NCBI GenBank assembly: GCA_964489085.1
Contig: CAZAXO010000002.1
Location: 1 to 42,739 of the forward strand
DNA length: 42,739 bases
From: an uncultured Candidatus Bathyarchaeia archaeon
GTDB taxonomy: Archaea > Thermoproteota > Bathyarchaeia > 40CM-2-53-6 > DTGE01
Reading direction: 5' to 3'
Each line of letters starts with the position of its first letter. Positions within the stretch are counted from its first letter, which is position 1. A program made the translations under genes and the position numbers. The notes under the pieces are model-generated. The model had not been told where the DNA came from and ran no database searches. It saw only the letters and a program-made list of their open reading frames with translations. This document shows, in pieces, positions 1 to 42,739 of this stretch.

Positions 1-630
1 ATGCTAGAACAGATGCAAATTAGTACAACTTTCTTCATACCAGGATGGACGGCTGACAACCACAAAACCTCAGTTAAAGAAATACTAATGAGGGGGCATG
101 AGATAGGCACTCATGGCTATATGCATGAGAAAATAACTGAGGTGAGCTGGGATGCTGAGAGATCTATATTTAACAGATCCATGAAGAGCCTTAAGGCATT
201 GGGGGCTAATCCTGTTGGGTACAGGGCGCCTTACTGGTTGGTGAGCGATAGAACGATAGGACATCTTAAACGCCTTGGTTTTAAGTATTCAAGTAATTTC
301 ATGGACGACGACATGCCTTACATGCTCAATTGGCGCGGAAAGGAAACTGGCCTCGTGGAACTTCCAGTGGAGTGGCTTCTTGATGACTGGCCCCACTTCG
401 AGACGGCCCGTATGAGTCCCGACGATGTTTATAGACTCTGGAAGCCAGAGTTTGATGGACTCTATGAGCTGGGTCGGTACTTTGGGTTGACCTGCCACCC
501 AGGATGTATTGGACGTGTTAGCAGACTGGTGATGCTTGAAAAGCTACTCAAAGGAGCTCGTGATAAGGGAGACGTCTGGTTTCCCTGTGGGAAAGAGCTG
601 TCAGACTGGGTTAGAGAGATACTATCCTAA
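1..630 (+). CDS. Polysaccharide deacetylase (NodB/CE4 family), 5' end cut by window edge
   Basis: The ORF is open from base 1. CE4-type motifs occur in the expected order: 'FFIPGW..D', 'RGHEIGTHGYMHE' (His-His metal motif) and 'GYRAPYW'. Confidence 0.8.
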   Translation: MLEQMQISTTFFIPGWTADNHKTSVKEILMRGHEIGTHGYMHEKITEVSWDAERSIFNRSMKSLKALGANPVGYRAPYWLVSDRTIGHLKRLGFKYSSNFMDDDMPYMLNWRGKETGLVELPVEWLLDDWPHFETARMSPDDVYRLWKPEFDGLYELGRYFGLTCHPGCIGRVSRLVMLEKLLKGARDKGDVWFPCGKELSDWVREILS

Positions 631-749
631 CTTTACATTGCAACGCTGGATAGTAAATATGCTAATTTTTTTATACCTTATTTTAATACATACAATGATA
701 TGATATTTTTCCTTAAAGAATAATATTGTGTTATTGCATTGATGTTTTG

Positions 750-1166
750 ATGTACGCCCTCGGACACCTTGCTATAGGCTACTTCGCTGCCTCATCGATA
801 GAAAAAATAAAAGGCAACCTCCAGAAAATACTCATTGTATGGTTTTTCTCCTTATTACATGATATTGACATACTGTTACCTTTCACGAGCCACCGGGGAG
901 CCACACATAGCCTCGTAGCTATATCAATCTTGATGATAGCGAGCCTGTTTCGGCGATGATTTCTATCATATACTATCGCCTATGATAGTCACATACTCGT
1001 AGGCGACTTATTCACAAGCGGAAGCCTTCTATTCTGGCCAATAAGAAACCATTACATTGGTTTTCGCCTTCTTATTCAACCTTCTCCGATAGAGACCACC
1101 GTCGAGGTTACCTTGTTCATAACAATGTTGTTATCACTTCTGGTAAACGAAGTTAATCAAGCGTAA
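750..1166 (+). pseudogene. DUF457/YdjM-like membrane-bound metal-dependent hydrolase paralogue with one in-frame TGA
   Basis: It is a paralogue of 10063..10512, sharing the blocks 'L(H/P)D.D(I/L)LL....HRG(A/P)THS' and 'GDLFT.G..LFWP'. The frame runs unbroken from ATG 750 to TAA 1164-1166 except for TGA at 957-959. The length between conserved blocks matches the paralogue to within 1 residue. Confidence 0.7.
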
Positions 1167-1523
1167 GAGCGTACGCTAAAATTATCCTGATGAACACTAT
1201 TGGATCCTACAAATGGATGAGAAAAATAGAGATATTTGATACAATTACTGAAATCTCAAATAACAGTCTTTCAATGTAAGTTGCAGGGACTAGTAAGCTA
1301 ATCTAATGGAGAATGGTTTGGCACAAGTTATGTGAGTGTTTGATTCGATGCACTTCAGATTCCATTGCTAATTAATTGATTATGAAAAGATACCAATGAA
1401 TATAACAAATTAATATCACTTAAAGTTCACGTTGATATATTCTTCAGGATTTTCTCTAAAATAATTTTATATCATGGAACTCTTTTCGATATGCTTTTTC
1501 AGTTCGCCTTATTACTCTAATGT

Positions 1524-1769
1524 ATGAAATATTGGTTAAATGTTGACCTATCCACTGGAATCGCTAAACTGCACGAAGAGACGTGTATTTACTGTAAACC
1601 CTATGATCAGCACAGTAAACCTATCAATGATACTAATAGTAGAGGTGGGTGGTTTAAGTTCGAATCAACAGAAGAAGCACACCGATTTTACAAGGAAGAT
1701 ATATTTACTCTATTCTGGCAGCCATGTAAAATCTGTAATCCATTTAAATCTTTGGCACCCAATAAATAA
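1524..1769 (+). CDS. Small hypothetical protein with two CxxC pairs (zinc-ribbon-like)
   Basis: 81-aa ORF with C21xxC24 and C68xxC71. It is preferred over the overlapping alternative-frame ORF 1540..1785, which has low-complexity, non-protein-like composition. Confidence 0.35.
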   Translation: MKYWLNVDLSTGIAKLHEETCIYCKPYDQHSKPINDTNSRGGWFKFESTEEAHRFYKEDIFTLFWQPCKICNPFKSLAPNK

Positions 1770-1879
1770 CTATATTATACTTTAACGAGTGACTTACGAT
1801 CTTATTAAGAGACGCTATTCAAATAAGTTCTTGATTTCATTTGTGTTTATTTTAGGAGGTTAGAGCGTTTTCATTTTAG

Positions 1880-2125
1880 CTATGTTGCTCTTTTCAAATA
1901 TTCCTTGGTCTCGGCTTCGCTTTTCTTTGGTTTGTAGATTCCCCTTTGCCCTCCTTTACCCGTGATGTGTTCAACCTTTAACAAGTTGTTTTCCACACAG
2001 TCATTGAGAAAGTTGATTGTGCTGGCAGTCGAAATATTGGTAGTTCACACTGCATCTAATACTTCTAGTCAATCCTTCATCGACATCTAAAGCCTTAAGT
2101 GCCTGTACTTGATAGTTTTTAAAAA
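1880..2125 (-). pseudogene. Frameshifted remnant of a winged-helix (ArsR/TrmB/MarR-like) DNA-binding protein
   Basis: My own minus-strand translation gives '..YQVQALKALDVDEGLTRSIRCSVNYQ' in one frame. It continues in another frame as 'ISTASTINFLNDCVENNLLKVEHITGKGGQRGIYKPKKSEAETKEYLKRAT*'. Together these give an HTH plus wing pattern. No intact start was found, and one indel lies near 2040-2050. Confidence 0.3.
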
Positions 2126-2443
2126 ATATGAGTAATACGTTTTTAGTGGTATCCCTCTGGGGATTCGTATCACATTTAGGTGGAATTTAAAAATTATATG
2201 ATAATAAGAAGTATGTTATTAAATAACTAATATTTATGTTTGAGTGTGATACAGTTTGATTATAGAGAAATACCTTAAAACCAATATTTTTATAAAAAAA
2301 TATTAATTATTTATTAAGTTCACACATATTACATTGATTAAAAACAATATATTTTCAATAAATAATAAAGATTATATACATAGAATGGTGATCCATAAGA
2401 TTATGTACAACAATGTTGACAATGGAAAAACAAATTGAGTAAA

Positions 2444-2449
2444 GGTGAT
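2444..2449 (+). promoter_or_regulatory. Shine-Dalgarno-like GGTGAT upstream of glmS
   Basis: 'aaaGGTGATttaaATG': the purine-rich element is complementary to the 16S 3' end and sits 4-5 nt before ATG 2454. Confidence 0.5.
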
Positions 2450-2453
2450 TTAA

Positions 2454-4235
2454 ATGTGTGGAATATTCGGTTACATGGGGTATAGACGGGCTGCGAAGAT
2501 AATTTTTAACGGCTTGAAGAGACTCGAGTATCGTGGATATGACTCGGCAGGAATAGCCGTGGCGGGAAGCGAAAATGGGTTAATGATACTAAAAGATGTT
2601 GGAAGAGTTGATGAGATAAACGAGAAACATGATTTTCTATCATTACATGGAGATTATGGTTTTGGGCATACACGTTGGGCAACACATGGCGGTGTCACCC
2701 AAAAGAACGCTCACCCGCATACCTCAAACAACGGTAAGGTCGTCGTTATCCATAATGGCATAGTTGAAAATTACCAAGAAATTAAAAAAACGTTAACAAA
2801 GGAAGGCTTTCAATTCTATAGTGAAACGGACACAGAAACCATACCTAACCTTATAGAGTATGAAATGCGGAAAGGCAAAGACTTCACGTCGGCGTCAATG
2901 GACGCTTTCAGACAGCTTCAAGGTTACTATGCTGTACTTGCCTTGTATGAGGACGAACGAAAAATAATAGGGTCACGAAATGGCTCCCCCCTTGTCGTGG
3001 GAATCGGTAACGATGAAAACTTTATAGCTAGTGACATCCCGGCGTTTATCGAACACACTAAGAAAGTAATCTATATTCATGACAACGACTTTATTGTTAT
3101 TGACGGAATAAAAAACGAAGTAAAATTCTATAACACGATCAACAGCGAAAAAGTGTCCAGGCCGATTCACAGCGTAGATTGGGACCTTGAACAAGCTCAA
3201 AAAGGTAACTTTGACCACTTCATGATGAAGGAGATCACAGAACAAGTCGATACAGTAAAAAGTGCCATCAACCAAGACAAAGAGACTCTTTTCAAAGTCG
3301 CAGAAGAGATACAAAAAGCTAAAGGAGTGTTCCTAGTCGCGTGCGGAAGTTCTTATCATGCATGTCTTACAGCAAGCTATCTATTCTCGAAGGTAGCCAC
3401 AATGCACGTTAACGTGATCCTTGGCTCAGAGTTCAGTAATTATGAGCATTTCCTGACACCAGAAACACTAGTATTATCTGTCTCTCAGAGTGGAGAGACA
3501 ATAGATGTGCTCGACGCTGTAAGAACGGCGCGAAAGAAGGGAAGCAAGGTCATATCCATCGTAAACGTAGTTGGGTCATCATTACATAGAAACTCCGATT
3601 TCTCTCTCCTGTTGAATGCTGGCCCAGAGATATGCGTATTATCCACAAAAACATACACTGCGCAACTCACTGTGTTATCTCTACTCGTATATACTTTAGC
3701 TGGAAGATATGAGGAAGGAGTTAAGAAGCTCGAATACCTATGGAATGTAATCTACAACTTAACTTCGGCAAACTCGAGGGATTATATCCGTGAGCTAGCA
3801 AGGATACTACAATACAAGGAACACATCTTTACCATCGGACGAGGACTGCAATTCCCAACGGCGCTAGAGGCAGCATTGAAAATAAAAGAAGTATCATATA
3901 TCCATGCTGAAGGATTCAGTGGTGGAGAACTGAAACACGGTACAATAGCTCTTATAGAGAAAGGTACTCCTTGCATAGTTTTTAGCGCAAAAGACAACGA
4001 AAAAGAGATCATATCAAATGCTATGGAGATAAAAGCTCGTGGAGGATACATCATAGGTATAAACAGTAAGAACAACGAAGTATTCGATTTCTTTATCAAG
4101 GTACCCGATGTCAAGGAACTTAATCCAGTTACTCAAATAATTCCAATACAGATACTATCATATCAATTAGCCGTCCTAAGAGGCTGCGACCCCGACAAGC
4201 CGCGCAACTTAGCAAAAAGCGTAACAGTGAAATAA
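2454..4235 (+). CDS. glmS: Glutamine--fructose-6-phosphate aminotransferase (isomerizing)
   Basis: 593 aa with an N-terminal 'MCGIFGY' (Ntn Cys2 amidotransferase), two SIS-domain regions ('ACGSSYHA', 'SQSGETIDVL') and a C-terminal '..NLAKSVTVK' typical of GlmS. Confidence 0.97.
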   Translation: MCGIFGYMGYRRAAKIIFNGLKRLEYRGYDSAGIAVAGSENGLMILKDVGRVDEINEKHDFLSLHGDYGFGHTRWATHGGVTQKNAHPHTSNNGKVVVIHNGIVENYQEIKKTLTKEGFQFYSETDTETIPNLIEYEMRKGKDFTSASMDAFRQLQGYYAVLALYEDERKIIGSRNGSPLVVGIGNDENFIASDIPAFIEHTKKVIYIHDNDFIVIDGIKNEVKFYNTINSEKVSRPIHSVDWDLEQAQKGNFDHFMMKEITEQVDTVKSAINQDKETLFKVAEEIQKAKGVFLVACGSSYHACLTASYLFSKVATMHVNVILGSEFSNYEHFLTPETLVLSVSQSGETIDVLDAVRTARKKGSKVISIVNVVGSSLHRNSDFSLLLNAGPEICVLSTKTYTAQLTVLSLLVYTLAGRYEEGVKKLEYLWNVIYNLTSANSRDYIRELARILQYKEHIFTIGRGLQFPTALEAALKIKEVSYIHAEGFSGGELKHGTIALIEKGTPCIVFSAKDNEKEIISNAMEIKARGGYIIGINSKNNEVFDFFIKVPDVKELNPVTQIIPIQILSYQLAVLRGCDPDKPRNLAKSVTVK

Positions 4236-4250
4236 CATAGAAAATACCAC

Positions 4251-4256
4251 TTTTTT
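4251..4256 (+). terminator. Oligo-T tract downstream of glmS (archaeal-type termination signal candidate)
   Basis: A T6 run lies 16 nt after the glmS stop codon. No strong hairpin is needed for archaeal termination. Confidence 0.25.
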
Positions 4257-4708
4257 AATAAATAAGACGTTTGCCGAATTAATTCATTTTTGTATCGAGG
4301 ATATTAAATTACCTATAAGAGTCAGGGTCACTATTCAAATAAAAAATTCTATGCGTCTATAATATTACAAATATTTTTCTCTCAACAATCTCTAATCCAA
4401 TAAAAATAACTTAATTGTTTCTTTTGAGAAATGAAATAATTAATACATCAAGAGTTAAATACATATTATAAGCATAGAATCACATTTATCCATGACTTTT
4501 CTTAATCATATGAACTGCTGAAGTAACTCATTGCATTAATACTGTAATCATAGATTATGTTTTTCTCCCAATATTGCTTTATAGTCATTAAATTTTTTTT
4601 GTGTTTACATTAAGTTACTATATCATAAATATTTATTTAATTAAAATTAAACTATTATCTGCTGCTCATTTATTATTATTACTTATTACCATTATAGAAT
4701 TAAGAACT

Positions 4709-5026
4709 ATGAAAATTTTAAACATCCAAAGAATCGTATTTATAATTTATGGTATAGGTCTAATATTAGATCATCTTACAACAACTGCTGGTATTAGCGT
4801 TTTTAGGCTTCAAGAAACTAATCAACTTACGTTTTCATTGATAAGAAATGGTTTATGGATGTATCTAGATATACTATTATTTATTTCAATTATTTTAATA
4901 ATCAGATTATATTGGTATAGACTGACGACTGAAGATAACAATATTATTCTAGTGTTTCCATTCATATCGGGTTTTGTAAGAATAATTGCAGGAATATGGA
5001 ACATTGTCATATTATTAAATATATAA
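4709..5026 (+). CDS. Small integral membrane protein, DUF5658-like
   Basis: The ATG at 4709 lies inside track ORF 4601..5026. There are 3-4 hydrophobic helices, and the 'LDHLTTTAGI....ETNQL' pattern resembles the D..T...E.N motif of the DUF5658 family (recalled from memory). Confidence 0.5.
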   Translation: MKILNIQRIVFIIYGIGLILDHLTTTAGISVFRLQETNQLTFSLIRNGLWMYLDILLFISIILIIRLYWYRLTTEDNNIILVFPFISGFVRIIAGIWNIVILLNI

Positions 5027-5416
5027 AAAGTAAGGCCGTCCTGCTTTATATAATATATTTTAATTTAAGATCAATGTGAACTTGAGTTTTATTAAAGAAA
5101 CATTTGTTAGAGACATTATGCAGCTGATAAAGTATTTTTAACATCATACAATGCAAGCCAAATATTTTGGATCATTTATTCAGTAATCCAGGGAAATTAG
5201 TAAGCTTATATAGAAACAGCTGGGACCGAGGGCGCAATAACGTTGACGAATAAAGTAAGTTGCTTACCAATCTCTCATGTTCAAGTATTAGAGTATTTTT
5301 AATTTCTTTAAGTGGTCATTTAACGAGAGGAATATTCTTAAGAAATATAATACTAGAATCATGTTACATAATCCTCTAAAAATACCTTCAACAGAGTCCG
5401 ACCTGAGACTAAAGAC

Positions 5417-5641
5417 GTGGGCAGATCAAAATCGAATACAAAAACGGTTCTCCTTGCCACTAGAGTCACACCTAAGATTAACGAGTTAATAAAGCAGATG
5501 GCCTACAGAGAGGGGCTTTATGTTTCAGAGTGGATAAGAACGGTCCTTATTGGGGAGTTGAAGAAAAGCGGTCTTTTATCAACAAAATTAATTGATCCCA
5601 CATATAATAAAAAGCCTGAGATAGGTATCGATGATTTATAA
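5417..5641 (+). CDS. Ribbon-helix-helix (CopG/Arc/MetJ-like) DNA-binding protein
   Basis: 74 aa with a GTG start. 'KTVLLATRVTPKINELIKQMAYREGLYVSEWIRTVLIGEL' fits the beta-strand/helix/helix RHH layout. No toxin partner lies adjacent. Confidence 0.55.
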   Translation: MGRSKSNTKTVLLATRVTPKINELIKQMAYREGLYVSEWIRTVLIGELKKSGLLSTKLIDPTYNKKPEIGIDDL

Positions 5642-6048
5642 TATCCCAATATAAATCTTAAAAAGGATATATCATAACCTAAAGAAACAATATAGTTATT
5701 TCCTTAAATTTATAAAAAGTATCAATTTTTAAAAAGATAGTTATGAAATAAAAATAATTAGTGATAGTTAAAAAATGCGTTATTATTATACGTAAAACAT
5801 ATGAGTTTAAACTTAAAAATATGGTAAAGATTTTTTTTATTTATAAAAGAAATATGTGTGTTCATCACATCTTTATTCATCATAAATAAAACTAAATTAC
5901 TTTAAAACCATAATTTAAAAAAATAAATATGGGTTATAATTTAAAAACAATTGCAATATTGTGAAACGTTCTTTTAAGTTATCCTTTAAAATCCTTATTT
6001 TTAAGGAATAATATTTAAATTATAGCACTATTTAATAGTGAACGGATG

Positions 6049-6062
6049 TGATAATTTAAAAA
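6049..6062 (+). promoter_or_regulatory. TATA-box-like element upstream of 6088 gene (third copy of ATAATTTAAAAA motif)
   Basis: 'tgATAATTTAAAAAga' lies about 26-38 nt upstream of ATG 6088, a spacing consistent with an archaeal TATA box and a short or absent leader. Confidence 0.3.
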
Positions 6063-6087
6063 GAACATTAGCAACATACTTTCATAG

Positions 6088-6607
6088 ATGACACCCATAA
6101 ATAGCAAACAAAAGTATCTATCACTAATACTATTAACAATTGTAGTCACCATAGGATCACTATCTGTAACTGGACTTCTCCAGTCCATTGAAAAAATTAC
6201 ATCATCGGGAGTAATTGTCAGAAATCCACCCATGATTATTAGTAGTGGAGGCGGAGGTACACCGCAAAGTCCGCCTCCGGAGCCCAAAGTTGAGATAGAT
6301 GTTTTCACAGATAGAGAATGTACACGGAAGTTAACCGAAGTCATTTGGGGTGAGATAGGGTCTGGCGATGGGAAAAATAAAAAAAAATATGTCAAAAAAC
6401 AGTGGCGATGTGGGCGTTGTTTTAAGTCTGGCTACGGAAAACTGGAGTCCAAGTAATGCTACTGATCACATCTGGCTTGACTGGAATTATGATGGTTCGA
6501 TGTTAATGGCGGGTAGCATAAAAGAGATTGTGCTTACATTGTCTGTGAGTGGTGATTGTCCAGAAATCCATGAGTTTAACTTCGATATAATAATTGTAGC
6601 ATCGTAA
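6088..6607 (+). pseudogene. Secreted/anchored beta-sandwich protein (paralogue of 7297..7821), interrupted by a +1 frameshift in an A6 run
   Basis: Track ORFs 6088..6456 and 6368..6607 together align colinearly with the 7246..7821 protein ('GSLSVTGLLQS', 'PPPEP.VEID', 'VIWGEI', 'GVVLSL.TENWSP'). Removing one A from 6394-6399 restores '..YVKNSGDVGVVLSLATENWSP'. Confidence 0.75.
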
Positions 6608-6640
6608 ACAGTGATAATAACGTTAATAGATATTTTTTGA

Positions 6641-7105
6641 TTAGCCAGTTCCTTCGATGATTATTTGGAACGAGAATGTATCAATTCCCGTAATACTGTT
6701 TGAGACGCCGAGAGTTATTGTAGTTTCAACTACCTCGTCTGGAGATAAAACAGAACTTTCCCTATCCCAACTAACGGTTAGATAGTTAGATGCAGCCGCA
6801 GGTGTCCAGTTGGTAGTTGCCAAGTGTAAAGTCATATCTGCGTTTCCTAGGTTTTTCACGTATAGAGTCTTTGTCACTAAATCTCCAGGCTCGGGAGTGC
6901 CCCAGTCTATAGAAGACGACGCTTGGGTGCAGCCAATATCATCATATACACCAACATTAATTGCTTTGATAGAGCCGCTGCTACTCAGTGTTTTAGAGGC
7001 AGATAATAGGCCTGAAACACCTATACTGGTTATTGTTGAGATTATTATTAATCCTAAGATTGTAGCTTTATTGGATTGTCTCAGGTTGTTGATTTTCAAT
7101 CTCAT
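6641..7105 (-). CDS. Secreted/anchored beta-sandwich (CARDB-like) protein, third member of local paralogue family
   Basis: 154 aa with an N-terminal hydrophobic segment followed by 'GLLSASKTLSSSGSI'. Next come 'IDWGTPEPGD..TLYVKNLGNADMTLHLATTNWTP..LTVSWD' and a C-terminal 'FSFQIIIEG', all colinear with the two plus-strand paralogues. Confidence 0.85.
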   Translation of the reverse strand: MRLKINNLRQSNKATILGLIIISTITSIGVSGLLSASKTLSSSGSIKAINVGVYDDIGCTQASSSIDWGTPEPGDLVTKTLYVKNLGNADMTLHLATTNWTPAAASNYLTVSWDRESSVLSPDEVVETTITLGVSNSITGIDTFSFQIIIEGTG

Positions 7106-7108
7106 ACC

Positions 7109-7127
7109 GATGGATCATGAATCCATC
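7109..7127. promoter_or_regulatory. Perfect 7-bp inverted repeat GATGGAT-n5-ATCCATC directly upstream of the start of 6641..7105
   Basis: The sequence reads 'GATGGATcatgaATCCATC', 3 nt from the minus-strand ATG (7103-7105). It is followed on the plus strand by TTTTT. It could be an operator or a 5'-leader hairpin. Confidence 0.3.
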
Positions 7128-7296
7128 TTTTTCATAAAAACGATTATGGAAAGTGAATATCTACATAACCAAACATATAATAGATACTTATTTAACTACA
7201 TCAGATGTTCATTAAATATATAATAAAGATATTATCTGATAAGATGTGTTTCTATTCAATAAACAATTAAAATTCTGTCAAGTAAGACAAAGCGGT

Positions 7297-7821
7297 ATGA
7301 CAACAGGAAGTAATCAACATAAGATATTCGCAATAATCATTATATCTGCATGCTTTACAATTGGCTCTCTATCTGTTACTGGACTTCTCCAATCAACTGA
7401 AACATTTAGTTCATCTGGAGTTATAGTCGCCCCTTCCCTTCCTCCCGCTGGTTCGGGGGGAAGCCCTCCAAGTACCCCCTCGCCTCCTCCTCCAGAGCCA
7501 ACCGTCGAGATCGATATATACAGTGATCAAGCATGCACACAACCGCTTACAAATGTCATATGGGGGGAGATTGAAGCAGGAGACAGTTCTTCAGAGACCA
7601 TTTATGTAAAAAACAATGGTGAAACCGGGGTGGTTCTTAGCCTAGAAACCGAAAACTGGTCTCCTAGCGATTCACAAGATCATATGACTCTAGAATGGGA
7701 CTATGATGGTGTAAGCATTTCACCTGGTCAAGTGGTAGCAATAGTTCTAAACCTAAGCGTGGATGGCAGCGCACCGCCCATGTCGTCATTCAGCTTTGAT
7801 ATAGTGATTATAGGATCTTAA
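7297..7821 (+). CDS. Secreted/anchored beta-sandwich (CARDB-like) protein with Pro-rich linker
   Basis: The ATG at 7297 within track ORF 7246..7821 gives N-terminal 'MTTGSNQHKIFAIIIISACFTIGSLSVTGLLQS'. This is followed by the linker 'PPAGSGGSPPSTPSPPPPEP' and a beta-rich domain shared with 6088 and 6641. Confidence 0.85.
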   Translation: MTTGSNQHKIFAIIIISACFTIGSLSVTGLLQSTETFSSSGVIVAPSLPPAGSGGSPPSTPSPPPPEPTVEIDIYSDQACTQPLTNVIWGEIEAGDSSSETIYVKNNGETGVVLSLETENWSPSDSQDHMTLEWDYDGVSISPGQVVAIVLNLSVDGSAPPMSSFSFDIVIIGS

Positions 7822-7829
7822 TATGTTTA

Positions 7830-8444
7830 TTAATAAACAAATTTAATGGAAAAGTTAACTCTAGCTTCGTTGAACTCGTTGGGATTACCTATAAACACAT
7901 AAACGTCACGGGCAACAGGCACGATAAAGGACGCATTTTCAGCCGTTTCAGGGAATCTCGGGTATCGAGCAAAATAAATACCATCAACCATAGAGCTGCC
8001 AATCCATATATATACGTCATCGTCTGCCGTAAAATTCATAATAATATAGCCTGAAAAAGGTAACTCATAGATGTAGGTTGAATTCGATTTAATAGGTAGC
8101 ACTGTTGATTCGTTGACTGCCAGCGTAACTTCTTTTTCATATTTCAATACACTTCCATATTCGTCTGTTAAATTATAGTATTTCTGTAATATGTCTTTAT
8201 AACTACTGGATAACTGATCATATTCTATCCTTATCTCAGAATACATGCTAGATAAATTATCATAATATATCTCCTGAATCAGGGTTTTATTATATAATGA
8301 TTCGTATTCATCCTTTATATTGCTGTATTCTTTTAAACGGAAATATAAATATCCAGTTAATAACGATAAGATAAGAACTACAATAAAAAGCATAATAGAA
8401 ATAGGATTATCCTTTTTTCTTTTTACTGTACTTTCTTTAGACAT
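7830..8444 (-). CDS. Membrane-anchored protein: N-terminal TM, Tyr/Leu-rich coiled coil, C-terminal beta-rich domain
   Basis: 204 aa. It starts 'KRKKDNPISIMLFIVVLILSLLTGYLYF' (TM), then a heptad-like stretch 'EYESLYNKT..YDQLSSSYKDILQKYYNLTDEY', then a beta-rich C-terminus. Confidence 0.7.
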   Translation of the reverse strand: MSKESTVKRKKDNPISIMLFIVVLILSLLTGYLYFRLKEYSNIKDEYESLYNKTLIQEIYYDNLSSMYSEIRIEYDQLSSSYKDILQKYYNLTDEYGSVLKYEKEVTLAVNESTVLPIKSNSTYIYELPFSGYIIMNFTADDDVYIWIGSSMVDGIYFARYPRFPETAENASFIVPVARDVYVFIGNPNEFNEARVNFSIKFVY

Positions 8445-8672
8445 CGTTCTTTCTATAGTAGTCCTGATTGATTAAATTTTCTAAAGAAACAAACGTGTAA
8501 AGGCTTCATAAGCGTACATTTACATACTCCTTTTATTTAAATTCGAGAAAGAACAGAAATCCATTAAAAAACATTAACCGTGTATTAAAGTTTAAGCGTC
8601 TTGTATTTCGTGGATACACGATCCGACATAGAAGAAGAATAAGTCCAAGGTTTGATGAATTAGATCTGACAT

Positions 8673-9950
8673 CTAACTACCTTCATGAATGATTTGACCG
8701 TGTATTAGATCTTCCAGTGTCTCACGTTTTCTTATGATTCGAGACTCGCCATTTGAAACCAGTACTTCAGCTGGCCTTGGTCGGGTATTGTAGTTGCTGG
8801 CCATTGAGTATCCGTATGCACCAGTAGTCAGGAAGGCAAGTATTTCTCCTTCATCGATCTCTTGAATAGCGCGTTCTCGAGCGAAGATGTCTCCCGATTC
8901 ACATAAAGGACCGTATATGTCATATTTATGTAAGGGTTTATTCACTCCAGATGCGTTCAATATGTGATGGTATGCCCCATATAGGGCGGGTCTAATTAAG
9001 GTATTAAACCCAGCGTCAACACCCACAAAAACCCTTCCTGAAGTCTTCTTCAATGTAGTTACTTTTGTTAATAAGACCCCTGAATCAGCAACTATGTATC
9101 TACCTGGCTCTAGCCAGATCTCAGGTTCACCGAGATCATATTCGGAAAGTTTCTTTTTCATAAATTCGAAGATAGTTTCAATGAATGATTTGAGATTGAT
9201 TTCTTTTTCGTCTGGGAGATATGGTACTCCTATACCTCCACCGATATCTATAAAGTCGAAGTTAATACCTTTAGACACCTTCACATTGTGTGCTACATTA
9301 AGTAGGCGACTCAATGCTCGTATATACACATCCACATCCATTATACCCGATCCAATATGCATATGCATACCAAACTTTTTGACGCCAGCTTCTAAAGCTA
9401 TTTCATAGGCCTCAGATGCTTGTGATTCCCAGATCCCAAACTTCGCATCTGGTCCAGCCGTTATGACATGCTCGTGGTGTCCTGCTCCAATCATTGGGTT
9501 TATTCTCATGGAGATGGTTTCAGGCATGTTTATTTTTAGCAACTTCTTTAATTGGGAGATGGAATCTATATTCATTCGTATACCCATTTTACTTAGGTAG
9601 ACCATTTCGTCTTCGCTTACACTTGTACCGGTGAACAGAATTTCATTGGGTTGGAAACCTGCTTGAAGTGCTTGATATACCTCTCCTGGGCTGACAGCAT
9701 CGATCTCCACGCCCATACCTTTGAGAAGTCGCAGGATGCTGAGGTTTGTATTAGCTTTGCATGCGTAAAGTACTCTAGTTTTTAAGTAGTATTTTTCCAA
9801 TGATCTGATTAAATTAATCATTTTTTCACGTATTCGGTTCTCACTATAAACATAAAGTGGTGTTCCGTATTGGTTCGTTAAACTGATGCTTGATACCCCA
9901 TCGATATATAACTCATTATTTTTATCCTCATAAGGATATTCAAAATGCAT
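8673..9950 (-). CDS. lysA: Diaminopimelate decarboxylase (PLP-dependent, fold type III)
   Basis: 425 aa with 'LYACKANTN' (PLP lysine), 'HIGSG', 'DIGGGIGVPY' and 'GPLCESGD' motifs in LysA order. Confidence 0.9.
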   Translation of the reverse strand: MHFEYPYEDKNNELYIDGVSSISLTNQYGTPLYVYSENRIREKMINLIRSLEKYYLKTRVLYACKANTNLSILRLLKGMGVEIDAVSPGEVYQALQAGFQPNEILFTGTSVSEDEMVYLSKMGIRMNIDSISQLKKLLKINMPETISMRINPMIGAGHHEHVITAGPDAKFGIWESQASEAYEIALEAGVKKFGMHMHIGSGIMDVDVYIRALSRLLNVAHNVKVSKGINFDFIDIGGGIGVPYLPDEKEINLKSFIETIFEFMKKKLSEYDLGEPEIWLEPGRYIVADSGVLLTKVTTLKKTSGRVFVGVDAGFNTLIRPALYGAYHHILNASGVNKPLHKYDIYGPLCESGDIFARERAIQEIDEGEILAFLTTGAYGYSMASNYNTRPRPAEVLVSNGESRIIRKRETLEDLIHGQIIHEGS

Positions 9951-10062
9951 AACTAGAAAGAAGAGTAGCTATATATAAAAAAATGTATAAAATAGAATAT
10001 ACATGCATTATTTTAACATATAAATTTGTTTTTAAATTAAAAATAAAGGGGGGGAGGTCTAT

Positions 10063-10512
10063 TCATTCTATTTTGTTAGGGTTACCATTTACCTTTTTTC
10101 TATTAAAATATATGTGAATAAGCATCGCTATGAATAGGATCGATTCGACGAGTACTATTTCTTTCCCTATTAACTTATATTCATATGGGACGCTAAACCA
10201 TTTGTTACTTAATGGCCAGAATAGCTGAACACCTGAGCCGGTAAATAAATCTCCTATCAATGAATGCGATAATAACGCTATATAGTATGGGATCCCATTT
10301 CTGGTGTAGATGTAAAAGAGTACGAAAAAGAAAGTAATTATGATTACGCTGTGCGTTGGGCCTCTATGTGGAATATATCTATATAATAATAAATCAAAGT
10401 CAGGCAGTACTGACGCGAAAAATAACACGGGTAATTTATAGTTTTCCTTTCTAAACCTGTTATAAAAAAGGACGAGGAAATAGCTGAGGGCACAATGGCC
10501 AAACGGATACAT
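10063..10512 (-). CDS. DUF457/YdjM-like membrane-bound metal-dependent hydrolase
   Basis: 149 aa with 'GHCALSY', 'LPDFDLLL..IPHRGPTHS' and 'GDLFTGSGVQLFWP'. This is the intact paralogue of 750..1166. Confidence 0.8.
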   Translation of the reverse strand: MYPFGHCALSYFLVLFYNRFRKENYKLPVLFFASVLPDFDLLLYRYIPHRGPTHSVIIITFFFVLFYIYTRNGIPYYIALLSHSLIGDLFTGSGVQLFWPLSNKWFSVPYEYKLIGKEIVLVESILFIAMLIHIYFNRKKVNGNPNKIE

Positions 10513-10627
10513 TGAATCATGGATAGTTGTATCATATAAAAAGACATACAGTCAAAACAATGTTCACGGTATAAACGACGGAGACGACGTTTTCTTAGAG
10601 ATCAGCGAGTGACTTCGATTATGCAAG

Positions 10628-10825
10628 CTAAACTTCTGTTTCTACTATTTGCAAGTCTAGAACAGTCGGATTATCTAACACAGTATCTTTCACATAACTA
10701 ATCCATTTTTTCGCAATCTGATTTTCGATCCTTAAGCATGTAATGCAAGACCTTTGTTCAGTACATTTTAAGTGTGGGTCATGTATGCAGTCATCGTACT
10801 TATCTATTTCATCACTGGGCTTCAC
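10628..10825 (-). CDS. Small Cys-containing hypothetical protein
   Basis: 65-aa ORF in an intergenic gap with four Cys ('C.HDPHLKC....C..C'). There is no other support. Confidence 0.3.
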   Translation of the reverse strand: MKPSDEIDKYDDCIHDPHLKCTEQRSCITCLRIENQIAKKWISYVKDTVLDNPTVLDLQIVETEV

Positions 10826-10984
10826 AGCTACTACTCAAGGAGTAAAATGAAAAGACAAGATAAAAATTCGATAGAATACAGATCTATATCATCAGTTAGA
10901 TATATTATTCTTAAAAGAAGAGTTTTTTCGCTGCAATGAATTATGTTGGATTGCTTACAAAGAGAAAGACTAGAATATTGTATA

Positions 10985-12484
10985 TTATTGTTGGTAGACT
11001 ATTTCTCCATCGATCATCGTCAAGAATGCCTTTATCTTTTTTATCCTCCTCTTCTCAGCCTCAATGATACCTGGATCGTCTGTTTGTAGTTTAAATTCGT
11101 TTGACGTGATATCGAATGGAAAAACGGTTATGTCAGCTATCTTACCTGGCTCAATAGATCCCTTAAAGTCTTCCTCGCGAGTCGCGTAAGCGCCTTCCAG
11201 GGCATAACATTTCACGGCTTCCTCAACTGTAATCCTACTTTCCTTTATTGGATGGTTTACTGCTGACCAGATACCATACAATGGATTAAACGGCATGCCA
11301 TCTGAACCAAACGGTAAATGGAAACCTAGATCCAAAAGACGTCTGTACGGGTTACATCTCTGGAGTCGTCTATGACCCAGTCTTGTTTCATACATTCCCC
11401 CCGGCCAAGCCCATTCCCCAACGAAGTTAGGCTGCATTGAAGCCACTATTTCGAGTTTTTTTGAACGGGTTATGTCTTCGTCTGTAGGGTACTCGAAGTG
11501 TTCGATCCTATATCGGTGGTCCATTCTAGGCTCCAAATTTAGTACTTCCTCGATTCTATCGATTGCTTCAGTAATGGCAAGGTCTCCAATAGCGTGTATG
11601 GCGATGATGCCCCCTTTCGCGTGGGTTTTAAGAGCCCTCTCCTTGTTGAGTTCCTTGTCCCCGACGTGGACCCCTGTGGTGTTTGGGTTGTTCACGTATG
11701 GTTCGTACAGGAGAGCCGTCTGCGCCCCCATTGATCCGTCTATTCCGATCTTAAGGGTGCCGAAGCTTAGCCAGTGGTCTCCCTCTGGTTCTCTTGGGTA
11801 CCCGGTCATTACGTGGCACCTTAACTTGAGTTCCCCATCTCTGTGTGCATCGACATATGGGGTGCTGGAGGTGTTTATGGCCTGTTCATCGGGTCTACTG
11901 GCGTCATGGATAGAGGTTGCGCCTAGGCTGTGAGCGTGTTTAATTGCATCTCTCAGCCCCTGTCTCAGTTCGTCATAGGTTGGTGGGGAGACAAATGGTT
12001 GGACGAGGACTCTCGCGTCTCTGAGGACGCCTGTTGGTTCTCCATTTTCATCCTTATCTATTACCCCTCCAGATGGGTTTGGAGTTTCCTTGGAGACGTT
12101 GCACTCGTTGAGAGCGACACTGTTTAGAACCATCATATGCCCGCATACACGAGTCAAGATAACAGGGTTCTCAGTTGAAACTTTATCAAGGTCGTATCTT
12201 GTCGGATATCGCTTCTCTTTGAGATTCTGGTCATCCCATCCTCTTCCCTGAACCCATCTCCCAGCAGGAACCTCTCTAGTCTTTATATACTCATCCAAGC
12301 CCTCAATAATGTCTCTGATTGAGGTTGCATCACTTAAATCAATCTGTGTGAGCCTATATCCCATTGCTAGGAAATGAGTATGACTGTCTATTAGCCCAGG
12401 TACAACGGTCTTACCCGATACATCAATTACCAATGCTCCATCAGGTATCTCTACCTCGTCACTGGGCCCTACTTCATTTATCAT
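10985..12484 (-). CDS. Metal-dependent amidohydrolase (YtcJ-like / Amidohydro_3); true 5' end probably upstream of 12484
   Basis: Motifs include 'PGLIDSHTHF' (HxH), 'IHAIGD', 'RIEH' and 'FGSDG'. The frame stays open to about 12573 and encodes 'IIKAIKCGNLIDGTGSSALRDVVIIIQGN', the usual N-terminal beta-sandwich strand of this family. That extension has no ATG, GTG or TTG. Confidence 0.9.
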   Translation of the reverse strand: MINEVGPSDEVEIPDGALVIDVSGKTVVPGLIDSHTHFLAMGYRLTQIDLSDATSIRDIIEGLDEYIKTREVPAGRWVQGRGWDDQNLKEKRYPTRYDLDKVSTENPVILTRVCGHMMVLNSVALNECNVSKETPNPSGGVIDKDENGEPTGVLRDARVLVQPFVSPPTYDELRQGLRDAIKHAHSLGATSIHDASRPDEQAINTSSTPYVDAHRDGELKLRCHVMTGYPREPEGDHWLSFGTLKIGIDGSMGAQTALLYEPYVNNPNTTGVHVGDKELNKERALKTHAKGGIIAIHAIGDLAITEAIDRIEEVLNLEPRMDHRYRIEHFEYPTDEDITRSKKLEIVASMQPNFVGEWAWPGGMYETRLGHRRLQRCNPYRRLLDLGFHLPFGSDGMPFNPLYGIWSAVNHPIKESRITVEEAVKCYALEGAYATREEDFKGSIEPGKIADITVFPFDITSNEFKLQTDDPGIIEAEKRRIKKIKAFLTMIDGEIVYQQ

Positions 12485-12767
12485 GTTACCTTGAATAATG
12501 ATGACGACATCACGCAGCGCCGAGGATCCCGTACCATCAATAAGGTTTCCACATTTAATAGCCTTAATTATTTTTTTTCGCCAAATATTCTGCGATATTC
12601 GTATTAATAAAACTTACTTAAAAAATACTAAAAAATCATTGAAAATCATAAATATAATTATTTATCAAGGCTAATTTTATTTAATATATGCTATAATAAT
12701 ATGAGCTGAGAGTATCATGTGTGCCATTGAATTGTTAATTTTATAATGCAGAACATCGTTCTAAAAC

Positions 12768-12780
12768 ATTTTTAAGAAAT
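12768..12780 (+). promoter_or_regulatory. TATA-like box upstream of tRNA-Lys
   Basis: The A/T element 'aTTTTTAAGAAAt' is centred about 29 nt upstream of tRNA position 1 (12803). Confidence 0.35.
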
Positions 12781-12802
12781 AAGGATGAGAAGTTGAAGTG
12801 TT

Positions 12803-12880
12803 GGGTCTGTAGCTCAGCAAGGTCAGAGCAGTGGCCTCTTAAGCCATTGGTCGAAGGTTCGAATCCTTCCAGACCCGCCA
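12803..12880 (+). tRNA. tRNA-Lys (anticodon CTT), CCA encoded
   Basis: Folded by hand. Acceptor GGGTCTG/CAGACCC, D stem GCTC/GAGC and anticodon stem GTGGC/GCCAT. The anticodon loop is CT-CTT-AA. T arm GAAGG-TTCGAAT-CCTTC, discriminator G, then CCA. No intron. Confidence 0.93.
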
Positions 12881-13012
12881 TATAAATTATCACCCTCACA
12901 CGTTTCACATATCTATAGTGGTATCTCTATTCGATTAAATCCTGTTCTCCTAGGAAAAATAAGTCAGGGAGTTTACTACCAACCTTTGCAAACGTGTTTA
13001 TTATTTTTGACA

Positions 13013-13159
13013 TCATCTTTTTTCGTTGAATTTCATAAGTTCCTCAATTACCCCTGCCATAATGTTGAGACGTTTTCTCAGATCATTGTTTTCAGTTTGA
13101 AGTAGCTCTATCTGTCTTCTCTGCCTATCAAGTTCTCTACTATTGTTCATGTTAGCCAT
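13013..13159 (-). CDS. Possible 48-aa coiled-coil peptide
   Basis: This ORF is my own translation and is below the track size cutoff: 'MANMNNSRELDRQRRQIELLQTENNDLRKRLNIMAGVIEELMKFNEKR'. It has a heptad-like charge/Leu pattern but no other support. Confidence 0.25.
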   Translation of the reverse strand: MANMNNSRELDRQRRQIELLQTENNDLRKRLNIMAGVIEELMKFNEKR

Positions 13160-13347
13160 AATCAATAATCAAGTTATTATTTCTTATTAGACAATAAATT
13201 ATGACTATTAGATAAACAAATATTATACATCTGTTATAGATTTAGAATTTCATGTATAAAATTACATATTTATTCACATTATAATCCTCCATGAATTAAA
13301 AATTGTATGTATTATGTTACTTAAAGTCGATCATGTGGGTCTAATGG

Positions 13348-14007
13348 CTACCTTGGTTCTTTTTTAATTAATGGAGTATCGTCTTGTATTCTTTCAATTT
13401 TATATACTTGCAGGTCATCTTCTATCGTTTCTTCCGAGTAAACCTTCGTGACTAAAGTCTGGTTTTCCTTTAAAATATTGATCAGCTTGATGTATGCCTT
13501 GCGGCTTACTATGATGAATACGACTCCAATTAAAGTGAAGATCCACCCGAGGAAGTAGAGGTGAACTGATTTTCCAAACAACATCATCACTGGCCAAGGG
13601 TTAAGGAGATCGTATACTGCGAAGGCTAAGCCAAACATGAGCAGATAGTACTGAAACACTATGTGGCCATCCATCGTGTTTCTCTCTTCCTCTAATCCAT
13701 GTAATTCATGAAGCTTTTTTCGCCAGACTCTCCCGAACTCTATTAATTCATGCGGCTCTTCTCCATCCAACATCCTTTCTTTGAGTAGCTCTTCCATCTC
13801 CTTATTTATCTGCATCATCTTCTTTTTTACCGCATCGATCGTAAACCTATATCTTTCATCGAACTCGTTGTAAAAAGAGCGGAACATGAAATAATTAAGC
13901 AGGCATACGATGCAAACTGTGGCCATTAAAGCATAGACCTGTATCAATTCAAGAAAAATAATCTTTATGGTAAAAAAATAGTTTGTAGGTAGAAGATATC
14001 TATTCAT
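13348..14007 (-). CDS. Hypothetical membrane protein (TM - charged helical segment - 2 TM)
   Basis: 219-aa ORF with hydrophobic segments around residues 15-45 and 120-170 and a charged helical middle ('KEMEELLKERMLDGEEPHELIEF'). The start is uncertain. Confidence 0.6.
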   Translation of the reverse strand: MNRYLLPTNYFFTIKIIFLELIQVYALMATVCIVCLLNYFMFRSFYNEFDERYRFTIDAVKKKMMQINKEMEELLKERMLDGEEPHELIEFGRVWRKKLHELHGLEEERNTMDGHIVFQYYLLMFGLAFAVYDLLNPWPVMMLFGKSVHLYFLGWIFTLIGVVFIIVSRKAYIKLINILKENQTLVTKVYSEETIEDDLQVYKIERIQDDTPLIKKEPR

Positions 14008-14231
14008 TACACTTTTTATCAGTTCTGGCTTAACAAAGATATTAAAAATGTGGGAATGTTAAACTATGGCTAATGACTAAGACATTTTTTCTAAATGGAA
14101 TAAAATGTTTTTCTCATTGACGAGAATAACCTCAAAGATAATTTATAGATACTTTAATACCTATATGTAAGCTATAAATGCATGTTCATTCACTATCTGA
14201 TTAAATTGCTTTTAATATTTGTGCATGTAAT

Positions 14232-15635
14232 TTAATAACGACAAATAGTATTAGCAACATCTAGAAGTATTGTAACTAATGGTTTTAAGGGACCTAGAAA
14301 GCCGGATATAGAGCTTAATTCCCTAAGGTCGTTCTTCACTAATCCTCCTGTTAAAAGTATAAGAATGCAATACAAGAGGAAAAAAATTGGGAGAGTAATC
14401 AATATAGTATAGATACTATTTTTTTGGAGAAGATAGACAGGGACATAGCTTACTAGTGTCGCTATACTTGCAGAGATATATATTGAAAATGACGACTTTG
14501 TATCAAAGCCAATGTCGAGATTCTTCTTGATCCAATAGAGTCCGTAAATTAACCCCAATCTAGGAGCTATGATCATCGTTGTCAACATACCCAAAATTCC
14601 ATATTGGGGTATGAGCCACAGACTTAATGGAACCCCAAATATAATAGAGATCAGTTGCATCCTTAAAGTTACTTGTGTCTCGCCGATACCATTCAGAAGG
14701 CTACCAGCAGTAAGACTACCAATTCCTTGGAAGAGGAACATAACAAGATAAAATTTCATGTAAAGGGATGTATAATCAAAGCCAACAGGATATATTATTT
14801 TAACGATCGAGTCTGAGAGCAGGATCAGTGCGAATGTAATAGGGATAGTTAAAATCGAAGTATATTTCACAGCCCTCTGGAATAGAGGCTTCAATGCCTC
14901 TCTACGATTGTTCATCTTTGAGAAAAGTGGAAAAAGTACGGTAGAAAGAGGTATTGTAAATAGATTAACGATGACACCGAAGTTAATTGCCGCGTAATAG
15001 TTGCCAATCTTTTCCAAATCTATGTATAACGTCATTAATACAGAGTAGAGTTGCTGTAAACCACCAACGGCTACTGTCCCCAAGTAGAGGGGAAATCCGT
15101 AAGCTAGGATAAGCTTCAACCCTGATATTATATCATAATCATCACCAGATAACTCTGTCCTAGCGAGGAAAAAGATAATAAAAACTCCGAATACTCCAGA
15201 AATTAAAACGGCAATAGCATTCCCCAATACTGCGCCGAATGGCCCATAACCTAACCAGACAAGGATCGGCGGAGTGAATGATTTAAAGAATGCCCAAATT
15301 AGTTGGTTAACAGCCCTAATGTCCATCCTATCGTATCCTACGAAGACGGCCTGAGCCATCGTAAAAAGCCCTTCACCGAAGACATATAATGACGCTGCCC
15401 TCAAGAGGGAACTTAAATCCGGGTTTTTCAGGAACCCTTCAGCTATCAGGTTCGCATAATAATATAGTAGCGCTGCTGAAAGGGTCATCGAAACTAAGTT
15501 GAATACGAATCCTGCCTCCAACAATTTTCTTACCCTATCTTTTTTTCCCTCATAACGATACTGTGCAATATACTTTGTTAACGCATTATTAACACCAAAA
15601 TCGTTCAATAAGATGGCTATGCTGGCAGGCACCAT
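14232..15635 (-). CDS. Wzx-type oligosaccharide/polysaccharide flippase (MOP superfamily); true 5' end probably upstream (to ~15791)
   Basis: The ORF encodes 12 or more TM helices and 'FGVNNALTKYIAQY', typical of the polysaccharide biosynthesis protein family. The frame stays open to 15848. That extension encodes 'SEGFTEIAQSSARGGFVLFLGQIASYLLSAISTIIIANFLGS', the expected TM1, with no ATG, GTG or TTG. An in-frame CTG at 15791 follows a GGAGA. Confidence 0.88.
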   Translation of the reverse strand: MVPASIAILLNDFGVNNALTKYIAQYRYEGKKDRVRKLLEAGFVFNLVSMTLSAALLYYYANLIAEGFLKNPDLSSLLRAASLYVFGEGLFTMAQAVFVGYDRMDIRAVNQLIWAFFKSFTPPILVWLGYGPFGAVLGNAIAVLISGVFGVFIIFFLARTELSGDDYDIISGLKLILAYGFPLYLGTVAVGGLQQLYSVLMTLYIDLEKIGNYYAAINFGVIVNLFTIPLSTVLFPLFSKMNNRREALKPLFQRAVKYTSILTIPITFALILLSDSIVKIIYPVGFDYTSLYMKFYLVMFLFQGIGSLTAGSLLNGIGETQVTLRMQLISIIFGVPLSLWLIPQYGILGMLTTMIIAPRLGLIYGLYWIKKNLDIGFDTKSSFSIYISASIATLVSYVPVYLLQKNSIYTILITLPIFFLLYCILILLTGGLVKNDLRELSSISGFLGPLKPLVTILLDVANTICRY

Positions 15636-16004
15636 GACAATAGTGACCTCACCAAGGCTGTAAGAGCCTAGAAAGTTAGCGATAATGATTGTGCTTATTG
15701 CAGATAGGAGATATGAAGCGATTTGCCCGAGAAAAAGGACAAAGCCGCCTCGAGCCGAGCTTTGAGCTATCTCCGTAAAACCTTCAGACAGTAATGATCG
15801 TCTCCTTTCAGTGTAAATTAGATGGCTCAGCCTTAAATTTAGATGTATTTATTCATTTATACCAACTTTAGATATTTAATAAATTTCTTGTTTAGAATGA
15901 GAAAGTAGTTTATAGTAGAATATAAACACACTATAAATTACATACATAATATAGAGTAGTTATGGATACTATTATATGCACTGCCGATTACTAATGAAAG
16001 CTAT

Positions 16005-16367
16005 ATGCTATCCATTGCTCACCTCAGGGAAGTAAGGAAACTTGCTATAAGGAAACATGTCTGGTATAAGGTCCTTGACGGGTTAGAGAGAGGCATTATC
16101 AATCTAACAATTAAGCTTGTTAATCATGTAAAGAGTCCACGACTTGCTGATACAATAGCTAAGATAATGCTGAATCTTGAACTGGCTCTGAGAAGTGAGT
16201 ATTCCAGGCACTTGGAATCATATGGTTATCATAAAATGAGAATCATCATAGATATCTCAATAAAGCTTGGATACCAAGAGGCTTCGAGTTGGGCAAGCGA
16301 AGCCTTCGCGCGGTTATTAACACTTAACAACATGTACAACGCTGTGAGATGGAGGCAGCTCAACTAG
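16005..16367 (+). CDS. Hypothetical all-helical 120-aa protein
   Basis: The ORF lies in an otherwise empty gap. Its composition is helix-rich and no family was recognised. Confidence 0.45.
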   Translation: MLSIAHLREVRKLAIRKHVWYKVLDGLERGIINLTIKLVNHVKSPRLADTIAKIMLNLELALRSEYSRHLESYGYHKMRIIIDISIKLGYQEASSWASEAFARLLTLNNMYNAVRWRQLN

Positions 16368-16591
16368 TAGGTAAAATATAATAAAACCTAGAAGAGTGAT
16401 CATAATACTGGCTTACATACGAACTAATGCTAGAGCGTTCATAGGTTTATCTCTAGATAAAACGTTCTATCTACAGATATGAACTACTTAATTACAGACT
16501 ATTTTAATATAATCCATCGTAAGTAACCTTTTTTTAGAAAAATGGAATTCTCCATCAATAAACCAAATATATACTTAGAAAGGATAGTAGG

Positions 16592-17344
16592 ATGGGTGAA
16601 CCTGAAATAATAGAATTTGATTTCAACGTTCTTTTCTTTAAAAATAAAGTAATCCATTATAGCGACACAATTTTTAATATTGATGGTTACAGCTCCATTT
16701 CTTTTAGGGCAGTTAAAAATAAAATTGATGCTCCGTCGTTTAGCTGTAATAAAGAAATTTGTTATATTATAGATTTGACACAAAGCTTAGAAGAAATTTG
16801 GAATAACATGAATAGAAACGCTCATAGAAATATTAAAAAAGCAGAAAAAGAAGGCATTAATATCGAATTTAATAAAGGATATCAAGAATTTTACAAGATG
16901 TACGAAGATCACTTAAAATCTAAGAAACATTTAAAATGGTACAACATACATAAACTAGATGAAATCAAAAAACATGGAACCCTAGTTATTGCTAAATATG
17001 GAAATGATATAATCTCAGGAAGCGTTTTTTTAGAAGATGAAAATAATATTATATATTGGATCACTGCATCTTATAGATACTCACCAAAGAAAATTATAAG
17101 ACAATTATCAGGAAACGCAACCTATTTAATCCATTGGGAAATAATAAAATATGCTAAATTAAAGGATATAAAAGAATACAATTTAGGTCCTTGCGCATAT
17201 GATGATAGAGTGAATAAAAAATTACAACAGTTTAAAAAAAGTTTAGGAAGCGAACCACATACATACTATAAATATTGTAAAGATTATAATTTTGTATATA
17301 AATTAATGCGAAAAAGTTATCAAAAATTGACAGGATTATTCTAA
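16592..17344 (+). CDS. FemAB/BioF2-like (GNAT-fold) transferase, short form
   Basis: 'DLTQSLEEIWNNMNRNAHRNIKKAEKEGINIEF...FYKMYEDHLKSKK' is the signature middle region of Fem-type / Acetyltransf_6-like proteins. It is similar to 25147..26154. Confidence 0.7.
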   Translation: MGEPEIIEFDFNVLFFKNKVIHYSDTIFNIDGYSSISFRAVKNKIDAPSFSCNKEICYIIDLTQSLEEIWNNMNRNAHRNIKKAEKEGINIEFNKGYQEFYKMYEDHLKSKKHLKWYNIHKLDEIKKHGTLVIAKYGNDIISGSVFLEDENNIIYWITASYRYSPKKIIRQLSGNATYLIHWEIIKYAKLKDIKEYNLGPCAYDDRVNKKLQQFKKSLGSEPHTYYKYCKDYNFVYKLMRKSYQKLTGLF

Positions 17345-17397
17345 ATGTATAAAACTAAAAAAATCATATCAACGAACTACATACTCTGAGGAATTAA

Positions 17398-18279
17398 ATG
17401 TATAAAGATCACAGAGTAGCGGTGGTAGTACCCGCCTACAACGAGGAAGAGCTAATCGCTTTTACTCTAGAAACTATACCCGATTATGTTGATTATATAA
17501 TTGTTATAAACGACGCTTCAATTGATAATACGTACTCAATAATTAAAGAACATCAACAGAGAGATCCGAGGATTTTTTTAATTAATCATATAGATAATCA
17601 AGGAGTGGGGGGGGCCATTATAAGTGGATTTAAGAAAAGTATGGAATATGATGCCGATATTACATCTGTAATGGCTGGTGATAATCAGATGGATCCTGAC
17701 TATCTGTCTGCACTCATTGAGCCCATTATTGATAAAAAAGCAGATTTCACAAAAGGTAATCGTTTAGCTATGGGTTATTGGGAAGGTATGAGTCTTTGGC
17801 GGCTTTTTGGTAACATCGTTTTAAATTATTTAACTAAAATTACATCGGGTTACTGGAGGATCGAGGACCCACAAAATGGTTATGTAGCTATATCAAAAAG
17901 AGCACTGAGCGTTCTCCCTTTAGATGATTTATCTAAAGGCTATAATTTTGAAAACGACATGTTAATAAAAAGTAATATTAAAAACATTAGTGTTCTTAAC
18001 GTTAAAATTCCTGCAAAATATGGAAAAGAAAAATCGAAAATAAAATATATGAACTTTATTTACAACACTATTTACTTTTTATTTATTTCTTTCATAAATA
18101 GGATATATTTAAAATATATTAAGAACTTAAAACTTATAGGATTGTTATTTGTTTCTTCCCTTATTTTAATTGTTTTAGGATTTAATAATATTATCTTAAA
18201 TAACAATTTTTTTTTACTCGGAGTATTATTATTTATATTTTCTCTCTTTTGTGATGGACTAAGTGACTATAGAAAATGA
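17398..18279 (+). CDS. Family 2 glycosyltransferase (Dpm1/DPG-synthase-like) with C-terminal TM helices
   Basis: 'VAVVVPAYNEEELI', 'VINDASIDNT', 'NQGVGGAI' and 'AGDNQMDP' are GT2 DxD-region motifs. The C-terminus is hydrophobic. Confidence 0.9.
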   Translation: MYKDHRVAVVVPAYNEEELIAFTLETIPDYVDYIIVINDASIDNTYSIIKEHQQRDPRIFLINHIDNQGVGGAIISGFKKSMEYDADITSVMAGDNQMDPDYLSALIEPIIDKKADFTKGNRLAMGYWEGMSLWRLFGNIVLNYLTKITSGYWRIEDPQNGYVAISKRALSVLPLDDLSKGYNFENDMLIKSNIKNISVLNVKIPAKYGKEKSKIKYMNFIYNTIYFLFISFINRIYLKYIKNLKLIGLLFVSSLILIVLGFNNIILNNNFFLLGVLLFIFSLFCDGLSDYRK

Positions 18280-19331
18280 AAGTAGCTTTTATTATAAACA
18301 CGCCATCTCAAGTACATTTTTATAAAAACATTATTTACGATCTTGAAAAGAAAGGTCATAAAGTATTGTTATTAGCTAGAAATTATGGTGAAACATATCA
18401 ATTATTGAAAGAATTAGATTTATCTTTTACATTTTATAATAAATATAATTTAAACGCATCATCAAAAATGATCTTCATGCCAATAGATATTTACAATATT
18501 GTTAAAAAACTTAAGTATTTTAAACCTGATATTATATCCGGTTTTGGAATCGATTCAGCCTTATCTTCTTTTTTCCTTAAAGCTAAATCCATAATCTTTA
18601 CAGATTCTGAGCCTACCATAAGTATTTTTCAAGAAATTCAATATATTTTTTTAATATATTTAAGTAATATAATTATAACTCCTGAATGTTACAAAAGAGA
18701 TCTAGGTAAAAATCACATCAGAGTAAATAGTTTTAAAGAATTAGCATATCTGCATCCAAAATATTATAAGCCAAGTAAAAAGGTATTAAATATATTAAAT
18801 TTATCTCAAAATGAAAAATATGTAATAATTAGATTCAATAAATTCGATGCCTTACATGACATTTCTAAAAGAGGGTTTTCAACACGTGATAAGATTGATT
18901 TGGTAAAAAGGATCAGTTCAATAACTAAAGTATTTGTTTCTTTTGAAGGGATTTGTCCTGATGAATTAGTTAAATATCGATTAAATATACCAAATAGGTA
19001 TATTCATGATTTATTATATTATTCTTATCTTTTCATCGCAGATACAGGAACAATGGTTACAGAAGCTGCTATTTTAGGGACTCCGGCCATTATATTTCAT
19101 CCAGCTTTAAGAAATTTTGGTAACTTTGAGGAACTAGAAAAAAAATACGAAATGATCTGGGGGTATGAAAAAAATCCAGAATTAATTGTAATAAAAGCTA
19201 TGTCTTTAGTTCGATCCTCGAGTTTAAAACAAGAATGGAAAATTAAACGTGATGTGCTGATTAATGATAAAATTGATATAACTAAATATTTTATCCAGCT
19301 TTTTGAAAATATTGGTAATAGCTTAAAGTAA
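18276..19331 (+). CDS. DUF354 family protein (archaeal GT-B/epimerase-like fold)
   Basis: The N-terminus 'MKVAFIINTPSQVHFYKNIIYDLEKKGHKVLLLARNYGETYQLL' matches my memory of the DUF354 consensus, and the length (~350 aa) fits. The start overlaps the GT2 stop (ATGA). Confidence 0.75.
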   Translation: MKVAFIINTPSQVHFYKNIIYDLEKKGHKVLLLARNYGETYQLLKELDLSFTFYNKYNLNASSKMIFMPIDIYNIVKKLKYFKPDIISGFGIDSALSSFFLKAKSIIFTDSEPTISIFQEIQYIFLIYLSNIIITPECYKRDLGKNHIRVNSFKELAYLHPKYYKPSKKVLNILNLSQNEKYVIIRFNKFDALHDISKRGFSTRDKIDLVKRISSITKVFVSFEGICPDELVKYRLNIPNRYIHDLLYYSYLFIADTGTMVTEAAILGTPAIIFHPALRNFGNFEELEKKYEMIWGYEKNPELIVIKAMSLVRSSSLKQEWKIKRDVLINDKIDITKYFIQLFENIGNSLK

Positions 19332-19422
19332 AGCGCATGACTCATAGAAGTAGTTTAGAATGAAATGAATAGGAATGTTCATAGTAACTTTAAAAAATGC
19401 GAGAGGTAGTTGATAAAGTTAG

Positions 19423-20463
19423 ATGAAGGAATATTTAAAAAGTTATGATGATGCTTGGAATTGTTATTCTTTAGAATCTGAGTATAACACAAATATTGGT
19501 GCGCGTGCGCAACGAGAGTTAATAAAAGAGCCAATCGTCTCGTCTTATTTAATTAAAAACGGATACGATCCAAAATATCCTGAAGATAAATCCTTTGTTA
19601 TCTGCTTAACTCATGACATTGATGAAATTTATACACCAATTATTCACAGAGCTCATTCGATCACATCTCTAGTCACATCTGCTAATATAGATAATCTAAG
19701 AGACGCCTTCAGAGGGCTTTTAGACAAAAAGAAAAGCAAATATCAAGACTTTGGGGAAATTATGACCTTAGAAGAGAAATATAATGCGAGATCAACATTT
19801 TTCTTTCTTGCCTCAAAAAATGATCCTTTCAGATTCAGGTACGACATCGAAGACATATGTAACGAACTTGGAAAAATAATAGATAGAGGATTCGAAATCG
19901 GGCTGCATGGAGGATATTTCTCTTATGATGACTTCAAGGCTTTATCCGAAGAGAAAACAATATTAGAGAAAATTATAGGCGTCGATGCTGAAGGCTATAG
20001 AAGTCATTACTTAAACTTGCATATTCCTATTACATGGCAACATTTGTCTAAACTTGGATTCAAATATGATACAACTCTCGGATATCGAAGAGGATCAGGC
20101 TTCATAAATGGGATGTGTCACCCATTCCATCCATACATCAAAGAGTATGACGAAGAACTGGATTTATTAGAATTGCCACTTATCGTCATGGATGCTGCAT
20201 ACCCTACCTTGGGATTCACAGTGAGTAAGTATTGGGGAGAAATATTGCGTATAATTGATGTTGTTGAGAGAAACCATGGGGTACTTACGATCAATTGGCA
20301 TAACGACTCCTTGCTTTCCACCCGTAAATCTGAACATAGAAAAATGTATGAAAAAATATTAACAGAGGGGGAAAAGAGAGGAGCTTGGTTATCGAACTGT
20401 CATGAAATATGCGAGTGGTGGGGTAGCAACTCAAAACAGTTTGAGAGCGAGATGGATTTATAG
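19423..20463 (+). CDS. Polysaccharide deacetylase-like protein (cytoplasmic, NodB-related)
   Basis: 'FVICLTHDIDEIY', 'RSTFFFLAS' and 'GFEIGLHGGY' follow the order Asp motif, ATFF strand, His motif. No signal peptide is present. Confidence 0.75.
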   Translation: MKEYLKSYDDAWNCYSLESEYNTNIGARAQRELIKEPIVSSYLIKNGYDPKYPEDKSFVICLTHDIDEIYTPIIHRAHSITSLVTSANIDNLRDAFRGLLDKKKSKYQDFGEIMTLEEKYNARSTFFFLASKNDPFRFRYDIEDICNELGKIIDRGFEIGLHGGYFSYDDFKALSEEKTILEKIIGVDAEGYRSHYLNLHIPITWQHLSKLGFKYDTTLGYRRGSGFINGMCHPFHPYIKEYDEELDLLELPLIVMDAAYPTLGFTVSKYWGEILRIIDVVERNHGVLTINWHNDSLLSTRKSEHRKMYEKILTEGEKRGAWLSNCHEICEWWGSNSKQFESEMDL

Positions 20464-20528
20464 TGAGCGAGCGATGATAGGTAGAACTAGATAAAATTTA
20501 AATCAGACATGAAGTTTTACTAGCCAAA

Positions 20529-22316
20529 TTGTCCTTGTTTCGCACACGTGTAAGAAGAGTGATTTTCCTTCTAATAATAATTCCTTATTTTAACCCTTCA
20601 ATTATAGCATTATGTTTGAATGAAGACGAGTGGGTGACAATTTTTGACCAAGATTTTTCACTAATAGAATCAATACCTTCAAATATTCATGTAATAAAAA
20701 GCTCAGATACAGAACAACCAGCTATACAAATATCTAAAAGATCTGAAGATAATTACTTAATCATAACAAAAGGCACGGATAACCGAGGCACAGTTGATAT
20801 ATTCGGTTTAACACCTTCAATTAAATGCAGATACTTGATAGACCTAGAGTGGTCCAACAGCCATTCAGCTTCATGGTCTGGTGCAGGAGTCTCTATCGGT
20901 ATAGGTGGAGTAATGTTATACTGCTACTCTAGTGGTGGAGGTTCTAGATTCTATATCCGTGGCCAATACTTCAATGCTACTAATGAATTTAATTCTCCCT
21001 TCGTCTGGGATTTAGGTACGAGCAATCGAGTAGAAATAACGATCGACACTGATACTACAGTTGGTAAAGCCTACCTTTCTTACAATAACTACAAAGCTGA
21101 GTTACCCTATTATCGTTTTTTCTGGGAAAAGGAGAAAATACAAACTGAAAACAGTACAGTCGAGTTACCTTATTATCGTTATAGATGGGTAGAAGATAAA
21201 TTCCTAAATACTTTTACTCCCGATACGATTGTACTAACGCCGCGCTCTGCTACTTCTGCTGAAGCAGATGATAATACGATAATAAAATTATATCGAGTCA
21301 CTCAGCAAGTTTATGCTCCGAACTCCGTCGTTACCATCGGATCTAATAAATATCAGGCCTTTGGATATGATGGTCCCCATCCGGCAAGTACAGTTGCTGC
21401 TGGTATGGATGAGATTAGAGATGCTAATATGAATGCAACAATATTTGCAGATATAGGTTACATGAATGATCCAAATTTTATTCAGTACCTGAAGGGATTA
21501 ATCGCTGATGGATGGGAACTCGGTATACACTACTCAGAGGGGTTGTCTACATTGAATTTAGCAAATGCCACAACCATGATGATGGAAGAGTATAAAATCA
21601 TCTCGGAGATGTTTGAAACCCAACCTTTAACCTGGTGTAGTTTAGGAAATTTAGATAACTCTACATATTCACTTCTGGCAAAAGAAAACCTGAATATGGT
21701 ATTTAGGAGCTTAAGGGTTATTCCACAAAATGTCCCAGGGAGTACTGATATAACGAATCCCACGATTTACTACTGGTTGGGTGCAGCAAAATCAGGTGCA
21801 TCAACCGTTCCTATTTATGTACATCAGACGGAGGTTGAACCTCAACCATCTAGGTCCTCTGTAGATGCAAGTAATTTTGATACTTGGTTATACTACATAA
21901 TTAATAACGGTGTTCGCTTAACTGGGTTCTATAAATGGTATATGATCAATAGTAATCAAATAGACGCTACATTCGATACTAGCGCTAATGAAACCACTAC
22001 CACAATCACTGCAAATACAAACGGGTATAATGCAATTATACTAGTCAAGATTAAATCTGATTCTGTGATTGCTGTACAACGAAACAAACAGATAATAGAC
22101 CACTCAATCTCACCGGAAGGATACATAATATTTGAGGTAGAAAACGGTGGAGAATATAAAATCACGACAATAAATTATCCTATAAATATATTTGATAAAA
22201 TGGATTTATTAATGTATTTAGCTGGTTTAGTGATTATAATCTTGATTACCTTGGCGGTCGATAAATATGGCAAAAAACCCAAAAACATGGATCATGAAGC
22301 AATAAATGATGGGTGA
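20529..22316 (+). CDS. Secreted protein with divergent NodB-like domain and C-terminal TM anchor; paralogue of N-terminal 480 aa of 31975..35112
   Basis: TTG start followed by a signal/anchor. It is colinear with the 1045-aa protein through the blocks 'DEWVT(I/V)', 'GYDGP', 'ATIFAD', 'DGWE(L/V)GIH', 'IPIYVH.TEV.P.PS', 'WYMINSNQ' and 'SPEGYIIFE'. It ends 'LLMYLAGLVIIILITLAVDKYGKKPK'. Confidence 0.85.
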   Translation: MSLFRTRVRRVIFLLIIIPYFNPSIIALCLNEDEWVTIFDQDFSLIESIPSNIHVIKSSDTEQPAIQISKRSEDNYLIITKGTDNRGTVDIFGLTPSIKCRYLIDLEWSNSHSASWSGAGVSIGIGGVMLYCYSSGGGSRFYIRGQYFNATNEFNSPFVWDLGTSNRVEITIDTDTTVGKAYLSYNNYKAELPYYRFFWEKEKIQTENSTVELPYYRYRWVEDKFLNTFTPDTIVLTPRSATSAEADDNTIIKLYRVTQQVYAPNSVVTIGSNKYQAFGYDGPHPASTVAAGMDEIRDANMNATIFADIGYMNDPNFIQYLKGLIADGWELGIHYSEGLSTLNLANATTMMMEEYKIISEMFETQPLTWCSLGNLDNSTYSLLAKENLNMVFRSLRVIPQNVPGSTDITNPTIYYWLGAAKSGASTVPIYVHQTEVEPQPSRSSVDASNFDTWLYYIINNGVRLTGFYKWYMINSNQIDATFDTSANETTTTITANTNGYNAIILVKIKSDSVIAVQRNKQIIDHSISPEGYIIFEVENGGEYKITTINYPINIFDKMDLLMYLAGLVIIILITLAVDKYGKKPKNMDHEAINDG

Positions 22317-22328
22317 AAGATTAGAAAA

Positions 22329-22772
22329 ATGAAACTAAATAAAATTGTTATTTTATTATTAGTTATATCGGCACCTTATTCATATACAGTATATGCTGAT
22401 TTAATGGATGATGCTATAAAAGCGATTGAAGAGAGTTATTCAGCCATACTCAATGCAGAGCAAGCAGGCGGTAACGTGACAGTAGTAATTATAATGTTAA
22501 ATCAAGCATCAGATTTAGCCGTAAAAGGAGGTGATAATAACCTTAGAGATGCAATAACATTAGCAAATGAAGCCAAGTCGTTGGCTTTAACAATAGAGCA
22601 GACTAGCCGAACCGAACAAATCTATACATATTTTAAAGTAATAGCTTTTTTAATTATATCAATTATATCTATGATATTGATTAAAAAATATTTTAATATT
22701 GTATATTATTCTTTATGGGCCTCAATTAAAGGAGATTGGAGGATTGAAAAAAATAACTCCCAAAATGATTGA
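22329..22772 (+). CDS. Hypothetical secreted helical protein with C-terminal TM
   Basis: 147 aa with a signal-like N-terminus 'MKLNKIVILLLVISAPYSYTVYA', an Ala/Leu helical region, and the TM segment 'VIAFLIISIISMILI'. Confidence 0.65.
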   Translation: MKLNKIVILLLVISAPYSYTVYADLMDDAIKAIEESYSAILNAEQAGGNVTVVIIMLNQASDLAVKGGDNNLRDAITLANEAKSLALTIEQTSRTEQIYTYFKVIAFLIISIISMILIKKYFNIVYYSLWASIKGDWRIEKNNSQND

Positions 22773-23229
22773 AAAATTCGCATATATATTTATAAGTATA
22801 TTAATAATAATCGCAATTTATCCCTTTATGAAAAATTTTTTTTACTCGGCACAGTATACTGAGATGGCGATACTAGGACCAACGGGTAAGATTGGAGAAT
22901 ACACGCACCAGGTTCAAATTGGTGAAGATTTAACGTTCAATATTTACCTCGAAAATCATGAAAAAAATACCAAGTTATATAAGATTAAAATTAAATTGGT
23001 GGAGAATTCAAGTTTAGGGAATACTTTACCTCCCTTCGATGTTAATACTATGTCATCTTATCTTATAATTCTTGAAGATGATACAAACACAACATATCCA
23101 ATTAACATCGTCATCGATCAACCATTTAGTGGTAAACTAGTTGCCGAACTATACATGTTTGATGTACGAAATAATTCTTATCTTTATCATGATATGTGGG
23201 TTGCCATATGGATGAAGACAACGGACTAA
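22765..23229 (+). CDS. DUF1616-like soluble (beta) module with N-terminal TM
   Basis: ATG 22765 overlaps the upstream stop (ATGATTGA). 'YTEMAILGPTGKIGEYTHQVQIGEDLTFNIYLENHEKNTKLYKIKIKL' resembles the 'FTEFYLL...DYPTEF..GE...v.VGN.E....Y.v.v' block of DUF1616 proteins, recalled from memory. Confidence 0.65.
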   Translation: MIEKFAYIFISILIIIAIYPFMKNFFYSAQYTEMAILGPTGKIGEYTHQVQIGEDLTFNIYLENHEKNTKLYKIKIKLVENSSLGNTLPPFDVNTMSSYLIILEDDTNTTYPINIVIDQPFSGKLVAELYMFDVRNNSYLYHDMWVAIWMKTTD

Positions 23230-23792
23230 CTGATGCGGATATCCTACATTCCTATAAAGGCCAGACACTTAAAGAAGCAATAAGAGACATCACCTTAGAA
23301 AAAGGAATATCAAGAATAGATGCAATAGAAATCATATATAATGACTTGAACTCCACATGTTATAAGTTAATCAATGATGATCCTCCACAAAATTTTTTGC
23401 AATTTTTTTTCTCTTTATATAACACATATTTCTGGGTCACAATAATCTATATAGTTTTAACCCTCTATTCAATAACTAAACTTCAACAGGTTTATCCATA
23501 CGTGTATCTAAGATATGCTTGTACACTTCTCTTATCTTTATTTATACCTGGATATCTGATAATGGACATTATTATACCTAGTAACTTACAGAGAGAAATA
23601 TTATTAAAAGTGAGTTTAGGCGTTATCATAAGCTTTTTATTGGTATCAATTACCGGATACATGCTTATATCTTCAAGCTTTGGTTTTAAAGAAACATCAA
23701 TAATGGCTACTCTACTTAGCTTAACTACAATCATATCTTTAATCTGGTCATTAAATAACTATTTACATAGGTATGTTCGCAATGAAGATTGA
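23196..23792 (+). CDS. DUF1616-like membrane module
   Basis: 'LRYACTLLLSLFIPGYLIMDIIIP....REILLKVSLGVIISFLLVSITGYML' resembles the 'vLFvPGYa...lFP....ER.alS.GlS.a..pLiGl.ln' N-terminal block of DUF1616. It overlaps the upstream gene by 22-34 nt, and the start could be ATG 23208. Confidence 0.65.
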   Translation: MGCHMDEDNGLTDADILHSYKGQTLKEAIRDITLEKGISRIDAIEIIYNDLNSTCYKLINDDPPQNFLQFFFSLYNTYFWVTIIYIVLTLYSITKLQQVYPYVYLRYACTLLLSLFIPGYLIMDIIIPSNLQREILLKVSLGVIISFLLVSITGYMLISSSFGFKETSIMATLLSLTTIISLIWSLNNYLHRYVRNED

Positions 23793-24027
23793 TTCAAAAA
23801 TAAGTTACATCATATCTTCTGTTGCCATTTTCATAGTTATTTCAATGTGGTTATACATGATTAAGGAAGAAAGAATTGGAGTTTATACTCTTGTTTTATT
23901 AATTAGTGTTATATTATCAGGTTATATCGTGGACTTTAAAAGTAGATATCGAATTTTAATAGATTTCATCGCAATTTTATGTTTTTTATTTCTCGTAGGA
24001 TTAGAGGTACTAGGAATTGTATTGTAG
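23773..24027 (+). CDS. Small membrane protein (3 TM), last gene of the 20529-24027 overlapping operon
   Basis: 84 aa and very hydrophobic. It overlaps the upstream gene by 20 nt. Confidence 0.5.
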   Translation: MFAMKIDSKISYIISSVAIFIVISMWLYMIKEERIGVYTLVLLISVILSGYIVDFKSRYRILIDFIAILCFLFLVGLEVLGIVL

Positions 24028-24206
24028 AGCATCTATTAAAAACCTACTTTCCATTTGAATGCATTTTTTCACACACGCGTTAGACTGTTATTAGATAAAT
24101 GCTAGAAGGCTACTACCACAAGCCTCTAGAATTATTAACTCGGTTTTATGAATGAGTAGGCATAACAACTAATTATTTATATCTAAAAATCTATATAGAG
24201 AAATAC

Positions 24207-24899
24207 ATGCAAAAAAATACCATCCTTATAATAGCAGTAATAGTAAGTCTAGCCATAGGGGCAGGTGGAGCCTATGCAATCACCTACAATCAAGCTGTGG
24301 CATTAACTAGTGAAAAAGCAGACCTACTAACTCAAGTCGCAATCTTGTCATCTGATAAATCCAAGCTTCAAACCCAAGTCAATTCCCTTACAGAAGATAA
24401 AGCAACCCTAGAAAACCAAACGTCAACACTGTACATCGAAAACACAAATCTTCAAACGCAGATTACATCGTTATCTACCGAAAACGCAGCTTTAGAAAAT
24501 AGGTATCACTTATTGGTAGAAATATTAGATGAGATGCATTCAAGTAATTGGACGCGGATTGTCACCTACAATATAGTAGCTGGAACTCAAGAGTCTAAGT
24601 CTTTCGTGTTGGATAGATATGGTCTAGTCTGGGAAACAGTGATCGACTTTACTGGCACTTCTATGAGTGTGACATATTATTACTGGTATAAAGAAATGAG
24701 ATACTATGTAACAACTTTTAGTAGGTCACTTAGTACAATTAACGGAAATGGTCCTTATGAATATCTATATGGAGAAATTCAATTAGATATAGCGATAGAT
24801 TATCGTAATCCTAATAGAATTTATTTAAATTATTTTAGTAGTACCCAGTTTCCGGAAATTCGTACGAGTGGAAACATGTTTATCGATATATCCTCGTAA
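24207..24899 (+). CDS. Membrane-anchored leucine-zipper stalk protein with C-terminal globular domain (paralogue A)
   Basis: TM 'ILIIAVIVSLAIGAGGAYA' is followed by at least 8 consecutive heptads with Leu at every 7th residue ('L-QTQVNS-L-TEDKAT-L-ENQTST-L-..'). The C-terminal domain 'WETVIDFTGTS..YYYWYK..YYV' ends 'GNMFIDISS'. Confidence 0.85.
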   Translation: MQKNTILIIAVIVSLAIGAGGAYAITYNQAVALTSEKADLLTQVAILSSDKSKLQTQVNSLTEDKATLENQTSTLYIENTNLQTQITSLSTENAALENRYHLLVEILDEMHSSNWTRIVTYNIVAGTQESKSFVLDRYGLVWETVIDFTGTSMSVTYYYWYKEMRYYVTTFSRSLSTINGNGPYEYLYGEIQLDIAIDYRNPNRIYLNYFSSTQFPEIRTSGNMFIDISS

Positions 24900-25146
24900 T
24901 TCATTTTCTTTTTCTTAAGCGAACATTGGATGATATCTGCTGCAGTCTTGAGTCTAGAGCGTTCTTCAAATAACATCTTTACTGCGTTTATGGATTTAGT
25001 GGGAACTAGAGCAGACAAAAGGTCAAAAAAGTCTTATGGTTTTATCTAAATATTTTAGAACTTATTACAGTTGTTTCCACTATTAGATGTGTGCATAATA
25101 CTAAGATTTTTAATCCTATAATCAGTACTGGTATGATGGTAAAAAT

Positions 25147-26154
25147 TTGGTAATAAAGATAATTTCTGATCAACAAACTTGGGATTCCTTTATAGATAAC
25201 AATCAATCTTCGACATTGATGCATAAATGGGATTTCTTAAAAATAATCGAAAGATATAGTAATTATAAATTACTTACATATGGAATTTATGAAAAAGATG
25301 AATTAATGTGCATCATACCATTTTTTTTAAAACATATCTTTTTTATAAAACTTTTATTTTCTCCGCCACCGAGAATGAGTTTACCTTATTTAGGCTTTGT
25401 ATTTCATAATGATTTCTTTAGTTTAAAAGCTAATGAAAAGGAGAGTTATTTAAAAACAATTTTTATGGAAATAGATAAAGAAATAAAAAGAATCAACCCA
25501 GATTATTTATTAATAACATCTACACCTAATTTAATAGATTTTAGGATTTTTAAATGGAACAAATATTCAGTGGACGTAAATTATACATATATGCTAGATT
25601 TATCTAAACCAATAAAACAGATATTAAAAGAAATGAAGAATACAAAAAGACAAAAAATAAATAAAGCTAAAAGAGAAAATATTGAAATATGCGAGTCAAA
25701 TGATTCCGATTATGTATTTGAATCAATTAAAGAAAAGTATAAAAAACAACACATGAATTCACCCATCATAAGCAAAGAATATTTAAATGATTTAAAAAAA
25801 TCATACCCAAATAATATCATATTCAGGATAGCTAAACAAGGTGAAAAAAAAGTTGGGTCAGAAGCATTAATTAATTATCATGACCTACATTTGAATTGGT
25901 TCGGTGGAAGTAAACCAGAACATGCGCGCTCACTACCTGTAAATGAATTGTTGATTTGGGACTATATTGAAAAAGCAAAGGAGAATGGTTTAAAACGATT
26001 TGACTTTGTAGGAGCAAATAACGAAAATATATCTTATTTTAAATCTCAATTTGGACCTGAGTTAACGCCGTATATTACATTAACAAGAAAAAGTCTGATT
26101 GGTAAAATCATGGAAAAAATATATTTAATGTTTATTAGGAAAAGCCTCTTTTAA
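25147..26154 (+). CDS. FemAB/BioF2-like (tandem GNAT-fold) transferase, full length
   Basis: 335 aa with a TTG start. It begins '..QQTWDSFI......MHKWDFLKII' and includes 'LDLSKPIKQILKEMKNTKRQKINKAKRENIEI'. The C-terminal region is 'NWFGGS..........NELLIWDYIEKAKENGLKRFDFVG' (GNAT core). Confidence 0.75.
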   Translation: MVIKIISDQQTWDSFIDNNQSSTLMHKWDFLKIIERYSNYKLLTYGIYEKDELMCIIPFFLKHIFFIKLLFSPPPRMSLPYLGFVFHNDFFSLKANEKESYLKTIFMEIDKEIKRINPDYLLITSTPNLIDFRIFKWNKYSVDVNYTYMLDLSKPIKQILKEMKNTKRQKINKAKRENIEICESNDSDYVFESIKEKYKKQHMNSPIISKEYLNDLKKSYPNNIIFRIAKQGEKKVGSEALINYHDLHLNWFGGSKPEHARSLPVNELLIWDYIEKAKENGLKRFDFVGANNENISYFKSQFGPELTPYITLTRKSLIGKIMEKIYLMFIRKSLF

Positions 26155-26174
26155 AGATCCGTGTGACAAGTTAG

Positions 26175-26882
26175 GTGGAACGTATGCCAAACAATGTTGT
26201 CCTAGTAATAGCAGTAATTGTAAGTCTAGCCATAGGCGCTGGTGGAGCCTATGTATATACATCGGGTCAGGTCACTAAATTAGCCAAAGAAAATGATTAC
26301 TTCCAGAAACAAAATGACTATCTGCTTAACCAAGTCACAACTTTATCATCTGAGAAAAACCAGCTGCAGAACCAAATCAACTCCCTAACGGAAGAAAGAA
26401 CAACCTTTCTAACCCAAATATCTACTCTTAATGATGAAAAAAAGAACCTTCAAACACAAGTAAATTCTCTAACTTCTGAAAAAACTGATTTAGTTAACAG
26501 TATCGATTTATTAGCAGAGACAATAGATGCAATGCATTCAGGTGAATATGTTCAAAGGATAAATTACAACATAACTGCTGGAACCGTGCTGACTCAATTC
26601 TTTGTACTTGATAAATATGGCATAATTTGGGAAACCGTAGTTGATTTTACTGGCACTTCCGCAAGAACGGTTTATTATTACTGGTATAAAGGGATAAGAC
26701 ACTATGTAATAAGTTATAGAAGCTCGCTTGGTGACTATTACGAATATCTCTATGGGATAATACAATTAGATATATCTCCAGATTGGAAAGGGGGTAATCA
26801 AATCTGGATGGGTTATAATACTCGTACTCAGTTCCCCAATGTAAGCATGGGTGGAAACATGTTTGTTGATATAAGCTCATAA
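26175..26882 (+). CDS. Membrane-anchored leucine-zipper stalk protein with C-terminal globular domain (paralogue B)
   Basis: It has the same architecture as 24207..24899 and ends 'GNMFVDISS'. A 48-nt stretch across the TM segment (26206-26253) matches 24229-24276 at 45 of 48 positions. Confidence 0.85.
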   Translation: MERMPNNVVLVIAVIVSLAIGAGGAYVYTSGQVTKLAKENDYFQKQNDYLLNQVTTLSSEKNQLQNQINSLTEERTTFLTQISTLNDEKKNLQTQVNSLTSEKTDLVNSIDLLAETIDAMHSGEYVQRINYNITAGTVLTQFFVLDKYGIIWETVVDFTGTSARTVYYYWYKGIRHYVISYRSSLGDYYEYLYGIIQLDISPDWKGGNQIWMGYNTRTQFPNVSMGGNMFVDISS

Positions 26883-27180
26883 AATATTTATTTTAATAAT
26901 TCAGATGTAACGAAGTTTCTAATATTCGAATGTGGATAACGCATACACCGTTTTTATTTTTAATTTTTTATGTTAGATCACAGAACATATCAATATATTT
27001 ACATTCTTGTCTATAATTTATCGATTGTCTTAAAAAAATTAAATTATCCCAAAAAGAATATATGCCAGATGTATTAGAATTATATATGGATATTAGGAGG
27101 TAAATAAGAAAAAAAACATGACTGTCTCCAAATGATTCAGTATACTTTCCCGCATATGTCTAAAACCTGTTGCTGCTGGG

Positions 27181-28596
27181 ATGTATGGACAAATGGAACA
27201 TATCCCCAAAAAAATGAAATCGGCCTTTCTAAGTTTGTTATTTATTAGTATCTTTTTCTATGTAAACAGTATCTACCGAGTTAAAGCAGAATCCAACTTG
27301 CCTTTGCAGGAATACATTCTAACCCATGCTGAAAGCTTTCTAATAGACGATATGGACTCTGAGTGGACAGCGATCTATGGGAGCCTAACTTATAATTTTG
27401 GAGAAGCAGGTCTCACAGGGATACCGCGGAGTGATGGCTCCGAGAAACTAAGGTTAGAGAAAACACTTACTGAGCCTGTGGATCTCCATGGTTGTAACAT
27501 TGGATTCGACTTAAAAACCACTAACATACCAAGTGACCTATCCATATATCTAGAGGTTTACGACATTCATGGAAAGATGTGCAGGTGGGGCTCATATCAT
27601 AAGGGTATAAATCTCCTTGGCTCAAATGATTGGACTCACCACATCTACTCTAGCGCCGGATATTATTACATGACAAGCGACATAGACATGAGTGAAATCT
27701 ATAAGATTATACTCAAGTTTTACTCCGCTTATAGTGACTGGACTTTCTCAATCGATGATTTAAGAGCATACCCGAATGAGCCTCTTTACCCTAACGGGGC
27801 TGTATTGATTGCTCTTGATGGACCCTATCCTGGTGTAGAGAATTGGCTTGAACCTAAATGTGATGAATACGGGTACAAAGCGACAGTAGCCACGGCAAGA
27901 AGAAATTATCCAGACGAAGAAGACCTAATAAGATTGTACAACAAAGGATGGGTAATTTGCGTATATGCAAGAATGTACGATAATAGCTACCCTCCTAAAA
28001 TATTACCCACTATAGAATTTACTGAGAATACCATTGGAGAACTCTCTTACTTGCATAGTCTCGGCATCATTGAAGGGGCCAATAATATACATTGTAACAG
28101 ACACATATCTGACGTCGAGTCTCAAGACCTATTGGATGATGAGTTCTTTTTTGTGAAAGGTTCATCATTTACTTCCAGTAACAAGGTAGCTTTCCCATTC
28201 ACAGCATTTTACGGCGGAAGCACAAGTCCAGAAATTGATAAGAAAAATATTAAGAAAGCAAGTGATGGAGGTTACATGTATATATTGTTTAACCATCTAG
28301 ATGGAGGAAGCTATTCAGCAGCATATACGCAAGAAGACGTAAACGATGTAATAGATCTTATACACAGCCTAGGTATGGAGGTAGTAACTCCTAAAGATAT
28401 CTATGAACGGATCATAGAGTACTATGGAACGCCACCACCGCCACCACCACCGCCACCATCAGGTAATCTTATCGTTAATTTAGATGGCGAAGGCTATCAT
28501 ATAACAGAAAACGGAGTAATCATGCACTTTGAAACATACTCTGATGTCTTGGCATACTTAGAAATAAGATTCAGAATATGGGAAAATTTATATTAA
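27181..28596 (+). CDS. Secreted multidomain protein with poly-Pro linker; central degenerate NodB-like region
   Basis: The signal peptide probably starts at M 27214 ('MKSAFLSLLFISIFFYVNSIYRVKA'). 'VLIALDGPYPG..[~18]..KATVAT..[~17]..KGWVICVY' echoes NodB strand order but lacks the His motif. A P9 linker is followed by a ~40-aa C-terminal module. Confidence 0.75.
   Translation: MYGQMEHIPKKMKSAFLSLLFISIFFYVNSIYRVKAESNLPLQEYILTHAESFLIDDMDSEWTAIYGSLTYNFGEAGLTGIPRSDGSEKLRLEKTLTEPVDLHGCNIGFDLKTTNIPSDLSIYLEVYDIHGKMCRWGSYHKGINLLGSNDWTHHIYSSAGYYYMTSDIDMSEIYKIILKFYSAYSDWTFSIDDLRAYPNEPLYPNGAVLIALDGPYPGVENWLEPKCDEYGYKATVATARRNYPDEEDLIRLYNKGWVICVYARMYDNSYPPKILPTIEFTENTIGELSYLHSLGIIEGANNIHCNRHISDVESQDLLDDEFFFVKGSSFTSSNKVAFPFTAFYGGSTSPEIDKKNIKKASDGGYMYILFNHLDGGSYSAAYTQEDVNDVIDLIHSLGMEVVTPKDIYERIIEYYGTPPPPPPPPPSGNLIVNLDGEGYHITENGVIMHFETYSDVLAYLEIRFRIWENLY
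28432..28458 (+). repeat. CCA/CCG trinucleotide microsatellite encoding Pro9
   Basis: 'ccaccaccgccaccaccaccgccacca' is nine consecutive Pro codons, arranged as an imperfect 9-12-nt unit repeated. Confidence 0.9.
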
Positions 28597-28658
28597 GGTA
28601 AAACGGTTTTCTTAAAATAATAAAAACTATAAATAAGATTATTATTTATAATATAAAT

Positions 28659-29756
28659 ATGTTTGATGAATCATCAAAAAAAATATATTCATACAGTGAA
28701 GGTGACGAATATGACATTATTAATTTATTAAAGATATGTTTCAAAGAATGGAATTTATATGAAGACCCAATAAATTATTGGAAATGGAAATGGATTGATG
28801 CACCTGGTGGTTATAATATAATATTTATCAAACAAGATGAAAAAATTGTGGCTATCACACATATAATGTATCTTAAAACTAAAGTAGGTAATTCAATACT
28901 AAAAACTAGTTATAGTGATGATTTAGCAACACATCCAGATTATAGGGGTAAAGGATTATATAAAGAGCTTCGAGACCTAATAGATAATGAGGAACCAAGT
29001 AAAGGAAGTAAAATAATTTTTTCAATTAACACACATCCCGCTACTATATATTCAAATTTAAAAAGAGGAAGAGTAGTAATACCATATAAAATAGAGCAAA
29101 TGACATTAATAAAAAAAACTTATTTACACTTTAAAAAATTAAATTTAAATCATAGCACTTTATATTCAATTGGTTTTTCGCTATTTAAATTATTAAATAT
29201 TATTAGAAATATATTTAAAGGGTTTAAACATGATATAAATAACAATTATCGAATTAATAAAATTACACACTTTGATAATAAATATGATGATTTTTGGGAT
29301 ATTATTAAAGAAGATTATCTATTAATCGGTTTAAAAAACTCTGAATTTTTGAATTGGAGATATTCAGATATTAGAGGAGGAAATCATAAAATATACGAAA
29401 TTTCTGATAATGATAAAATTTTAGGTTTTATGATTCTTGAAATTCGTGATAATAATGGATATAAAACAGGATATATTTTAGAATTATTATCTTTAAAAGA
29501 TCGGGAAGATGTAATAATTCATCTATTAGAAAACCTGAAAAAAGAAATGTTAGAATTAGAAATAAATACTATAAATTTTAAAACAACAAGTAAAAAGATG
29601 ATTAAATTATTAGATAAATTTGGATTTATTAAAATGCCTTTTACTAAAGAATTCCAAGCGATGTATAAATTCATTGACTCCGATGAGGAAAAGATTATTT
29701 TCCTAACTGCTCAACCTGACGAAATATATTGGGGTTATGGAAATTACTTTTTATAA
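28659..29756 (+). CDS. Two-domain GNAT-family acyltransferase (paralogue 1 of 3)
   Basis: 'Y.EGDEYDIINLLK..F.EW......INYWKWKW.D.P', the motif-A-like 'DDLATHPDYRGKGLY', and a second GNAT-like half 'ILGFMILEIRDNNGYKTGYILELL'. It is colinear with 35409 and 36998. Confidence 0.8.
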   Translation: MFDESSKKIYSYSEGDEYDIINLLKICFKEWNLYEDPINYWKWKWIDAPGGYNIIFIKQDEKIVAITHIMYLKTKVGNSILKTSYSDDLATHPDYRGKGLYKELRDLIDNEEPSKGSKIIFSINTHPATIYSNLKRGRVVIPYKIEQMTLIKKTYLHFKKLNLNHSTLYSIGFSLFKLLNIIRNIFKGFKHDINNNYRINKITHFDNKYDDFWDIIKEDYLLIGLKNSEFLNWRYSDIRGGNHKIYEISDNDKILGFMILEIRDNNGYKTGYILELLSLKDREDVIIHLLENLKKEMLELEINTINFKTTSKKMIKLLDKFGFIKMPFTKEFQAMYKFIDSDEEKIIFLTAQPDEIYWGYGNYFL

Positions 29757-29811
29757 AGATACATTATAATATTTTTTATTATAAAATAAATTTTTTTATC
29801 TAGATACCATC

Positions 29812-31767
29812 ATGAAATCGATAAAAAAGGTTATGTGTGCACCGAGGCATAAGTGGTTAGTTAAGGATATTGGGTGCAAGAATATGACTTTTAACAACAT
29901 CGATAAGTACTCACTCACATTAAAATTGATTATATTTCTTACGCCTTTATTATTTTTATTTGGTTTAATTGTGCCATATGTTTTTGGCTATATATCTTAT
30001 TCAATTTATTCTCTATATATTACAATCCCGTTAATATTCGCTATTGTAATATTTTATTTAGTGAGAAATAAAAAAGATATTATATTTGAATTTAATAATA
30101 AATATTTATATATATTCGATGTTTTATATTCACTAATATATTTAATATCTATAATCATCCTTTTACATTACGATATTAGAATTACTTTATATTTTATATT
30201 TTTGGATTGTCTTTTTATTATTATTTTAATTAAAATATTATTTTTTAATGACTTAGAGTATAATAAGTACGTTATAATGTTCCAAATAATTATTTTTTTT
30301 ATGAATTTATCTTATGGAATCTCTTTAAAATATCCCCAGTTTATTGGAAGAGGTGATACAATTTATCATAGTTGGTATATTAAATTATTAATAGAAGGTG
30401 GCTGGAATAATAGAACTATTATATCTAGTTATTATAGATTCCCACTTTGGCATTTATTTGTATCAGCTGTATCAATCATTACTAAGATAGATACAGAACC
30501 TTATAAGATCATGTTTCTATTAAATGGAATTATAAATTCTAGCATAATTATTATATCTTATTATATTTCTAAATTTTTATTTATTAAGGAAAAAATAGCT
30601 TATCTAACGAGTCTATTACTATGCATATATCCTAGTTTCATTGTTAATACGATACAAGCGCTTCCAAGAGCCATAAATGGAAGTCTTATTGCAGTTGTGT
30701 TATTTTTATTATTAAAACGCGATTACACAGTCTTTAAAGTTTTAGTCCTTTTTATTGGATTGTCTATGATCCTTTTCCACCATGCTTCAATGATATCTGT
30801 TTTAGTTATTTATTCAATTATGTTTAGTTTACAATTTTTCTATAGCATTAAAGATGAGGATCAAATAATAGATTTAAGATATATATTAATTATTATGCTA
30901 TGTATAATGGGATATTGGTTTTCTTATGCAGATTTTCTCTTAACTGATATTATGGCCTCACTGGATATTAGTGCATCAGCTGTTTATTCTTCACCAAGTG
31001 GGTTTCAAATAGCGGAGATGCTTAACTTTGTGCAATATTCCCCCTACATATTTTTTACTACGATTAGTCTCCTTGCGCTGTTATGGTATGGTTATTATGG
31101 AGACAGAGTTAAAATATTAGGCGTGGTTGGCTTCGGTCTTCTTGCACTATCTATTCCTAATCCTTTATCGTCTGTATATAGCCGTTATACAACACTTATT
31201 TTTAATAGATTAATGGAGTATACCTCTGTTTTCATTATTATAATTACTAGTTATGGTTTATTCTACGTTTTTCAAAAAGTAAGTAAGAGTATTAAAATTA
31301 TATTTATTGTATTCATGTTTTTAACTTGTATCTTATCAATAGATAATGATTTTACAGCAAGTGATAACCCATTAATTAAAAGAGATTTCTATACTTACTA
31401 TCTTTCCAACCCAGAGATCAGTTCTATAGAGACTTTAATTAAAATTTCTAATAATAATTATTTAATGTCCGACTATCAAATTTGGCGGTTTATTGTTCAT
31501 TCAAACTATTCTTATAAAAGCCATCTTTTAGAAGTTGACTACAACCATACAGTGTTTTTTAAAGAAAGATATATGGATTTAATCGTGATTAGAGAAAGTG
31601 AATTACAAAAAAGGTCTTTAAACCTTTTCGCAACTAATGAATATATCAGAGATCCTTCTTGGGTTGAGGGTAGGTTAGTGTATTTATTTTATGATGAGCA
31701 AGTTTTTGATACCCTTAATACTTATAATCGTAATTATGATAATGGTAATGTAGTAGCCTATAATTAA
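29812..31767 (+). CDS. Polytopic membrane protein (~13-15 TM) with C-terminal soluble domain; Wzy/GT-C-like polymerase or transferase candidate
   Basis: 651 aa. The first ~500 aa are extremely hydrophobic, followed by a ~140-aa hydrophilic tail. No WWDYG (AglB) motif was seen. The start may be ATG 29884. Confidence 0.8.
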   Translation: MKSIKKVMCAPRHKWLVKDIGCKNMTFNNIDKYSLTLKLIIFLTPLLFLFGLIVPYVFGYISYSIYSLYITIPLIFAIVIFYLVRNKKDIIFEFNNKYLYIFDVLYSLIYLISIIILLHYDIRITLYFIFLDCLFIIILIKILFFNDLEYNKYVIMFQIIIFFMNLSYGISLKYPQFIGRGDTIYHSWYIKLLIEGGWNNRTIISSYYRFPLWHLFVSAVSIITKIDTEPYKIMFLLNGIINSSIIIISYYISKFLFIKEKIAYLTSLLLCIYPSFIVNTIQALPRAINGSLIAVVLFLLLKRDYTVFKVLVLFIGLSMILFHHASMISVLVIYSIMFSLQFFYSIKDEDQIIDLRYILIIMLCIMGYWFSYADFLLTDIMASLDISASAVYSSPSGFQIAEMLNFVQYSPYIFFTTISLLALLWYGYYGDRVKILGVVGFGLLALSIPNPLSSVYSRYTTLIFNRLMEYTSVFIIIITSYGLFYVFQKVSKSIKIIFIVFMFLTCILSIDNDFTASDNPLIKRDFYTYYLSNPEISSIETLIKISNNNYLMSDYQIWRFIVHSNYSYKSHLLEVDYNHTVFFKERYMDLIVIRESELQKRSLNLFATNEYIRDPSWVEGRLVYLFYDEQVFDTLNTYNRNYDNGNVVAYN

Positions 31768-31974
31768 TATATCATTTAGGAGCAGGCAGGAAATAATTGA
31801 TTAAAATTTACGCCCTTGCATGTCAAACCACTTTAAACATAGGCTACCTTAGCTCTACCGATAAGCCTTCAGGAAAAACCTCAGGCCTATTACAAAACAA
31901 CTATAGATAACCTGAGGGGCTCTAAATCGATACCGTTTTAAAATTTTTTACTAGCATACGCTTAGCGAAATTAC

Positions 31975-34900
31975 TTAAGTTACGTTATTGTTTACGCCTT
32001 CATCCACTATTGGGCCACTATTTCCGCTTCCTTGATTATTCTCAGTTGTAGAATCTAGCCTTACGCCAACCGCGCTTCCCACAATATAGTTATTGTTGAT
32101 GAGGCTGTCGCGAGTATTATCCAAGGTTATCCCTGTCGTAGGACATCCTGAGATAGTGTTATCAAGTATCTGTATATTAGTGGCACGTCTACCAGAACCT
32201 CCTAACCATATACCATAAGCGGCTGCGTCTGCGATCGTGTTTTTCTGTACTATAATCTCGTCTTGGTAGTAAGTTACTCCTGTAACATAGTAGGTGCCTA
32301 CTCTTATTCCATAAATATCTAGGTCATGGAAGTTGTTACCAAATATTCTCCCTGAATAACCCATATGACTTATTCCATATCCTTTCCCAGTTGCCTCGTT
32401 GTATAAGAAGTCGATAAACTCGCCTACGGGGTGGCAGTCGTACTGGTTCTGCACACCCCAAATTCCAGATGATGATATCCAATACTGGCTATCCTCGCTA
32501 TAGCATTGCAGTATGGTGATATGTCTGGGTACTCCCGACATTGTCGAGGAATCAGCTGCAACCATGGCGTGTCGGCAATTATAGAACTCACAATATTCTA
32601 TAACCACGTTCTGACACGCATAGATTATGTCAACGCCGTACCCGGCCCCATCCAACGTGGCTTTTTCAAATATGTTGTGGTCTATTCTGCTATTTATGAC
32701 GCTATCGAAGCGTATAGCTTTGGACTCTATTCCATCGAATTGACAGTTAGTAATTCTTATGTTATCGCCATATATGAATCGTAAACCATCGAACTTCTTT
32801 TGTTGAACTGAAGGGTAGGTATCCCAAGCGTTTATCGTGTTCAGGAATCTGATCCCTTCGATAGTAATATCTTGTACAGGTTCAACCAGCGATACACTTG
32901 TTGTTGATTGAAGGTAGGTATCCTCAAGTGGAGCTTCTAAGGTTAAGGTGTTCCCGTTTATCCCTACTACTCTGCGTATCTCTCCCTGTTTCAGCCCAGG
33001 GGAGTTGTCGTGCCATACATCTGTTGACCAAATAAATATTAGATCATCGATGATCGCGCCCAGATTTGTAGCTGTTGTTACGGTAGTCTGACCTTTATTT
33101 AATGTGCTTGCAGGTTGTACTGTAACAAGTGTTTGACCAGCTGTATACATTATTGTTGAAGATACGGGTAGGTTGCTTACATCAAGAACGGTACCTGCCT
33201 CGCCTTTCAAGTTTATTCCGCTTCTCCCTGTTAGTCCAGAGGTTAATGGGTAAATTCCCGACTTTATCAGGATCGTGTCACCGTACTCAACTTTGGAGGA
33301 ATCTAGTGCGTTTGTTTGTATCGCTTCGTATGCCGTGCTAGAAGACATAGTAGTGCCATCTGCATAGGTAGTCAAATATGAATTTAGACCCAATAACTGA
33401 ACTGTGTGTATGTCAGAGTAAGTAGACTGTGAGAATGTGGCTATTACTGTCTTGTCTGAATCCATTATAATTGAAACAGGATTTGTAGAGCCAGACACAT
33501 CACCACTCCAATCACTGAATGTCCATCCAGAAGCAGGGCTCGCAAATAGTTGAACCATTGATCCAGAGTCGTAAGATACTTGATCAGGAATTCTAGTTAC
33601 TGATCCTTGTCCCACTGTGTTAACAGATAATGTGTAACCTGATGGCGGTGTTTCTGTTGTAGTAACTTTATAAGTTTCACTATCTTTAGCTTCAAAAATG
33701 ATGTATCCTTCTGGTGATGCCCAATGTTCAACTGGTAGACCATTACTTACACGAGTTACAGAAATTACTGTACTTTCTTGTATTTTGACTAGAACTATCG
33801 CGTTGTATCCGTTTGTATCTACTTCGATATCGGTATAACCAGAACCAATAGTCGAAGTGGGTACAGCATCTAATTGATTACTATTGATCATATACCAATT
33901 CTGATACCCTGTCAACTTAACATCATTACTGATAATTGCAGCTAACCATTGGTCAAACAAAACAGCATCTATATCAGAACCAGAAGGAGCTGGGCTTACC
34001 TCTGTTGTATGTACATAGATTGGTATCGTTGCTACTCCAGCGTTAGCCGCACCCATCCAATAATCGATATTGTCGTCTATTATATCATGGGATCCAACAT
34101 TAACTTGTGGATAAACCCTCCACATTCTTAGAAACATATTCAGGTTATCGTACACCCATTGTTCTTTCATTGGATCATCTAAACGCCCTCTACCTAGAAT
34201 ACACCAACTTAAAGGTGGACGACCTCCAAACGAACTTGTTATGCTGTTATACTCGTTAGTCATAATAGCTTGTTCCTCCTCCCATGTGTAGGTTGTACCA
34301 TCTCCAAGAGCGTAATCTGTGAAGTGAATGCCCACTTCCCAACCATCATCTACAAGACCGTTTAAATATGAAAGGTAACTTTGATCCAAGATATAGTCTA
34401 CATCTGCAAATATTGTACCATTCATTCCTGCTGCTCTAATTTCATTCATACCAGCCTCTACGCCAGAGCGAGCTTTTGGGCCATCATAACCATATGCTTG
34501 ATATTGAGTCGATCCAATTACGCTAACTAAGCCAGGTGCATTAACTTGCTGAGTAACGTGATATATGGTTGCTACACCTCCGGCAGAGGAAACCCCCAGT
34601 GTCATAGGAGTAAATATGTTTGCACTCCGATCTGTTATGTATGCAGGTTCATAGTATGGTAAATCGTCAGTAAAAGTCCCAGCTGAAATATTAGCTATTC
34701 CTAGACTAGAATCCGTATCAATCGTTATAATTGCTCGATTAGTACCCATGTTCCAAGAAAAAACAGTACCTGACCTATGAATACCGAGAATATAAGTACC
34801 AGAGAGCCTGAATCTGACCCCACCTACGCCTAAATACCCTCCAGATGAATCCCAACCAACGTCCACTATAAATCTAGATTTAACTGTCGGCACTAAACCA

Positions 34901-35112
34901 TAAATGGTATTAGTTGTTCCAGTTGGGTAATCCTGATCATAAACCGTCACCCATTCGTCAGGGGGTGAATCGGTTATTATAGATCCATTTGAGAAAATGA
35001 TTATAAAATCTGATAGTATCGACTTCGCTAGAGGTGCAAAGATCAAAGAACTCAAGAGGACAAGAAGAATGATGACAAATATCTTTAATGTACACTCACG
35101 CTTTTTCTTCAT
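31975..35112 (-). CDS. Secreted tri-modular protein: divergent NodB-like domain + InlB B-repeat-like domain + right-handed parallel beta-helix (pectate-lyase-like)
   Basis: It has a signal peptide 'MKKKRECTLKIFVIILLVLLSSLIFAPLA'. Residues ~50-480 are paralogous to 20529..22316. 'YTLSVNTVGQGSVTRIP....Y..GS.V.L.A.PASGWTFSDWSGDVSG..NP..I.M..DKTVIATF' is the B-repeat. The C-terminal ~450 aa carry repeated 'I.I..C.F', 'N.I.' and 'G(I/V)' beta-helix rungs ('ITIEGIRFLN','IRITNCQFDG','VVIEYCEFYNC','IQILDNTISG'). Confidence 0.85.
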   Translation of the reverse strand: MKKKRECTLKIFVIILLVLLSSLIFAPLAKSILSDFIIIFSNGSIITDSPPDEWVTVYDQDYPTGTTNTIYGLVPTVKSRFIVDVGWDSSGGYLGVGGVRFRLSGTYILGIHRSGTVFSWNMGTNRAIITIDTDSSLGIANISAGTFTDDLPYYEPAYITDRSANIFTPMTLGVSSAGGVATIYHVTQQVNAPGLVSVIGSTQYQAYGYDGPKARSGVEAGMNEIRAAGMNGTIFADVDYILDQSYLSYLNGLVDDGWEVGIHFTDYALGDGTTYTWEEEQAIMTNEYNSITSSFGGRPPLSWCILGRGRLDDPMKEQWVYDNLNMFLRMWRVYPQVNVGSHDIIDDNIDYWMGAANAGVATIPIYVHTTEVSPAPSGSDIDAVLFDQWLAAIISNDVKLTGYQNWYMINSNQLDAVPTSTIGSGYTDIEVDTNGYNAIVLVKIQESTVISVTRVSNGLPVEHWASPEGYIIFEAKDSETYKVTTTETPPSGYTLSVNTVGQGSVTRIPDQVSYDSGSMVQLFASPASGWTFSDWSGDVSGSTNPVSIIMDSDKTVIATFSQSTYSDIHTVQLLGLNSYLTTYADGTTMSSSTAYEAIQTNALDSSKVEYGDTILIKSGIYPLTSGLTGRSGINLKGEAGTVLDVSNLPVSSTIMYTAGQTLVTVQPASTLNKGQTTVTTATNLGAIIDDLIFIWSTDVWHDNSPGLKQGEIRRVVGINGNTLTLEAPLEDTYLQSTTSVSLVEPVQDITIEGIRFLNTINAWDTYPSVQQKKFDGLRFIYGDNIRITNCQFDGIESKAIRFDSVINSRIDHNIFEKATLDGAGYGVDIIYACQNVVIEYCEFYNCRHAMVAADSSTMSGVPRHITILQCYSEDSQYWISSSGIWGVQNQYDCHPVGEFIDFLYNEATGKGYGISHMGYSGRIFGNNFHDLDIYGIRVGTYYVTGVTYYQDEIIVQKNTIADAAAYGIWLGGSGRRATNIQILDNTISGCPTTGITLDNTRDSLINNNYIVGSAVGVRLDSTTENNQGSGNSGPIVDEGVNNNVT

Positions 35113-35408
35113 CTTGGCCCCGCCTGATTTGATAGATAAATGAACATTTAATATAAAGGATATTATGGGCTTTAAATATTATTTAAAAAACGTGGTTATA
35201 AATTTAGATAGAAAATTATTTTATTAAATGGTAGAAATATCAGATAACAGTAAAAAGGGGATATTTACTAGTGTAAGACCCATAATTAATAAAGTACGGA
35301 ATAAAGAAATCATGTATCTTTCCTAGAATACACCGTACCAGAGCAAGTCGACTTTATTTATACTACGATTATATGAGTAAATGTTAAATATTTTTATGGC
35401 TCATCATA

Positions 35409-36491
35409 TTAAAAATAATTTAATTGCACTCTATCAGAGTTAATCTTATCAAAAAATTCATCAATAAGTTGAGGGTTACATGCTTTATAGTAAAATAATG
35501 TATTCCTCCACATTGAAGCATCTATGAAATAATGACTCAAAGCTAACTTTTGGTATGGATGATTTTTTGTTACAGGATAATAGATAACATCTACATTATT
35601 TTCATCAAAATATTTACATGCATCTTCTATAAGTAAATCTGCGACATCAAGCCTATCTGGTATTACAAGTAATGCCCTTATGTCTCCTTCTACATAACCG
35701 TTACTTACTAAGATGGAAAGAATACTGAACCCGATAATTTCATTGTCTAGAATCGCCATTTTTATTTGACTATGTCTACCTGGCCTATCTTTTTTCCAAT
35801 TTAAGTAATCAATTTTCTTTTCAACAATGTAATCGAACCCTTTTTTGGCTTTTTCCCAAAAAGCATCTATACGATAATCAAACTCGTTTGCCTTAACTAT
35901 TGAAAAGTCAACAGATTTTACTGACTTTGATTTTAATATGTTTCTTATCTTATTAAGTCCAATCATTCCTCTTATTCCAATGTTCATGATTAAACTATTT
36001 TTTTGGTTTCTACTAAGGAACTTTTTAATATTTTTTACTTTTATCATGTGTGAGATAAAGAAAGGTAGTTGTTTAAAACCGTCTTTCATTTCATATTTTG
36101 ATATAATTGGATTCTCCGTAGCGAAATAACGGTAATCTATTCTATTTTTTATTTCGTATTCTTTCATAATTTTTCTAATATGTGCATATATGCCTCGACC
36201 TCTATATCCACTCGAAACAGCACCATCATCAGCATAAGAACATAAGAATATGGAGTCACCGAGCTTCATAGACAGTATAATTAAGTGTACAACACCAACT
36301 ATTTCATCTGCATCTGAACAAACAACAATAAACGATTTAAGAGGAGAGTTAAGATACTTCCATTTCCAATTATCAATAGCTGATGGTAAACGCCTCCATT
36401 TCAAGAAGTTATTCTTTAATAGATTAACTATTTTTTCTTCATCCCCTGGAGAATAAACCCTAAAAGTTAAATCGTTGGGCAAGATGAGCAT
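35409..36491 (-). CDS. Two-domain GNAT-family acyltransferase (paralogue 2 of 3)
   Basis: 'YSPGDEEKIVNLLKNNFLKW......IDNWKWKYLNSPLK' and 'DDGAVSSGYRGRGIY', with a second half 'IIGFSILSILVSNGYVEGDIRALLV'. Confidence 0.8.
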   Translation of the reverse strand: MLILPNDLTFRVYSPGDEEKIVNLLKNNFLKWRRLPSAIDNWKWKYLNSPLKSFIVVCSDADEIVGVVHLIILSMKLGDSIFLCSYADDGAVSSGYRGRGIYAHIRKIMKEYEIKNRIDYRYFATENPIISKYEMKDGFKQLPFFISHMIKVKNIKKFLSRNQKNSLIMNIGIRGMIGLNKIRNILKSKSVKSVDFSIVKANEFDYRIDAFWEKAKKGFDYIVEKKIDYLNWKKDRPGRHSQIKMAILDNEIIGFSILSILVSNGYVEGDIRALLVIPDRLDVADLLIEDACKYFDENNVDVIYYPVTKNHPYQKLALSHYFIDASMWRNTLFYYKACNPQLIDEFFDKINSDRVQLNYF

Positions 36492-36633
36492 ACATAGTTT
36501 CTAACTCTTTAATATATTTTTTATCGTTTTTATTTAACGCAGAAGCATAACTCAGGTTTTCGGTATAGATAAACAAGATCATTTATTTTCTTCTAATTCT
36601 ATCAATCAGAATCATCATATATTTAAGAAGGTG

Positions 36634-36780
36634 ATGAAAAAGATATCATCAACAATACTTGGAATCGTTCTCCTCGCATGGAAAGTTAATAGTTTAGAAC
36701 TTTGTATAGGAAACAATTTAACTACCATTAGATTAGATATCGTTGTAGCTGGAAAAAATTCAATAAATTGGGATTTCTAG
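36634..36780 (+). CDS. Possible 48-aa signal-peptide-bearing small ORF or N-terminal gene remnant
   Basis: My own translation gives 'MKKISSTILGIVLLAWKVNSLELCIGNNLTTIRLDIVVAGKNSINWDF', preceded by 'aaGGTGatg'. It is below the track cutoff and lies in the 500-nt gap between two GNAT paralogues. Confidence 0.2.
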   Translation: MKKISSTILGIVLLAWKVNSLELCIGNNLTTIRLDIVVAGKNSINWDF

Positions 36781-36997
36781 ATTCTATTTCATCGCCCTAT
36801 ATTATATTAAATATCACTAAAAAGGGAGTGTGGAGTAATTTAAAATGCAAGAGCAAAAAAAATCTCGTATACATACTTGAACATTATACATTAAAGGTGC
36901 ATTTCAATTGCGAAGAATTACACGCATAAGCGTACTAGAGTAAATATTAATAATTTTCAATTGCTTGAGAGTAAAAAATAGATGAGATAAAAAAGCC

Positions 36998-38092
36998 TCA
37001 TAAGGTTGTGGAATAGTTGAAGTATACTTGGCTCGGTACAGTTTTTTTTAGAAACGGGATCTCGCTTGGAGCGTTTCCTTGCCAATTAACGCTGTAATCG
37101 AACGAGACGTTTGGTCTTGATTGCGAGTTTAGGAACCCATGTCTCCTGGAAAGCTCCTGATATGGGTGACCCTCAACAAGTTGATAATATACGGTGTTTA
37201 TATCTAGGTCATTCAAACACTTACAGACATGATTCATGAGAGCGTCAGCCACATCAAGCCTATCCCTCACAGCAAGCAGATCCACGATCTGACCTTCAGA
37301 AAACCCTTGCTTATACTCTACAACCGTATAACCAAGTATCTCTTCCCCACACATCGCTTGGAATATTAAGTGGCTGCCCCGGTCGTTGTCCGTGAACCTC
37401 CAATTCAGATACTCGGACCTCTTCTCGAGTATGAAGTTGTAATCATCCTTTATTTTATCCCAGAATGAGTCGATGTTTTTATTAAATTCAGTGATCTGGG
37501 TTATCTGGAACTCGTCAATTTGTTTGATTGGTTGTTTGAACAGGTTTGTTATCTTGTTTAGGTTGCTGAGAAGGATGTATCCAAGTTTTAGGTGTAGCTT
37601 GTTTTCTTTGGGGCGTATGGATAGTAGATGGTCTAAGTCTTTTGTTTTGATCATGCGGGTGACTGTAAAAGGAAGCAATGCTCTTTTTCTTTTCACCCAG
37701 CTCTCAAGAACAATTGGATTCACTGTAGTTGAAAATATGTACTTTGCACTAGAAACAAATTTTTCTTCTTTCAGGGCATGCATTTTGTTATAGATACCCA
37801 TTCCTCTATAGTCAGCATCAACCGCCAAGTCGTCAAAATAGCCTAATGTTGTTATTTCTGGACCTATTTTAGCGTTAAAGATTAGTGAAGGATTGCATCC
37901 GACGATTTTATCATCGGTAACAGCCACTGAGATGATGGACTTTAAAGGTGTGTCGATGTACTTCCATCTCCAGAGCCCCAGAGGATCCTTAAATGCCGCC
38001 CATTTAGGAAACGTCTTCTTTAATAGCTCTACGATGTTTTCGTCGTCGCCTGGCTCATAGAAACGAACACTAACATTAACATTGTTACTCAA
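36998..38092 (-). CDS. Two-domain GNAT-family acyltransferase (paralogue 3 of 3)
   Basis: 'YEPGDDENIVELLKKTFPKW......LGLWRWKYIDTPLK' and 'DDLAVDADYRGMGIY', with a second half 'ILGYTVVEYKQGFSEGQIVDLLAV'. G+C is noticeably higher than in paralogue 1. Confidence 0.8.
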   Translation of the reverse strand: MSNNVNVSVRFYEPGDDENIVELLKKTFPKWAAFKDPLGLWRWKYIDTPLKSIISVAVTDDKIVGCNPSLIFNAKIGPEITTLGYFDDLAVDADYRGMGIYNKMHALKEEKFVSSAKYIFSTTVNPIVLESWVKRKRALLPFTVTRMIKTKDLDHLLSIRPKENKLHLKLGYILLSNLNKITNLFKQPIKQIDEFQITQITEFNKNIDSFWDKIKDDYNFILEKRSEYLNWRFTDNDRGSHLIFQAMCGEEILGYTVVEYKQGFSEGQIVDLLAVRDRLDVADALMNHVCKCLNDLDINTVYYQLVEGHPYQELSRRHGFLNSQSRPNVSFDYSVNWQGNAPSEIPFLKKTVPSQVYFNYSTTL

Positions 38093-38167
38093 ATACTTTC
38101 AACAAGCTCTCTTCTTTATATTAATTAAAATATTTCGAGGGAATTATTAAAAATGGTATAAGAGGGG

Positions 38168-39007
38168 TTAATCCCATGGAGTTCCTAGGTTATTGTTGGT
38201 ATCGAGATCAGAAGCTAGGCTTATCATTACGCCACGTTCACCGCTCGCGAGGGCGGGATTCACCGACGTAATTATTTCGGCAGTTGTTAGAGGGTAGTTT
38301 ATTACGGAGTGTTCAGCATTGAGAACAGCCGCGGTAGCAGCTCTTAGTAGAATCCGTGCAGCCCCTTCAGCGCCTTTTCCTCCATGGTATCTTAGAGCGT
38401 CAATGAGCGTATCAGTACAAGGAACGTATGCAGCAGCTTCAGAGAACACTGAACATACCCCATCAGATGGGTAATATCCTTGCCATGCATCTGGGTGGTT
38501 CTTCCAGAAACCCGGGGTTGCTCCATAGTAGTCATAAGGCACCTCGTAGATTTCCACCGGAATATGGCAGTAGTTGTTGCTGTATTCGTCATCTATCCAG
38601 TCCACTATCTGGAAAGTAAGCTTGTCTCCTTCGCCCATCTTGTATATGGTGTAAGTATGTCCGGCGTCGCCATTACTGAAAGGCCCCCAGTCGATGTCCT
38701 GACCATTGATCTGTAGGAATGAGTGGCCGTCTGGAGCGGGGAAATGGTTGGTCCACTGCCAGGGGTCTGTGTTTGTAGTATAGTACATGGCGTCTGCCTC
38801 ATACGGATAGCCATAACTAAAGACCTCGTCGGCCACGATCTTGTACTTCTTACCGAACTCGAGTACTACCGATTCGACAGGAGTGCCATCGCTATAGACC
38901 CAGAAGCTATCTACCAGTGTGTCGGCTTTTACCAAGGGTAAGTTTAGTATAAAGGTTGTAGAGAGAAGCATCCCTAGAGCTAGAATCATTGTTGTTTTTT
39001 TCTTCAT
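38168..39007 (-). CDS. Secreted two-domain hypothetical protein (beta-rich N-domain + helical 'GFWKNHPDAW' C-domain)
   Basis: It has a signal peptide 'MKKKTTMILALGMLLSTTFILNLPLVKA'. The C-terminal half reads 'PGFWKNHPDAW...TLIDALRYHGGKG..GAARILLRAATAAVLNA'. Several alternative-frame ORFs in the track overlap it and are taken as artefacts of the high G+C. Confidence 0.75.
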   Translation of the reverse strand: MKKKTTMILALGMLLSTTFILNLPLVKADTLVDSFWVYSDGTPVESVVLEFGKKYKIVADEVFSYGYPYEADAMYYTTNTDPWQWTNHFPAPDGHSFLQINGQDIDWGPFSNGDAGHTYTIYKMGEGDKLTFQIVDWIDDEYSNNYCHIPVEIYEVPYDYYGATPGFWKNHPDAWQGYYPSDGVCSVFSEAAAYVPCTDTLIDALRYHGGKGAEGAARILLRAATAAVLNAEHSVINYPLTTAEIITSVNPALASGERGVMISLASDLDTNNNLGTPWD

Positions 39008-39323
39008 GTTCGATATAGAGTTCCGATATGTATCAATATAAAAGTTTATACATTATGTATATTAAATAATTGTTAAACAAATATATAACAAAGATATACT
39101 AATTATTTATGGATAATAAAAAATTAGTATTTTTTACTAAAAATGGGCTCTAATCTCCTCAACACAGTGCGCGCATACATATTATCTCAACCAACGATTG
39201 GCAAAATACAATAAGTTAAACTCCCCTTAATAGATAGCGATGACGAGGAAAAATAGCTATAGATAGGATAAAGTAGAATAGATAATAATTAAGTTTATAA
39301 AAACGTATTCAGGAATTGATGTA

Positions 39324-40289
39324 ATGAATGTAAAAGTCTCAGTTCTTGGGTGCGGAGTGTGGGGCCGTAACCATGCCAGAGTGTTCAGCGAGTTATCGAA
39401 TACGAAGCTAATCTCTGTCGTGGACCTTAACCAAGCAACGGCAAAAGAAGTCTCTGAAAGATACAAAACCGCTTACGCCCTTGATCCACTAGAAGCCCTA
39501 GCCGACCCCGAAGTCGATGCTGTTACGGTGTGTACCCCGACAGTTACACACATGAAGCTTGCTTTACAGGCAATGGAAGCGGGAAAGCATGTGCTTGTTG
39601 AGAAGCCCATGACTAATACCATCGAGGAAGCTGAGACTCTCATCGAGGCAGCAAAGAAAAACGACGTACACCTAGCAGTGGGTTTTGTTGAACGCTTCAA
39701 CCCAGCCGTTAGAGAGGCTTACAGGTACATCAATGAAGGGAACATTGGAGATATCATCCTTGCTCACACGAAGCGCGTAAGCAGATGGCCTGTCAGGATA
39801 GGGGACGTGGGTGTCATCAAAGACCTTGCTGTACATGACATAGATATCATCAATAAGCTGTTTGATGAAGAGGTTGGAAGCGTATTTGCTAATGCAGGCA
39901 ATATACAGCATAGCTTTGAGGATTATGCTAACATATTCATGAATTTTAAAGGTAAACGAGGGGCGTTTATAGAGACTAACTGGCTGACACCTAGGAAGGT
40001 TCGCAATCTAACTATTACAGGCACAGAGGGAATAATTAACGTGGATTACATAGACCAGACCCTGACCTTGGAAAACGACAAACAGATAACCCAGCCTTTC
40101 ATAGCCAAGGCTGAGCCCCTAAGACTTGAGCTCAAGAGCTTTATAAACTCGATTATAAATGATACCAGCCCTGAGGTCACCGGCTTGGATGGACTGAGAG
40201 CTCTTAAAGTTTGTGAGGCTGCATTAGAGTCCGCGGGCACGGGGAGCATAATGATATTAAACTCTGGTAACTGCGACCATTCAGTCTGA
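39324..40289 (+). CDS. Gfo/Idh/MocA-family NAD-dependent sugar-nucleotide 3-dehydrogenase (WbpB / UDP-GlcNAc(A) 3-dehydrogenase-like)
   Basis: 'VSVLGCGVWGRNHA' is the Rossmann motif, followed by 'VLVEKPM' and 'GFVERFNPA', which are Gfo/Idh/MocA signatures. The gene lies next to a nucleotide-sugar dehydrogenase and a DegT aminotransferase. Confidence 0.8.
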   Translation: MNVKVSVLGCGVWGRNHARVFSELSNTKLISVVDLNQATAKEVSERYKTAYALDPLEALADPEVDAVTVCTPTVTHMKLALQAMEAGKHVLVEKPMTNTIEEAETLIEAAKKNDVHLAVGFVERFNPAVREAYRYINEGNIGDIILAHTKRVSRWPVRIGDVGVIKDLAVHDIDIINKLFDEEVGSVFANAGNIQHSFEDYANIFMNFKGKRGAFIETNWLTPRKVRNLTITGTEGIINVDYIDQTLTLENDKQITQPFIAKAEPLRLELKSFINSIINDTSPEVTGLDGLRALKVCEAALESAGTGSIMILNSGNCDHSV

Positions 40290-40292
40290 GGT
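40288..40292 (+). promoter_or_regulatory. Shine-Dalgarno GAGGT for the TTG-initiated dehydrogenase gene
   Basis: In 'tGAGGTtaatggtTTG' the element overlaps the upstream stop and sits 7 nt before TTG 40300. Confidence 0.5.
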
Positions 40293-40299
40293 TAATGGT

Positions 40300-41658
40300 T
40301 TGAAGCTTGTTGTAGTAGGTATGGGTTATGTAGGAATACCCTCGGCGGCGCTGTTCGCTGACGTTGAGGGCATTAACGTTGTGGGCGTCCAGAGAAGATC
40401 AAGACGTTCAGGTTGGAAGATCGATTGCCTCAACCAAGGAAAATGCCCAATAGGTGGTGACGAGCCTGGGCTACCTGAGCTTATAGAGAAGGTAGTAAAG
40501 AATGGCTCTTTCAAGGTCACGGACGACACCAAGGTCTATGGGGAAGCAGATGTAATCTTCATTGACGTACAGACTCCGGTGGATGAAGATCATGTGCCTC
40601 GATATGATTCCCTGAGACAGGTAGCCGAAGAAGTCGGTACGAGTATGAAGAGAGGAGCCATGATAGGAGTGGAGTCTACCGTGGCACCTGGAACCACTCA
40701 GTATATAGTTAAACCTATACTTGAACAAGCTTCAGGGTTGAAGGCGGGAATAGACTTCAACCTAGTCTTCAGCTATGAACGAGTGATGGTCGGTCGCCTT
40801 CTCCACAACCTCCAGTATATGCCCAGAATTGTAGGCGGGTACACATCTGCATGCGCACATAGGGGAGCCGAGCTTTACGCCAAGATAGTAAAAACAGAAG
40901 TCTTTGAAACAGACTGTATGACGGCTGAGATAGCCAAGACTGTTGAGAACGCCTACCGTGATGTAAATATAGCCTTCGCCAATGAGGTCGCTCTCATCTG
41001 TGAGAGCTTAGGCTCAGACGTCCATGAGGTGCGCCGCTACGTCAACAGCCTGCCTTACGACCCAAGTGATCAAGACAAGAACCCCTTCAGGATGATGATG
41101 GCCCCCGGCGCAGGGGTGGGCGGCCACTGCCTCCCCAAGGACAGCTGGCTACTAAAGTACGGCTTAGACCAGCATGGCTCCTACAAGGTAACTCCTCACG
41201 TTATTGTGGACAGCCGAAGAGTAAACGACTATATGCCCACCCATATGAGAGAGCTTGTAACTGAGGCCCTGAAGGAGCGGAACGTCAAGCCTGAAGACGC
41301 ACGTGTAGCCATACTTGGCTACACTTTCCTAGAGAACAGTGACGATACCCGCAACACGCCAGCTCTCCCCCTTTACAGGATGCTCGAGGGAATATGCAGT
41401 GAAGTGGTTGTGCATGACCCCTATGTTAAAGAGGAAGGTGATGTTCACCTCACATCAGACCTAGAAGCAGCCATCAACGACAAGGACTGCATAACAATTG
41501 TAACCAAACACAGGGAATACTTCATGATGGATTTAACTTGGCTCATGGATAATATGAGAACCCCTATAATTGTTGACGGTCGTAACATCTTCAAGCCCGA
41601 GGAAATTAAAGAAGCGGGCTTCACTTATAGAGGAATAGGAATTGGTAAGACCGGCTAG
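40300..41658 (+). CDS. UDP-sugar 6-dehydrogenase family (WecC / WbpA-like UDP-N-acetyl-hexosamine dehydrogenase)
   Basis: 'LVVVGMGYVGIPSA' is the NAD motif. 'GGHCLPKD' holds the catalytic Cys and 'ENAYRDVNIAFANE' also fits. The length is 452 aa, and a TTG start is required to include the first beta-strand. Confidence 0.88.
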   Translation: MKLVVVGMGYVGIPSAALFADVEGINVVGVQRRSRRSGWKIDCLNQGKCPIGGDEPGLPELIEKVVKNGSFKVTDDTKVYGEADVIFIDVQTPVDEDHVPRYDSLRQVAEEVGTSMKRGAMIGVESTVAPGTTQYIVKPILEQASGLKAGIDFNLVFSYERVMVGRLLHNLQYMPRIVGGYTSACAHRGAELYAKIVKTEVFETDCMTAEIAKTVENAYRDVNIAFANEVALICESLGSDVHEVRRYVNSLPYDPSDQDKNPFRMMMAPGAGVGGHCLPKDSWLLKYGLDQHGSYKVTPHVIVDSRRVNDYMPTHMRELVTEALKERNVKPEDARVAILGYTFLENSDDTRNTPALPLYRMLEGICSEVVVHDPYVKEEGDVHLTSDLEAAINDKDCITIVTKHREYFMMDLTWLMDNMRTPIIVDGRNIFKPEEIKEAGFTYRGIGIGKTG

Positions 41659-41762
41659 CCTCAAATTCATAATATATCTATAGAAAATATATGTCGCCCG
41701 AAATTACAACCAATATATCAAAAAGGAAATACCTAAGTAAGGATAGTAAATTGTGATTAACA

Positions 41763-42739
41763 TTGGATAAACTAGCGATTAACGGAGGATCATCGGCCTC
41801 CCCAAACAGGATCAATATAGCCAAACCCATCATAGATGAAGATGTCCTCGATACAATCAAAGTAATCATAGAGACCGGCATGCTGAGACAGGGAAAATAC
41901 GTTAAAGAGTTCGAGGAAAGGTTCACTAAAAAAACCGGCGCCAAATATGCCTACGCTGTCAACAACGGAACAGCAGCGCTACACGTTGCCTATCTTTCAA
42001 CCTTAAACCCCGGCGATGAGGTTATAGTACCAAGCTTCACCTTCCTAGCGACGGCCAGCATGGTCTATTACTCAAGGGCAAAACCAGTTTTTGCAGACAT
42101 AGACCCCGAAACTTATCTAATCGACTTAGAAGACATTAAAAACAAGATCACCAGTAAAACCCGGGCCATCGTACCAGTTCATCTGTTCGGTAACGCCGCA
42201 GATATAAGTGGACTCAAAGACCTCTGCGAGGATCACCACTTGAACCTAATACACGATTCGGCTCAGGCCCATGGAACTAAATACGAAAATAAGGACATCG
42301 GCTCCTTTGATGATCTAAGCTGTTACAGCTTCTACCCCTCCAAGACCTTGACTACAGGCGAGGGGGGAATGGTGACCACTAACGACCAAGATCTGTACAG
42401 GAAAGGCACTCTTCTACGAGCTCATGGCGACGACGCACGCTACCATCACGTGATGATGGGCTTCAATTACCGACTCACAGAGATAGCTGCTGTCTTGGGC
42501 CTAGACCAGATGGATCACTTCGACGAGTTCCTGAAACGCAGGAAACATTGTGGCAAATACCTATACAGGTACATAAACAAAATCGGTGGATTAAGCCCTC
42601 AGAAGACCACACCCAAGGTAGAACACAGCTACAGCTATTTCACTCTCACCATGGATCTAGATCAATATAGTTGCACAAGAGACCAGTTCATTAAAGCCCT
42701 CAACGAGGAGAACATCGACTGTGCCGTCCACTACCCTAC
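41763..42739 (+). CDS. DegT/DnrJ/EryC1/StrS-family PLP aminotransferase (WbpE-like), 3' end cut by window edge
   Basis: This ORF is not in the track because no stop falls within the window. My translation from TTG 41763 reads 'LDKLAINGG....I.KPIIDEDVLDTI..V..TGML.QGKYV.EFEERF....GAKYAYAVNNGTAALH', then 'DEVIVPSFTF.ATA', 'HDSAQAHG' and 'SFYPSKTLTTGEGGM' (PLP Lys). A TGA lies 9 nt upstream in frame. Confidence 0.88.
   Translation, partial: MDKLAINGGSSASPNRINIAKPIIDEDVLDTIKVIIETGMLRQGKYVKEFEERFTKKTGAKYAYAVNNGTAALHVAYLSTLNPGDEVIVPSFTFLATASMVYYSRAKPVFADIDPETYLIDLEDIKNKITSKTRAIVPVHLFGNAADISGLKDLCEDHHLNLIHDSAQAHGTKYENKDIGSFDDLSCYSFYPSKTLTTGEGGMVTTNDQDLYRKGTLLRAHGDDARYHHVMMGFNYRLTEIAAVLGLDQMDHFDEFLKRRKHCGKYLYRYINKIGGLSPQKTTPKVEHSYSYFTLTMDLDQYSCTRDQFIKALNEENIDCAVHYP

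Follow-up and report, generated by a model that had tools for sequence, protein, structure and literature searches.

Gene content of the island

The window, i.e. the whole 42,739-nucleotide stretch that we analysed from an uncultured Candidatus Bathyarchaeia archaeon, contains downstream of a tRNA-Lys gene a ~29-kb stretch that is a genuine cell-surface sugar-polymer gene island. Its features are given below with their strand and main evidence (profile matches with E-values).

12803..12880, +, tRNA-Lys (CTT), left landmark (ARAGORN)
13348..14007, −, TM219, 219-aa membrane protein with three hydrophobic segments (hydropathy)
14232..15635, −, Wzx/MOP-type flippase (Polysacc_synt_3 7e-23, MurJ 4e-10)
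16005..16367, +, conserved hypothetical protein, 120 aa (homologue before GT2 in the relative L002)
16592..17344, +, Fem250, short FemABX-family protein, 250 aa (FemAB 6e-11, TIGR03019 1e-6)
17398..18279, +, GT2 with a pair of TM helices at the C-terminus, AglJ/PpgS/PgfS-like (polyprenyl-phosphate sugar synthase type; Glycos_transf_2 2e-21)
18276..19331, +, DUF354 protein, GT-B fold, MurG-like or 2-epimerase-like (DUF354 1.4e-13)
19423..20463, +, VimE-like CE4 de-N-acetylase, predicted cytoplasmic, anchor of the conserved cassette (NF053580 VimE 6e-22)
20529..22316, +, sec595, secreted, with ConA-like lectin domain, non-canonical NodB/CE4-fold domain, beta-sandwich and C-terminal TM anchor (AF2, Foldseek)
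22329..24027, +, four small ORFs for membrane proteins, overlapping one another: of 147 aa, ~155–176 aa (C-part of DUF1616), 198 aa (N-part of DUF1616) and 84 aa
24207..24899, +, coiled-coil "stalk" protein with a TM anchor, paralogue 1 (coiled-coil Pfam matches below cut-off; homologues in L002 and L086)
25147..26154, +, Fem335, full-length FemABX/VimA-type transferase, 335 aa (Acetyltransf_6 6e-11, FemAB 1e-6, TIGR03019 2.4e-18)
26175..26882, +, coiled-coil "stalk" protein with a TM anchor, paralogue 2 (place directly after a Fem gene kept in L002)
27181..28596, +, sec471, 471-aa secreted protein with poly-Pro tract, specific to this genome (absent from L002)
28659..29756, +, GNAT paralogue 1, 365 aa (Acetyltransf_9 6e-9; RGxG acetyl-CoA motif in the N-terminal GNAT domain)
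29812..31767, +, TM651, polytopic, at least 11 TM segments, ~140-aa C-terminal extracytoplasmic domain (hydropathy)
31975..35112, −, 1045-aa secreted protein: sec595-paralogous N-half, InlB-B-repeat-like domain, right-handed beta-helix (Flg_new_2 5e-14, Beta_helix 4e-15, NosD 8e-10)
35409..36491, −, GNAT paralogue 2, 360 aa (Acetyltransf_9 6e-8)
36998..38092, −, GNAT paralogue 3, 364 aa (Acetyltransf_1 1e-5)
38168..39007, −, sec279, 279-aa secreted protein (N-terminal hydrophobic segment)
39324..40289, +, WbpB-type UDP-GlcNAc(A) 3-dehydrogenase (GFO_IDH_MocA 3e-30)
40300..41658, +, NDP-N-acetylhexosamine 6-dehydrogenase, WbpA- or WecC-like (three UDPG_MGDP_dh domains)
41757..42739, +, DegT/WbpE-type sugar aminotransferase, truncated where the window ends (DegT_DnrJ_EryC1 2.4e-104)

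The inventory drawn up in an earlier sequence-only reading proves essentially right, as the ORF coordinates agree and profile searches support the assignments: the tRNA-Lys ahead of the island, the Wzx-type flippase, the ATGA overlap of the GT2 and DUF354 genes, the CE4-like deacetylase, the 651-aa polytopic protein and the WbpB/WbpA/WbpE-like trio all stand. The exceptions are the gene at 27181 and the "split DUF1616" (see below). Note that about 60 N-terminal residues of Wzx are encoded upstream, to ~15830, in a frame that has no canonical start codon. A 13-mer scan revealed no att-like copies of the tRNA-Lys elsewhere in the window. TM219, sec279 and the 120-aa protein have no Pfam match; the latter is 34% identical to a product of L002 positions 3508–3804 (tblastn), and TM219 has no homologue in L002 or in the 80 loci surveyed below.

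A conserved cassette around the CE4 gene

We surveyed 80 distant genomes or loci carrying the CE4 gene, counting Fem and Wbp genes within 10 kb of it. DUF354 lies directly upstream of CE4 in 71 loci (89%), and Fem-like homologues (54 loci), polyprenyl-phosphate-type GT2 orthologues with 41–58% identity (45), TM651 homologues (44) and Wzx (43) recur nearby, together with further glycosyltransferases (GT4 in 52, a second GT2 in 37), hexapeptide acetyltransferases (14+12), WbpB (13) and DegT (12). In the close relatives, Fem250 orthologues (~243–256 aa) are found directly upstream of CE4, the Fem250-CE4-sec595-four small ORFs segment is collinear in four genomes (49–76% identity), and L002 displays the order GT2-WbpB-WbpA-Fem-cc-Fem-CE4. 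The conserved co-occurrence that the sequence-only reading had put forward as a test is thus found at both distances. The conserved core is common to many methanogens and some Firmicutes. We define the cassette, with middling confidence, as GT2, DUF354, CE4, one or two FemABX/VimA-like proteins, Wzx and a ~650-aa polytopic protein, joined by DUF1616 in some genomes; the region as a whole has, in our judgement, an even chance of being a variable island for surface glycan biosynthesis centred on this widely conserved cassette.

The CE4 protein has 1116 homologues, with THDxD, GLHGG, RxHY, NGMCHP and WHN as invariant motifs and an Asp/His constellation that is likewise invariant. VimE is its best NCBIfam model, below cut-off (78 bits against an equivalog cut-off of 440; next model 5e-4), and PgdA is matched in the PDB (3qbu, 7e-4). 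As hydropathy indicates neither signal peptide nor TM segment, de-N-acetylation by this enzyme is most likely intracellular. The GT2 best matches AglJ over its full length (TIGR04182, 5.6e-19, below cut-off). The DUF354 profile retrieves MurG (0.004), PglA and UDP-GlcNAc 2-epimerase from the PDB, and the protein may be a glycosyltransferase or an epimerase.

In the Wbp trio, the best match of the first gene is the archaeal UDP-GlcNAc 3-dehydrogenase (NF040723, 7e-106, 354 bits against a cut-off of 450), and the second exceeds the cut-off of TIGR03026 and matches the archaeal UDP-ManNAc dehydrogenase below cut-off (1.6e-97). The trio lies 19 kb from CE4, beyond an opposite-strand block, and differs strongly in GC (0.47–0.50 versus 0.26–0.36); the window encodes no LbH acetyltransferase of the WbpD type. 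Wbp-type genes are adjacent to the cassette in L002 and several methanogen loci, and directly upstream of CE4 we found WbpE-WbpB-dehydrogenase in three loci (L073, L077, L078) and WbpE-WbpB-GT2 in another (L066). Since they occur within 10 kb of CE4 in only ~15–20% of the 80 loci, versus 89% for DUF354, the common cassette substrate may be plain HexNAc.

Both Fem-like proteins stay in the FemABX family by profile and PDB searches, a check suggested along with the earlier reading. Fem335 scores 66 bits against TIGR03019 (equivalog cut-off 260), a family that VimA also matches (PMC7468200). Its family profile retrieves S. aureus FemX (1.7e-11), an aminoacyl-tRNA-dependent peptide synthase (2e-8) and FemA from the PDB, the solved relatives all being aminoacyl-tRNA transferases. 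FemABX identity, conserved co-occurrence and linkage to Wbp genes together make a cytoplasmic (amino)acylation step a reasonable inference.

Accessory proteins

The AF2 model of sec595 (pLDDT 86.9) matches lectins and PdaC in Foldseek (TM 0.69–0.70). The proteins at 20529 and 31975 had been described as large secreted NodB-like paralogues, and indeed sec595 is 39% identical to the N-half of the second (BLASTP, E=4e-110), with the NodB/CE4 domain recovered in the AF2 model. The family is small (120 representative clusters) and strongly conserves a polar constellation (D281, D308, E330, H334, R393, H432, D435). By motif analysis, the canonical catalytic-base Asp and the second metal-binding His are missing from these NodB-fold domains, which is why the PgaB/PelA-like extracellular deacetylation proposed earlier is unproven. 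Their genes lie directly downstream of CE4 in four related genomes, but none of the 80 distant loci that retain the cassette has them. The supposedly degenerate NodB-like protein sec471 has no Pfam match and no detectable NodB-family similarity (BLAST; hhalign probability 1%).

The DUF1616 signal at 22765–24027 does fall in two ORFs (Pfam 1.2e-9 and 2.6e-5), but the C-terminal part precedes the N-terminal part. Four related genomes conserve the four-ORF arrangement, which recurs in L002, L086 and the P0004 contig, so that neither a simple split nor a pseudogene accounts for the pair; in bacterial loci, an intact DUF1616 follows the TM651 homologue. The stalked proteins are, as described, paralogues (51% identical TM-plus-coiled-coil proteins). 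The three GNATs are mutually 33–36% identical; paralogue 1 has GNA1, a GlcN6P N-acetyltransferase, as best PDB match (6e-4) and is unrelated to the Fem profile by profile comparison, and paralogue 3 has a 62% identical orthologue in L002. Of their description as two-domain paralogues, the paralogy and the N-terminal GNAT domain hold, but the second domain is only hinted at (PDB 1y7r, E=0.07). The secreted lectin-NodB-like proteins, the stalk proteins, the small DUF1616 ORFs and the GNAT paralogues are a putative lineage-specific accessory layer.

Flipping, transfer and the final acceptor

TM651 homologues are fused to Wzx in three Firmicute and Chloroflexi loci (L030, L011, L017), and the invariant residues of the family are R123, D182, H186, Y207, P211, H214, H323, R466 and D518. 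Profile searches detected no Wzy, O-antigen-ligase or EpsG signature, the AF2 model is of low confidence (pLDDT 41), and the sole PDB match is weak, to the GT-C enzyme AftA (8if8, E=0.017). TM651 is, in our view, a candidate for a transferase or polymerase of GT-C-like type that is coupled to Wzx. Of the Wzx/Wzy assembly proposed earlier, Wzx is present, but TM651 lacks a Wzy signature and the window contains neither an initiating phosphoglycosyl transferase nor a chain-length regulator.

No WWDYG motif occurs in any frame of the window, as had been noted. The earlier conclusion that the locus does not serve AglB N-glycosylation does not follow, because the glycosylation genes of P. syntrophicum, the single Asgard archaeon examined, are not clustered near aglB (PMC11284389) and the S-layer proteins of cultured Hodarchaeales are N-glycosylated (bioRxiv 10.1101/2025.02.26.640444). 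An N-glycan role is compatible with the absence of AglB from the window; as for a wall or capsule polymer, nothing in the analysis shows one.

Proposed pathway and alternatives

From the family assignments, WbpB, the dehydrogenase and the DegT aminotransferase would convert UDP-GlcNAc to a UDP-2-acetamido-3-amino uronic sugar. As the window has no LbH WbpD, the diacetamido sugar would be finished by a GNAT or by a gene beyond the window end. By analogy to VimE, the cytoplasmic CE4 would strip one N-acetyl group from the sugar while this is linked to a nucleotide or to dolichol. By analogy to VimA, the amine thus exposed would be acylated again by the Fem-like enzymes, which most likely add an amino acid carried by aminoacyl-tRNA. 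The dolichol-linked unit, made by GT2 and DUF354, would be flipped by Wzx, and TM651 may transfer or polymerise it on the outer face, as its topology, the gene fusion and the weak GT-C match suggest. The final acceptor could be a free polymer or, via an AglB whose gene lies elsewhere, N-glycans of S-layer or other proteins. Note that the CE4 substrate and the Fem donor are analogies rather than assignments, because the VimE and TIGR03019 matches fall far below the equivalog cut-offs. Taken as a whole, this mechanism is in our estimate about evenly balanced between right and wrong.

We regard as improbable the earlier proposal of a murein-independent, AglB-independent wall or capsule, in which an acidic diacetamido polymer is assembled by Wzx/Wzy and partly de-N-acetylated outside by the secreted NodB-like proteins. 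Wzx is there, TM651 is polytopic, conserved beside it and fused to it in bacteria, and the secreted proteins do possess a NodB fold and a lectin domain, strongly conserved polar residues and a place directly 3′ of CE4 in four related genomes. Yet the polymerase and initiation signatures are missing, the sole structural hint for TM651 being GT-C, the secreted domains lack the catalytic-base Asp and second metal His and are missing from the distant cassette loci, and the canonical-looking CE4 is the one predicted to be cytoplasmic. A decoration pathway of the Arn type is rather doubtful: GT2 would load a single N-acetyl amino sugar on dolichol phosphate, CE4 would de-N-acetylate it once it is lipid-linked, just as ArnD acts after ArnC, Fem would acylate it, and after flipping TM651 would add the sugar to a surface glycan, lipid or protein, with ArnT, AftA and AglS as its GT-C comparators. 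The roles of ArnC, ArnD and ArnT are established, and the AftA donor is a polyprenyl-phosphate sugar. An ArnC/AglJ/PpgS-type GT2 with C-terminal TM helices, a cytoplasmic CE4, the AftA-like length and layout of TM651 (TM bundle plus C-terminal soluble domain) and a nearby DegT aminotransferase and dehydrogenase, as in the arn operon, would fit; however, the recurrence of additional glycosyltransferases (DUF354, GT4, second GT2) suggests that an oligosaccharide is built and not a single sugar, oligosaccharide units are the usual cargo of Wzx-type flippases, and the GT-C assignment depends on E=0.017.

It is also quite unlikely that the island serves no single pathway and is a recombination-prone mosaic of unrelated, merely co-located glycan and surface-protein modules. 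One such module would supply an agl-type N-glycan, another would be an EPS set, and others would be adhesins. In its favour, GC varies from gene to gene between 0.235 and 0.496, low-GC genes being scattered among the others, the genes form three orientation blocks, the relatives have them in a shuffled order, and sec471, sec279 and TM219 are confined to this genome; the L002 island ends in other genes (CapK-like ligase, PLP decarboxylase, PKD protein) and its chromosomal neighbour is a LysW operon versus tRNA-Lys here. Against it, CE4, DUF354, Fem, GT2, TM651 and Wzx co-occur across phyla and domains far above the expectation for a random mosaic, and the segment from Fem250 to the four small ORFs is collinear in four genomes.

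Comparison with known systems

Cytoplasmic de-N-acetylation followed by re-acylation remains our preferred reading. The enzyme mix had been called unmappable to a described pathway; it does map to the bacterial Wbp/Vim route, which the cassette core most resembles. To our knowledge, no route of this type has been characterised in archaea. In the bacterial route, a diamino-uronic sugar has an acetyl group exchanged for an amino acid. The Methanococcus genes are reportedly Wbp homologues, as Siu is said to have found in 2015. The Wbp part of the island can likewise be mapped onto the N-glycan of Methanococcus, in which GlcNAc3NAcA is one of the sugars (PMC2952790), and archaeal N-glycans already hold both GlcNAc3NAcA and an amino-acid-bearing uronic acid (PMC2952790). 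The bacterial route consists of WbpA/B/E/D, the CE4 protein VimE and the FemAB-like VimA, and yields 2-N-seryl or 2-N-glycyl 3-N-acetyl-glucuronic acid or its amide (PMC7468200); the window combines Wbp genes lacking the LbH WbpD with a VimE-like CE4 and the VimA-family Fem335.

Gene content of the island

Mapping of ORFs and profile searches reproduced nearly every item of the gene list given in the sequence-only reading, as follows:

12803-12880, tRNA-Lys(CTT)
14232-15635 (-), Wzx/MOP flippase
16592-17344 (+), Fem250, a short FemAB-family gene
17398, GT2 with two C-terminal TM helices, overlapping the DUF354 gene (18276) by ATGA
19423, CE4 gene
20529-22316 (+), sec595, a 595-aa secreted protein
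24207 and 26175, two TM-anchored coiled-coil paralogues, 51% identical
25147-26154 (+), Fem335, a full-length FemAB/Acetyltransf_6 gene
28659, 35409 and 36998, three GNAT paralogues (GNAT365 family), 33-36% identical
29812-31767 (+), TM651, a 651-aa protein with at least 11 TM segments
31975 (-), 1045-aa protein with a sec595-like N-terminal part
39324, 40300 and 41757, the Wbp trio: GFO/IDH/MocA 3-dehydrogenase (WbpB-type), then NDP-sugar 6-dehydrogenase, then DegT aminotransferase, the last cut by the window end

Two items of that list read differently. The secreted protein at 27181 (sec471, 27181-28596, +), described there as a degenerate NodB, has no detectable kinship to the NodB-like family: it gave no Pfam match, a BLAST hit of E=0.018 on unrelated segments and an hhalign probability of 1% against the sec595 family. 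For the "split DUF1616", the DUF1616 signal is real, but a simple split is not what we find: the gene is represented by four small overlapping ORFs, with the C-terminal part placed ahead of the N-terminal one. Since this permuted arrangement is kept in four related genomes, it is old and maintained and not a fresh pseudogene, and it points to an early fission of the gene into subunits that are translationally coupled instead of to decay. The four-ORF sets span 22329-24027 in the window, 12949-14627 in the relative's locus L002 (52-62% identity) and 4073-5799 in that of another relative, L086.

The closest homologues of the window proteins, at 62-76% amino-acid identity, come from "Candidatus Hodarchaeales archaeon" MAGs, which places the window in an Asgard archaeon of this group. 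Between 16592 and 42739 the GC content per gene is strongly mosaic, from 0.235 to 0.496, low-GC genes being interleaved with higher-GC ones: it is 0.235-0.30 for Fem250, GT2, DUF354, Fem335, GNAT365 and TM651, ~0.36 for CE4, sec595 and the coiled-coil genes, and 0.47-0.50 for the Wbp genes and sec279 (a secreted protein, 38168-39007, -). The island consists of a stable core surrounded by a recombining mosaic. An integrative element at tRNA-Lys finds no support, no 13-mer of the tRNA being repeated anywhere in the window.

To the left of tRNA-Lys lie a canonical Polysacc_deac_1 CE4 (1-630, cut by the window start) and GlmS (2454-4235); because these amino-sugar genes fall within 1-4235, the glycan-related region may reach left past the boundary set in the sequence-only reading. 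Two ORFs for YdjM-family membrane proteins are also present, at 726-959 and 10063-10512, the former being a 77-aa fragment that covers the N-terminal part of the profile only.

Conservation in close relatives and distant genomes

The synteny in related genomes on which the earlier interpretation depended is observed both in close relatives and across 80 distant loci. In L002, the order is GT2-WbpB-WbpA-Fem-coiled-coil-Fem fragment-CE4-sec574-four small ORFs-DUF354-TM627-GNAT-coiled-coil-GNAT. Two further relatives keep the block Fem~250-CE4-sec~590-four small ORFs, and in these same two DUF354, TM~630, GNATs, a coiled-coil gene and a long Fem gene occur nearby in a shuffled order.

The coiled-coil proteins (24207-26882 in the window; 7440-9107 and 19081-19785 in L002) keep their place beside Fem/GNAT genes in relatives. 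Their C-terminal globular domain of ~110 aa matches no family, and a chain-length or scaffold role is conceivable. At the end of a relative's Hodarchaeales island (L092, 3646-6522) are genes for a CapK-like adenylate-forming enzyme and a PLP-dependent decarboxylase that the window lacks; they offer another possible way of decorating the glycan with acyl or amine groups.

The distant loci were collected with a CE4 alignment, keeping one genome per species. They belong mostly to Methanosarcinales, Methanomicrobiales and Methanocellales, and also take in Bathyarchaeota, Altiarchaeum, Methanomethylophilaceae, several Firmicutes (e.g. Lachnoclostridium phytofermentans) and Chloroflexi. Families lying at most 10 kb from CE4 were counted by tblastn and unbiased ORF clustering.

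Table. Gene families at most 10 kb from CE4 in the 80 distant loci

DUF354 (nearly always directly upstream of CE4, same strand): 71/80
Fem-like genes: 54/80
GT4: 52/80
AglJ-like GT2: 45/80
TM651 homologues (at least 600 aa): 44/80
Wzx: 43/80
Second GT2: 37/80
UDP-sugar dehydrogenase: 34/80
Epimerase: 31/80
Hexapeptide acetyltransferases: 14 + 12 of 80
WbpB: 13/80
DegT: 12/80
DUF1616: 10/80

An intact DUF1616 gene lies directly 3' of the TM651 homologue in five bacterial loci (L011, L017, L019, L021 and L030), and the L. phytofermentans order GT2-Fem-DUF354-CE4-Fem-(Wzx-TM651)-DUF1616 is mirrored by Fem250-GT2-DUF354-CE4 in the window. The secreted lectin-NodB, coiled-coil and GNAT365 families are a Hodarchaeales-specific layer, since they occur in 0-1 of the 80 loci.

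Upstream of the cassette in the Lachnoclostridium locus (L030, 1241-7055) we also noted genes for DegT, a PIG-L-family de-N-acetylase, an ATP-grasp protein, a PHP phosphoesterase and a geranylgeranyl-reductase-like flavoprotein. This last lipid-carrier gene looks archaeal although its host is a bacterium, a hint that the locus has been transferred between domains.

The cytoplasmic CE4 and the Fem-like enzymes

The CE4 protein (19423), for which neither a TM segment nor a signal peptide is predicted, matches the VimE model NF053580 at 6e-22, by far its top NCBIfam match (the next model reaches 5e-4), with 78 bits against an equivalog cut-off of 440 and over profile positions 155-428 only. VimE is a UDP-2,3-diacetamido-2,3-dideoxy-glucuronate deacetylase that takes the 2-N-acetyl group off the Wbp product (PMC7468200). 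The family profile also matches the CE4 enzyme HpPgdA, which confirms CE4 homology, and the Asp/His motifs are invariant in 20 diverse members.

The sequence-only reading would have been refuted by a reassignment of the Fem-like and GNAT genes to unrelated small-molecule acetyltransferases. The Fem-like genes stay FemABX, by sequence and fold homology (Pfam FemAB and Acetyltransf_6), whereas the three GNATs remain generic. Fem335 matches TIGR03019 at 2.4e-18 (66 bits against a cut-off of 260), the FemAB family into which VimA of P. gingivalis falls; VimA installs serine or glycine (PMC7468200). Against the PDB, an 18-member Fem335-family profile retrieved S. aureus FemX (6snr, 1.7e-11), an aminoacyl-tRNA-dependent peptide synthase (9wqw, 1.9e-8), FemA (1.6e-7) and Weissella viridescens FemX (1e-6), all of its matches being aminoacyl-tRNA-dependent transferases. 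From these solved homologues, which all use aminoacyl-tRNA, we infer that the donor of the Fem-like enzymes would be aminoacyl-tRNA as well. The N-domain of the GNATs is most like GlcN6P N-acetyltransferase (PDB profile). The GNAT365 family was also tried as a divergent Fem-like protein and rejected, with an hhalign probability of 1% against the Fem profile.

Glycosyltransferases, flippase and TM651

The GT2 (17398) is the sole membrane glycosyltransferase among the scanned window ORFs; its top NCBIfam match, over the full length, is AglJ (TIGR04182), at 69 bits against a cut-off of 325. The Pfam matches of the same ORFs include no initiating phosphoglycosyl transferase of the WbaP, WecA or AglH type. 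DUF354 (18276) has a GT-B fold; its profile, searched against the PDB, ranked MurG first (E=0.004), with PglA, sterol glucosyltransferases and UDP-GlcNAc 2-epimerases behind it.

The flippase (14232) matches Polysacc_synt_3 at 7e-23 and Polysacc_synt at 4.5e-19 (Pfam). Its ORF begins at an internal Met, and the ~60 codons upstream (15636-15830, -) encode a typical Wzx first TM helix (…GGFVLFLGQIASYLLSAISTIIIANFLGSYSLGEV…), with no in-frame ATG, GTG or TTG after the preceding stop; possible causes are initiation at a non-canonical ATT or CTG codon, a sequencing error and truncation of the 5' end.

TM651 had been read as the polymerase of a Wzx/Wzy system. No Pfam or NCBIfam model matched it or 19 homologues, and at E<=0.1 none of them hit Wzy_C, EpsG or O-antigen polymerase. 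TM651 carries no Wzy signature, but Wzy families are very divergent, and it may still be a polymerase. Its only PDB match is the GT-C arabinofuranosyltransferase AftA (E=0.27, then 0.017 with a deeper profile), which it resembles in length and layout; D182 and H186, in the loop after TM5, are invariant. The AF2 model, from a 6-sequence MSA, has a pLDDT of 41.5, too low to be usable. In three Firmicute and Chloroflexi loci (L030, 12022-15192; L011, 5963-9538; L017, 12035-15025), Wzx and TM651 are fused in single proteins of 1000-1190 aa, N-terminally Wzx-like and C-terminally TM651-like. These fusions argue that TM651 acts on the flipped lipid-linked substrate, as a candidate polymerase (Wzy-like) or transferase (GT-C-like).

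Secreted lectin-NodB proteins

The secreted proteins at 20529 and 31975 had been called NodB-like, and for the fold this was right, as judged from AF2, Foldseek and PDB profiles. Sec595 and the N-terminal part of the 1045-aa protein are 39% identical (E=4e-110). The AF2 model of sec595 (41-sequence alignment, pLDDT 86.9) comprises, by Foldseek, an N-terminal ConA-like lectin/glucanase sandwich, a central NodB/CE4 domain, a C-terminal beta-sandwich and a C-terminal TM anchor. The NodB/CE4 domain superposes on PdaC with a target TM of 0.69-0.70 and an RMSD of 3.5 Å; Bc1960 and acetylxylan esterases were also retrieved (NodB target TM range 0.63-0.73), and the top five PDB matches of the sec595 profile are all NodB.

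The canonical CE4 motifs, namely the TFDD Asp pair and H-S/T-x-x-H, are not found in the sec595 family. From the HMM alignment to PdaC and column counts, motif 1 is F-G-[LIFY]-D-G-P, in which a hydrophobic residue replaces the catalytic-base Asp, and motif 2 is G-I-H-[YF]-S-x-x-L, in which the second metal His is absent. The invariant polar set is D281, D308, E330, H334, R393, H432 and D435. The family is a candidate deacetylase, other hydrolase or binding module. It has few members, 120 representative clusters in a set of 1.8 billion proteins, and a metagenome scan for its relatives returned two short loci only.

The C-terminal half of the 1045-aa protein (31975-33600, -) carries an InlB-B-repeat-like domain and a right-handed beta-helix (NosD or pectate-lyase-like), and the protein could be a glycan-degrading or glycan-binding surface enzyme.

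A proposed pathway and its reach

With family membership, predicted location (cytoplasmic or extracytoplasmic) and conserved gene linkage in hand, a biosynthetic route can be proposed. The Wbp enzymes would supply a 3-amino/2,3-diacetamido uronic sugar, on which the cytoplasmic CE4 would free one amine, either at the stage of the nucleotide sugar, as proposed for VimE, or of a lipid-linked sugar, as for ArnD. The Fem-like enzymes would re-acylate the freed amine, probably with an amino acid, while GT2 and DUF354 would assemble a dolichol-linked unit that Wzx would flip and TM651 would transfer or polymerise. By analogy with Wbp/Vim, the product would be a 2-N-aminoacyl-3-N-acetyl uronic sugar. 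Note that Wbp genes stand beside CE4 in only ~15-20% of the 80 distant loci, so that the general CE4 substrate may be a simpler HexNAc.

Taken as a whole, the boldest version of this proposal is one that we consider unlikely: that DUF354-CE4-Fem-GT2-Wzx-TM651 constitutes an unrecognised pathway, widespread in Asgard archaea, methanogens, Bathyarchaeota and some Firmicutes and Chloroflexi, which would build a lipid-linked glycan, de-N-acetylate its amino sugars and then add amino acids by tRNA-dependent Fem-like enzymes, yielding a peptide-decorated, murein-independent envelope glycopolymer. This polymer would be processed or bound by the lectin-NodB-like proteins in Hodarchaeales, and in Methanosarcina the pathway might be part of the methanochondroitin machinery.

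In Methanosarcina (L026, L029, L032, L035, L041, L042, L046, L070 and others), the cluster around the DUF354-CE4 pair encodes a UDP-sugar dehydrogenase, an epimerase, an NTP-transferase, GT2, GT4, a Fem-like protein, two Wzx flippases and a TM~650 protein. In 13 loci, a "disaggregatase" gene is at most 10 kb away; genes with disaggregatase repeats are multi-copy in Methanosarcina, and this adjacency is therefore possibly due to chance. For methanochondroitin, whose synthesis genes had yet to be identified at the time of a 2025 review (PMC12369344), a lipid-linked trisaccharide route has been proposed. Three glycosyltransferases, Wzx and a polymerase candidate in Methanosarcina would fit such a route, and the cassette offers candidate genes for it.

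We found no account of the cassette in archaea in the searchable literature, and nothing relevant on DUF354. The proposal turns a gene list into a prediction, namely an N-aminoacylated or re-acylated diamino-uronic or amino sugar made via a VimE/VimA-like pair, and four families that are still uncharacterised (DUF354, TM651, DUF1616 and the secreted lectin-NodB-like proteins) are thereby recognised as belonging to the cassette. Should the Fem-like enzymes indeed use aminoacyl-tRNA, we would have here, to our knowledge, the first archaeal tRNA-dependent sugar aminoacylation to be described. Asgard archaea, Hodarchaeales especially, rank as the nearest relatives of eukaryotes known so far, and the chemistry of their surface has hardly been explored. 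Methanosarcina, Methanolobus and Methanococcoides carry the cassette too, which brings it into genetically tractable hosts, genetic tools being available for Methanosarcina.

Comparison with known systems

In Haloferax volcanii, the agl cluster encodes the GT2 AglJ, the Wzx-like flippase AglR, the polytopic Dol-P-mannose transferase AglS and AglB. The window likewise has an AglJ-like GT2, a Wzx-like flippase and a candidate polytopic outer-face transferase, but TM651 is unmatched by any curated model, the window has no AglB/WWDYG, and the Haloferax cluster has no CE4/Fem pair. The WWDYG motif of AglB/STT3 does not occur in any of the six reading frames of the window and was seen in 1/80 related loci. 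The sequence-only reading took the lack of a WWDYG protein to mean that the island is not an AglB N-glycosylation cassette, but the absence of AglB leaves room for a role in N-glycans. Indeed, this absence is uninformative, because in the Asgard archaeon P. syntrophicum the glycosylation genes are not clustered near aglB (PMC11284389); S-layer proteins of cultured Hodarchaeales are N-glycosylated (bioRxiv 10.1101/2025.02.26.640444).

With Methanococcus the island shares an archaeal WbpB/WbpA/WbpE-type set, the window WbpB fitting best the archaeal UDP-GlcNAc 3-dehydrogenase model (7e-106). There, the counterparts are MMP0350-0353, which we take to be the WbpABED homologues making the N-glycan sugar; their gene-to-enzyme assignments are reportedly those of Namboori & Graham 2008 and Siu et al. 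2015. Amino-acid-decorated uronic sugars are also known from archaeal glycans, Methanococcus N-glycans containing GlcNAc3NAcA and ManNAcA6Thr (PMC2952790). However, the threonine is attached there through an amide at the C6 carboxyl, not at an amine; that pathway has no known CE4/Fem pair, and its Wbp genes serve AglB-dependent N-glycosylation, whereas AglB is not within the window.

In PEP-CTERM/XrtA EPS loci, a FemAB-family gene (TIGR03019) is paired with a CE4 deacetylase (TIGR03006), models that Fem335 and the window CE4 match at 2.4e-18 and 5e-4, respectively, far below cut-offs. Nevertheless, the window has no exosortase or PEP-CTERM system, and the proteobacterial pair is uncharacterised in function. 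The Arn pathway, which modifies lipid A with L-Ara4N, comprises ArnB, ArnA, ArnC (GT2), ArnD (CE4), ArnE/F and ArnT (GT-C). Like the island, it combines a polyprenyl-P GT2 with a CE4 de-N-acylase in the cytoplasm, a flippase and a large polytopic transferase, and DegT and a dehydrogenase are close by. It differs in the sugar and in its EmrE-like flippase, where that of the window is Wzx-type; the window has extra Fem-like and GT-B genes, and TM651 is not detectably ArnT/PMT_2.

The closest parallel bears on the view that the enzyme mix could not be mapped to a described pathway, which does not hold: together with the Wbp-type genes, CE4 and Fem335 give the parts list of the bacterial Wbp/Vim system. 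In Porphyromonas gingivalis and Tannerella forsythia, WbpA/B/E/D with VimE and VimA make the A-LPS linking sugar, a 2-N-seryl or 2-N-glycyl 3-N-acetyl-glucuronic acid or amide (PMC7468200). The window brings together a WbpB-type 3-dehydrogenase, an NDP-sugar 6-dehydrogenase, DegT, a VimE-type cytoplasmic CE4 and a FemAB/TIGR03019-type transferase, and such genes are physically linked in L002 and methanogen loci; Wbp genes adjoin the cassette in L002, L066, L073, L077 and L078. The WbpA/WbpB/WbpE-type enzymes are family-level Pfam and NCBIfam matches below equivalog cut-offs, as are the VimE and VimA matches. The two systems also differ in their setting, since the archaeal host implies a dolichol carrier, without LPS, T9SS or sortase-like attachment, and in their composition: the window has two Fem paralogues, the Vim pathway one, and DUF354, the polyprenyl-P GT2, TM651 and DUF1616 are invariant partners not described for Vim. 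No hexapeptide-repeat protein that would represent an LbH WbpD-type 3-N-acetyltransferase is found among the window ORFs (Pfam); the window ends inside the DegT gene, and WbpD could lie beyond this end, or the GNAT paralogues could substitute for it. The logic of the cassette is one already known, that of the Wbp/Vim pathway, with likeness to the PEP-CTERM FemAB/deacetylase pairs and to Arn.

Follow-up and report, generated by a model that had tools for sequence, protein, structure and literature searches.

Five transferase genes of the GNAT superfamily, clustered among glycan genes in the DNA of an uncultured Candidatus Bathyarchaeia archaeon, are of two mechanistic kinds, a Fem-like pair and three tandem GNATs, and cytoplasmic transferases of these two kinds probably tailor the amino sugars of a surface glycan before it is flipped. 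The window (the whole stretch of 42,739 nucleotides that was analyzed) was studied with Pfam, structure prediction by AF2, Foldseek comparisons with PDB structures, and comparisons of family profiles with PDB sequences. The five open reading frames reported in the initial annotation are real, and its description of five GNAT-superfamily transferases within a glycan cluster is supported. No further family members were found in a local HMM scan of the window, and on reading of the sequences no hydrophobic segment is seen at the N-terminus of any of the five proteins. Genes are named by their first coordinate.

16592..17344, plus strand: short Fem-like transferase, 250 aa (Pfam FemAB)
25147..26154, plus strand: two-domain FemX-fold transferase, 335 aa, TTG start (Pfam, AF2, Foldseek)
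28659..29756, plus strand: tandem-GNAT paralogue 1, 365 aa, GC 23.5% (Pfam Acetyltransf_9, 5.7e-9)
35409..36491, minus strand: tandem-GNAT paralogue 2, 360 aa, GC 30.3% (Pfam Acetyltransf_9, 6e-8)
36998..38092, minus strand: tandem-GNAT paralogue 3, 364 aa, TTG start, GC 41.0% (AF2, Foldseek)

The region appears to belong to a surface-glycan biosynthesis island that is mosaic in composition, in which the CE4-like protein 19423 would de-N-acetylate an amino sugar in the cytoplasm and expose an amine. The Fem-fold proteins 25147 and 16592 would most likely use aminoacyl-tRNA to add an amino acid to the sugar amine; the precedent is Orf11, which uses Gly-tRNA to aminoacylate an amino-sugar intermediate (PMC12945691), glycylating streptothrisamine. 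The tandem GNATs would represent three old orthologous groups that bind acyl-CoA with the N-terminal half (the Eis/NMT polarity), handle the acceptor with the degenerate C-terminal half, and most likely N-acylate sugar amines. Possible sources of the amines are the WbpA/B/E-like pathway encoded at the right end of the window, deacetylases, and a freshly attached aminoacyl group (the last following MshB-MshC-MshD logic), and each paralogue may serve a different acyl group or position. The Wzx flippase would then export the tailored lipid-linked unit. We infer the donors, acceptors, and order of steps in this scheme from the folds, motifs, family membership, and conserved neighborhoods described below.

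The Fem-like pair

The Fem-type (aminoacyl-tRNA-like) fold that the initial annotation ascribed to 16592 and 25147 agrees with both structural and sequence comparisons, and both proteins exceed the Pfam gathering score for FemAB. Although Acetyltransf_6 is the best Pfam match of 25147 (6e-11, compared with 1e-6 for FemAB), the top 11 Foldseek matches of its confident AF2 model (pLDDT 94) are all aminoacyl-tRNA-dependent enzymes (FemX Sa, FemA, Sbb17/Sba18, and the Weissella enzyme FemX Wv, the last with a TM of 0.71); MprF/aaPGS rank after these, and CoA-using tandem GNATs are far down the ranking. Sbb17 and Sba18 were crystallized with streptothrisamine, the compound glycylated by Orf11. The profile of the 335-aa family also matches FemX Wv by sequence (E 3e-4), basic helix included, and the helix motif RxxI(K/N)KA is conserved in the Fem-like proteins; in FemX Wv, tRNA is bound by a basic helix on domain 2 and the catalytic residue is Lys305 (PMC12945691). 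An F298-K299 motif is present in 25147, and the HMMER alignment of the family to FemX Wv ends at residue 295, before K305, so that equivalence to K305 is read from the motif only. At the putative catalytic position, lysine occurs in 47 of 67 family sequences, arginine in 7, and glutamine in 5, so some members of the family may not use the FemX mechanism. The TTG start of 25147 is supported because the 311-aa database version (P0121) begins at an ATG downstream of the near-invariant residues W12 and D13.

The shorter protein 16592 matches FemAB at 6e-11 (42 bits; cutoff, 24) over the C-terminal part of the profile only (positions 283-377 of 406), and in alignment it corresponds to residues 140-326 of the 335-aa protein; judged from these alignments, it is a Fem domain 2 standing alone, in a conserved form. 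Seven of its nine homologues have 237-259 aa (59-68% identity); the other two, at 156 and 175 aa, span just 58-67% of its length. Truncation of 16592 was ruled out by this conservation of length across the family. As the acceptor-binding domain 1 is missing, a partner protein may be needed. The F-K motif (F214-K215), invariant throughout the short family, aligns with the F-K of FemA and Sbb17, both of which the family matches by sequence (FemA, 1lrz, E 9e-6; Sbb17, E 0.009). The GC content of 16592 is 26%.

It is unlikely, if still credible, that all five proteins, the Fem-like pair included, are ordinary enzymes that N-acetylate or N-acylate amino sugars from acyl-CoA and make no use of tRNA. 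Such a function would suit the Acetyltransf_6 match, the names that databases give the Fem-like family ('GNAT family N-acetyltransferase' or 'BioF2-like acetyltransferase'), the variable lysine of the F-K motif in the 335-aa proteins, and the searched literature, in which PF13480 proteins have no experimentally known donor. However, the closest structures of 25147 are exclusively aminoacyl-tRNA-dependent, with the CoA-using enzymes far lower, and the FemAB scores above the cutoff, the invariant F-K of the short family, and the conserved basic helix likewise argue for aminoacyl transfer, as does a reading of the 335-aa sequences, in which beta-4 of domain 2 is not followed by a recognizable R/Q-x-x-G-x-G/A loop.

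Gene neighborhood

The flippase and glycosyltransferases reported in the initial annotation to lie beside the transferases are represented by 14232 and 17398 among the following neighbors.

14232..15635, minus strand: Wzx/MurJ-type flippase (Pfam Polysacc_synt_3 7e-23, Polysacc_synt, MurJ)
17398..18279, plus strand: family 2 glycosyltransferase, GT2 (Pfam Glycos_transf_2, 1.9e-21)
18276..19331, plus strand: DUF354 protein, part of a conserved DUF354/CE4-like/Fem-like module (Pfam DUF354, 1.4e-13)
19423..20463, plus strand: CE4-like (polysaccharide-deacetylase-like) protein, 346 aa, no signal peptide (weak Polysacc_deac_1, local profile)
20529..22316, plus strand: secreted or anchored protein of 595 aa, paralogous to the N-terminal half of 31975
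29812..31767, plus strand: 651-aa polytopic membrane protein, in a conserved position beside a tandem GNAT
31975..35112, minus strand: 1045-aa secreted beta-helix protein (Pfam Beta_helix, Flg_new_2, NosD)
39324..40289, plus strand: GFO/IDH/MocA oxidoreductase, WbpB-like (Pfam; gene order as in locus L008)
40300..41658, plus strand: UDP-sugar 6-dehydrogenase, WbpA/WecC-like (Pfam UDPG_MGDP_dh N-terminal, central, and C-terminal domains)
~41757..42739, plus strand: aminotransferase-like open frame running past the window end, read as DegT/WbpE-like from sequence and synteny

The CE4-like protein 19423 was recruited by a local profile made from genuine Polysacc_deac_1 members; its Pfam match to Polysacc_deac_1 is weak (E 0.008, below the Pfam cutoff) and it carries HGGYF in place of the H-x-x-x-H of CE4 enzymes, which makes its deacetylase activity uncertain. 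It is 40% identical to a Methanocella protein whose gene overlaps the start of a Fem-like gene, and CE4-like genes adjoin or overlap Fem-like genes in L092, L093, L094, L095 (Methanocella), L096 (Methanolobus), L001, and L007. The DUF354 protein is 35% identical to a Methanocella paludicola protein of the same module, which recurs in Methanocella and Methanolobus.

Among the remaining neighbors, 20529 shares 39% identity over 557 aa with its paralogue and has orthologues of 574-591 aa in the equivalent position in L007, L092, and L094. The membrane protein 29812, for which no Pfam or PDB match was found, is possibly a polymerase or GT-C-like enzyme; a Methanolobus protein from a cluster of this kind matches it at 32% identity over 627 aa. 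A membrane protein of ~630-650 aa always follows paralogue 1 (the 28659 type), and the position beside a tandem GNAT is kept in L007 and L092. In L008, the GFO/IDH/MocA and UDP-sugar dehydrogenase genes are immediately followed by a DegT_DnrJ_EryC1 gene, in a position matching 41757, and a 906-aa Flg_new_2 protein adjoins the GNAT array. The window also contains pilin-like genes at 6-8 kb and the paralogue pairs 20529/31975, 24207/26175, and 6088/7246.

Tandem GNATs and related loci

As the initial annotation described, the three ~360-aa proteins are colinear end to end (29-36% identity among themselves), with Pfam matches to Acetyltransf_9/Acetyltransf_1 confined to residues ~10-118. Both motifs that it quoted are present (Y12, G15-D16, I20, L23-L24-K25, F28, W31, W41, W43-K44, and P49; Y85, D87-D88, A90, Y95-R96-G97, G99, and Y101), except that 28659 reads EGD and not PGD. 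The proposed second GNAT-like half is seen in the AF2 model of 36998 (pLDDT 91.7), which has two GNAT halves and aligns over its whole length to tandem-GNAT structures, with Foldseek matches to CBG (2wpx, the clavulanate tandem GNAT), Eis-like proteins (3n7z, 2i00, 2hv2, and 3ryo; TM ~0.6), NMT, and the GlcN N-acetyltransferase 5kf1. The closest PDB sequence relatives are Eis-like and AAC(2') acetyltransferases and a polyamine acetyltransferase, and the family itself is large and unnamed (>6,000 50%-identity clusters at E<=1e-30).

These relatives, the strong fold match to the protein N-acyltransferase NMT, and the pilin-like genes could also suit enzymes that act away from the glycan (on S-layer or pilin N-termini, polyamines, or aminoglycoside-like toxins, as in Eis-like self-protection) and are merely located in a variable island. 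Such a role is quite improbable against the genomic setting, since a glycan cluster surrounds every one of ~15 related loci with enough flanking DNA, across Bathyarchaeota, Planctomycetota, and other lineages (e.g., GT, Wzx, DegT, or AglB genes in L001, L002, L004-L008, L010, and L011). The linkage to glycan genes in other genomes, whose absence was to count against the initial annotation, is thus found in the related loci examined. In addition, one protein (P0252) is a GT2::tandem-GNAT fusion, and tandem GNATs show operon-like spacing to deacetylase and GT genes, a deacetylase lying 7 bp upstream of the GNAT in L011. A deacetylase (CE4 or PIG-L) is found in 10 of the 28 tandem-GNAT loci of at least 8 kb. 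Fem-like genes lie directly beside a tandem GNAT, co-directionally, in L066 and L082; most loci (22/28) have no Fem-like gene nearby, so MshD-like capping is not a general role of tandem GNATs. Half of the longer related loci carry arrays of 2-5 paralogues, the Fem-like family is present in Methanocella, Methanolobus, and Methanotrichaceae, and L001 repeats the set of two Fem-like and three GNAT genes, with two of the three GNAT matches short (224 and 301 aa). The density of such enzymes, regarded in the initial annotation as unusual for an archaeon, is therefore better described as a recurrent toolkit than as an oddity.

Donor and age of the tandem GNATs

The best PDB sequence match of the tandem-GNAT family profile is the Eis-like protein 3n7z (E 4e-7), across the conserved CoA pyrophosphate loop (ATHPDYRGRG / ATYPEYRRSG), and P93, Y95, R96, and G99 are near-invariant in 80 family sequences. 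The Eis-like loop (YRGxGIY), a CoA-type feature for which the initial annotation proposed a search, is kept in the N-terminal half only, and the donor is therefore presumably acyl-CoA and not tRNA. Of the FemX/Eis/MshD architecture suggested for the paralogues, the Eis-like part stands and the FemX-like part does not; by sequence and model, they are Eis/NMT/CBG-like. That they are Fem-type aminoacyl-tRNA transferases, as had been hinted, is very improbable: they share the duplicated GNAT fold of FemX and sometimes have Fem-like genes next door, but the 50 Foldseek matches listed for 36998 include no structure of a Fem, MprF, or L/F-transferase protein (the best being Eis-like, NMT, and CBG), the Pfam match is to Acetyltransf_9 and not FemAB, and the F-K motif is absent from all three.

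The strong difference in composition among the paralogues noted in the initial annotation extends to GC3 (15% in 28659, 25% in 35409, and 46% in 36998). Orthologues elsewhere reach 62-77% identity for 28659, 75% (P0004) and 63% (L008, 5018-6094) for 35409, and 80% over 364 aa (L008, 6139-7230) and 62% (L007) for 36998, and retain the GC content of each paralogue. The copies are thus old, and recent duplication was rightly doubted, as each is far closer to its orthologues (62-80%) than to its siblings in the window. Redundancy or decay, with duplicated cassettes in a recombining island and some copies non-functional, might be read from the paralogue pairs of the window and from fragmented family members in L001, L017, L055, and L079, but is scarcely credible, since all five genes are full length and retain the residues conserved in their families. 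A full-length orthologue exists for each paralogue, and the three orthologous groups occur together in L008 and L007, which indicates purifying selection on distinct functions.

Fem-like transferases

The five transferases of the window are known kinds of enzymes in a conserved, uncharacterised module. All five open reading frames described in the initial annotation are present, and they are listed here together with the neighbouring genes.

16592-17344 (+), short Fem-like protein, 250 aa
18276-19331 (+), DUF354 protein
19423-20463 (+), CE4-like protein
25147-26154 (+), Fem-like protein, 335 aa, TTG start
28659-29756 (+), tandem-GNAT paralogue, ~360 aa
29812-31767 (+), polytopic membrane protein, 651 aa
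35409-36491 (-), tandem-GNAT paralogue, ~360 aa
36998-38092 (-), tandem-GNAT paralogue, ~360 aa, TTG start
right edge, WbpB/A/E-like genes

Pfam matches the 335-aa protein to Acetyltransf_6 (6e-11) and FemAB (1e-6; PF02388, 28.1 bits, above the gathering score of 24), and 103 homologues (~330-345 aa, all with generic names) were found in metagenomes, Clostridia, Pelotomaculum, Methanocella, Methanolobus, and Methanotrichaceae. The AF2 model (67-sequence alignment, pLDDT 94, pTM 0.91) and Foldseek comparisons indicate two GNAT-like domains forming an acceptor cleft. The main rival explanation is that this protein and its shorter Fem-like relative, too, are acyl-CoA-dependent. The closest PDB folds to the 335-aa protein are aminoacyl-tRNA-dependent enzymes throughout (S. 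aureus FemX and FemA, Sbb17 and Sba18, and Weissella FemX at TM 0.71, then MprF and the aminoacyl-PG synthases), and CoA-dependent tandem GNATs appear much further down the ranking. A PDB sequence search with the single protein sequence gave no match, while the profile of its family reaches Weissella FemX (E 3e-4), with the basic helix of domain 2 lying within the match. This helix, TKRQKINKAKREN in the 335-aa protein and NAHRNIKKAEKEG in the 250-aa protein, aligns with SKTKSKIKRPFRDG of FemX and LRKRNTKKVKKNG of FemA. According to a review (PMC12945691), the acceptor stem of the tRNA is bound by a domain 2 helix with positive charge, and the active site of FemX Wv has Lys305 as its sole reactive residue. 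The 335-aa protein carries F298-K299, with the Lys present in 47 of 67 family sequences; the equivalence of K299 and Lys305 is based on the motif, not on an alignment.

The short protein matches the C-terminal part of the FemAB profile only (6e-11; 42.2 bits against the PF02388 gathering score of 24) and aligns to residues 140-326 of the 335-aa protein at ~21% identity. Unlike FemX and FemA, it therefore consists of domain 2 only, as do seven near-full-length homologues. These seven (237-259 aa, 59-68% identity) belong to a set of nine, the other two of which (156 and 175 aa) have partial coverage. F214-K215 is invariant in 8/8 sequences and aligns on the F-K of FemA and Sbb17, and the profile of the short family matches both FemA (E 9e-6) and Sbb17 (E 0.009). 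A frameshifted pseudogene with its N-terminal domain in the open reading frame at 16005-16367 was rejected because that frame has no similarity to a Fem N-terminal domain and because a length of ~250 aa is kept in the seven homologues. As judged from these sequences, the 250-aa form is not a truncation.

The DUF354/CE4-like/Fem-like module

The Fem-like genes recur with the same partners elsewhere. At three related loci on other contigs (L092, L093, and L094), a 346-aa CE4-like gene follows the short Fem-like gene after 18-32 bp, and in Methanocella paludicola SANAE and Methanolobus sp. ZRKC2 DUF354 comes first, followed by a ~350-aa protein and a Fem-like gene, with overlapping ends. The CE4-like and DUF354 proteins of the window are 40% and 35% identical, respectively, to their Methanocella counterparts, and the 651-aa membrane protein has a Methanolobus relative with 32% identity. 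The CE4-like protein lacks a signal peptide, and its match to PF01522 is weak (E 0.008, 16.5 bits against a gathering score of 23.1), although a local CE4 profile recruits it; it reads THDID and GLHGGYF, and the second His of H-x-x-x-H seems to be absent. PDB sequence searches found nothing for either the CE4-like protein or the 651-aa membrane protein. The gene context does not point to a peptidoglycan-precursor acceptor, since Mur and other peptidoglycan genes are absent from the window (which instead contains Wzx, GT2, DUF354, CE4-like, and WbpA/B/E-like genes) and since the module is found in methanogens.

The 651-aa protein has no Pfam match, always adjoins a gene of the 28659 type of tandem GNAT, and has its Methanolobus relative in a glycan cluster; it is possibly a polymerase or GT-C-type enzyme that has escaped recognition. 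Two paralogous genes for ~230-aa proteins with an N-terminal transmembrane helix and a coiled coil (24207-24899 and 26175-26882, 51% identical) bracket the low-GC gene for the 335-aa Fem-like protein, and similar genes for 228-240-aa proteins adjoin Fem-like, DUF354, or GNAT genes in L094 and in another related locus, L007.

Tandem-GNAT paralogues

The initial annotation had listed the three ~360-aa paralogues with the two Fem-like genes as Fem-type or two-domain GNAT transferases. Its underlying observation is confirmed and its interpretation has partial support; a Fem-like nature of these three is not borne out, as Foldseek identifies tandem GNATs and no Fem protein is among the 50 listed fold matches of the 36998 protein. 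The sequence motifs quoted for the paralogues are present in all three, except that the 28659 protein has EGD in place of PGD. The proteins are colinear with a mutual identity of 29-36%, and their only Pfam matches are to Acetyltransf_9 or Acetyltransf_1; Acetyltransf_9 is above cutoff in the 28659 and 35409 proteins, and the 36998 protein falls just under it (22.1 versus 25) but passes Acetyltransf_1. The AF2 model of the 36998 protein (80-sequence alignment, pLDDT 91.7) consists of two GNAT halves linked by helices. Its Foldseek matches comprise clavulanate CBG, Eis-like proteins of B. anthracis and E. faecalis, M. tuberculosis Eis (TM ~0.6), N-myristoyltransferases, the Clostridium glucosamine N-acetyltransferase, and VipF.

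Eis-type proteins (M. tuberculosis Eis, 3n7z, 2i00, and 2hv2) are the closest to the tandem GNATs by sequence and among the closest by fold. A search of the PDB with the family profile finds the Eis-like 3n7z (E 4e-7), with ATHPDYRGRG placed on ATYPEYRRSG, a region that corresponds to the pyrophosphate-binding loop of GNATs. In both groups the active, CoA-binding GNAT is the N-terminal one, with a (H/Y)R(R/G)RG loop, and the second GNAT is degenerate; in the tandem GNATs this second domain is seen in the AF2 model and in Foldseek alignments over the full length with 3n7z, 2i00, and 3ryo. Within the YRGxGIY loop of the N-terminal half, P93, Y95, R96, and G99 are near-invariant, and the R/Q-x-x-G-x-G/A loop is absent from the C-terminal half (GQIVDLLAVRDRLDVAD). 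Since the CoA loop occurs in the N-terminal half only, the polarity is that of Eis and NMT, with the donor in the N-terminal and the acceptor in the C-terminal half, and from sequence the donor is probably acyl-CoA. Eis itself acts on amino-sugar antibiotics. Unlike Eis (~400 aa), the tandem GNATs (360 aa) have no C-terminal SCP2-like domain: the proteins end ~30 residues past the second GNAT and have no match to SCP2_2 or Acetyltransf_17 (PF13530, PF17668) in Pfam even at E<=1. They also differ from Eis in their low identity (~10%) and in a context that is biosynthetic and glycan-related, not one of resistance.

Two further proteins of similar size share the tandem GNAT fold (TM 0.53-0.61), namely the C. 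acetobutylicum glucosamine N-acetyltransferase (5kf1), which N-acetylates glucosamine, and CBG (2wpx). Identities to these are 12-13%, and the CoA loop is N-terminal in the window proteins, whereas the catalytic residues of 5kf1 (D287 and Y297) presumably lie in its C-terminal domain. The catalytic domain of MshD is likewise the C-terminal one; a catalytic C-terminal GNAT with CoA loop, as in MshD, was not found in the tandem GNATs, and the 50 listed fold matches include no MshD structure.

The ~360-aa tandem-GNAT family is big and has no name. An exhaustive profile search recovered 6,039 clusters at 50% identity with E<=1e-30 and 17,669 with E<=1e-10, and nearly all members are full-length (~360 aa) among the 150 clusters listed; one member is a GT2 fusion.

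Glycan loci in relatives

Related loci were retrieved with 3- and 14-sequence alignments, and a local HMM scan covered 91 fetched loci and the window; 28 of these sequences, including the window, are at least 8 kb long. All related loci with enough flanking DNA are glycan clusters containing GT1/GT4/GT2, Wzx, DegT, and epimerase genes; DUF1616 is found in relatives, as is AglB, in two related glycan loci. The presence of several such transferases together, previously regarded as unusual for an archaeon, is in fact common in archaeal relatives. Half of the sequences of at least 8 kb (14/28) contain at least two tandem-GNAT family members, with a maximum of five, although a few of these represent one gene in fragments. 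A CE4 or PIG-L deacetylase is present in 10 of the 28 (with a gap of only 7 bp to the GNAT gene in L011) and a Fem-like gene in six, lying directly beside a co-directional tandem GNAT in L066 and L082. L001 again contains two Fem-like genes together with three GNAT genes, although two of its GNAT matches are short. Three paralogues lie in a row next to a Flg_new_2 protein and WbpB/A/E-like genes in L008, matching the right part of the window, and L005 derives from a Bathyarchaeota MAG.

Possible acyl-donor genes were observed at two loci: a MaoC-type dehydratase gene (11425-11850) immediately after the GNAT gene in L002, and genes for a CapK-like AMP-ligase and a PLP-dependent decarboxylase (3832-6708) beside a tandem GNAT in L007. 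These neighbours hint at acyl donors other than acetyl.

Age of the paralogues

The paralogues differ in GC content (28659, 23.5%; 35409, 30.3%; 36998, 41.0%) and in GC3 (15%, 25%, and 46%, respectively). Each is closer to an outside relative than to its siblings in the window: 36998 to genes in L008 (80%) and L007 (62%), 35409 to the database homologue P0004 (75%) and L008 (63%), and 28659 to the homologue P0003 (77%) and L007 (62%). Members of these orthologous groups occur together in L008 and L007, and the two contigs show the same ranking by GC (24-26%, 30-32%, and 38-48%), so the compositional difference is old. A reading of the GC differences as evidence that the genes were acquired recently and separately is thereby rejected. 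The mosaic extends beyond the paralogues, with 23-30% GC (GC3 15-25%) at 16592-19331, 25147-26154, 28659-31767, and 35409-36491, and 40-50% GC in housekeeping-type genes (GlmS, LysA-like, amidohydrolase, and UDP-sugar dehydrogenase).

Comparison with known systems and proposed pathway

A literature search found no characterised member of the Fem-like or tandem-GNAT families, and none of the five proteins exceeds an NCBIfam cutoff. The 335-aa protein shares with FemX Wv and S. aureus FemX/FemA (PF02388) a double-GNAT fold without a CoA loop (TM 0.69-0.71), the basic helix of domain 2, the F-K motif with the catalytic Lys, and a profile match at the sequence level, and with FemX Wv also its length (335 aa) and the lack of a coiled-coil insert. 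Identity to FemX/FemA is just 11-14%, and the setting differs, being a Wzx-dependent glycan cluster of a probable archaeon, with no murein precursor genes in the window and with the CE4-like protein as partner where FemX/FemA have Mur ligases.

Sba18 and Sbb17, also of the Fem fold, occupy ranks 3, 4, and 7 among the fold matches of the 335-aa protein (TM 0.68-0.70 by query, 0.78-0.81 by target), and their crystal structures contain the amino-sugar intermediate streptothrisamine. Orf11 glycylates streptothrisamine using Gly-tRNA (PMC12945691). The aminoacyl-tRNA-dependent action of Orf11, Sba18, and Sbb17 on this compound is the chemistry proposed for the window Fem-like enzymes, although theirs is a small molecule of actinomycete antibiotic pathways and not a nucleotide- or lipid-linked surface glycan. 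The best NCBIfam match of the 335-aa protein (2.4e-18) is to TIGR03019, the PEP-CTERM/XrtA-associated FemAB, a Fem-like protein of an exopolysaccharide locus. That family is bacterial and likewise uncharacterised; with 66.3 bits for the 335-aa protein (and a second score of 28.1) against a cutoff of 260, the 335-aa protein is therefore not a member.

In the MshB/MshC/MshD and NodB/NodA pathways alike, a GlcNAc unit is de-N-acetylated and the amine is then re-acylated or aminoacylated; in the Msh pathway the final step is acetylation of the added amino acid by the tandem GNAT MshD. The pairing of a deacetylase with a tandem GNAT in related loci follows the Msh logic. MshC is an ATP-dependent ligase and not a Fem enzyme, and Orf11, Sba18, and Sbb17 are not known to have a deacetylase partner. 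The Msh/Nod parallel is no more than an analogy; orthology is not detectable.

From the observed folds, motifs, and neighbourhoods we infer a sequence of steps in which the CE4-like enzyme would free a sugar amine in the cytoplasm, a Fem-fold enzyme would aminoacylate it from aminoacyl-tRNA, the tandem GNATs would use acyl-CoA to N-acylate sugar amines or the newly added alpha-amine, Wzx would flip the unit across the membrane, and the 651-aa membrane protein and secreted beta-helix proteins would act extracellularly. We tentatively propose, at rather less than even confidence, that in murein-less archaea FemX-fold enzymes, with a cytoplasmic CE4-like de-N-acetylase and DUF354, aminoacylate the amino sugars of surface or N-linked glycans from aminoacyl-tRNA, that arrays of Eis-like tandem GNATs diversify the N-acyl groups, and that this tRNA-dependent pathway is conserved from Bathyarchaeia to Methanocella and Methanolobus. 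If the Fem-fold enzymes do use aminoacyl-tRNA here, archaeal surface glycans would join peptidoglycan, membrane lipids, and antibiotics as targets of tRNA-dependent aminoacylation, and the origin of amide-linked amino acids on some glycans would be explained. If the proteins are plain N-acetyltransferases, the finding would be an ordinary, variable glycan island. Two testable units emerge: the DUF354/CE4-like/Fem-like module, which occurs in cultured methanogens, and the ~360-aa tandem-GNAT family (>6,000 clusters at 50% identity), with its consistent tie to glycan loci and its frequent arrays. Both are annotation gaps, with Pfam coverage of the GNATs ending at about residue 110.

Other features of the window

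6088-6456, small secreted or pilin-like protein
6641-7105 (-), small secreted or pilin-like protein
7246-7821, small secreted or pilin-like protein
12803-12880, tRNA-Lys (CTT)

The three small proteins have a hydrophobic N-terminal segment and Pro-rich linkers. Those at 6088 and 7246 are 49% identical, and the former, which overlaps an antisense open reading frame, may be a remnant. The tRNA-Lys gene, the only RNA gene found in Rfam and tRNA scans of the window, is just upstream of the first glycan genes and could mark the island boundary. Adjacent open reading frames at 22699-23229 and 23196-23792 contain DUF1616 halves in swapped order (profile positions 162-281 in the first and 6-112 in the second), and the split pair is also present in L092 and L094. 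The 595-aa protein at 20529-22316 is paralogous to the N-terminal half of the 1045-aa beta-helix/Flg_new_2 protein at 31975-35112 (-) (39% identity over 557 aa); the shared part has no Pfam match, and 574-591-aa orthologues are found at the equivalent position in L007, L092, and L094. A bona fide Polysacc_deac_1 protein is encoded at 1-630, where the ATG forms the first three bases of the window; the open reading frame may begin upstream, because the Pfam match starts at profile position 28/124. GlmS (2454-4235) is found further along the left edge, and with these two genes the amino-sugar theme spans the whole window.

Follow-up and report, generated by a model that had tools for sequence, protein, structure and literature searches.

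A predicted exported archaeal protein that joins a divergent CE4/NodB-like barrel to a tailspike-type beta-helix

What is the role of a 1045-residue protein that is encoded among glycan-synthesis genes of an archaeon and that pairs a deacetylase-like domain with a beta-helix? The gene lies in the window analyzed here, a 42,739-nucleotide stretch of a Candidatus Bathyarchaeia archaeon (assembly GCA_964489085.1, contig CAZAXO010000002.1), and its reading frame is intact and open. The source organism is uncultivated, and searches of the assembly yielded neither mcrA nor an SSU rRNA. The original prediction, made from the sequence alone, described a secreted fusion of a NodB-like domain, an InlB B-repeat and a parallel beta-helix, with a layout like that of PgaB and PelA. 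The features of the gene, and its paralogue in the window, are as follows.

31975 to 35112, minus strand: whole gene, 1045 amino acids plus stop codon.
35023 to 35112, minus strand: signal peptide or N-terminal membrane anchor, residues 1 to 30, read from the sequence.
34513 to 34965, minus strand: N-terminal beta-sandwich, residues ~50 to 200, from the model and Foldseek.
33868 to 34503, minus strand: divergent CE4/NodB-like (beta/alpha)7 barrel, residues 204 to 415, from the model, Foldseek, profile and hhalign.
33652 to 33864, minus strand: small beta-sandwich closing the N-terminal module, residues 417 to 487, from the model.
33427 to 33636, minus strand: divergent InlB B-repeat PF18998, residues 493 to 562, Pfam E 4.6e-14.
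31978 to 33420, minus strand: tailspike-type right-handed beta-helix, putative polysaccharide lyase, residues 565 to 1045, from Pfam, HMM and Foldseek.
32938 to 33156, minus strand: "rider" six-stranded beta-barrel inserted in the beta-helix, residues ~653 to 725, from DSSP and a weak Pfam match.
20529 to 22316, plus strand: paralogue of 595 amino acids, the N-terminal module alone with a C-terminal transmembrane anchor.

The domain layout was borne out by sequence and profile comparisons. At the N-terminus, MKKKRECTLKIFVIILLVLLSSLIFAPLAKS, a basic n-region (KKKR) precedes a hydrophobic core of 20 residues, a pattern that suggests a putative signal peptide, as originally proposed, or an N-terminal anchor. 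The proposed B-repeat was recovered by Pfam as PF18998 (Flg_new_2), which scored 52.6 bits against a gathering cutoff of 23.6, and the proposed C-terminal beta-helix matched PF13229 above its gathering score (E 3.9e-15) and was modeled as a right-handed beta-helix. Where about 430 residues had been called paralogous to the product of 20529 to 22316, residues 22 to 489 aligned with that product at 39% identity (E 3e-107). The paralogue lacks both the B-repeat and the beta-helix, ends in its transmembrane anchor, and has its synteny kept in L026. The genome holds two copies of the module in total; a search for a third paralogue found none, and the product of 27181 to 28596 did not match the module family profile. 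The nearest full-length relative of the 1045-residue protein, P0003, is 52 to 54% identical to it.

Direct searches of Pfam, NCBIfam and PDB sequences with the N-terminal 490 residues returned nothing; the fold of the module was revealed only by profiles and structure prediction. The module is rare: a set of 1.84 billion proteins contains 71 representatives, or some 70 clusters at 50% identity, and the family is mainly archaeal, with sequences down to 20 to 25% identity. Its commonest architecture is a stand-alone, membrane-anchored protein without any partner enzyme. Fusions to beta-helices occur in both orders and involve at least two unrelated beta-helix families, and this repeated association with beta-helix depolymerases is strong guilt-by-association evidence that the module acts on polysaccharide. 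Moreover, in Methanococcoides vulcani, which along with Methanosarcina is a cultivable carrier of the module, it adjoins genes for a canonical CE4 protein and disaggregatase-type beta-helix proteins. A literature search on the protein architecture and the module family gave nothing relevant. The analysis defines a compact domain family that had no prior Pfam or NCBIfam model and that carries a strongly remodeled CE4 barrel.

The AlphaFold model of the module (pLDDT 89.2, pTM 0.90) shows a beta/alpha barrel of seven units with a beta-sandwich on either side. DSSP assigned seven strand-helix units to residues 204 to 415, and the Foldseek neighbors of the barrel were consistently CE4 domains, including PdaC, SlCE4 and CtCE4, with PdaC, 7fbw, 2cc0, 2c71, 7ax7 and 5lfz at target-normalized TM scores of 0.60 to 0.68. 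Sequence comparison by itself gave marginal links in the same direction: the family profile reached four PDB sequences at E<=10, all CE4/NodB (best E 0.041), and hhalign against ten archaeal CE4 sequences returned E 3.5e-5 over 190 columns at a probability of 72%, the hhalign probabilities ranging from 72 to 87%. The four profile matches aligned fGlDgP with TFDDGP and GWElGIH with GNEVGNH, the same register that had been proposed from the CE4 motif order. PF01522 was the commonest weak Pfam match among family members (6 of 50, best E 0.0012); none of the 50 passed its threshold, and the 1045-residue protein (P0001) and P0002 had no PF01522 match at E<=1. Ahead of the barrel, residues ~50 to 200 are all-beta in the model; their Foldseek matches, ~160 columns long, are L-type lectin domains and the C-terminal sandwiches of GH32 proteins, and the region is a ConA-like/GH32-C-like sandwich that probably binds carbohydrate. 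The sandwich at residues 417 to 487 is kept family-wide (TNGYN...EGYIIFE). We conclude that the fold of the module and its remote homology to CE4/NodB deacetylases are well supported, as is the NodB-like barrel of the original prediction.

Residue conservation in the barrel was counted over 64 family modules. The strings that had suggested a CE4 site, GYDGP (D210), GTIFAD (D237) and DGWEVGIH (H263), do occur at the spacing first described and fall among the most conserved columns, with D210 in 62 of 64 modules, D237 in 59 and H263 in 63; R329 is invariant (64/64) and H368 occurs in 62. The model puts D210, D237, E259, H263, R329, H368 and E371 at the C-terminal ends of strands or immediately past them, and in the hhalign alignment the CE4 counterparts are the base Asp for D210, the first metal His for H263 and the motif-5 His for H368. 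Half of motif 1 (TFDD) is kept, D210 being its first Asp; the metal-Asp position is Gly in 54 of the 64 modules (G211 here). Motif 2 (H-[ST]-x-x-H) retains H263 and has lost its second His, as had been noticed in both paralogues: four residues on, the 1045-residue protein has Tyr, its paralogue Gly and 55 of the 64 members a gap in the alignment, and the family as a whole thus lacks this His. The Arg position of motif 3 (R-x-P-Y) is Cys304, a Cys in 54 modules; past the following strand comes the invariant R329, whose counterpart in the archaeal CE4 sequences is the Arg of "YGRT". Motif 5 (L-x-H) is present, with H368 directly after the strand at residues 365 to 367 and aligned with CE4 "vLxxH". 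The metal triad whose conservation was checked across homologues did not hold up, one metal His being kept. With the metal Asp and second His gone and Cys304 in place of the motif-3 Arg, canonical metal-dependent deacetylation is unlikely as such. Cys304 was also considered as the nucleophile of a thiol amidase and rejected, as it is Ala, Thr, Val, Ser or Asp in 10 of the 64 modules, all of which keep D210, H263, R329 and H368.

That the whole family has lost the motif-3 Arg and two of three metal ligands could indicate that the barrel is a pseudo-enzyme whose part, shared with the two beta-sandwiches, is limited to binding or positioning glycan, leaving a single-activity lyase; the short paralogue would then tether glycan to the membrane. 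The prevalence of stand-alone, membrane-anchored members with no partner enzyme is consistent with such a role, and inactive CE4-fold proteins exist, the Foldseek matches including 2vyo, an E. cuniculi chitin deacetylase family member that we take to be inactive. Against it, D210, D237, H263, R329 and H368 remain near-invariant at the strand C-ends despite the low identity within the family. Moreover, D210 and H368 are jointly lost in two unrelated sequences, P0046 and the first of two module copies in P0003, the second copy of which has both residues intact. That the two residues vanished together twice, on one occasion from a duplicated copy, is more easily explained by a functioning acid/base pair than by a binding surface. 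We therefore consider a barrel confined to binding somewhat unlikely and regard deacetylase activity as putative.

The beta-helix was modeled with a pLDDT of 94.1, and DSSP assigned six strands to residues 653 to 725, ahead of the rungs, where Pfam gave a weak match to K1-lyase_Rider (residues 668 to 736, E 0.068); an insertion domain has been described in gp49 of LKA1 (PMC5701251). The top Foldseek matches (E 1e-15 to 1e-21) were all tailspike depolymerases, headed by the K1 capsule lyase 7w1c (E 1e-21, TMq 0.71) and including K64-1 S2-4, phi297 gp61, AP22 gp54 and LKA1 gp49 (4ru4, E 4e-15). Consistent with the structural matches, the beta-helix family HMM found 4ru4 as its sole sequence-detectable PDB relative (E 6.8e-16), the beta-helix matched the PHROG tail-spike family phrog_7458 (2e-21), tblastn reached Gordonia and Klebsiella phage tailspikes (1e-9), and hhalign gave probabilities of 98% to gp49 and 93% to the K1 lyase. 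Both are proven lyases, gp49 cleaving at 2,3-diacetamido-2,3-dideoxy-hexuronic acid, and their catalytic residues are known: Tyr311, His373 and Arg397, with Arg333/His334, in the K1 lyase, and Asp497, His499 and Arg459 in gp49 (PMC5701251, PMC8822698). hhalign places gp49 R459, D497 and H499 on R847, D892 and H894, and K1 lyase Y311, R333, H334 and H373 on Y825, R847, H848 and H894, with R847/H848 following Y825 at +22/+23, exactly as R333/H334 follow Y311. Y825, R847, H848, D892 and H894 are invariant in eight family members, and the conserved positions of the beta-helix are E711, R801, Y825, R847-H848, R863 and D892-x-H894. In the same alignments, K1 lyase Arg397 (the neutralizer) and gp49 Arg329 had no mapped counterpart, and gp49 His494 fell on N889. 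We conclude that homology of the beta-helix to phage tailspike polysaccharide lyases, with catalytic Tyr, Arg-His and Asp-x-His residues kept, is well supported, that the domain is not adhesin-like, and that it is a putative lyase acting by beta-elimination at a uronic acid.

The beta-helix could instead be a polymer-level C5-epimerase or a glycoside hydrolase. C5-epimerases and lyases have in common the abstraction of the C5 proton and an Asp-x-His motif, and lower in the Foldseek list, at E 1e-6 to 1e-9, stand the mannuronan C5-epimerases AlgE4/AlgE6, one alginate epimerase/lyase and hydrolases of GH28/GH87/GH110. However, the best structural matches and the one PDB relative detectable by sequence are tailspike depolymerases, and the base, acid and carboxylate-binding residues of the K1 lyase are kept at identical spacing. 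We consider an epimerase or hydrolase quite improbable and retain the putative lyase assignment.

The surrounding island carries GT2, DUF354, flippase, FemAB/GNAT and DUF1616 genes, as well as UDP-GlcNAc 3-dehydrogenase-like, UDP-ManNAc dehydrogenase-like, DegT aminotransferase and VimE-like deacetylase genes. From these sequences, the Wbp/Vim-like assignments being sub-threshold NCBIfam matches, the island seems equipped to make acylated 2,3-diamino uronic acids by a Wbp/Vim-like route, with the products of 39324 to 42737 and 19423 to 20463 and the FemAB-like genes as candidates for its steps. The same matches and the gene neighborhood point to the island's own polymer, predicted to contain 2,3-diamino-2,3-dideoxy uronic acids, as the likely substrate. 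That the gene is instead a virus or provirus remnant, encoding a tail-spike or receptor-destroying protein, is very unlikely: the matches of the beta-helix to PHROG tail-spike families and phage proteins, the failure to find the module in 40 genomes of nearest relatives or in 300 of the same phylum, and the lower G+C of the island (31 to 34%, against 37 to 45% in the flanks) would fit such an origin, but it is rejected as the main reading on account of the gene context, with glycan-synthesis neighbors and no virion, terminase or integrase genes nearby, and of the module's absence from IMG/VR, and it also sits poorly with a predicted secretion signal in place of a virion-attachment N-domain and with the module being encoded within cellular glycan clusters of Methanosarcinales.

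On balance, we think it moderately likely that the product of the gene is exported and processes a cell-surface glycan through two enzyme activities. From the N-terminus, such an enzyme would consist of a signal peptide or anchor, a lectin-like sandwich, the CE4/NodB-type barrel, the small sandwich, the B-repeat as a spacer and the tailspike-lyase-type beta-helix. The beta-helix would cleave a uronic-acid-containing polymer by beta-elimination, with Y825 and H894 as base and acid, D892 positioning H894, and R847/H848 holding the carboxylate. The barrel would bind the same polymer and remove, or at least recognize, N- or O-acyl groups, with D210 as base, H368 as acid and R329 as helper; H263, perhaps with D237 or E371, might form a noncanonical metal site, or no metal might be used at all. 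The enzyme may thereby trim, release or remodel envelope glycan, as do AlgL, PelA and PgaB for bacterial exopolysaccharides and disaggregatase in Methanosarcina.

A bolder version of this proposal, which we put forward as unlikely in full, is that the module founds a CE4-derived, mainly archaeal family with a rebuilt active site that is metal independent or uses an alternative metal site (the D210/H368 acid-base pair, R329, H263, D237 and D/E371). It would strip N-acyl or N-aminoacyl groups from the 2,3-diamino uronic acids of a Wbp/Vim-type envelope glycan and, when fused, gate the tailspike-derived lyase, so that a deacetylase fold and a phage depolymerase together would make a device for release, or "disaggregation," of self-glycan. 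The protein is also a clear example of a putative lyase of the phage-tailspike type that a cell, through an archaeal glycan island, would use as a secreted enzyme. Should both activities be confirmed, it would also offer a useful reagent for taking archaeal envelope glycans apart, and the CE4 variant would show that fold working without the canonical metal triad.

Comparison with known systems places each half of the protein. CE4/NodB deacetylases (Bacillus subtilis PdaC 6H8L, Streptomyces lividans CE4 2CC0 and Clostridium thermocellum Xyn11A-CE4 2C71) have the same seven-unit barrel and motif order and share three residues with the module, the base Asp (D210 here), the first metal His (H263) and the motif-5 His (H368). 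In contrast to these deacetylases, the module falls below the Pfam threshold, has Gly for the metal Asp, no second His and usually Cys at the motif-3 Arg, conserves D237, R329 and D/E371 as residues of its own, is always flanked by two beta-sandwiches, and is mainly archaeal. Fusion of the barrel to a polysaccharide depolymerase, as here, is also seen in Xyn11A-CE4 and in termite Xyl-CE4 (7AX7).

Gp49 of Pseudomonas phage LKA1 (4RU4) and the K1 lyase of Klebsiella phage NTUH-K2044-K1-1 (7W1C) likewise have a beta-helix with an inserted six-stranded barrel, are detectably homologous in sequence, and share the Tyr, Arg-His and Asp-x-His residues; the substrate of gp49, a 2,3-diacetamido uronic acid polymer, belongs to the class of sugar that the island appears able to make. 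Unlike them, the archaeal protein is cell encoded, lacks a C-terminal discoidin domain, and leaves gp49 Arg329 and K1 Arg397 unmatched, and its beta-helix is preceded by a predicted signal peptide or anchor, a CE4-like module and a B-repeat rather than by a virion-attachment domain.

Disaggregatase-type proteins of Methanosarcina are archaeal exported beta-helix enzymes that depolymerize their own envelope polysaccharide, and in M. vulcani such genes share a cluster with a stand-alone module; the 1045-residue protein differs in having a tailspike-lyase-type beta-helix and no Disaggr_assoc or Disaggr_repeat Pfam match. PgaB and PelA, finally, are also single exported polypeptides, encoded beside biosynthetic genes, that combine a CE4-type with a glycan-cleaving domain. 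Their cleaving domains, GH153 and GH166, are unrelated to the beta-helix, their CE4 domains keep the canonical metal site, and neither protein is among the 50 Foldseek matches listed for either model. Because the partner here is a lyase-type beta-helix, the PgaB/PelA-like layout of the original prediction stands as domain logic and falls as family membership. As a glycan-processing fusion of that kind, with a putative deacetylase, the reading came through both the fold check and the catalytic-cluster check, and, provided that it has both activities, the protein would be an archaeal equivalent of PgaB, PelA and AlgL.

The gene at 31975..35112 on the reverse strand is an intact open reading frame encoding the 1045-residue protein under study, P0001. 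The N-terminal stretch MKKKRECTLKIFVIILLVLLSSLIFAPLAKS resembles a Sec signal peptide or a signal anchor, as read directly from the sequence. BLASTP aligned residues 22-489 with the short paralogue, the 595-aa product of 20529..22316 on the forward strand, at 39% identity (E 3e-107); the paralogue carries a hydrophobic anchor at its C-terminal end. Pfam searches returned a divergent InlB B-repeat. In the C-terminal third they gave matches to Beta_helix and NosD, and the K1-lyase "rider" was weakly matched at residues 668-736. The first 490 residues had no direct match in Pfam, NCBIfam or PDB sequences. Thus, all features of the original prediction, namely, the signal peptide-like N-terminus, the paralogous N-terminal part, the B-repeat, and the beta-helix repeats, are present. 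Together with the structural models, these results give P0001 the following layout, in which the part preceding the B-repeat is referred to as the module:

residues ~54-200, all-beta sandwich (module model)
residues 204-415, seven successive strand-helix units (module model)
residues 417-487, second small sandwich (module model)
residues 493-562, divergent InlB B-repeat (PF18998, E 4.6e-14)
residues 565-1045, beta-helix: cap, then a six-stranded inserted barrel at ~653-725, then rungs (beta-helix model)

The structure of the module was predicted from a 50-sequence alignment (mean pLDDT 89.2, pTM 0.90). In a Foldseek search of the PDB, the matches of good geometry to its central part were all CE4 enzymes: PdaC (6H8L/6H8N; target-normalised TM 0.67-0.68, rmsd 4.1 Å), acetylxylan esterase 7FBW, 2VYO, SlCE4 (2CC0), Xyl-CE4 (7AX7), 5LFZ, and CtCE4 (2C71). 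The N-terminal sandwich matched GH32 C-terminal and L-type-lectin sandwiches. Three sequence tests for a CE4 link were made independently of the predicted structure. A family profile compared with all PDB sequences gave only four matches at E<=10, all CE4/NodB (best E 0.041), and paired fGlD-gP with TFDDGP, TiwaD with ATFF, and GWElGIH with GNEVGNH, the same register in which GYDGP..GTIFAD..DGWEVGIH had been proposed to mirror the CE4 motif order. PF01522 was the commonest weak Pfam match among family members (6/50), and a 64-sequence core profile aligned by hhalign with ten archaeal CE4 sequences drawn from related genomes at E 3.5e-5 over 190 columns. Alone, each of these links is marginal. 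Taking the three together with the predicted fold, we conclude that remote homology to CE4 is the clear best reading of the module, and the seven strand-helix units, the structural neighbors, and the CE4/NodB-only profile matches agree with the NodB-like domain first proposed.

HMMER, run exhaustively over 1.84 billion representative proteins, recovered only 71 module relatives, and a word-indexed search of 5.8 billion proteins recovered five. Most relatives are 500-650 aa long and begin with a signal sequence; many also end in a TM anchor. The module is a rare, coherent family. Among named genomes, it occurs chiefly in Methanosarcina, Methanococcoides, and Methanomassiliicoccales; a few Chloroflexi and one Pelotomaculum also carry it. 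The window's own genome contains exactly two copies, and the module was not found in the 40 nearest-relative species genomes or in a sample of 300 genomes from its phylum. Across the glycan island (window positions 15000-33000), the G+C content falls to 31-34%, from 37-45% on either side. These findings make the module an accessory trait of patchy distribution, and the same data suggest that the island is accessory and possibly transferred. We note that the closest relative of P0001, P0003 (1813 aa; 376-5817 of locus L027), has two tandem module copies; the base Asp and acid His are both Tyr in copy 1 (GYYGP, VYVYQTE) and intact in copy 2, such that copy 1 looks like a degenerate duplicate.

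Within the module, D210 aligns with the catalytic-base Asp of CE4 motif 1, H263 with the first metal His of motif 2, and H368 with the acid His of motif 5. The metal-binding Asp next to the base is replaced by Gly (G211), the second motif-2 His is indeed missing, as originally observed (Tyr in P0001, a gap in 55 of 64 modules), and Cys304 occupies the motif-3 Arg position. A barrel lacking the metal Asp and second His might be a non-catalytic binder, a reading that we consider possible but doubtful because the residues at the acid/base positions are near-invariant. Among 64 modules, often only 20-25% identical, D210 is conserved in 62, D237 in 59, H263 in 63, R329 in all 64, H368 in 62, E259 in 54 (Asp in 9 more), and D/E371 in 58. 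In the model, D210, D237, E259, H263, R329, H368, and E371 each sit at the C-terminal end of a barrel strand or directly behind it, and such strand ends form the catalytic face of these barrels. Moreover, D210 and H368 were lost together in two unrelated sequences, copy 1 of P0003 and the relative P0046, as would be expected if the two cooperate as an acid/base pair. Cys304 (window 34201-34203; Cys in 54/64 modules) is dispensable, as the 10 modules without it keep the other conserved residues. The conserved acid/base residues, their joint loss, and the lost metal ligands point to a family that looks like a working enzyme, with the CE4 acid/base machinery kept and the Asp-His-His metal site rebuilt or abandoned. 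D237 or E371 may be substitute metal ligands. Of the two options originally raised, the non-catalytic domain is disfavored, and a different metal site may be in use.

The beta-helix (model pLDDT 94.1) was best matched in Foldseek by the Klebsiella K1 capsule lyase 7W1C (E 1e-21, TMq 0.71), with K64-1 depolymerase S2-4, phi297 gp61, AP22 gp54, and LKA1 gp49 also among the best matches. A domain-family profile had one significant match in the PDB, the LKA1 tailspike gp49 of a Pseudomonas phage (E 6.8e-16). Phage tailspikes and depolymerases were matched in BFVD, the tail-spike family phrog_7458 in PHROGs (2e-21), and Gordonia and Klebsiella phage tailspikes by tblastn (1e-9). When gp49 and K1 lyase sequences were taken from their phage records, hhalign probabilities were 98% and 93%, respectively. 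The proposed gp49 site, His499 coordinated by Asp497, with Arg459 (PMC5701251), maps to H894, D892, and R847. The experimentally supported K1 residues, Tyr311 as base, His373 as acid, and Arg333/His334 at the carboxylate site (PMC8822698), map to Y825, H894, and R847/H848 with identical Tyr-to-Arg/His spacing (+22/+23). The eight-member family alignment shows no variation at Y825, R847, H848, D892, or H894. No counterpart of K1 Arg397 or gp49 Arg329 was mapped in P0001 by hhalign; R863, which is invariant and lies on the rung between, may serve as the neutraliser. The tailspike-lyase homology and invariant catalytic-type residues mark this as a beta-helix of enzyme type rather than one of adhesin repeats, and the anticipated catalytic cluster was found. 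We conclude that the beta-helix is, by strong homology, a tailspike-type polysaccharide lyase domain with putative lyase activity; with these residues conserved, an epimerase or hydrolase is improbable. Despite the phage matches, a viral origin of the gene is very unlikely.

Within the set of 71 relatives, fusions of the module to right-handed beta-helices occur in both orders, module first in P0001, P0003, P0009, P0011, and P0020 and beta-helix first in P0013, P0015, P0019, P0024, and P0078. An HMM of the P0001 beta-helix did not detect those of P0011, P0018, P0020, and P0024, and thus beta-helices of two or more families have been joined to the module. In Methanococcoides vulcani (L048/L049), a stand-alone module gene (9001-10698) directly follows a canonical PF01522 CE4 deacetylase gene (8019-8879) in a cluster with CapK_C, PGA_cap (CapA-like), GT4, a flippase, and two disaggregatase-type beta-helix proteins. 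The fusions and this cluster provide Rosetta-stone arguments that the module acts on polysaccharide alongside depolymerases.

Judged from its gene content, the window is a glycan island, with a flippase, GT2, DUF354, two FemAB-like and three ~360-aa GNAT proteins, a split DUF1616, a 651-aa polytopic membrane protein, and the following genes:

1-630 (+), canonical CE4 (PF01522, E 9e-16), truncated by the contig start
19423-20463 (+), 346-aa gene directly upstream of the short paralogue, weak NCBIfam VimE match (E 6e-22, below cut-off)
within 39324-42737, UDP-GlcNAc 3-dehydrogenase-like gene (E 7e-106, below the NCBIfam equivalog cut-off)
within 39324-42737, UDP-ManNAc dehydrogenase-like gene (E 2e-97, below the NCBIfam equivalog cut-off)
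within 39324-42737, DegT aminotransferase (below the NCBIfam equivalog cut-off)

VimE is a UDP-2,3-diacetamido-2,3-dideoxy-glucuronate deacetylase. CE4-type genes of three grades thus occur in the window: canonical, VimE-like, and, in two copies, the divergent module. The gene content around the short paralogue is conserved in a contig of another assembly, GCA_041304925.1 (L026, genes 356-11917), which keeps the order FemAB-like/346-aa VimE-like/module and also has DUF1616 pieces, a polytopic membrane protein of ~630 aa, FemAB/Acetyltransf_6, DUF354, and a coiled-coil protein. The Porphyromonas Wbp/Vim pathway, which uses the CE4 deacetylase VimE and the FemAB-like transferase VimA, produces 2-N-aminoacyl-3-N-acetyl-glucuronic acid or its amide (PMC7468200). 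With its VimE-like gene, FemAB-like (VimA-like) genes, and WbpA/B/E-like trio, the island appears to resemble this bacterial route to an N-aminoacylated diamino uronic acid (19423-20463, 16592-17344, 25147-26154, and 39324-42737). We know of no description of such a pathway in archaea. LKA1 gp49 cuts O5 antigen by beta-elimination at 2,3-diacetamido-2,3-dideoxy-hexuronic acid (PMC5701251). We infer that the polymer built by the island would contain acylated 2,3-diamino uronic acids and would be the substrate of P0001, whose physiological role would be that of an exported processing enzyme with deacetylase-type and lyase activities.

The fold and homology of P0001 are strongly supported. PgaB, PelA, and AlgL are modifying or cleaving enzymes encoded with biosynthetic genes, and Xyn11A-CE4 of C. 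thermocellum is a depolymerase-CE4 fusion; P0001 follows the same logic, and to that extent the PgaB/PelA-like layout first proposed holds. What sets P0001 apart from both groups is its partner domain, of the tailspike-lyase type; its CE4-like barrel also departs from the CE4 family in several defining features. We therefore file P0001 as a variant outside the PgaB/PelA/AlgL and CE4-fusion families.
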